Of a DNA stretch of 18,949 bases, positions 1 to 18,949 are shown piece after piece. The stretch is taken from the NCBI GenBank assembly GCA_002269645.1, contig NIVC01005238.1, positions 1 through 18,949 of the forward strand, in the 5' to 3' direction. Position 1 is the stretch's first letter. Each line of letters opens with the position of its first letter. The stretch comes from Macrostomum lignano (lineage: Eukaryota). The translations under genes were made by a program, and so were the position numbers. The notes below the pieces were generated by a model. The model was not told the origin of the DNA, searched no databases, and saw only the letters and a program-made list of their open reading frames with translations.

Positions 1-26
1 GTTGCCAGGTACGAACTTGTTCGGGT
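1..26 (-). CDS. 5' end of a PAN/Apple-like exon of a second WSC-PAN paralogue (rest of the exon is left of the window)
   Basis: Bases 1-37 are identical to 12400-12436. This includes the TTTTTTGCAG acceptor (AG at 27-28) and the exon start encoding (H)PNKFVPGN. Confidence 0.75.
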
Positions 27-695
27 CTGCAAAAAAGCAATGAAACTCAAACTGTAGGCTGTAGGCTGTAGGCTGTAGCTGTCATGCATGACGTCGGCCG
101 CCTGATCGGTTAACGGCTTTATTTTTGCAGATTTGATTGCATTGCTCAGAGAAATCACAAAACGGAGAGAATTTAACTTCAAGCAGCGTTCATCAGCACG
201 TCTAGAACATGGATCCCGAACAGCAATCCGACGGCGGCGCGACTTTATGATGACGTATGACGTCGTTTTTCGTAGATTCGTGACGAACTTTTAGCGAACC
301 AAGGATTAGAGTCGACTTATAAATTGACTTGAGTCGAAAATGTATTTCATGGCTGGGATAATTTTGAGGTAGCTAATATTTAAGCTTTCAGCCCGCCAAT
401 TATTTTAAAAGCCTTTAGAATTTCCACTTCAGCTGATTGGATCGGTTGCTAATAATACAGCGCATTGTTGATCTTAAATGCCAACGCTATTTACTCTAAT
501 TGCACTTCAACCTCCTATCAAGCGCCATTAATTTATTTCCGTAGCATTTAGACTGAAAATAATCGATTTGGGATCCATTGTTGCTCAATTAATGAAAGCA
601 GACTCAAGCACCAGGGGGTCCTTGAATCAGATTCGTTGCAAATGAAATTTAGGGTAATTGGATGGGCCGATGCCAGGCAGCGGACAAGCTGCTCC
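1..695. other. Diverged duplicate of the WSC-PAN locus (intron plus upstream flank) with the WSC exon missing
   Basis: 1-270 aligns to 12400-12645, e.g. the shared GAATTTAACTTCAAGCAGCGTTCATCAGCACGTCTAGAA. About 360-695 aligns to about 13345-13648, e.g. GCCAATTATTTTAAAAGCCTT and GGCCGATGCCAGGCA.CGGAC.AGCTGCTCCC. About 700 bp of the right copy, including the coding exon, has no counterpart here. Confidence 0.75.
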
Positions 696-2229
696 CGTCG
701 TAGCTACGAACTACGTCGTAGCGTCGTAGCCATGCACATTTAAGTTGCTATATTAGGCTGTCTTAATAACTACGCATCAGCTACAGTCTATACATGTAGC
801 TCTTCCGTAGTTCCGGTTTAGCCCGATCTCTAACGGCTATGAGTCAGCGTTTAAATGATCGAATTCTGGTGCACACAGCTGATGCGGGGATGAGCTCCTT
901 CATCATTTTGACTAAGACCTGGTACATCCAGTTCCCTTGTCCCTAATTCCCTCTGGTACCGTATTGTGACGTTGCTAGTTTAAGGTGGTCCTGCAAAAGG
1001 GCCGTTGGACTATAGTTTCCCTTGCAATTTCTCATTTAAATTTCTCCAATAGTTTATTTTAACGTTTACTTGTAGTAGCGTGCAAATAATCTGTATCAAT
1101 TGCTAATTCACTGTGTATTTGGTAGACCTTGCGTTCGTCTGTAAATTTTAGCACGATCGATAATTTCAAGTTCCCTCGCCAGCCAATGAAAACTCTCCGT
1201 GTTTTATGCTAACCTTTCTGCGCTCTTTATTAACCCCCGCCTGGCGGCGGGCTGGGGGCCTCCTCACTTCTGGCTTCGGGCGTCTGGCTCTCGTTTTCCT
1301 TCTCTCTCCTGGCTGCCTCGAGCCTCCTTATCTCTCGCCATGGCTCCTCTGTCTGGGCCAGCCTGTTTACACACTGTACTCCACTGTGTACTGCCACGGC
1401 TAACGCCACTCTCACCGCTACTTATCTGCCTGTTTACTTACTACTCACTGCCTCCACTGTGCTCATCGCCATCACTCACTACGTTGCGTCGCCATCACTC
1501 ACTTCGCCTGCCACTCGACTTCATATTCTAATCACTTTCAAAACCATTGTTGCAGCCGCCAGTGCCCAGAACACTATAAGTTTTGTATTGACATTAACCA
1601 GTCTAATATTGATCTCGACAATAAACTAGCTACGGCAGTTTCCTGCCCTTATACACCAAGTGCTCCGCTACACAATCCGCTTCGCAAGAACTGACTTCGA
1701 TTCATTTTGGGACTACAACAACTTACGACAATTCTCGTCAAACAGCCCTTTTAAGGGTCATAACCTCTACGCCAATAACGTGACAGTATCCACAATAGCA
1801 GACTTTTCCCGAAAGAATCACTCACTCGTCTTGAATTGACGCTTCGTCTACTAATCATGGCCGGCGAGAAAGAGCGCGTGGGGTTTTCCTGATAGCGACA
1901 AGTGTTTCGAGGGATCGGTGTCCCTCGCCTGCCGCAAACTTATTCATACGTATATTTTCACCGTTACACCCAAAACCGATTGGCCACGCATAGATCGCAA
2001 AAACAACATAATATTATCGTAGCAAGTTGAGGCGCAGCTGGGCCAGAGATAATTGGGGGGAACGTCAGGGGGCAGCCCAGCCAATCAGACTGGGTGCGCA
2101 TCAAGCTGGGGCAGACAAATGGGGGTTGCGAGACAAAACGGGGCTGGGTAAACAACTTATGGGTGGGGTAAGAGTGCAGCTCCGGGGCACACCTGCCTGA
2201 GAGTCAAAGATTGCTCGTCAGTGCAAATG

Positions 2230-2455
2230 CATGTGTATGTGCTACTTTATAATTAAATGTATGTGCTACTTTATAATTACACGTATGTGCTAATGTATAA
2301 TTACATGTATGTGCTAATTTATGATTACATGTATGCGCTACTTTATAACTACATGTATGTGCTACTTTATAATTACATGTATGTGCTACTTTATAATTAC
2401 ACGTAAGTGCTAATTTATAATTACATGTATGTGCTAATTTATAATTACATGTATG
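2230..2455. repeat. 24-bp minisatellite, about 9 units, consensus ACATGTATGTGCTACTTTATAATT
   Basis: Tandem units can be read directly and show few substitutions. Confidence 0.95.
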
Positions 2456-2756
2456 GCGTCACACCAAAAACTTCTCAATAATCTCGAGCGCTTTCGGAAA
2501 GTCAATTCGATTAGACTGAACTGAGCGCTGATTCTTTATCTGACCCACTATATAGCTGCAAGGTGGCCAGGCTCTCACGTGCTCACGTGCTGCAATTGCG
2601 TGGCGCATCCGATGGCTGTACGTGTACAGCTGGTACAGTGCCGGTACTTTTGAGGATCGCAACTCCAACCCCGTACATGTACATATATTTCTACCGCGCC
2701 TAGCTCAGAGCTGCTGCCGTATCAAAGTAGTGAAATCTGGAACCAAACCTAACAGA

Positions 2757-3154
2757 ACTCTAAGCTAACCCACTCGGCTAGCAGTTCTACTCCTGGACAC
2801 AATAATACTTGTTGACATGCATTGTTGGTATTTTGTGATGAGTGCGAAGACAAAAATCCAGTAAATGGTAAGGAGGTGCGCATCATGACGACATGTACTA
2901 GCAGAGAAAACTTTGATACCAATTTGTATTTTGAGGAAGTTTAGCATGAATATATAGTTTATAAACATACATTTATAGTTAAAAAATACTTAGCCAGGAT
3001 ACATGTACCGTCAGGGGAAAATTTCGGATCAAAAAGTGCAAATTTGGTGAAAATCGGTTGAGCCGTTTTTTCTGAAATCAACCGCATACCTATAGATACC
3101 GACGTAGAAACAACTCATTTTACTAGTTAAATATATAATATATATTTAATAAGA
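2757..3154 (-). mobile_element. Probable non-autonomous Helitron-like element
   Basis: The minus strand starts A|TCTTATTAAATATATA, matching the Helitron 5' TC after A. It ends in a short hairpin GCTAGCC-GAGTG-GGTTAGC followed by a degenerate CTAG-like end. The internal plus-strand motif AAATTTGGTGAAAATCGGTTGAGCCGTT resembles animal non-autonomous Helitron families (pattern recognition, not a database hit). Confidence 0.4.
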
Positions 3155-3756
3155 TTAAAAGCTCGTTCCCACAGCTATCAAATAAAGCCAAACTTAGAGT
3201 GATCACACAGCTTGTCCATATTTTTCCGTCGCTTTGTACGAGTACATCAATGGCGTGTTTGATGATTGATGACTTTAGTTGATTGCCGGTGTGAACGAGT
3301 TTTAAGAATCCAAAAAATAAAATCTTCAGATGGTTGACCACATGGTTAAAATACTTAACGACAAATAAAAGTTTAGGAAAAGGGCAAGTGAAAAAAAGGT
3401 GTCCTAAATCACTAAAGCAGCTAGTACTATACAAAGCCATTCAATATCACTGAAATTTAAAGATGAAATTTTTAGTAAGTTGAAAGTATGACGCCACTAA
3501 AACAAAGCAGTGGGCCACTTGACGGCGAAGCCACTTCAGATAAAAAATTCACATTCCAAGCTGATGGGAGACTTTTGAGTTTTAACTGAGTTCAGCTACA
3601 GGTTAAAAGCTTAAAGGAACCTCAAAACGATCGAGAAGTGGAGAATATAAACTTTAAATCGAAAACCATGCAGATCAGGGTGCCCGCATAGCAAAATTAC
3701 GTATCCAATAGAAAGTTGGACGTCTCCGATACGTAACTTTTTTGGTTGCAGGAACG

Positions 3757-3918
3757 TCCCTGACACTTATCCAATTTTTATGATCCTCTAAAGAAGCTCG
3801 TTACTACAAAAATGGTGGAATAAATAATAATAATAAATAAAAGCATTATCTGTTCACCATTTTTGTAGAAACGAGCTAATTCTTTAGAGGATCATAAAAA
3901 TTGGATACGTATCAGGGA
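3757..3918. repeat. Foldback/MITE-like inverted repeat (arms about 62 bp, AT-rich TAAA loop)
   Basis: TATCCAATTTTTATGATCCTCTAAAGAAGCTCGTTACTACAAAAATGGTG (3768-3817) pairs with CACCATTTTTGTAGAAACGAGCTAATTCTTTAGAGGATCATAAAAATTGGATA (3855-3907). Looser pairing extends outward. Confidence 0.85.
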
Positions 3919-4712
3919 TACATTTGGATACGTTTCAAAAAACAATTTAAATTTGATGTTTGGCCAATTGTTTGAAGTTCTAACATAGCTAGTATAGACT
4001 GCGTAACCCGAACCGTGCACGCATATTTGTCACTATATAAATAAATAAATCCGCCAGTCGGTCAATTAATCATCTCCTACATGCAAAGGCTTCCCGTTTG
4101 TAACGGGTCATTTACGTTTTACAGGTTAATTAAATCGTCCCACTTTCTTAAAAACGTTTTGCTTAAGGTCACATTTAATGCGAATTGCTACTTTTAAATT
4201 GGGATTCATCAAAATTACTGCATTTACGAGCGTACATCGATATATGAAGTCACGAGAACAGAAGACTTTAGTAAGCGACGATGAAATAGAGTTAAGTTTT
4301 GAGATAGATAAATACGCGTTGATCGAAAATAGACCAGGGCTTCGTACCGCAAGACTAGTGTAAATAAAAAACTGAAAAACGGTTTAAGAAGACCAGAAAA
4401 AATTACATCAAACCAGAGGCCAATACACCAACACCCTGTAGAAAAATAAAAACTAAGTTTTCAAGTCAATTAAAGCATCCCCGTTGCTGACAAATAGATA
4501 GTGGGCTTGTTAAAATCGGATTCAAGTATTTTAAATTATTGGCCGGCATTACAAGGCCTATAGGTCCAAAATCAACACTTTTAGGCCACATAAGCAGTGT
4601 ACCCTTACCTAAAAGTTAATTTCCAGTGCGAAATACAGTAGAAACTTGCAGAGTTGTTATATTATAAATTATCTTTGCTAAAAAAAGAAAATCAACGAAT
4701 AACATTTGTTAA

Positions 4713-4718
4713 TTTATT
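4713..4718 (-). promoter_or_regulatory. Candidate polyadenylation signal of toxin-GTPase copy 1
   Basis: AATAAA on the minus strand about 95 nt after the TAA stop. The flank is AT-rich, so a chance match is possible. Confidence 0.3.
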
Positions 4719-4813
4719 TCCCCAAGCACAAATATTCCGTCCCATATCAAAGCAAAAGAAAACAACCAGAGTAGAACGAGTTAGTCACAAATTGTCAATT
4801 GTCGTGATGATCG

Positions 4814-7800
4814 TTAATTGTCTTCACTTATGGCTCTCTCACACAGCTGCAGTGTCTCAGAAATCCTATCTCCGAATGGATCCTCAATTTCTCGGGTCTG
4901 GGCGATGATTTCGGCAGACTGGCGAGCCTCCAACAAGTACTTCTTGCGCTCCTGCCAGTTGGGCTTGTGCTCCATCTCCTCGCTGGCGATGAGGTTGTCA
5001 ATGTACTCGACCACGCTAAGGGGGCATGGCCGAAGTGCCCATTTATCAAGCTCGTTGAGACACTTGCGGATAGTGACGATGTCGTATGTTAACTCGCTGT
5101 GCTTCTCCTTCAGATCTTGTCTCATGGCTGAAATCAGCTGCGTTTTATCTTTCCTATCTTTCACACTCTCTTCGTACTTTTTACAGATCGTCTCTACGTC
5201 CACAAGTTCCTCTTGCGTGGTGTGCACGAAATAATGATCGGCTGATTCGTGCTCCTTCCAGTTGCACTTCTTCGGACATACAGTGCAGCTGCCAAAAACA
5301 GTGATCGCCCGACACTTCCTCTGAATATCTTCGGGGCCCCTGGAGCAGTCATTGTGACAGGTGTTCTCACAGACCTTGCAGATCATGGCGTAGCGGCCTG
5401 GTCGAGTCATCTTCTTCACTTTCTTCGGCACCATCACTTTTCGTTTCTTGTTCATGTCCGCATCCTTGATCACAGCGTCCAAGGTTTTTACCAGCTCAAG
5501 CTCTTGTTCAATGCAAGAAATTTGATCGAGACACGCATTTACTTTGAATAGAAGCTGGTCCTTCACGTTTTCCAGCCTGTCACGGTGTCTTAAAACGTCA
5601 CGAGTAATTTTCAGTGATACGCTTTCTGACTGCTTCAACCAATTGAACAGCTCGTCATAGCTTATAAAGGATTGCTCCCAGTTGAGATGGTTTTGCTTCA
5701 GCATCATTTGGTGTTTTCGCTCTTCAGTCGAGCAGTCATGACTTTGTGGTTTTGATTCTGAGTTGTCGGAAAAAAGAACACCGTTGTTGAAGCTCTGGTA
5801 ATTTTTACAGGGTACATTGTCCTCTCTGAGTGCAGCTAAGGCCTGTGGCTCACCGCTGTCAGCGAATGTCAAGATCGGAAGAATTAACTTCTCAACATCC
5901 TTTGCGAATAGCGACAAAATGAGATTAAAGATATACTTCTGTGGCGCAGTTAGTCTGTTCTGCGACGCCTTCACAACAAAGCCGATCGCGTGCAGGACGC
6001 CTGTCATTCTCGGGATGCAGCTGCTATCTTCTCCGAGAATTCGAGCAATTTTCTTTACCGCTCTCTGATCCTCCTCAAAACCCCGAGTGTCTCCGAAACC
6101 CGGGGTGTCGATGACAGTCAGTGGGCAGTCCAGAGCACTCTTTCCAGAGCAGCATCCTCCTGAAGTGTCCACCGGGTGAAGGGTGTATACTGACACCTTT
6201 GACGTCTGAGAGTGAGCCTGATTGGGCTTACTCATTCGCTTAGAGGCAGTGGAGCTTGACTCTAATGAGCTGGGATCAACTTCAGAAATGAGTCTAAGCC
6301 GAAAAGGATCCTTATACTGCACTTTATAGAAAGCATTGGCGATTGCATTGACAAACCTGGACTTTCCCGTTCCAGTCTCGCCCACGACTAGCATATATTT
6401 TGAATGCTCTGTCAAGTTTTCCTTGCTCTCGCCAATATCAAACGACTCTGGGCAGTTACAGTCGCCCTCGGACAATGGCAGCTCTCAGGCAGCTTTAGAA
6501 GGCGCTTCTTGAGCTGAAAAATCTCCCCAGGAAAAGTTTTATCACCCTCTTTCTTCAGCGGCTTTGACTCGCACAGGACCTTACGAGCGTACTCGGAGCA
6601 AAGCTTCAGAGGATTAGTCTCGAAGTGAACACTCTTGGATTCCTCCGAGTCGCCAAATGCAGTCATCGTCGAGATCTTGGCTTTGAACTTTGTGCCTGGT
6701 TCGAGGTCGTGAATATCAATGCTCGTTTTGTCAGTTAATTTTGTGAAGACCAAGCACTTCGAGCTCTTGCTCGCCTGGTAGACTTTTATTCTGTAATGTA
6801 CTGGGAGACCAAGGTCACACTTCACAGCTGACCACGAAAGCTTTGACGTAGTAGATTTGATCTCTTCGCACACAATATTCTTCGGTGCAAGTGGCAGTTC
6901 CAGAGGACACCACTGTTGCTCTTTTCTGTACAGCTTGGTGATTTGGATCCGATTACTGTCGCTACGTGTAGACTCGCTTACCAGAGCAACAGCCACCTGC
7001 GAACCAAGGATGCATTCGTTTCTTTTGGCAACTTCGATTAGCTCATTCGCGAGTTTGTTTAACGTGTCATGATCTTCCGAGTCAATCCAGGTGTCGGCGC
7101 TTCGTTCCACAAAAAATGTATGAGTCACTTTATTCAGAAAAAGCCTCAAGTCCTTCAGGTAGGGAGATGCATCTGGTAAGGTCAGCTGAGCCAGTAACTT
7201 CTGATTGGCTGAACTTTCAAACTGCTGTTTGTCTATTGAATCCTTGATGAGCTTGATGCCCACTGAACTCAGTTGAGCTGCCAACGCCTGCAGAGCGATG
7301 CACTCCCTCTCTCGATTTGAAATCCAGCCAAGAAGTTGAGCGGGTCCGAACGGAGAATTTTCTCGGTAATTGGTCAACAGCTTGGCGATTTTGTCGCATC
7401 CTTTCTTGTGCTCTCGAGCACCTGGCAGAGTCTTCAACAGCTTTTCCGTGTATCTGGTCTTCATCTTCTCAACTAGGTTTACAAACTCTGAAAGCTCTGC
7501 GCGCTGCGTCTGCCAAGGACTCGATGCCAGCACTCGTTGCTGTGTTTCGGCCGCGCTGATGACATCATTGAGCTTCTGAAGATAGTCGCCAGCTTCGTTC
7601 AGCTGCTCATCCGTGATCTTCCGCTTCAGCATAGCCACTTTGCCTCCAAGCGTGCTCAGGGGTGTCAAGTATGCCACCAGTGGAGTCTTGGCTCTGTCGC
7701 TTGAGAACCTGCTCACACAGCCGAACGCCTCTCGCAAGGTCGTCGGTGGAGATTCAACATCGAAGTCACCGAAGTAGCGGCACTTCACCCTGTCATACAC

Positions 7801-9533
7801 GCTGTCGTCAAAGTCGCTGCTGTACTTGGGCGGCGCGTCGGACTCACTGAAGGCGGCTTTCAGAGCGGACACCATCGACTCGAGACTCTCTTCCGACGCT
7901 GAGGCCTCGCCAAGCAGCTCTCTCTCCTTTTCGAACACGAGAAAGGCATTGGCTCCGAACTTGATGCCCGTCACCACATGGGTCGCCGGGGTGTCCGCCA
8001 GCTGTTGTGGAAACTCGACGCCTCCACTTGGCTCCAAGTGCAGCTCGTCGAACCTTGTGACAATCCGGTAGGCCAGAGTGACTTCCTCGGAGTTGAGACT
8101 GGTCTTTGAGTCGTTCAGGTACCGACCAGAGCCTTCGACCTCGGTGTTGCCACACAGGAAGCCGAGCTTTAGATCCGGACTGAGTTTGAGCAGCTTCGCC
8201 TTGTCCGAAAATGTGCACTCTTTTTCGATGCTTATAGTTGGAGTTGGACTCACTTCCACTTGACTTTTGGTTATGTTGAGCTTTGCGGCTTGCGACCACA
8301 GCTTGGTCCCGGTGATGAAGCGGTCGTTTCGCGCATCGTACAGCGTGCCGAGAGCAACGGGTCGGCCCAGACAGGCCGTGCGGAGGTCCTTGTCATGAGT
8401 AGCTTCGCTACTATCTAAAATAACGAAATTGTAAGTAGTTCTACATGCAGTGTCAATAGTGCACTTATTAAGATGTCTCCACTTCTGCACCCAGCAACAG
8501 CATGTATAGCAAGGTTGAATGCAGCTAATATTTAGCTCAATGCACCTATTACGTCATCTATAAAGCATCCACCACCTGGCTGGCTACATTGCTGTGAGTT
8601 AGGCATATTTCTTTGACCATAACTTTTATAGTTGCTTCGCTGTTTTCAAAGTGTTCGGCAGCCGATCGTACTACTGCTGACAGACTCATCGAACCTAGGT
8701 TTTGCCACCTGTTTTAATTGTAAATTGGGAGTCACTACCGAATAATTGAAAGTGTGTTTGAAAAACTGATGACTGGAGTATTTTGAGGCCAATTTAATTA
8801 GATCCAGACAGATAGTCGCTGTGTTTATTTGCGATAGATTCACAAGAGGCAGCTTATGGATGATTAAATTGACAGGATGTCAGAGTAAGCTGAAATACCG
8901 ATTGCTAATTCCATGTGAAATTAGTCCTTCTTTCATACTACTCAATAGTATGAAACGTTCAGAATCAGAGAAATACTTAATTAGCCTAAATTAGCCTACA
9001 AAACTTACCAGTAAACGCGTTGAATCGCGTACTATTAGAATCTGCAGTTTTATCAGGCAAGCCCTGCTCCCAAACAAACATGCTTAAACATACGAGTAGA
9101 AAATTAACACCCAATAACAGTGATTAACTAATCTCGATATGATTTTCAGTGAGAGTGATACTATAACCCCACACGGTCATGAGCTCAACTGGACTACTTT
9201 TTACGCAACAAGCAAGCTGAGAAGTGTCGGGATCGATACGAGCTACAAAAGTGAATGCCTAAATGGCAGAAGCTTACTCAGTACAAGTCTGCAAGTCGGC
9301 TTAATGAGCCAATTTTTTGTTTCTGCCCTACTTGATGCTTCTTTTCTGCAGCAAGAATGTTGCATAAAAAGCTTTCTTCACTGAACACCGAAAGATGCAT
9401 GTAAGTTAGCCACTCGTTTTGAGGGCTGCGGAGTGTGCAAGCGACTGCGTATTACATCAGGCTGCTCACCAGTCGATCGACCTCTGTTGAACTTCTCCTT
9501 CAGGCTCATCTTGACGGATGTAACCTTCTTCAT
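4814..9533 (-). CDS. SNTX/verrucotoxin-like MACPF/CDC - FN3 - septin/AIG1-like GTPase fusion protein, copy 1 (join 9533-9470, 8414-4814; one 1-bp frameshift near 6470; about 1221 aa)
   Basis: ORF 6412-8490 carries the SNTX-family start motif ACLGRPVALGTLYDARND and ATHVVTGIKFGANAFLVFE, then FN3. ORF 4814-6475 carries GETGTGKS, SQT, DTPG and TFAD. Copy 2 is continuous across the junction (LPESCQCPADHCICPESFDIG), showing that the two ORFs are one gene. Exon lengths 64+3601+1 = 3666 nt = 1222 codons. Confidence 0.85.
5800..6400 (-). other. Septin/AIG1(GIMAP)-like TRAFAC GTPase domain (copy 1), approximate bounds
   Basis: G1 GETGTGKS (6359-6382), G2-like SQT, G3 DTPG (6098-6109), G4-like TFAD (5858-5869), plus HAIGFVVKASQNRLT..QKYIF. 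Confidence 0.85.
6617..6894 (-). other. Fibronectin type III domain (copy 1)
   Basis: PLAPKNIVCEEIKSTTSKLSWS...HYRIKVY...IHDLEPGTKFKAKISTMTAFGDSEES..VHFET follows the FN3 P..P.N...L.W...Y...L.PGT.Y...G.S pattern. Confidence 0.85.
7640..8385 (-). other. Stonustoxin-like MACPF/CDC pore-forming domain (copy 1), approximate bounds
   Basis: Motifs LGRPVALGTLYDARND, LKLGFLCGNTEVEGSGRYLND, THVVTGIKFGANAFLVF and CRYFGDF..PTT..EA match the stonustoxin/verrucotoxin/cytolytic-toxin family N-terminus. Confidence 0.85.
9470..9533 (-). CDS. Predicted first coding exon of copy 1 (MKKVTSVKMSLKEKFNRGRST + G|)
   Basis: The exon has acceptor CCTCAG (AG at 9546-9547), ATG at 9533 and donor G|GTGAGC at 9469. 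It ends in phase 1, which matches the phase-1 acceptor TTTTAG|AT at 8415-8416. Copy 2 has an acceptor (TTCAG|AT, 18917-18918) at the identical codon position. Confidence 0.65.
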
Positions 9534-9793
9534 TGTCGCTCGCACCTGAGGTCAGGAAAGTGCACGCGCTCTGATAAAGTTTCAGTTCTACTTGTACTTG
9601 TACAGAAGTAGCTACTTGTATTGGTGTCCAGGGTTCCTGAAAAGTTAGAGCTCTGAAACTTAATGAGCGAGTTATGAGGTATATTCCAATCTTATTTTCA
9701 TGCAGAAAAAAATAAGTCTACAGGAAATGTTGCGCAAGTCTAAGACAAGCAAAAAGAAAATGATAGCATACAGTAATAAATAACACTAGCAAA

Positions 9794-9895
9794 GGACAGG
9801 AACACCCAGTCATGGACAGAAACACCCAGCCATAGACAGGAACACCCAGCCATGGACAGGAACAATCAGCCATGGACAGGAATAGCCCCAGCCAT
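9794..9895. repeat. Short array (about 5 units) of the 20-bp GGACAGGAACACCCAGCCAT minisatellite
   Basis: Same unit as the edges of the 14105-14841 array. Confidence 0.9.
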
Positions 9896-10822
9896 CGAGA
9901 AGAACCTTCAACAATAGATGGAACAGCCAAAAGTTGAAAGCCCAGAAGAAAACTATAGAAAGCTACAGCCAAGGATTAAAATTGAACTCACAGGTAGGAA
10001 AATTGCAGATTTCCTTTTCAAAAGCAGACAAGATCAAAGTGAAATCAAGCCGAACCAAAGCATTTGCTCCGCAAGCAAGCGCTGTCCGCTAAAAGCTAGA
10101 CTGTATCTGTCCCTATTGTACTGTCAGTGAAAAAGGAACTTCCGTTAAACCCAAGCAATCTCCCCAAGCTGCAAATCAATAAGTGCGTCTGTCTGCACAC
10201 TCGCATGCGTGCACAAGCAAAGTGGTAATACACAATCCGACGTACAGTTCCTTGTAAGTTCCTCGTTCCTTGCTTAATCGTCTGCTACCACAAACGAGAA
10301 CCTCCACCCCGTCCATTCCGCTTGTCTTTCGAAATTGATTGAGGCTGTGTACCCGCTACCCGCTTTGAGAAAACAGACGGTGGCAATGCACATTCAAATT
10401 CTCGGAGACAAGTGTCGATTATTGAGCTATTTGAGGAAAATAAGTTAACGAAAAACAAACAGAGCTGTCTCAATGTTCAGACTGAGTTAAGTCAGATTGA
10501 ATTGGATTAAAATTGGACAGTGTCTGGGGCGAAAGGCCAAACTTATTTGCTTATCTACAATCAGTTAGTGAGTGTGACTTGGGCGTAGGTTAAAAAGGGA
10601 TGTTATTAACCTACAGATAACGACAGTTCACGCTTACTTGCGCATCCGAGGTCTTTCCGTCATAGACACCAAAAGAACAGACAGATCGTACGAGCGTACT
10701 TAATCTGCAGATATTCCTCGTTTTGCTCCCAGTCTTCATTCTTCAGTGAGGATTGGCCATTGCACTGCACTGGTAAAGAAAGAGCCCAGGAAATGAGCGT
10801 GAGCCGTCATATATGTAGGCCA

Positions 10823-10976
10823 TAGGGTAATATATCAATACCATAGACATTGTGAGGGCAGAAAGATGGAGAATCCGAGGGTCGCGAATAGATAGATAGA
10901 TAGATAGATATAGAAGCGACCCTCGAATTCTCCATCTTTCTGCCCACACAAGTCTATCGTATCGACTTATACCCTA
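10823..10976. repeat. Foldback element with a (GATA)n microsatellite loop
   Basis: 10851-10885 and 10916-10950 are inverted repeats matching at 33/35. The 30-nt loop is GAATAGATAGATAGATAGATAGATATAGAA, and imperfect pairing continues to about 10823/10976. Confidence 0.9.
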
Positions 10977-11093
10977 ATTTGCAAGGACGGGCAGAAACTC
11001 CATTTCTTGCCCTGTCTATGGTAACTCCGTACTATTTGAGTGTGAATCTTTTCGAATTTTTATTTCCTGCCCGCTGCCAATGTCTATGGTAAA

Positions 11094-11799
11094 ATTCACG
11101 GGTTAATGCTTCGTATAAGCATTAACCTGAGTTATTAACCTAAGTGTGAACCTGAAGATGCGCACTGTTGTGCGAAACGCGTCGTAACTAATTTAATATT
11201 GATGAATACAGAATTCCCAATTACCTCAATGTCGCGCGATCCTGTTTCAAATAGCGATGAATGCTGGCACGAAATCCAACCAGACTGTTGACACTGTAGG
11301 AATTCCCATCTTTACGCTTTAGAGAAACAAACCCGAGTCTCAGGTATTGCACCAGGTATCGCTCTGGCATGCCTTCGATGTTGTCCGGAAGACCATTAGA
11401 CTGCAGAAACTGCTTAAATTGCAGTGCAACGTGCTGCCTTGTCTTCACATCAGTTGATTGCGTTCGAGCAGTCGTCTCCACGGCTTGGATACCGTGAATC
11501 TCAGTTTCGTTGAGCTCTCGAAAGTCATATTCAGAAGCTTGTTCAAATGATAGATCTGCAAGATCTTCCAGTAGAGCATCAAATTCCGGATCCAAAGCTC
11601 TGCTGGTTCCAACTCCTGGAACCGGCAATCCAGTCCACTGGTCAATTAAAATCGTTCTTGCCCAGCAAATAGCTTTAAGAAATCCATCTCGTCATGATGC
11701 GAACCGCTTATAACGTCACCGTGAATCGATTTCAAGTCAAGGAGAGACATGTATCGTGATAGCACTTCTATGAGACATACGAAGCATTAACCCGTGAAT
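11094..11799 (-). mobile_element. Crypton-like (tyrosine-recombinase DNA transposon) deletion derivative bounded by 23-bp inverted repeats
   Basis: ATTCACGGGTTAATGCTTCGTAT at 11094-11116 and its exact reverse complement at 11777-11799 enclose a Crypton-like ORF fragment. Confidence 0.6.
11221..11628 (-). pseudogene. N-terminal (pre-catalytic) fragment of a Crypton/DUF3504-type tyrosine recombinase
   Basis: FRELNETEI...T...T...VALQFKQFL and SLKRKDGNSYSVNSLVGFRASIHRYLK match the R-K.DG..Y...SL......I.RYL signature of animal Crypton/ZMYM/QRICH1-type proteins. The ORF stops before any catalytic R-H-R-Y region and has no real ATG. Confidence 0.7.
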
Positions 11800-12192
11800 A
11801 CTATACATGCACCGTCGTCCGAGAGGTAACAAAAGTCGAGCTCCTGCAGGTCTATATATTGGTTTCCAAAGGAGCGCTACTTTTATAGGGGCGCAACTTT
11901 TTATGCTGCAATTTTGTCGAAGCGAGTTGGGGGTGACCCCTTGGCAGCTACAGTACAGTGCACGTGTAATTTACATGCACATTGGTAAGAGATCGACGTT
12001 GTATGCTCTTTCCAATTTTATTAATTATTCAAACTGAATGCACAGTGGCATACATGTATCACAATAGTGATACAGGCCGAAATCGCTTAGCAAAAGTTTG
12101 CAATCTGTAATCGATTGGATCGAGGAATTCAGAACCATTACATGCGGATTCGAATGGACATTTTCGGTGCTACTGTGCGAGCGCGGCCCCTC

Positions 12193-13285
12193 TCAGCCGC
12201 GAACGTAGAACTGCAGGCCCTGAATGCTCAGCAGAGCAGCCGGAATGGCGGGCACGTCCATGAAGTAGCACAGGTGCAGCTGCTGGGAGAATAGCACGGC
12301 CTGGCAGTCCCCGGTGCACAGGTAGATGCAGGTAGCCAGGCTGAAGCCGCTGGCAGACCGGTAGCTGATCCGAAACGCATTCAGTTTGAGATAGGACTCG
12401 TTGCCAGGTACGAACTTGTTCGGGTCTGCAAAAAAGCGATGAAACTCAAAACTGTAGGCTGTACGTCCATGACGTCTGGCCGTCTGACCGGTAAAGGCTT
12501 TATTTTTACAAAATATTTATCGCTCAGAAAAATTACAAAGCGAAGAGAATTTAACTTCAAGCAGCGTTCATCAGCACGTCTAGAAAAAGGATCTCGAACA
12601 GCAATCCGACGTCGGCGCGACTTTTTGATGACGTCGTTTTCTGTCGAAGCAATGCCAAAAAGTATGTATTTGTCATCGAACGTCGATAAACCTCGAGAAC
12701 GTTGGTCGACGCTGTCGACATCGGATTGCTGCTGTACGGGGGTGGCTTCAAGACGTATCTTGTACGCACATATGCAACCAGCTGTACGGGGATGGCTTCA
12801 AGACGTGTCATGTCATGCACATCTGCAACCAAAAGCAAAACATGCTCACGAGTGTAGTGCTGCCGGAACACCGAGTTACGAAAAGCGGATTCACATTTCT
12901 GAGTGATGTTACCGCTGCATGTTTTAAAGCAATCACTCTCACTCAGTTGTATTTGCCCGTAGGAGCTCCCACAGAAGCAGTGAAAACCGGCCTGAACTCC
13001 AAAGTACGGGTGACTGCCGAGAGCGCACAGGGCGCTGCACAGCTCGTGTGTCATGCTGTGGCTGGAGGCCCTGAACAGCTCTAGTTGATGAAGACCGACA
13101 CCGCCAATCTTGGTGATGTCGTAGTTCCTCTGGTCAGTCATCTGCCACAGACCGTTGACGGCGTCCAGGTAGCAGCCGACGTAGGTGAAGTTGCGGCCCC
13201 TGCCGGCGCTCGAGGCGATGCCGATGACTCGACAGGCGAGCAGCAGGCCGGCTGCCAGGAGGATGAAGCTGTTCAGACATCGCAT
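12193..13285 (-). CDS. Secreted WSC-domain + PAN/Apple-like protein (join 13285-12850, 12425-12193; 222 aa)
   Basis: Signal peptide MRCLNSFILLAAGLLLACRVIGIASS and WSC motifs YVGCYLD...MTHELCSALC...YFGVQAGFHCFCG...C...CSGN..QKC....RNSVF. The donor C|GTGAGC at 12849 and acceptor TTTTTTGCAG at 12426-12427 are both phase 1. Exon 2 reads HPNKFVPGNESYLKLNAFRISYRSASGFSLATCIYLCTGDCQAVLFSQQLHLCYFMDVPAIPAALLSIQGLQFYVRG*. Total 436+233 = 669 nt. Confidence 0.85.
12731..12831. repeat. About 50-bp tandem duplication inside the WSC-PAN intron
   Basis: GCTGTACGGGG.TGGCTTCAAGACGT...GCACAT.TGCAACCA occurs twice (12731-12780, 12781-12831). Confidence 0.85.
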
Positions 13286-14104
13286 GATCAGCTGCGTCTT
13301 TGTGAAATCAAGGATTATTGACTTACCTAAGACTTGAAATTATTTTTTGAGTTGGCTACGGATTCGAGCTTTATTAGCGATCTCAAGCCAATTATTTTAA
13401 AAGCCTTAAGAGTTTCTACTTTCAGAGCATTTGAAATCCCAATGCTATTCATTAAAATTGCCATTCAGCCCTCGTTTTTGATTTTTATTTAGAAAAATAA
13501 ATCAAATTGAGATCTATTGATGCTCAACAATTGAAAGCAGACCCAAGAACCATGTGGGTCCTTAAGCAGGCGATGTTTAGATTTTTCGAAAAAATACAAT
13601 TTTTGGTAAATTAGATAGGCCGATGCCAGGCAACGGACGAGCTGCTCCCATTATATCTACTCCGAAATTCATAATGCGTTTACGATGTACGTCAGGTTAG
13701 CGTGAAACACAACCCTGCACAGATTTATAGGCAGGTATGGTTAACATACATTATAGCTAGTTAGTGCACTCGTATGCAAGTAGCATGCATGCAGTTCTGT
13801 GGTTCCGGTTATCCAGTTATTCCGGTTCATGGCTATGAGGAAGAGTTTAAACCTAACGGAACATTTGGTTTCTTGCTTTAGTGGCCAGGCACTTAAGAAG
13901 GCGTTCATCTATACTCAGAAACTGCTCCATGGTGTGATGTCTATACTCGTACAAGCTGTTGAAAACCGCGGATTTTTTAACACAATAGATCAGAAGACTT
14001 TCTGAGACTATGCAAACACTTACAGCATCAGGACAGTAATCTAACTAAATAATTTTTAGTATATAGGAAGATGAGATTAATTTGCAGCTGTTAAATAAAA
14101 TGAA

Positions 14105-14841
14105 AAACACCCGGCCATGGACAGAAACACCCAGCCATGGACAGGAACACACAGTCATGGACAGGAACACTCAGCCATGGACAGGAACACTCAGCCATGG
14201 ACAGGAACACCCAGCTATGGATAGAAACACCCAGCCATGGACAGGAACACCCAGCTATGGATAGAAACACCCTGCTATGGACAGGAACACCCAGCTATGG
14301 ATAGAAACACCCTGCTATGGACAGGAACACCCAGCTATGGATAGAAACACCCAGCTATGAATAGAAACACCCAGCTATGGATAGAAACACCCAGCTATGG
14401 ATAGAAACACCCAGCTATGGATAGAAACACCCAGCTATGGATAGAAACACCCAGCTATGGATAGAAACACCCTGCTATGGATAGAAACACCCAGCTATGG
14501 ATAGAAACACCCAGCTATGGATAGAAACACCCAGCTATGGATAGAAACACCCAGCTATGGACAGAAACACCCAGCTATGGATAGAAACACCCAGCTATGG
14601 ATAGAAACACCCAGCTATGGATAGAAACACCCAGCTATGGATAGAAACACCCAGCTATGGATAGAAACACCCAGCTATGGATAGAAACACCCAGCTATGG
14701 AATAGAAACACCCAGCTATGGATAGAAACACCCAGCTATGGACAGGAACACCCAGCCATGGACAGGAACACCCAGCTATGGACAGGAACACCCAGCCATG
14801 GATAGAAACACCCAGCCATGGATAGAAACACCCAGCTATGG
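14105..14841. repeat. 20-bp minisatellite, about 37 units, consensus GGATAGAAACACCCAGCTAT
   Basis: Near-perfect tandem units with no spacers and one single-base insertion at about 14701. Confidence 0.97.
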
Positions 14842-15477
14842 TAGTTGCACAAAAAGCCCATAAATTAAACCTCCAGCCAAGTTAAAACCCAACTCGCAGT
14901 TTGAAAGAAATTGCATATTTATTTCCCATACTGGACAGGAGTGAGAGCGCACGTTTTTATTTATTGATTTTTGACTGCGTTTATAACGGCTATAGCAATA
15001 ATATTATGATGTAAAAAACATCTAAAAAGTTAAACGGGATGATGACGGATAAAAACAGTTTGACTGAGAGCGCTTTAAACAGAAACACGCTTAGCACAAT
15101 ACAAATTATCAAGGAGTTAAAACAAAAAAGAATGCTTCATATAACGAGTAGCTAACGATTGGTTGATGAATGATGCTGGCCTAAAGTTAAAAACTGAGTT
15201 TTAATTAGGTAGGCATAAATAATTTAGTAGAGTATTCATAAGCTCAAAAATGTAAGCCTTCAAAGAAATTATGAATTATTACGGTGCAACTTATTATTAT
15301 ATCGCGATTACTGAGAAGTCGAAGTTAATTAGGAGAAATTCGAGAGTAAATTACATTGAAAAAGCAATTGTCTTAATAATAATAAAGCAGCCGCAAATCT
15401 GGAATGAACTGAGTGAAGATTAAGCGTAAGCTACACTTCGTGAATATAATATCAGTTTAGTTATAATAGCAGTCAAA

Positions 15478-15752
15478 TTAATAATAATAATACTAAATAC
15501 TTCGTTACACCTGCCCTAATGGGCAGATGTGCAACCGACAGCTCAGCCGCAGCCATTGCTTGGCGCATCTGAAGGCTGCGTACGGCTGTTCAGTCCAAGG
15601 ACTGGGGGTCGCCACACCCTCAATTACCCCAGCTAATGCTGGCACCCATTTTACAGCTGGGTGAACTGAAGCAGTGCAGAATTAATTGCCTTGCTCAAAG
15701 ACACCATGCAGTTGTTATAGTGGTATCGGGAATCGAACCCACGACCTTCAAG
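15478..15752 (-). mobile_element. 5'-truncated tRNA-derived SINE with a CORE/MIR-like central domain and (TAT)n tail
   Basis: The minus strand reads AGGTCGTGGGTTCGATTCCC (B box), then GTCTTTGAGCAAGGCAATTAA...CTTCAGTTCACCCAGCTGTAAAATGGGT (CORE-like), and ends TATTATTATTAT. No A box is present. Confidence 0.75.
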
Positions 15753-15830
15753 GTAACTTTTCAAGGTAAAAAACTTTTTAAGTTTCAAAAGCTATTCAAG
15801 ACTATGCAAAAAGCCAATTAGGTTCAGGGA

Positions 15831-18800
15831 TCACTTGGGCTCACTCGTGGCGCTCTCGCAGCGCTGCAGCATCTCGGCGATCTTGTTGCCGAACGGATCT
15901 TCGCCACGGCGAGTCTGGGCGATCATTTCGGCAGATTTTCGAGCCTCTGCTAGGTACTTGACGCGGCTCTGCCAGCCAGGCGTCTGCTCCATCTCCTGGC
16001 TGCTAATGAGGTTATCAATGTACTGCACTACGCCTAGAGGGTACTGCCGAAGTGCCAGCTGATCAAGAGCTTCAAAGCACTTGTGAATTGTCACAATGTT
16101 GTACGTGAGCTCCTGGTGCTCTGCCGAGAGTTCTTCTCTCAGAGTTTCAATCAGTTTCCGTTTAGCCTCCCGATCTTTGACGCTGAGCTCGTACTTCTCA
16201 AAGATCTCCGTCACGCTGACGATCTCCTCCTCGGTGGTGTGCACGAAGTAGTGATCCGAGCACTCGTGCTCCTTCCAGCTGCACTTTTTCGGGCACACGG
16301 AGCAATTGCCAAAGAGCGTGAAAACTCGGCACTTTTTCCTGCTTTCTGGAAGTCCCCTGGAACAGTCGTTGTGGCAGGTGTTCTCGCACACTCTGCAGCG
16401 CATCACGTAGCGACCAGGACCTGGAGTCTTCTTCACCTTTTTCGGCACCATCACTTTCCGAGTCTTGTTCATGTCGGCGTCCTTGATCACGGCGTCCAAT
16501 GTATCCACGAGGTTGAGCTGCTCTTCAAGTAGAGCCATTTTATCGAAGCACACCTGCACCTTTTCCCACATCTTCTCCTTTGAGTGCTCCAGCGTGCTGC
16601 GCTGCCTCAAAACATTTCGAGTGGTCTTCAGGGAGATCGCATCAGCTTTGCTTAGCCAATCGAACAGCTCAGAGTAGCTAAACCAGGCCTGCTCCCAATC
16701 GAGCTGGCTCGCCCGAAGAGCCATTTGATGCTTTTCTCTTCTGCTGAACAGGCACCCTGCGGTTCCGGCTCTGAGTTGTCGGAGTAAATCACGCCATTGT
16801 TAAACTTCAGGATTTGCTTATACGGTACATTGTGCTCGCTTAGAGCAGCCAGTGCCTGTGGCTCATTGCTGTCTGCAAATGTCATGACCGGAAAATTATC
16901 TTTGCGATATCCTTTCCAAACAGGGATAGAACCTGATCGAAAATGTACTTTTGTGTCGGGGTCAGTCGGTTTTGAGACGCCTTAACCACAAAGCCAACGG
17001 CGTGCAGGATGCCCGTCATTCCTGGAATGCAGGTGCTGTCTTCTCCGAGCACTCGGGCGATCTTCTTAACGACTCGCTGATCCTCTTCGAGACCCCGGGT
17101 GTCTCCGAAGCCGGGAGTATCGATGACGGTCAGCGGGCAGTCCAGGGCACTTCTGCCCGAGCTGCACCCGCCGAGGTGTCCACCGGATGAAGAGTATACA
17201 ATGACACCTTGGACGTCTGAGAATGCGCCTGGTTAATAATTTGACTTATTCTATTTGAAGCAGTGGATTCCAACGCCGAACATTCCGGGGCGGTTTCAGA
17301 AATCAAGCGCAGTCGAAAGTTGTCCTTGTATTCAACTTTGTAGAAGGCATTTACAAGCGCGTTGATGAATCTGGTTTTTCCTGTGCCAGTCTCGCCCACA
17401 ACCAGCAGGTACTTCCCTGGACTGCTTTTGCACGCGCCAATGTCGAATGACTCAGGGCAGATGCAGTGGTCCGCAGGGCACTGGCAGCTCTCAGGCAGCT
17501 TTAGGAGTCTCATTTTGAGCTGGAAAATCTCGCCAGGAAACGCTTCGTCGCCTTCTTTCCTCACGGGCTTCGACTCGCACATGATCTTTCGCACGTACTC
17601 GGAGCAGAGCTCCAGAGGCAGCGTTTCAAAACGGACGCTACGGGACTCAACTGAATCCCCAAACGGAGTCACTGTAGAGATCTTGGCCTTGAATTTGCTA
17701 CTTGGATCGAGCTCGTGAACGTCAGTAGTGACTTCGTCAGTGAGTTTCGTGACGACAAGCTCACTCGAGTCTTTTTTGGAGGAAACGTAGATATTAATTC
17801 GGTACTGCACAGCTGGCGCAAATTCGCTCTTCACGGCCGACCATGAAAACTTGGCCCGAGTGGACTTAATTTCCTCGCATGACAGATCCTTCGGTGGTGG
17901 CGGAATCTCCAGAGCGCACCACTGGTGTCCCTTTCTGTACTTTTTTATAATTTCGATTCGGTCCGTATTGTTGCGACCGGCTTCGCTAATTAGAGCTGCA
18001 GAAACGGTGAATTTATCGTCTGTTCTGTTTCTTTCAACAATGGACACAAGCTCGTTCACCAGTACAATGATCTTTTCATGCTCTTCAGTGTCATGCCAGG
18101 TATCCCGGCTCCGCTCCACAGTAGAGTAATTGCTTTCACCATTGAGGAATCTCTGAAGACTTTTTAAATAGAAAGATATCGTTGGAAAATTAAGCTCAAC
18201 TAGAAGCTTCTGTTCAGCTGATTTTTCAAACTGCTGTTTGTCTGTGGCATCCTTGATGAGCTTGATGCCCACTGAGCTCAGTTGAGCTGCCAACGCCTGC
18301 AGAGCACTCACCTCTCCTCCAGTCTGATCGAAATCGAGTCAAGAAGAAATTGAACGGAAATGTCCCGGATTGGTCTCGCTCAGAGTAATTTTCATCGGAC
18401 ACCATCACTGCTCTCTTCCGAGCTGAGCCTGCAGAGCTCTCTCCCTTTTCCGGACTTGGCTCCGAACTTGATGCCGTCACCACATGGGTCGCCGGGGTGT
18501 CCGCCAGCTGTTGTGGAAACTCGACGCCTCCACTTGGCTCCAAGTGCAGCTCGTCGAAACCTTGTGAGCAATCCGGTAGGCCAGAGTGACTTCCTCAGAG
18601 TTGAGACTGGTCTTTGAGTCGTTCAGGTACCGACCAGAGCCTTCGACCTCGGTGTTGCCACACAGGAAGCCGAGCTTAGATCCGGACTGAGTTTGAGCAG
18701 TTTCGCCTTGTCCGAAAATGTGCACTCTTTTTCGATGCTGATAGTTCGAGTCACTTCCACTTGACTTTTGGTCATGTCGAGCGTCGGCGGCTTGCGACCA

Positions 18801-18916
18801 CAGCTTGGTCCCGGTGATGAAGCGGTCGTTTCGCGCATCGTACAGCGTGCCGAGAGCGACGGGTCGGCCCAGACAGGCAATTCGGAGGTCTTTGTCTTTG
18901 AAGGAACCGTGGGCAT
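15831..18916 (-). pseudogene. SNTX-like - FN3 - GTPase copy 2, main exon (frameshifted and with an internal deletion as assembled; pseudogene or consensus error)
   Basis: It is colinear with copy 1 from the acceptor (18917-18918; DAHGSFKDKDLRIACLGRP) to the stop (15831). There are 1-bp losses at about 17170, 16890 and 16733, several indels in 18396-18800, and about 480 bp missing at 18306-18395. No in-frame stop was seen in the reconstructed 15831-18305 frame. Confidence 0.75.
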
Positions 18917-18949
18917 CTGAACAGCAAAGTAGTGTGGAAACAAGAATGT

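Follow-up and report, generated by a model that had tools for sequence, protein, structure and literature searches.

Two large pore-former genes and a small WSC-PAN gene lie close together in an 18,949 nt stretch of the Macrostomum lignano genome (contig NIVC01005238.1, hereafter the window). Does this adjacency mark a functional pairing, or were unrelated genes copied together? An earlier note on this DNA favoured the former. It described an alternating array in which a secreted WSC-PAN protein and a cytosolic pore-former with a GTPase domain may make up a co-duplicated sensor/effector module.

Organisation of the locus

The minus strand holds all four elements: WSC-PAN copy A at the left edge, pore-former/GTPase gene G1 (4814-8425), WSC-PAN copy B (13285-12196) and a second pore-former/GTPase gene, G2 (15831 to the window end). 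This order and strand, already given in the earlier note, are real; ORFs, Pfam matches and self-alignment agree on them. Intergenic distances are 2.5-3.8 kb. The self-alignment offset is ~11.0 kb for G1 and G2 and 12.4-12.9 kb for the WSC-PAN copies. The spacers contain a recombinase-like ORF relic as well as satellites. Features are listed in Table 1.

Table 1. Features of the window, with coordinates, strand and basis of assignment.
Feature	Position	Strand	Basis
Copy A exon 2, first 26 nt (8 codons), cut by window edge	1..26	-	identity to copy B exon 2 start
Copy A intron remnant	27..262	-	83% identical to copy B intron 12400-12634
Copy A replacement or deletion scar, 133 bp	263..394	-	no similarity to 12640-13386
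Copy A upstream region, homologous to region upstream of copy B ATG	395..707	-	self-alignment
G1 3' reading frame, 553 aa: GIMAP/Toc/septin-class GTPase, two-helix stalk, Cys/His-rich beta domain, C-terminal helical bundle	4814..6475	-	Pfam, AF2, homologues
G1 5' reading frame, main exon: SNTX-type MACPF/CDC, helical domain, divergent linker, fn3	6412..8425	-	Pfam, PDB 4WVM
Putative gene-conversion tract common to G1 and G2, 1.1 kb	7240..8423	-	identity, dS
Short array of 20-bp satellite, also present at 14105-14841	9775..10012	.	self-alignment, repeat analysis
Copy B exon 2 and stop codon: PAN/apple-like domain, four cysteines	12193..12425	-	splice phase, translation
Copy B intron, GTGAGC...TTTTGCAG, 424 nt, 50-bp x2 repeat inside	12426..12849	-	splice and repeat analysis
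Copy B exon 1: start codon, signal-peptide-like N-terminus, WSC with 8 cysteines	12850..13285	-	Pfam WSC
20-bp satellite, ~37 copies, spacer between G2 and WSC-PAN	14105..14841	.	repeat analysis
G2 3' two-thirds: linker, fn3, GTPase, C-terminal domains, in pieces	15831..18346	-	tblastn of P0001, ORFs
G2 junction, about 0.5 kb MACPF/helical coding missing	18346..18396	-	alignment to G1 and public contig
G2 5' part of main exon, MACPF start, three frames	18396..18949	-	ORFs, tblastn

By blast alignment, the locus is ~99.9% identical to public contig NIVC01002895.1 (L001) over 10.4 kb, and both assemblies give the order G1, WSC-PAN, G2. Off the ragged alignment ends, the window and L001 differ by one mismatch and by single-base length differences, and by nothing else. 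Three of the length differences fall within 7982-18300, two of them in short homopolymer runs of G2; one more is in G1. L001 carries a ~65-bp duplication relative to window 7982-8046. Both structural discrepancies, this duplication and the G2 junction, fall within the near-identical G1/G2 tract.

G1 and G2 encode MACPF/CDC proteins with a predicted GTPase

G1 consists of two overlapping ORFs in different frames (6412-8490 and 4814-6475), which meet at a single frameshift near 6460-6475. A TTTTAG splice acceptor precedes the main exon at about 8426. The stop codon is at 4814-4816, with AATAAA 96 nt downstream. In ORF 6412-8490, Pfam identifies MACPF_SNTX and Stonustoxin_helical, both above cutoff, and fn3. 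Against the PDB, residues 34-430 align with both stonustoxin chains, alpha and beta (4WVM, E about 1e-32). ORF 4814-6475 gives P-loop type matches to AIG1 (26.9 bits, cutoff 27) and Septin (24 bits); for the pore-former protein P0001, AIG1 scores 30.5 bits against the same cutoff. A PDB sequence search with the GTPase part gave no match. Modelled with AF2 (pLDDT 86), the GTPase half has GIMAP7 (E = 1.6e-7), GIMAP2, Toc34/33, septins and bacterial dynamin-like proteins as its best fold matches. We retrieved 395 homologues of the G1 3' reading frame. Among G homologues, GxxGxGK, the threonine of a conserved QAHSQT motif, DTPGFGDT, TFAD and a Cys/His cluster are invariant. The N-terminus of P0001, judged by reading rather than by a predictor, lacks a signal peptide. 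Hence, Pfam, 4WVM and the N-terminus bear out, in essence, the earlier assignment of an SNTX-type MACPF/CDC protein with a GTPase and without a signal peptide.

G would be cytosolic and some 1,200 aa long. It would comprise stonustoxin-type MACPF/CDC and helical domains, a divergent linker, fn3, the GTPase, a stalk, a Cys/His beta domain that is probably zinc-binding, and a helical bundle. Over its first ~400 residues, G shares homology with the MACPF/CDC and helical domains in each of the two stonustoxin subunits (stonustoxin/neoverrucotoxin family; 4WVM), and the absence of a signal peptide is a further likeness. The SNTX thioredoxin-like domain is present in relatives of G but was not detected by Pfam in the flatworm copies. 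The fish toxins end in PRY-SPRY; in its place, G has fn3, the GTPase, stalk, zinc-binding domain and helical bundle. Furthermore, no venom context is known for G, and its pore formation is predicted.

GIMAP/AIG1, Toc34 and septin GTPases dimerise on GTP binding. G resembles them in its P-loop, its invariant DTPGFGD and its best fold matches. Conversely, the motif at the expected G4 position is TFAD, and a long stalk, Cys/His domain and helical bundle come after the GTPase; in this overall layout G is nearer to dynamin-like or GBP proteins. The GTPase of G is also fused to a pore-forming domain; we found no such fusion described for GIMAPs or septins.

In the window, G2 is broken up among five or more frames. 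Its 3' pieces are ORFs 17130-18311 and 15831-16724 with a short piece between, and frame breaks occur near 17.17 kb, 16.89 kb and 16.7 kb. G1 (7335-7866) and the public contig (L001 11562-12093) both contain the stretch missing at the junction; the 5' mini-exon of G2 lies beyond the window (L001 10001-10066). Except for the ragged final ~40 bp by the 18346 junction, the window part of G2 differs from L001 by two single-base length differences only. Judged from this comparison, both the frameshifts and the missing 0.5 kb probably reflect long-read assembly differences rather than biology.

Database searches gave 3307 pore-former/GTPase homologues, many of them 1150-1300 aa long and alignable over their full length. 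These full-length homologues include proteins of electric ray, a characiform fish and M. lignano itself (P0121 and P0122; Mlig032689g1 and Mlig029040g1), the last two being unlinked to the window locus. As far as sequence tells, the architecture is widespread in animals. At three loci (L003-L005) the gene calls are split, with MACPF_SNTX and the helical domain followed by Thioredoxin_11-fn3-GTPase.

G1 and G2 are old paralogues with a near-identical 5' tract

Window positions 4824-7335 (G1) align to 15841-18346 (G2) with 70% identity (E = 0), and 7866-8394 to 18396-18896 with 90% identity (E = 0). With the L001 version of G2, nucleotide identity is 83-99% in the 1.1 kb tract and 54-79% downstream. 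Over the first roughly 390 codons, dS is 0-0.45; elsewhere, over about 850 codons, it exceeds 1.3 and is saturated. For these ~850 codons dN/dS is 0.07-0.3. Such substitution rates indicate that G is under purifying selection, and that G1 and G2 are anciently diverged outside the conversion tract. The 3' flanks of the two genes have no similarity, in line with the earlier remark that the toxin-gene UTRs do not align.

The M. lignano genome is a hidden-polyploid one. Mis-joined alleles or homeologues could therefore give the appearance of two units where there is truly one G gene and one WSC-PAN gene. The assemblies do disagree within the near-identical tract, at the ~65-bp duplication and the missing 0.5 kb, and single-base indels also separate them. 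However, because synonymous sites are saturated over about 2.5 kb and the flanks are unalignable, G1 and G2 are old paralogues and not alleles. The gene order common to two assemblies, 99.9% identical over 10.4 kb, also argues against such an artefact, which we consider highly improbable.

Copy B is a predicted WSC-PAN gene and copy A a remnant

Splicing of copy B would yield a protein of 222 aa in which a predicted signal peptide precedes a WSC and then a PAN-like domain; an AATAAA signal follows 171 nt after exon 2. The WSC domain proposed earlier is confirmed by Pfam (E = 2e-11, 44 bits against a cutoff of 27.8). Its companion PAN domain misses the sequence threshold (PAN_1 E = 1; 9.7 bits, cutoff 21.4), but is suggested by a moderate-confidence AF2 model of exon 2 (pLDDT 65) with a beta-alpha-beta fold. 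All top Foldseek matches of this model are PAN/apple domains, with E of 0.02 or weaker; they include the HGF N domain, plasminogen, SML-2 (TM 0.55, rmsd 2.0) and a Colletotrichum oxidase. No WSC-PAN homologue was detected among 5.8 billion proteins, and the public assembly carries no annotation for the gene. Carbohydrate or protein binders with WSC or PAN/apple domains include Kremen and polycystin, which have WSC domains, and apicomplexan PAN lectins such as SML-2. Fungal copper-radical oxidases (6RYX) combine PAN and WSC modules. Copy B resembles such binders in its complete 8-cysteine WSC domain and in the PAN/apple matches of exon 2. It differs in being a minimal two-domain secreted protein, without a catalytic or membrane part. 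WSC-PAN is probably a secreted, putative glycan or protein binder.

Copy A is far less complete. Its 26 nt of exon 2 repeat the first bases of copy B exon 2 exactly, with the same TTTTTTGCAG acceptor ahead of them; used as a tblastn query, the spliced protein matches 33..1. No PAN cysteine of copy A falls inside the window. Positions 1-256 align to 12400-12634 (83%). Beyond this, 133 unrelated bp take the place of 747 bp in copy B (5' UTR, ATG, WSC exon and intron start), and 263..394 contains no signal-peptide or WSC ORF. Homology resumes upstream (395-429 against 13387-13421, 91%; 546-707 against 13487-13660, 73%). Thus, the partial PAN gene reported at the left edge amounts to 26 nt, with the WSC exon and start codon replaced. 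The WSC-PAN non-coding flanks do align between copies, as stated in the earlier note, at 73-83% identity. Nor does the array continue past G2: tblastn of the spliced protein found no further WSC/PAN copy in the 10 kb beyond (L001 1-10000). Order and strand aside, the alternating array is weaker than the earlier note has it.

A probable tandem block duplication with later gene conversion

The locus probably arose by one old tandem duplication of a block, after which gene conversion acted in patches and parts decayed; the WSC-PAN adjacency would be a by-product and no evidence of a functional pair. An ancestral block of ~11-12 kb would have carried two unrelated same-strand genes, G and WSC-PAN. 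After its duplication, spacers would have turned over via satellites and mobile-element relics. Non-allelic gene conversion would have re-homogenised patches, the WSC-PAN non-coding DNA earlier and the first 1.1 kb of G recently. Copy A would then have lost its first exon.

We invoke conversion because 73-83% identity of the WSC-PAN non-coding DNA is too high for neutral sequence of G1/G2 age. Gene conversion requires homology already present; hence, the original block probably already contained both genes. Each unit retains homology in its two genes, pore-former and WSC-PAN, and one shared duplication event is plausible on sequence grounds, the history being drawn from two units. The uneven identities between segments mean that no single clean block duplication suffices, as the earlier note cautioned, and that at least two extra conversion events are required.

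Alternatively, the genes could have separate histories: G1 and G2 as an ancient tandem pair, and WSC-PAN copied later beside the other G copy, for instance by a small segmental or transposon-mediated duplication. The WSC-PAN non-coding identity does look much younger than the saturated G1/G2 dS, the unit offsets are unequal (11.0 kb against 12.4-12.9 kb), and satellites and the recombinase-like relic occupy the spacers. Set against this, copy A is collinear with the gene through upstream region, intron and exon 2, in an equivalent position and orientation to G, which would be rare by random insertion. Gene conversion is also independently documented in G, 4 kb away. We therefore regard separate histories as unlikely.

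No WSC/PAN neighbour found at eight other pore-former/GTPase loci

Could selection have kept a secreted WSC-PAN lectin and a cytosolic pore-former/GTPase adjacent, and co-duplicated, as a sensor/effector or venom-like cassette? Each unit has both genes on the same strand, the WSC-PAN region is still alignable or re-homogenised in both, and G is under purifying selection. One homologous locus (L008) has a caspase-domain gene flanked by two tandem homologues, an arrangement consistent with a defence or cell-death setting for the family. However, the adjacency is a single event copied once rather than repeated independent linkage. The pairing is not intact, since copy A lacks the WSC exon and start codon, and no third WSC/PAN copy follows within 10 kb of G2. 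Gene calls and tblastn found no WSC or PAN neighbour at any of eight homologous loci in other animals; these are distant taxa with mostly prokaryote-style gene calls, in which a diverged small lectin gene could escape. The intergenic distances disfavour an operon, and a secreted lectin has no evident route of interaction with a cytosolic protein. Of the module proposed earlier, co-duplication is plausible; one adjacency, a decayed copy A and the eight loci speak against the module itself, which we think very unlikely.

The block duplication with later conversion and decay has parallels in the tandem, conversion-prone immune-type clusters of animals, with their same-strand paralogues, mosaic of old and recent sequence and pseudogenised neighbours. 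Tandem pore-former/GTPase copies occur in other taxa too, at two of the eight comparison loci (L004 and L008), without WSC/PAN. Our literature search found no link of the family to immunity, by expression or challenge, in any species. The G proteins are likely to be GTP-regulated intracellular pore-formers, which may act in defence or cell death. Dimerisation or oligomerisation of the GTPase might seed the MACPF ring or permit its formation.

Genes of the array and their state in two assemblies

Every gene in the window lies on the minus strand (see the table). The locus is eukaryotic, with GT..AG introns, and no RNA families were found in the window by Rfam. G1 and G2 are the two paralogous pore-former/GTPase genes. 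Between them is WSC-PAN copy B, a lectin-like gene, and a relic of a second lectin-like gene (copy A) is at the left edge. Broken reading frames were treated as separate pieces, without frame repair.

Features of the array, in window positions
Feature	Position	Strand	Description
G1 5' frame	6412-8490	minus	MACPF_SNTX, Stonustoxin_helical and fn3, all above Pfam cutoffs
G1 3' frame	4814-6475	minus	P-loop GTPase; AIG1/Septin-type Pfam matches at or just below threshold
WSC-PAN copy B exon 1	13285-12850	minus	signal-peptide-like N-terminus and WSC domain
WSC-PAN copy B intron		minus	between exons 1 and 2; 424 nt, GTGAGC...TTTTGCAG
WSC-PAN copy B exon 2	12425-12196	minus	in phase with exon 1; followed by a stop codon
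G2	15831 to window end	minus	paralogue of G1

The two G1 frames overlap out of register near 6460-6475, corresponding to a single frameshift. A TTTTAG acceptor is found at ~8426 and, hence, G1 has a 5' exon further upstream. No counterpart of the G2 5' mini-exon and intron was found upstream of G1. The paralogues align at 4824-7335 (G1) and 15841-18346 (G2) with 70% identity, and at 7866-8394 and 18396-18896 with 90% identity. In the window, G2 is spread across at least 5 frames and ~0.5 kb is absent at 18346-18396.

The best protein match of the G1 N-terminal frame was the M. lignano hypothetical protein P0001 (BOX15_Mlig008863g2). This is the G2 protein, annotated on the public contig NIVC01002895.1 (GCA_002269645.1; here L001), where G2 is nearly intact and encodes 944 aa. 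The P0001 gene model also has a 22-codon mini-exon, which lies 950 bp further upstream and outside the window. L001 aligns with window positions 6725-18949. Across 7982-18346 the two are 99.9% identical; one mismatch and three single-base length differences separate them, the ragged last ~40 bp aside. Thus, the window and L001 represent one flatworm locus in two states of assembly or polishing. Two of the frame breaks in G2 correspond to single-base length differences from L001 in short homopolymer runs. Structurally the two disagree at only two places: at window 7982-8046 L001 has a duplication of ~65 bp, and at 18346-18396 the window lacks the 0.5 kb noted above. Both fall within the tract where G1 and G2 are near-identical by conversion, which suggests mis-assembly in one of the two versions. 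The overall pattern has the signature of differing long-read assembly and polishing. Because the lesions bear this signature, we do not take G1 and G2 as established pseudogenes. Intact relatives are encoded elsewhere in M. lignano by the unlinked paralogues P0121 (1211 aa) and P0122 (1163 aa).

Upstream of G2 in L001, ~3 kb from the mini-exon, positions 6551-7645 hold a 365-aa open frame that is not among the called genes. It has several hydrophobic stretches and is receptor-like by eye. Microsatellite-like repeats abound in the 10 kb around it.

A WSC protein gene and its relic

Splicing of copy B yields a 222 aa product, and an AATAAA motif occurs 171 nt beyond the stop codon. In view of this stop codon and poly(A) signal, we reject the idea that these are upstream exons of G1. 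The WSC domain is established from sequence (PF01822, 43-44 bits against a cutoff of 27.8; Pfam E = 2e-11), with its eight cysteines at residues 38, 83, 87, 103, 105, 119, 123 and 131. The PAN domain is probable. Exon 2 has four cysteines with PAN-like spacing (C-x3-C-x3-C-x11-C) and scores only 9.7 bits against Pfam PAN_1 (cutoff 21.4; E = 1). A single-sequence AF2 model of exon 2 alone had a pLDDT of 65 and a pTM of 0.54; it was built from position 12432 and so begins with three non-exonic residues. All top Foldseek matches of this model were PAN/apple domains, the best with an E of only 0.02.

No WSC-PAN homologue was returned from a 5.8-billion-protein collection, including the M. lignano annotation, by a word-indexed search; with the G1 N-terminal frame, such a search gave only P0001 and missed M. 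lignano paralogues later found exhaustively. Nothing relevant on Macrostomum WSC proteins was found in the literature. The intron also contains two copies of a 50-bp direct repeat (88% match; 12731-12831).

Copy A retains 26 nt of its exon 2, and the acceptor before them is that of copy B. Its intron is 83% identical to that of copy B, and the upstream region 73-91%. The 747 bp that in copy B include the 5' UTR, start codon, WSC exon and start of the intron are replaced by 133 unrelated bp. There is no WSC or signal-peptide frame anywhere in 1-2500. When 1-2500 and 11000-14000 were scanned with Pfam in each of the three minus-strand frames, a single WSC domain was detected, and no PAN domain. 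Similarly, there was no further WSC/PAN match in the 10 kb beyond G2 (L001 1-10000). Hence, the partners are not both intact in each unit. Copy A lacks exon 1 and the ATG, and the frame disruptions of G1 and G2 in the window assembly may be artefacts. The alternating array described in the earlier note keeps its order. What it contains, however, is a pair of pore-former genes, a single intact lectin-like gene and a relic without exon 1.

Old duplication and recent conversion

G1 was compared with the L001 version of G2, using separate frames only. Over the 5' part of the main exon, up to about codon 395, the genes are 83-99% identical, with dS of 0-0.45. Past this point identity drops abruptly to 54-79%, dS exceeds 1.3 (saturated) and dN/dS is 0.07-0.3. 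The mosaic therefore indicates that the duplication is ancient, that both copies have been under purifying selection and that a tract of ~1.1 kb has recently undergone gene conversion. Given these dN/dS values, we reject positive selection on G.

The order and periodicity of the array are real and far beyond chance. As the earlier note observed, non-coding sequence around WSC-PAN still aligns between the two units (73-83% identity), whereas the 3' flanks of G1 and G2 do not align at all. Neutral sequence dating back to the G1/G2 split could not have kept the former level of identity. A single later duplication of contiguous sequence cannot account for the young segments (5' G and WSC-PAN), since the old 3' part of G lies between them. 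A single clean block duplication, already questioned in the earlier note, does not match these uneven values.

Most simply, a block holding both genes would have been duplicated once, long ago, and non-allelic conversion would then have affected it in patches. In the spacers, satellites and mobile elements would have turned over, and exon 1 would have been lost from one lectin copy. Co-duplication of the two genes, as first proposed, is plausible in this form. Less probably, the lectin segment was duplicated separately and later; the high identity of its non-coding sequence would fit this. The locus is a tandemly duplicated, conversion-prone gene pair of a kind already known.

The spacers contain several other elements. 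A 20-bp satellite (consensus AAACACCCAGCTATGGATAG) occupies two non-equivalent spacers, at 14105-14841 (~37 copies) and 9775-10012 (~5-12 copies), and yields spurious repetitive ORFs on both strands. Nine copies of a 24-bp tandem repeat (90% match) occur at 2234-2455, between G1 and the WSC-PAN relic. Positions 1000-2000 have a composition unusual for the window (GC skew -0.25, AT skew -0.2) and hold no convincing coding frame. An isolated 135-aa ORF on the minus strand between WSC-PAN and G1 (11221-11628) has no Pfam match. We take it to resemble the N-terminal domain of tyrosine-recombinase (Crypton-type) element proteins, and it may be a mobile-element relic.

A stonefish-toxin-type pore domain joined to a GTPase

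G1 contains an SNTX-type MACPF/CDC domain (PF24674, 32.6 bits; cutoff 27), and residues 34-430 match both stonustoxin chains by phmmer (4WVM chains A and B; E = 2e-32 and 3e-33). A helical, FAT-like domain follows (PF21109, 33 bits; cutoff 27). The thioredoxin-like SNTX domain PF18078 gave no match to G1 or P0001, even with a limit of E <= 10. It is present in the homologues P0010 and P0050 and at three of the related loci (L003-L005). G1 and G2 diverge most in the corresponding stretch (42% amino acid identity). Whereas the fish toxins end in PRY-SPRY, Pfam found no SPRY match at the C-terminus of G1 or P0001; fn3 and a GTPase take that position.

For the AIG1-type G domain (PF04548; cutoff 27), the scores were 26.9 bits in G1 and 30.5 bits in P0001. 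The septin-type domain was below the Pfam threshold (PF00735, 24.0 bits; cutoff 26.2). No PDB match for the GTPase part was found at the sequence level. An alignment of 77 members has an invariant GxxGxGK, the threonine of a conserved QAHSQT, DTPGFGDT, TFAD and a Cys/His cluster. The AlphaFold model built from this alignment (pLDDT 86, pTM 0.83) shows, besides the G domain, a stalk of two helices, a Cys/His domain rich in beta structure and a helical bundle. Its top Foldseek matches were GIMAP7, GIMAP2 and Toc34 (E = 1.6e-7 to 1e-4). Toc33 and bacterial dynamin-like proteins were also near, and septins ranked beneath GIMAP and Toc. The earlier domain reading is largely right for WSC, SNTX-type MACPF/CDC and GTPase, with PAN only probable. 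GIMAP, Toc, septin and dynamin-like families undergo nucleotide-dependent dimerisation or oligomerisation on membranes. By analogy, MACPF ring assembly may be under GTPase control.

An animal-wide family

Exhaustive searching with P0001 yielded 3307 homologues, of which 445 reached E <= 1e-30. Many are 1150-1300 aa and align end to end. They include the two unlinked M. lignano paralogues and proteins of an electric ray and a characiform fish. The GTPase half alone matched 395 proteins, from bivalves, crustaceans, fish, lizards, an echinoderm, sponges and a nematode. At L003-L005, MACPF_SNTX and the helical domain are followed directly by Thioredoxin_11-fn3-GTPase. Tandem pore-former/GTPase copies occur at two loci, L004 and L008. 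At L008 a gene with a caspase domain (Peptidase_C14; 5832-6623) lies between two such tandem homologues. No functional study of an SNTX-MACPF/GIMAP-like-GTPase fusion was found in the searchable literature, nor any mention of the locus tag.

Linkage of the two families and implications

The earlier note proposed a linked module of secreted WSC-PAN sensor and cytosolic pore-forming effector. Gene-to-gene distances are 2.5 and 3.8 kb, and intergenic spacing of this size argues against an operon. None of the eight homologous loci in other organisms (L002-L009) has a WSC/PAN neighbour, by Pfam marks or by tblastn with WSC-PAN (nothing at E <= 1), and linkage of the families in other taxa was therefore not borne out. 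What speaks for a module is a single duplicated adjacency. Against it, one lectin copy has decayed and no conserved linkage is seen, and the proposal is not upheld. The full reading is an uncharacterised family of GTP-gated cytosolic pore-formers (SNTX MACPF driven by a GIMAP-like GTPase), extending from sponges and flatworms to fish, serving cell-autonomous defence or cell death, and kept in Macrostomum beside a secreted WSC-PAN lectin as a real two-gene module. We consider this, taken whole, very improbable.

As an ordinary product of tandem duplication and gene conversion, the array matters little. The SNTX-MACPF/GIMAP-like-GTPase architecture is animal-wide and more interesting than the array itself. 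The useful by-product is the finding that, in a large family spread across animals, a stonefish-toxin-type pore domain is joined to a GTPase of the GIMAP/septin class. The flatworm M. lignano is amenable to transgenesis and RNAi. Its known genes of this family are G1, Mlig008863g2, Mlig032689g1 and Mlig029040g1. With at least four paralogues, it is a practical system in which to ask if a GTPase can gate an intracellular MACPF pore.

Follow-up and report, generated by a model that had tools for sequence, protein, structure and literature searches.

The window analysed here is a stretch of 18,949 nucleotides from Macrostomum lignano (contig NIVC01005238.1, assembly GCA_002269645.1), and it contains a genuine two-exon gene on the minus strand (9533..4814, coordinates and strand verified) that joins a stonustoxin-type pore-forming domain to a GIMAP/septin-like GTPase. 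The domains of the encoded protein are, in order, a stonustoxin-type MACPF/CDC domain, a FAT-like helical domain, a diverged thioredoxin-like region, a fibronectin type III (FN3) domain, a G domain and a helical stalk with a Cys/His-rich beta domain. The features of the gene and of its neighbour, with the evidence for each, are as follows.

9533..9531, minus strand: start ATG (sequence).
9470..9533, minus strand: exon 1, comprising the ATG, 21 codons and 1 nt (MKKVTSVKMSLKEKFNRGRST).
8415..9469, minus strand: intron of 1055 nt, with GT donor GTGAGC and AG acceptor TTATTTTAG.
8414..4814, minus strand: exon 2, with the stop codon at 4816..4814.
7648..8388, minus strand: stonustoxin-type MACPF/CDC domain (Pfam, PDB 4wvm, AF2/Foldseek).
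7986..7942, minus strand: conserved MACPF stretch ATHVVTGIKFGANAF (alignment to SNTX).
7264..7611, minus strand: FAT-like helical bundle, Stonustoxin_helical (Pfam, 33 bits against a cut-off of 27).
6898..7260, minus strand: diverged thioredoxin-like region (co-linearity, hhalign, predicted fold).
6622..6888, minus strand: FN3 domain (Pfam fn3, 37.5 bits against a cut-off of 25).
6404..6621, minus strand: Cys-containing linker from FN3 to the G domain, holding a 1-nt deletion (paralog comparison).
5735..6403, minus strand: P-loop G domain (invariant motifs, AF2, Foldseek).
6382..6359, minus strand: G1 motif GETGTGKS (sequence).
6109..6098, minus strand: G3 motif DTPG (sequence).
5869..5858, minus strand: G4-like motif TFAD (sequence).
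5462..5728, minus strand: first long stalk helices (AF2 helices 243-275 and 282-331 in the numbering of the C-terminal half, high pLDDT).
5201..5449, minus strand: beta-rich insert with a Cys/His cluster (invariant columns, predicted beta strands 338-418).
5380..5249, minus strand: Cys/His cluster CKVCENTCHNDC...C...CTVCPKKC...H (family alignment).
4814..5197, minus strand: C-terminal stalk helices and stop (AF2 helices 420-543, conserved in the family).
15831..18949, minus strand: decayed tandem paralog, leaving the window at its end (blastn within the window, ORF fragments).

The exon junction preserves the reading frame (G + AT, an Asp codon), and the exon 1 peptide is basic, hydrophilic and resembles in kind the N-terminus of the annotated M. 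lignano protein P0001. Exon 2 shows up as two long ORFs in different frames, namely, 8490..6412 (692 aa) and 6475..4814 (553 aa). Set against the tandem paralog (around position 17480), the main copy lacks one base of a Pro codon at 6470|6469. The lesion falls precisely in the linker that leads from FN3 to the GTPase, which AF2 models at low confidence, and the codon there reads CC- within ...LPESCHCP|EGDCNCPESF... Restoring the missing base yields a protein of 1221 aa, in agreement with the polypeptide of roughly 1220 aa proposed in the earlier note. It is very improbable that adjoining stonustoxin-like and GTPase genes were misread here as one protein: the two halves do occupy different frames in the window, but these frames are apart by exactly one base, and the first ATG of the G-domain ORF is M27, a few residues before the P-loop. 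The toxin and GTPase halves are joined in a single uninterrupted ORF of the paralog (18311..17130), which crosses the junction, covering the thioredoxin-like region and FN3 and reaching the P-loop. P0001 likewise reads as one unbroken chain of 1218 aa. The joining of the halves does not depend on splicing. Whole-length co-linear alignments were also obtained for 16 or more representatives of other taxa.

The 1-nt deletion could be genuine or could have arisen in assembly. Since the base is missing from a short C run (CC for CCN), a common type of long-read assembly error, the lesion must be very recent if it is not an artefact. If it is real, this particular copy is incapable of making the fused protein, and translation would stop 19 out-of-frame codons past FN3, giving a stonustoxin-sized product of at most 688 aa that lacks the GTPase. 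We consider it possible, although we do not favour it, that the gene is such a recent pseudogene, with the family possibly functional through other copies. The locus is decaying, with the frameshift in this copy and a broken tandem paralog adjoining it. In that paralog, approximately 530 bp matching 7336..7865 of the main copy are replaced by approximately 50 bp (a net loss of approximately 480 bp), and the G domain carries frameshifts; by eye, its ORFs read like the M. lignano proteins P0001 and P0002. The window from 18346 to 7982 is 99.86% identical to contig NIVC01002895.1 (GCA_002269645.1), which nevertheless differs structurally and carries other lesions, that is, a frameshifted P0002 and a duplication of approximately 70 bp within the counterpart of the main gene. 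For the downstream ORF, no exact product has been recorded. Against a pseudogene, the frame remains open for 552 codons past the frameshift with all family-invariant residues kept, the start codon and splice sites are intact, and dN/dS for the C-terminal 800 codons is 0.05-0.2, which shows that purifying selection has acted on the gene. M. lignano proteins match it at 73-77% identity. The gene sits in a tandem, birth-and-death cluster. Between old paralogs, the MACPF-FAT part has stayed nearly identical (dS 0.03-0.29) whereas dS is saturated elsewhere, which argues that this part is in use.

The N-terminal half is clearly of the stonustoxin type, as the earlier note had claimed for its MACPF/CDC and helical regions. 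MACPF_SNTX was matched at 32.6 bits (curated Pfam cut-off 27), although the match is limited to positions 6-159 of the 301 in the profile, and phmmer against the PDB retrieved stonustoxin beta (E 1.1e-32) and alpha (E 2.2e-31) over residues 3-395, with the match to 4wvm_B (E 1.1e-32) extending across residues 3-379. The AF2 model of this half (pLDDT 80.8, pTM 0.76) likewise matched 4wvm_B in Foldseek (E 5.2e-28, TM 0.55-0.58). Its MACPF fold includes predicted long strands (108-124, 145-163) and helices (68-100, 177-208), and both the MACPF/CDC sheet and two helical clusters placed as TMH1 and TMH2 of MACPF/CDC proteins are present in the model, the TMH2 region at low confidence (pLDDT 57-67). 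The conserved stretch ATHVVTGIKFGANAF aligned with SNTX ATHVVIGILYGANAF, the two sharing ATHVV..GANAF, and the Gly of CRYFGDF aligned with SNTX-beta G209. This Gly (G208 in SNTX alpha, G209 in beta) is required for prepore formation in stonustoxin (PMC8704401). Among 39 relatives, T144 and G153 are invariant in the MACPF columns, and H145, C211, G215 and D216 are kept in at least 90%. The FAT-like bundle (predicted helices 268-383) aligned to SNTX up to approximately residue 400.

The thioredoxin-like region named in the earlier note gave no Pfam match even at E 10, and its assignment is instead suggested by its co-linear position, by the alternating strands and helices of the AF2 model and by a weak profile-profile match to the Thioredoxin_11 regions of relatives (hhalign probability 63%, E 7e-5); Thioredoxin_11 is matched by 33 of the 39 co-linear relatives over the counterpart region. 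The FN3 domain was as expected, its Pfam match being joined by PDB sequence matches and by Foldseek matches with a target-normalised TM of up to 0.92. No PRY or SPRY match was found by Pfam, and the C-terminal 620 aa consist of FN3, G domain and stalk, which fill the PRY-SPRY slot of stonustoxin as previously proposed.

All three GTPase motifs listed above had been recognised in the earlier note, and they lie on family-invariant columns (89 relatives); a candidate switch I Thr lies within SQT. TFAD is reminiscent of AKAD, the G4 motif of septins, and the invariant R167 in ...RLT... may correspond to the arginine finger of the GIMAP conserved box. The window protein scored 26.9 bits against AIG1 (Pfam cut-off 27) and 24.0 against Septin (cut-off 26.2), the latter match being restricted to the first 76 positions of a 280-position profile. 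AIG1 was matched by the paralog P0001 at 30.5 and by 32 of 39 relatives at E <=1e-3. The C-terminal half, which contains the G domain, was modelled at pLDDT 87.5, and the top Foldseek match of the G domain was GIMAP7 (3zjc_B, E 2.4e-7), followed by Toc34, GIMAP2 (fourth), Toc33 and septins, with Toc34 and septins nearly as good as GIMAP7. A profile search against the PDB retrieved septins (E 2.5e-7) and Toc34 (E 5e-4), and no GIMAP was among the 60 matches listed. Membership of the septin family proper was not supported, the score lying below the Pfam Septin cut-off and the PDB profile matches being confined to short P-loop and G3 stretches. The 'septin/GIMAP-like' label thus held at the superclass level, in Foldseek and profile searches, but not at the family level, and we treat the G domain as a separate family within the septin/AIG1/Toc superclass, just under both Pfam cut-offs.

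The long coiled coil that had been described downstream is partly borne out: long stalk helices are predicted, but AF2 interrupts them with a Cys/His-rich beta domain. This domain, absent from the earlier note, matches no Pfam family. The GTPase-stalk family alignment has 32 invariant columns, and among 89 relatives C359, C362, C366, H367, C370, C381, C390, C393 and H402 are invariant and C397 is kept in at least 90%. To judge from these residues, the cluster is probably a site for two metal ions.

A sequence search returned 3856 matches, many of them co-linear over the full length. Both halves occur together in 93 of 304 fetched proteins, including other M. lignano paralogs, and the fused architecture is found in reedfish (XP_051781755.1), carp (A0A8C1R0U4) and crayfish (XP_053648736.1). 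Of 39 aligned relatives, 32-39 match each of MACPF_SNTX, the helical domain, Thioredoxin_11, fn3 and AIG1. The fusion is therefore not unique to M. lignano but belongs to a widespread, uncharacterised animal family; the similar architectures that the earlier note had mentioned in other animals are real, and their frequency had been understated. The GTPase-stalk module also occurs without a toxin head from sponges to lizards. This module of approximately 550 aa, with its Cys/His (Zn) domain, forms a pan-metazoan family of its own, exemplified by zebrafish-type si:ch73-170d6.2; a search with it gave 584 matches at 30-37% identity, and the 118 matches listed from outside Macrostomum cover 84-98% of the query. 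A literature search found no paper describing the fusion and, in keeping with the earlier note, no functional data for any member.

Stonustoxin alpha/beta of Synanceia horrida (PDB 4WVM) and fish SNTX-like proteins are the closest known systems for the N-terminal half, sharing homologous MACPF/CDC and FAT-like domains, a probable thioredoxin-like region at the corresponding position, the ATHVV..GANAF stretch and the prepore-linked Gly. The thioredoxin-like region of the flatworm protein, unlike that of SNTX, is too diverged for Pfam, and the C-terminal PRY-SPRY of stonustoxin is replaced by FN3, the G domain, the stalk and the Cys/His domain, thereby nearly doubling the length (1221 against approximately 700 aa). 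Stonustoxin is a venom toxin, whereas the flatworm protein, known here from its sequence, carries no sign of a heterodimer or of venom use. The G domain finds its best structural match in GIMAP/AIG1 proteins (GIMAP7, PDB 3ZJC; GIMAP2, PDB 2XTP); its DTPG-F-G-D-T motif is similar to the G3 region of GIMAPs and helices follow the G domain in both, but the flatworm protein adds a C-terminal extension of approximately 300 aa with the invariant Cys/His cluster and the fused pore-forming head. Septins and Toc34/Toc33 share the GTPase superclass through structural and profile matches, with the sequence matches lying mainly in the P-loop and G3 stretches.

We lean, with a modest degree of confidence, towards a reading in which a pore-forming defence effector has exchanged PRY-SPRY for the GTPase module as the switch that controls its targeting and assembly. 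In stonustoxin, PRY-SPRY recognises surfaces and sits where CDCs and perforin have their Ig and C2 domains (PMC8704401). The protein would be made without a leader and remain soluble in the cytosol; GTP binding would then drive dimerisation or oligomerisation of the G domain, as in GIMAPs, Toc GTPases and septins, and the stalk with its putative metal-binding domain would attach to a membrane or ligand. The MACPF domains would thereby be concentrated and oriented, leading to a prepore and insertion. No hydrophobic leader is present, as had been claimed (over the first 40 residues the Kyte-Doolittle maximum for 19-residue windows is 0.33; over the whole protein it is 1.56). Stonustoxin, though secreted, also has no signal peptide, so this absence does not discriminate between sites of action and is no proof of a cytosolic one.

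The same property would suit an exported defence or predation toxin that gland cells release although it lacks a classical leader. Its GTPase-stalk module would then act outside the producer, in storage, in assembling oligomers or in binding the target, and not in cell-autonomous immunity. The nearest characterised relative is indeed a venom toxin, and the PRY-SPRY replaced here binds the target cell surface (PMC8704401). We nevertheless regard export as unlikely: GTPase cycling requires millimolar cytosolic GTP, the GTPase-stalk module is common without a toxin head in non-venomous animals, and the fused form occurs in carp, reedfish and crayfish, which are not venomous. Equally doubtful is a repurposed MACPF domain that forms no lytic pores, in a scaffold protein that would use its GTPase to remodel membranes or support trafficking. 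Non-lytic MACPF proteins such as astrotactins and Torso-like are known, the MACPF_SNTX profile of Pfam is matched in its first half only, and by eye the second helical cluster looks acidic, with little amphipathic character. However, the conserved MACPF stretch and the prepore-linked Gly are retained, the MACPF-FAT part is near-identical between old paralogs, and defence genes typically expand in tandem and decay, as seen here.

The switch-controlled defence effector, put forward in the earlier note as a GTP-gated intracellular lytic effector, is a plausible idea that draws on analogy with two systems. The interferon-inducible GBPs and IRGs, GTPases that carry helical stalks, gather on pathogen-containing membranes, and MPEG1/perforin-2 is a MACPF protein that works on intracellular compartments but, unlike the flatworm protein, possesses both a leader and an anchor in the membrane; detectable homology to these extends no further than the P-loop fold and the MACPF superfamily, respectively. 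If the proposed mechanism is true, it would unite GBP/IRG-like and MPEG1-like ideas in a single polypeptide.

The two longest open reading frames (ORFs) of the window follow each other head to tail in different frames of the minus strand, at 8490..6412 (692 aa) and 6475..4814 (553 aa), with 64 nt in common. Alignment of the junction with that of the second copy (~17480) revealed that the main copy is exactly one base short in a Pro codon, with CTG CCT GAG AGC TGC CAT TGT CC- GAG GGC GAC TGT AAC TGC CCA GAG in the main copy and TGC CAG TGC CCT GCG GAC CAC TGC ATC TGC CCT GAG in the paralog; the missing base falls within a short C run. Two separate genes misread as one were also considered and rejected, because the frames of the halves differ by exactly one base. 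No in-frame ATG was found within the ORF upstream of the stonustoxin-like N-terminus LGRPVALGTLYDARND. Position 8415 is the last base of a polypyrimidine-AG acceptor, TTATTTTAG, and an ATG at 9533 starts a 64-nt exon with a GTGAGC donor at its end; joining the exons preserves the frame. A two-exon gene model was therefore adopted:

9533..9470, minus strand: exon 1, from the ATG to the GTGAGC donor
9469..8415, minus strand: intron, with GTGAGC donor and polypyrimidine-AG acceptor
8414..4814, minus strand: exon 2, placed by the acceptor and frame continuity

The product is 1221 aa once the missing base is put back, in agreement with the earlier note, which had read a single polypeptide of about 1220 aa over 4814-9533. 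The main copy may be defective, and simple pseudogenisation is one alternative reading of it; the downstream ORF, taken from the first Met onwards, had no exact protein match on record. Past the frameshift, 552 codons are open and every family-invariant residue is retained, and the lesion thus arose very recently or stems from the assembly. A related contig, NIVC01002895.1, extends only as far as window position 6725 and misses the frameshift site by 255 bp. The absence of a hydrophobic leader was borne out, as the N-terminus is basic and hydrophilic, and no membrane-spanning hydrophobicity was detected across the whole protein in 19-residue windows (maximum 1.56).

The N-terminal half matched the Pfam families MACPF_SNTX (32.6 bits against a cut-off of 27, profile positions 6-159 of 301), Stonustoxin_helical (33 against 27) and fn3 (37.5 against 25). 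A phmmer search of all PDB chains aligned it co-linearly with stonustoxin beta (E 1.1e-32) and alpha (E 2.2e-31) over ~390 residues, including the conserved ATHVV..GANAF stretch. A glycine of the window protein is aligned with SNTX-beta G209, and the glycine at this position is required for prepore formation according to a review (PMC8704401). The AlphaFold model of the N-terminal 647 aa, based on 39 relatives (pLDDT 80.8, pTM 0.76), has the expected long central strands with two helical clusters on their flanks. Foldseek against the PDB returned stonustoxin as the first structural matches (E 5.2e-28 and 1.8e-26), followed by FN3 domains; the predicted strands and helical clusters, with stonustoxin ranked first, uphold the MACPF/CDC domain proposed in the earlier note. 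The thioredoxin-like region (7260..6898) is the weak point of the domain assignment. It had no Pfam match even at E 10, with Thioredoxin_11 undetected, and its hhalign probability against the Thioredoxin_11 regions of relatives was only 63%; it is co-linear with relatives that match Thioredoxin_11 (33 of the 39) and was modelled as strands alternating with helices.

The C-terminal half, a GTPase-stalk module of ~550 aa, scored slightly below the Pfam cut-offs for both AIG1 (26.9 against 27) and Septin (24.0 against 26.2), and a single-sequence search matched it to no PDB chain. In an alignment with 88 relatives, G-x-x-G-x-G-K, the Thr of SQT, D-T-P-G and T-F are invariant, and A-D is present in at least 90% of the sequences. 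The residues C359, C362, C366, H367, C370, C381, C390, C393 and H402 are also invariant in this alignment, and C397 is present in at least 90% of the sequences. They form a Cys/His cluster (5249..5380, minus strand; CxxCxxxCHxxC-x10-C-x8-CxxCxxxC-x4-H) kept in 89 relatives from sponge to lizard, which sits in a predicted beta domain inserted within the helical stalk and probably binds two metal ions. No Pfam family matched the ~300-aa stalk with its Cys/His domain. The C-terminal AlphaFold model (pLDDT 87.5, pTM 0.76) comprises, in order, the G domain, helices 243-331, a beta-rich insert at 338-418 with the Cys/His cluster, and helices 420-543. Foldseek ranked GIMAP7 first (E 2.4e-7), followed by Toc34, GIMAP2, Toc33 and septins, in line with the septin/GIMAP-like fold that had been suggested, and a profile search of PDB sequences placed septins first (E 2.5e-7) and Toc34 at 5e-4. 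From the sub-cut-off Pfam scores and the Foldseek and profile rankings, we place the G domain in the septin/AIG1/Toc superclass, outside all of its named families.

At least 584 proteins are related to the GTPase-stalk module alone, with identities of 30-37%, and the 118 non-Macrostomum matches listed span 84-98% of it. Named sources include teleosts (with names like si:ch73-170d6.2), lizards, the bivalves Mya and Dreissena, the sponge Amphimedon and Porites corals, all annotated as 'uncharacterized'. The N-terminal heads differ, namely, none, FN3, B-box plus FN3, or SNTX-type thioredoxin plus FN3. Two Porites proteins (P0124 and P0165) carry two or three tandem G domains, and two Mya arenaria proteins (P0034 and P0045) carry B-box plus FN3 heads; the module has thus been combined with different N-terminal heads. 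HMMER, run exhaustively over 1.84 billion cluster representatives with the whole fused protein as query, returned 3856 matches; outside the Mlig008863 cluster, at least 16 representatives gave one co-linear alignment over essentially all 1190 residues. The Pfam order MACPF_SNTX, helical, Thioredoxin_11, fn3 and AIG1/Septin is explicit in reedfish XP_051781755.1 and carp A0A8C1R0U4, and the order is the same in crayfish XP_053648736.1, with no thioredoxin match detected; the species list of the named full-length relatives is incomplete. The fused architecture is likewise seen in PAA80612.1 and PAA60539.1, two M. lignano paralogs of greater divergence, and eight FN3 repeats separate head from GTPase in some fused members. 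The stonustoxin head and the G domain co-occur in 93 of the 304 fetched proteins, and the fused form is found in at least three phyla, represented by flatworm, crustacean and ray-finned fish. Fused and unfused proteins were interleaved, with 35 parsimony changes, in a rough neighbour-joining tree built from 263 GTPase-stalk sequences; the toxin head may have been gained and lost repeatedly, gene models may be truncated, or the tree itself may be poor.

Among the matches listed for the 1190-aa query, the closest database proteins were M. lignano BOX15_Mlig008863g1 and g2 (73-77% identity), and fragments of the upstream copy read the same as these proteins by eye. The main copy was compared with the intact coding sequence of the annotated paralog P0001 on the sequence L002. 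In codons 1-400 (MACPF and FAT) dS was 0.03-0.29; in codons 400-1200 it was saturated (1.3 to >2.7), with dN/dS of 0.05-0.2. The divergence is thus mosaic, with low dS over window 8414..7200 and saturated dS over 7200..4814 (against L002 11016..14606). Since dS is saturated at such low dN/dS over codons 400-1200, the two genes are old duplicates under purifying selection, and the low dS elsewhere indicates that gene conversion has homogenised the pore-forming part, and that part only.

The upstream copy and the remaining features of the window are as follows:

18949..15831, minus strand: tandem paralog cut by the window end; ~530 bp (main-copy 7336..7865) replaced by ~50 bp, with G-domain frameshifts
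14105..14841: 20-bp minisatellite, 36.8 copies, ~1 kb downstream of the stop codon of the upstream copy
12557..13285, minus strand: 242-aa ORF with a WSC domain (Pfam E 2.2e-11), hydrophobic at its N-terminus
11221..11628, minus strand: 135-aa ORF without a Pfam match
9794..9895: 20-bp minisatellite, 5 copies, ~260-360 bp upstream of the ATG of the main gene
2234..2455: 24-bp tandem repeat, 9.2 copies, in an AT-rich stretch without a long ORF

The upstream copy is clearly broken, as its deletion takes out the C-terminal portion of MACPF together with the beginning of the helical domain; one of its G-domain frameshifts is common to the annotated truncated paralog P0002 (944 aa). Window 18346..7982 is 99.86% identical to NIVC01002895.1 of GCA_002269645.1, which together with the protein matches identifies the window as M. 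lignano DNA. It represents either another haplotype or homeolog of the NIVC01002895.1 locus or that locus itself in a different assembly. The ~480-bp net deletion of the upstream copy is absent from NIVC01002895.1, which appears to carry a ~70-bp duplication inside the MACPF domain of the main gene (22392..22526 against window 8046..7982). These structural differences are between haplotypes, homeologs or assemblies. The two minisatellites are related, and their array length differs in NIVC01002895.1; the WSC-domain ORF lies in the interval that separates the toxin-GTPase copies. Such a combination of tandem duplication, gene conversion, decay and structural differences from copy to copy is typical of defence or toxin families with fast turnover.

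The fused architecture is conserved over at least three phyla, the gene has been under purifying selection, and the MACPF signature residues and all G-domain motifs are kept. MACPF/CDC proteins assemble a prepore oligomer on the membrane, and two helical clusters then unfurl into a beta-barrel. The PRY-SPRY domain of stonustoxin is located where CDCs and perforin have their membrane- or target-binding Ig and C2 domains (PMC8704401), and GIMAPs, Toc GTPases and septins form nucleotide-dependent G-domain dimers or polymers with arginine fingers (bioRxiv 10.1101/2024.03.25.586683). In the proposed mechanism, the FN3-GTPase-stalk module would take over the targeting and assembly role of PRY-SPRY, the heads would be concentrated through GTP-dependent self-association, and the predicted metal-binding domain of the stalk would touch membrane or ligand, loosely like the PH domain or paddle of dynamin-like proteins. 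We rank this targeting and assembly device as the most likely, but unproven, reading, above an exported toxin, a non-lytic scaffold or a simply pseudogenised main copy. In a more speculative extension, which we hold to be rather unlikely, the family would have served animals since ancient times as a 'GTP-gated perforin' for cell-autonomous defence or cell death, with a GIMAP/septin-type G domain on a dynamin-like stalk and a metal-binding domain within the stalk, whose nucleotide-dependent assembly on an intracellular membrane (pathogen vacuole or organelle) would trigger stonustoxin-type pore insertion. If so, a single polypeptide would combine the tasks that mammals divide between GBP/IRG coats and separate pore-forming proteins.

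None of the parts is new, and public protein sets already show them combined in this architecture; literature searches by the fusion, the gene identifiers, and Macrostomum with stonustoxin found no paper on a toxin-GTPase fusion. Longer sntx-like genes lie on stonefish chromosome 6 (PMC10566576), and long fish 'stonustoxin subunit alpha-like' genes, such as that represented by a 3804-bp alignment labelled 'stonustoxin subunit alpha' in a set of horizontally transferred fish genes (PMC12107551), are probably of the fused type and not venom toxins. The fused type bears on the annotation of such fish genes. It is normally through passive binding domains, such as C2, Ig and PRY-SPRY, that perforin-like proteins are directed to membranes. 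The idea is directly testable in the genetically tractable M. lignano and in zebrafish-type models. A conserved family with an enzymatic, oligomerising GTPase in the position of these binding domains would represent a different control of pore formation, thereby joining two pillars of innate immunity, the immune GTPases and the pore-forming effectors.
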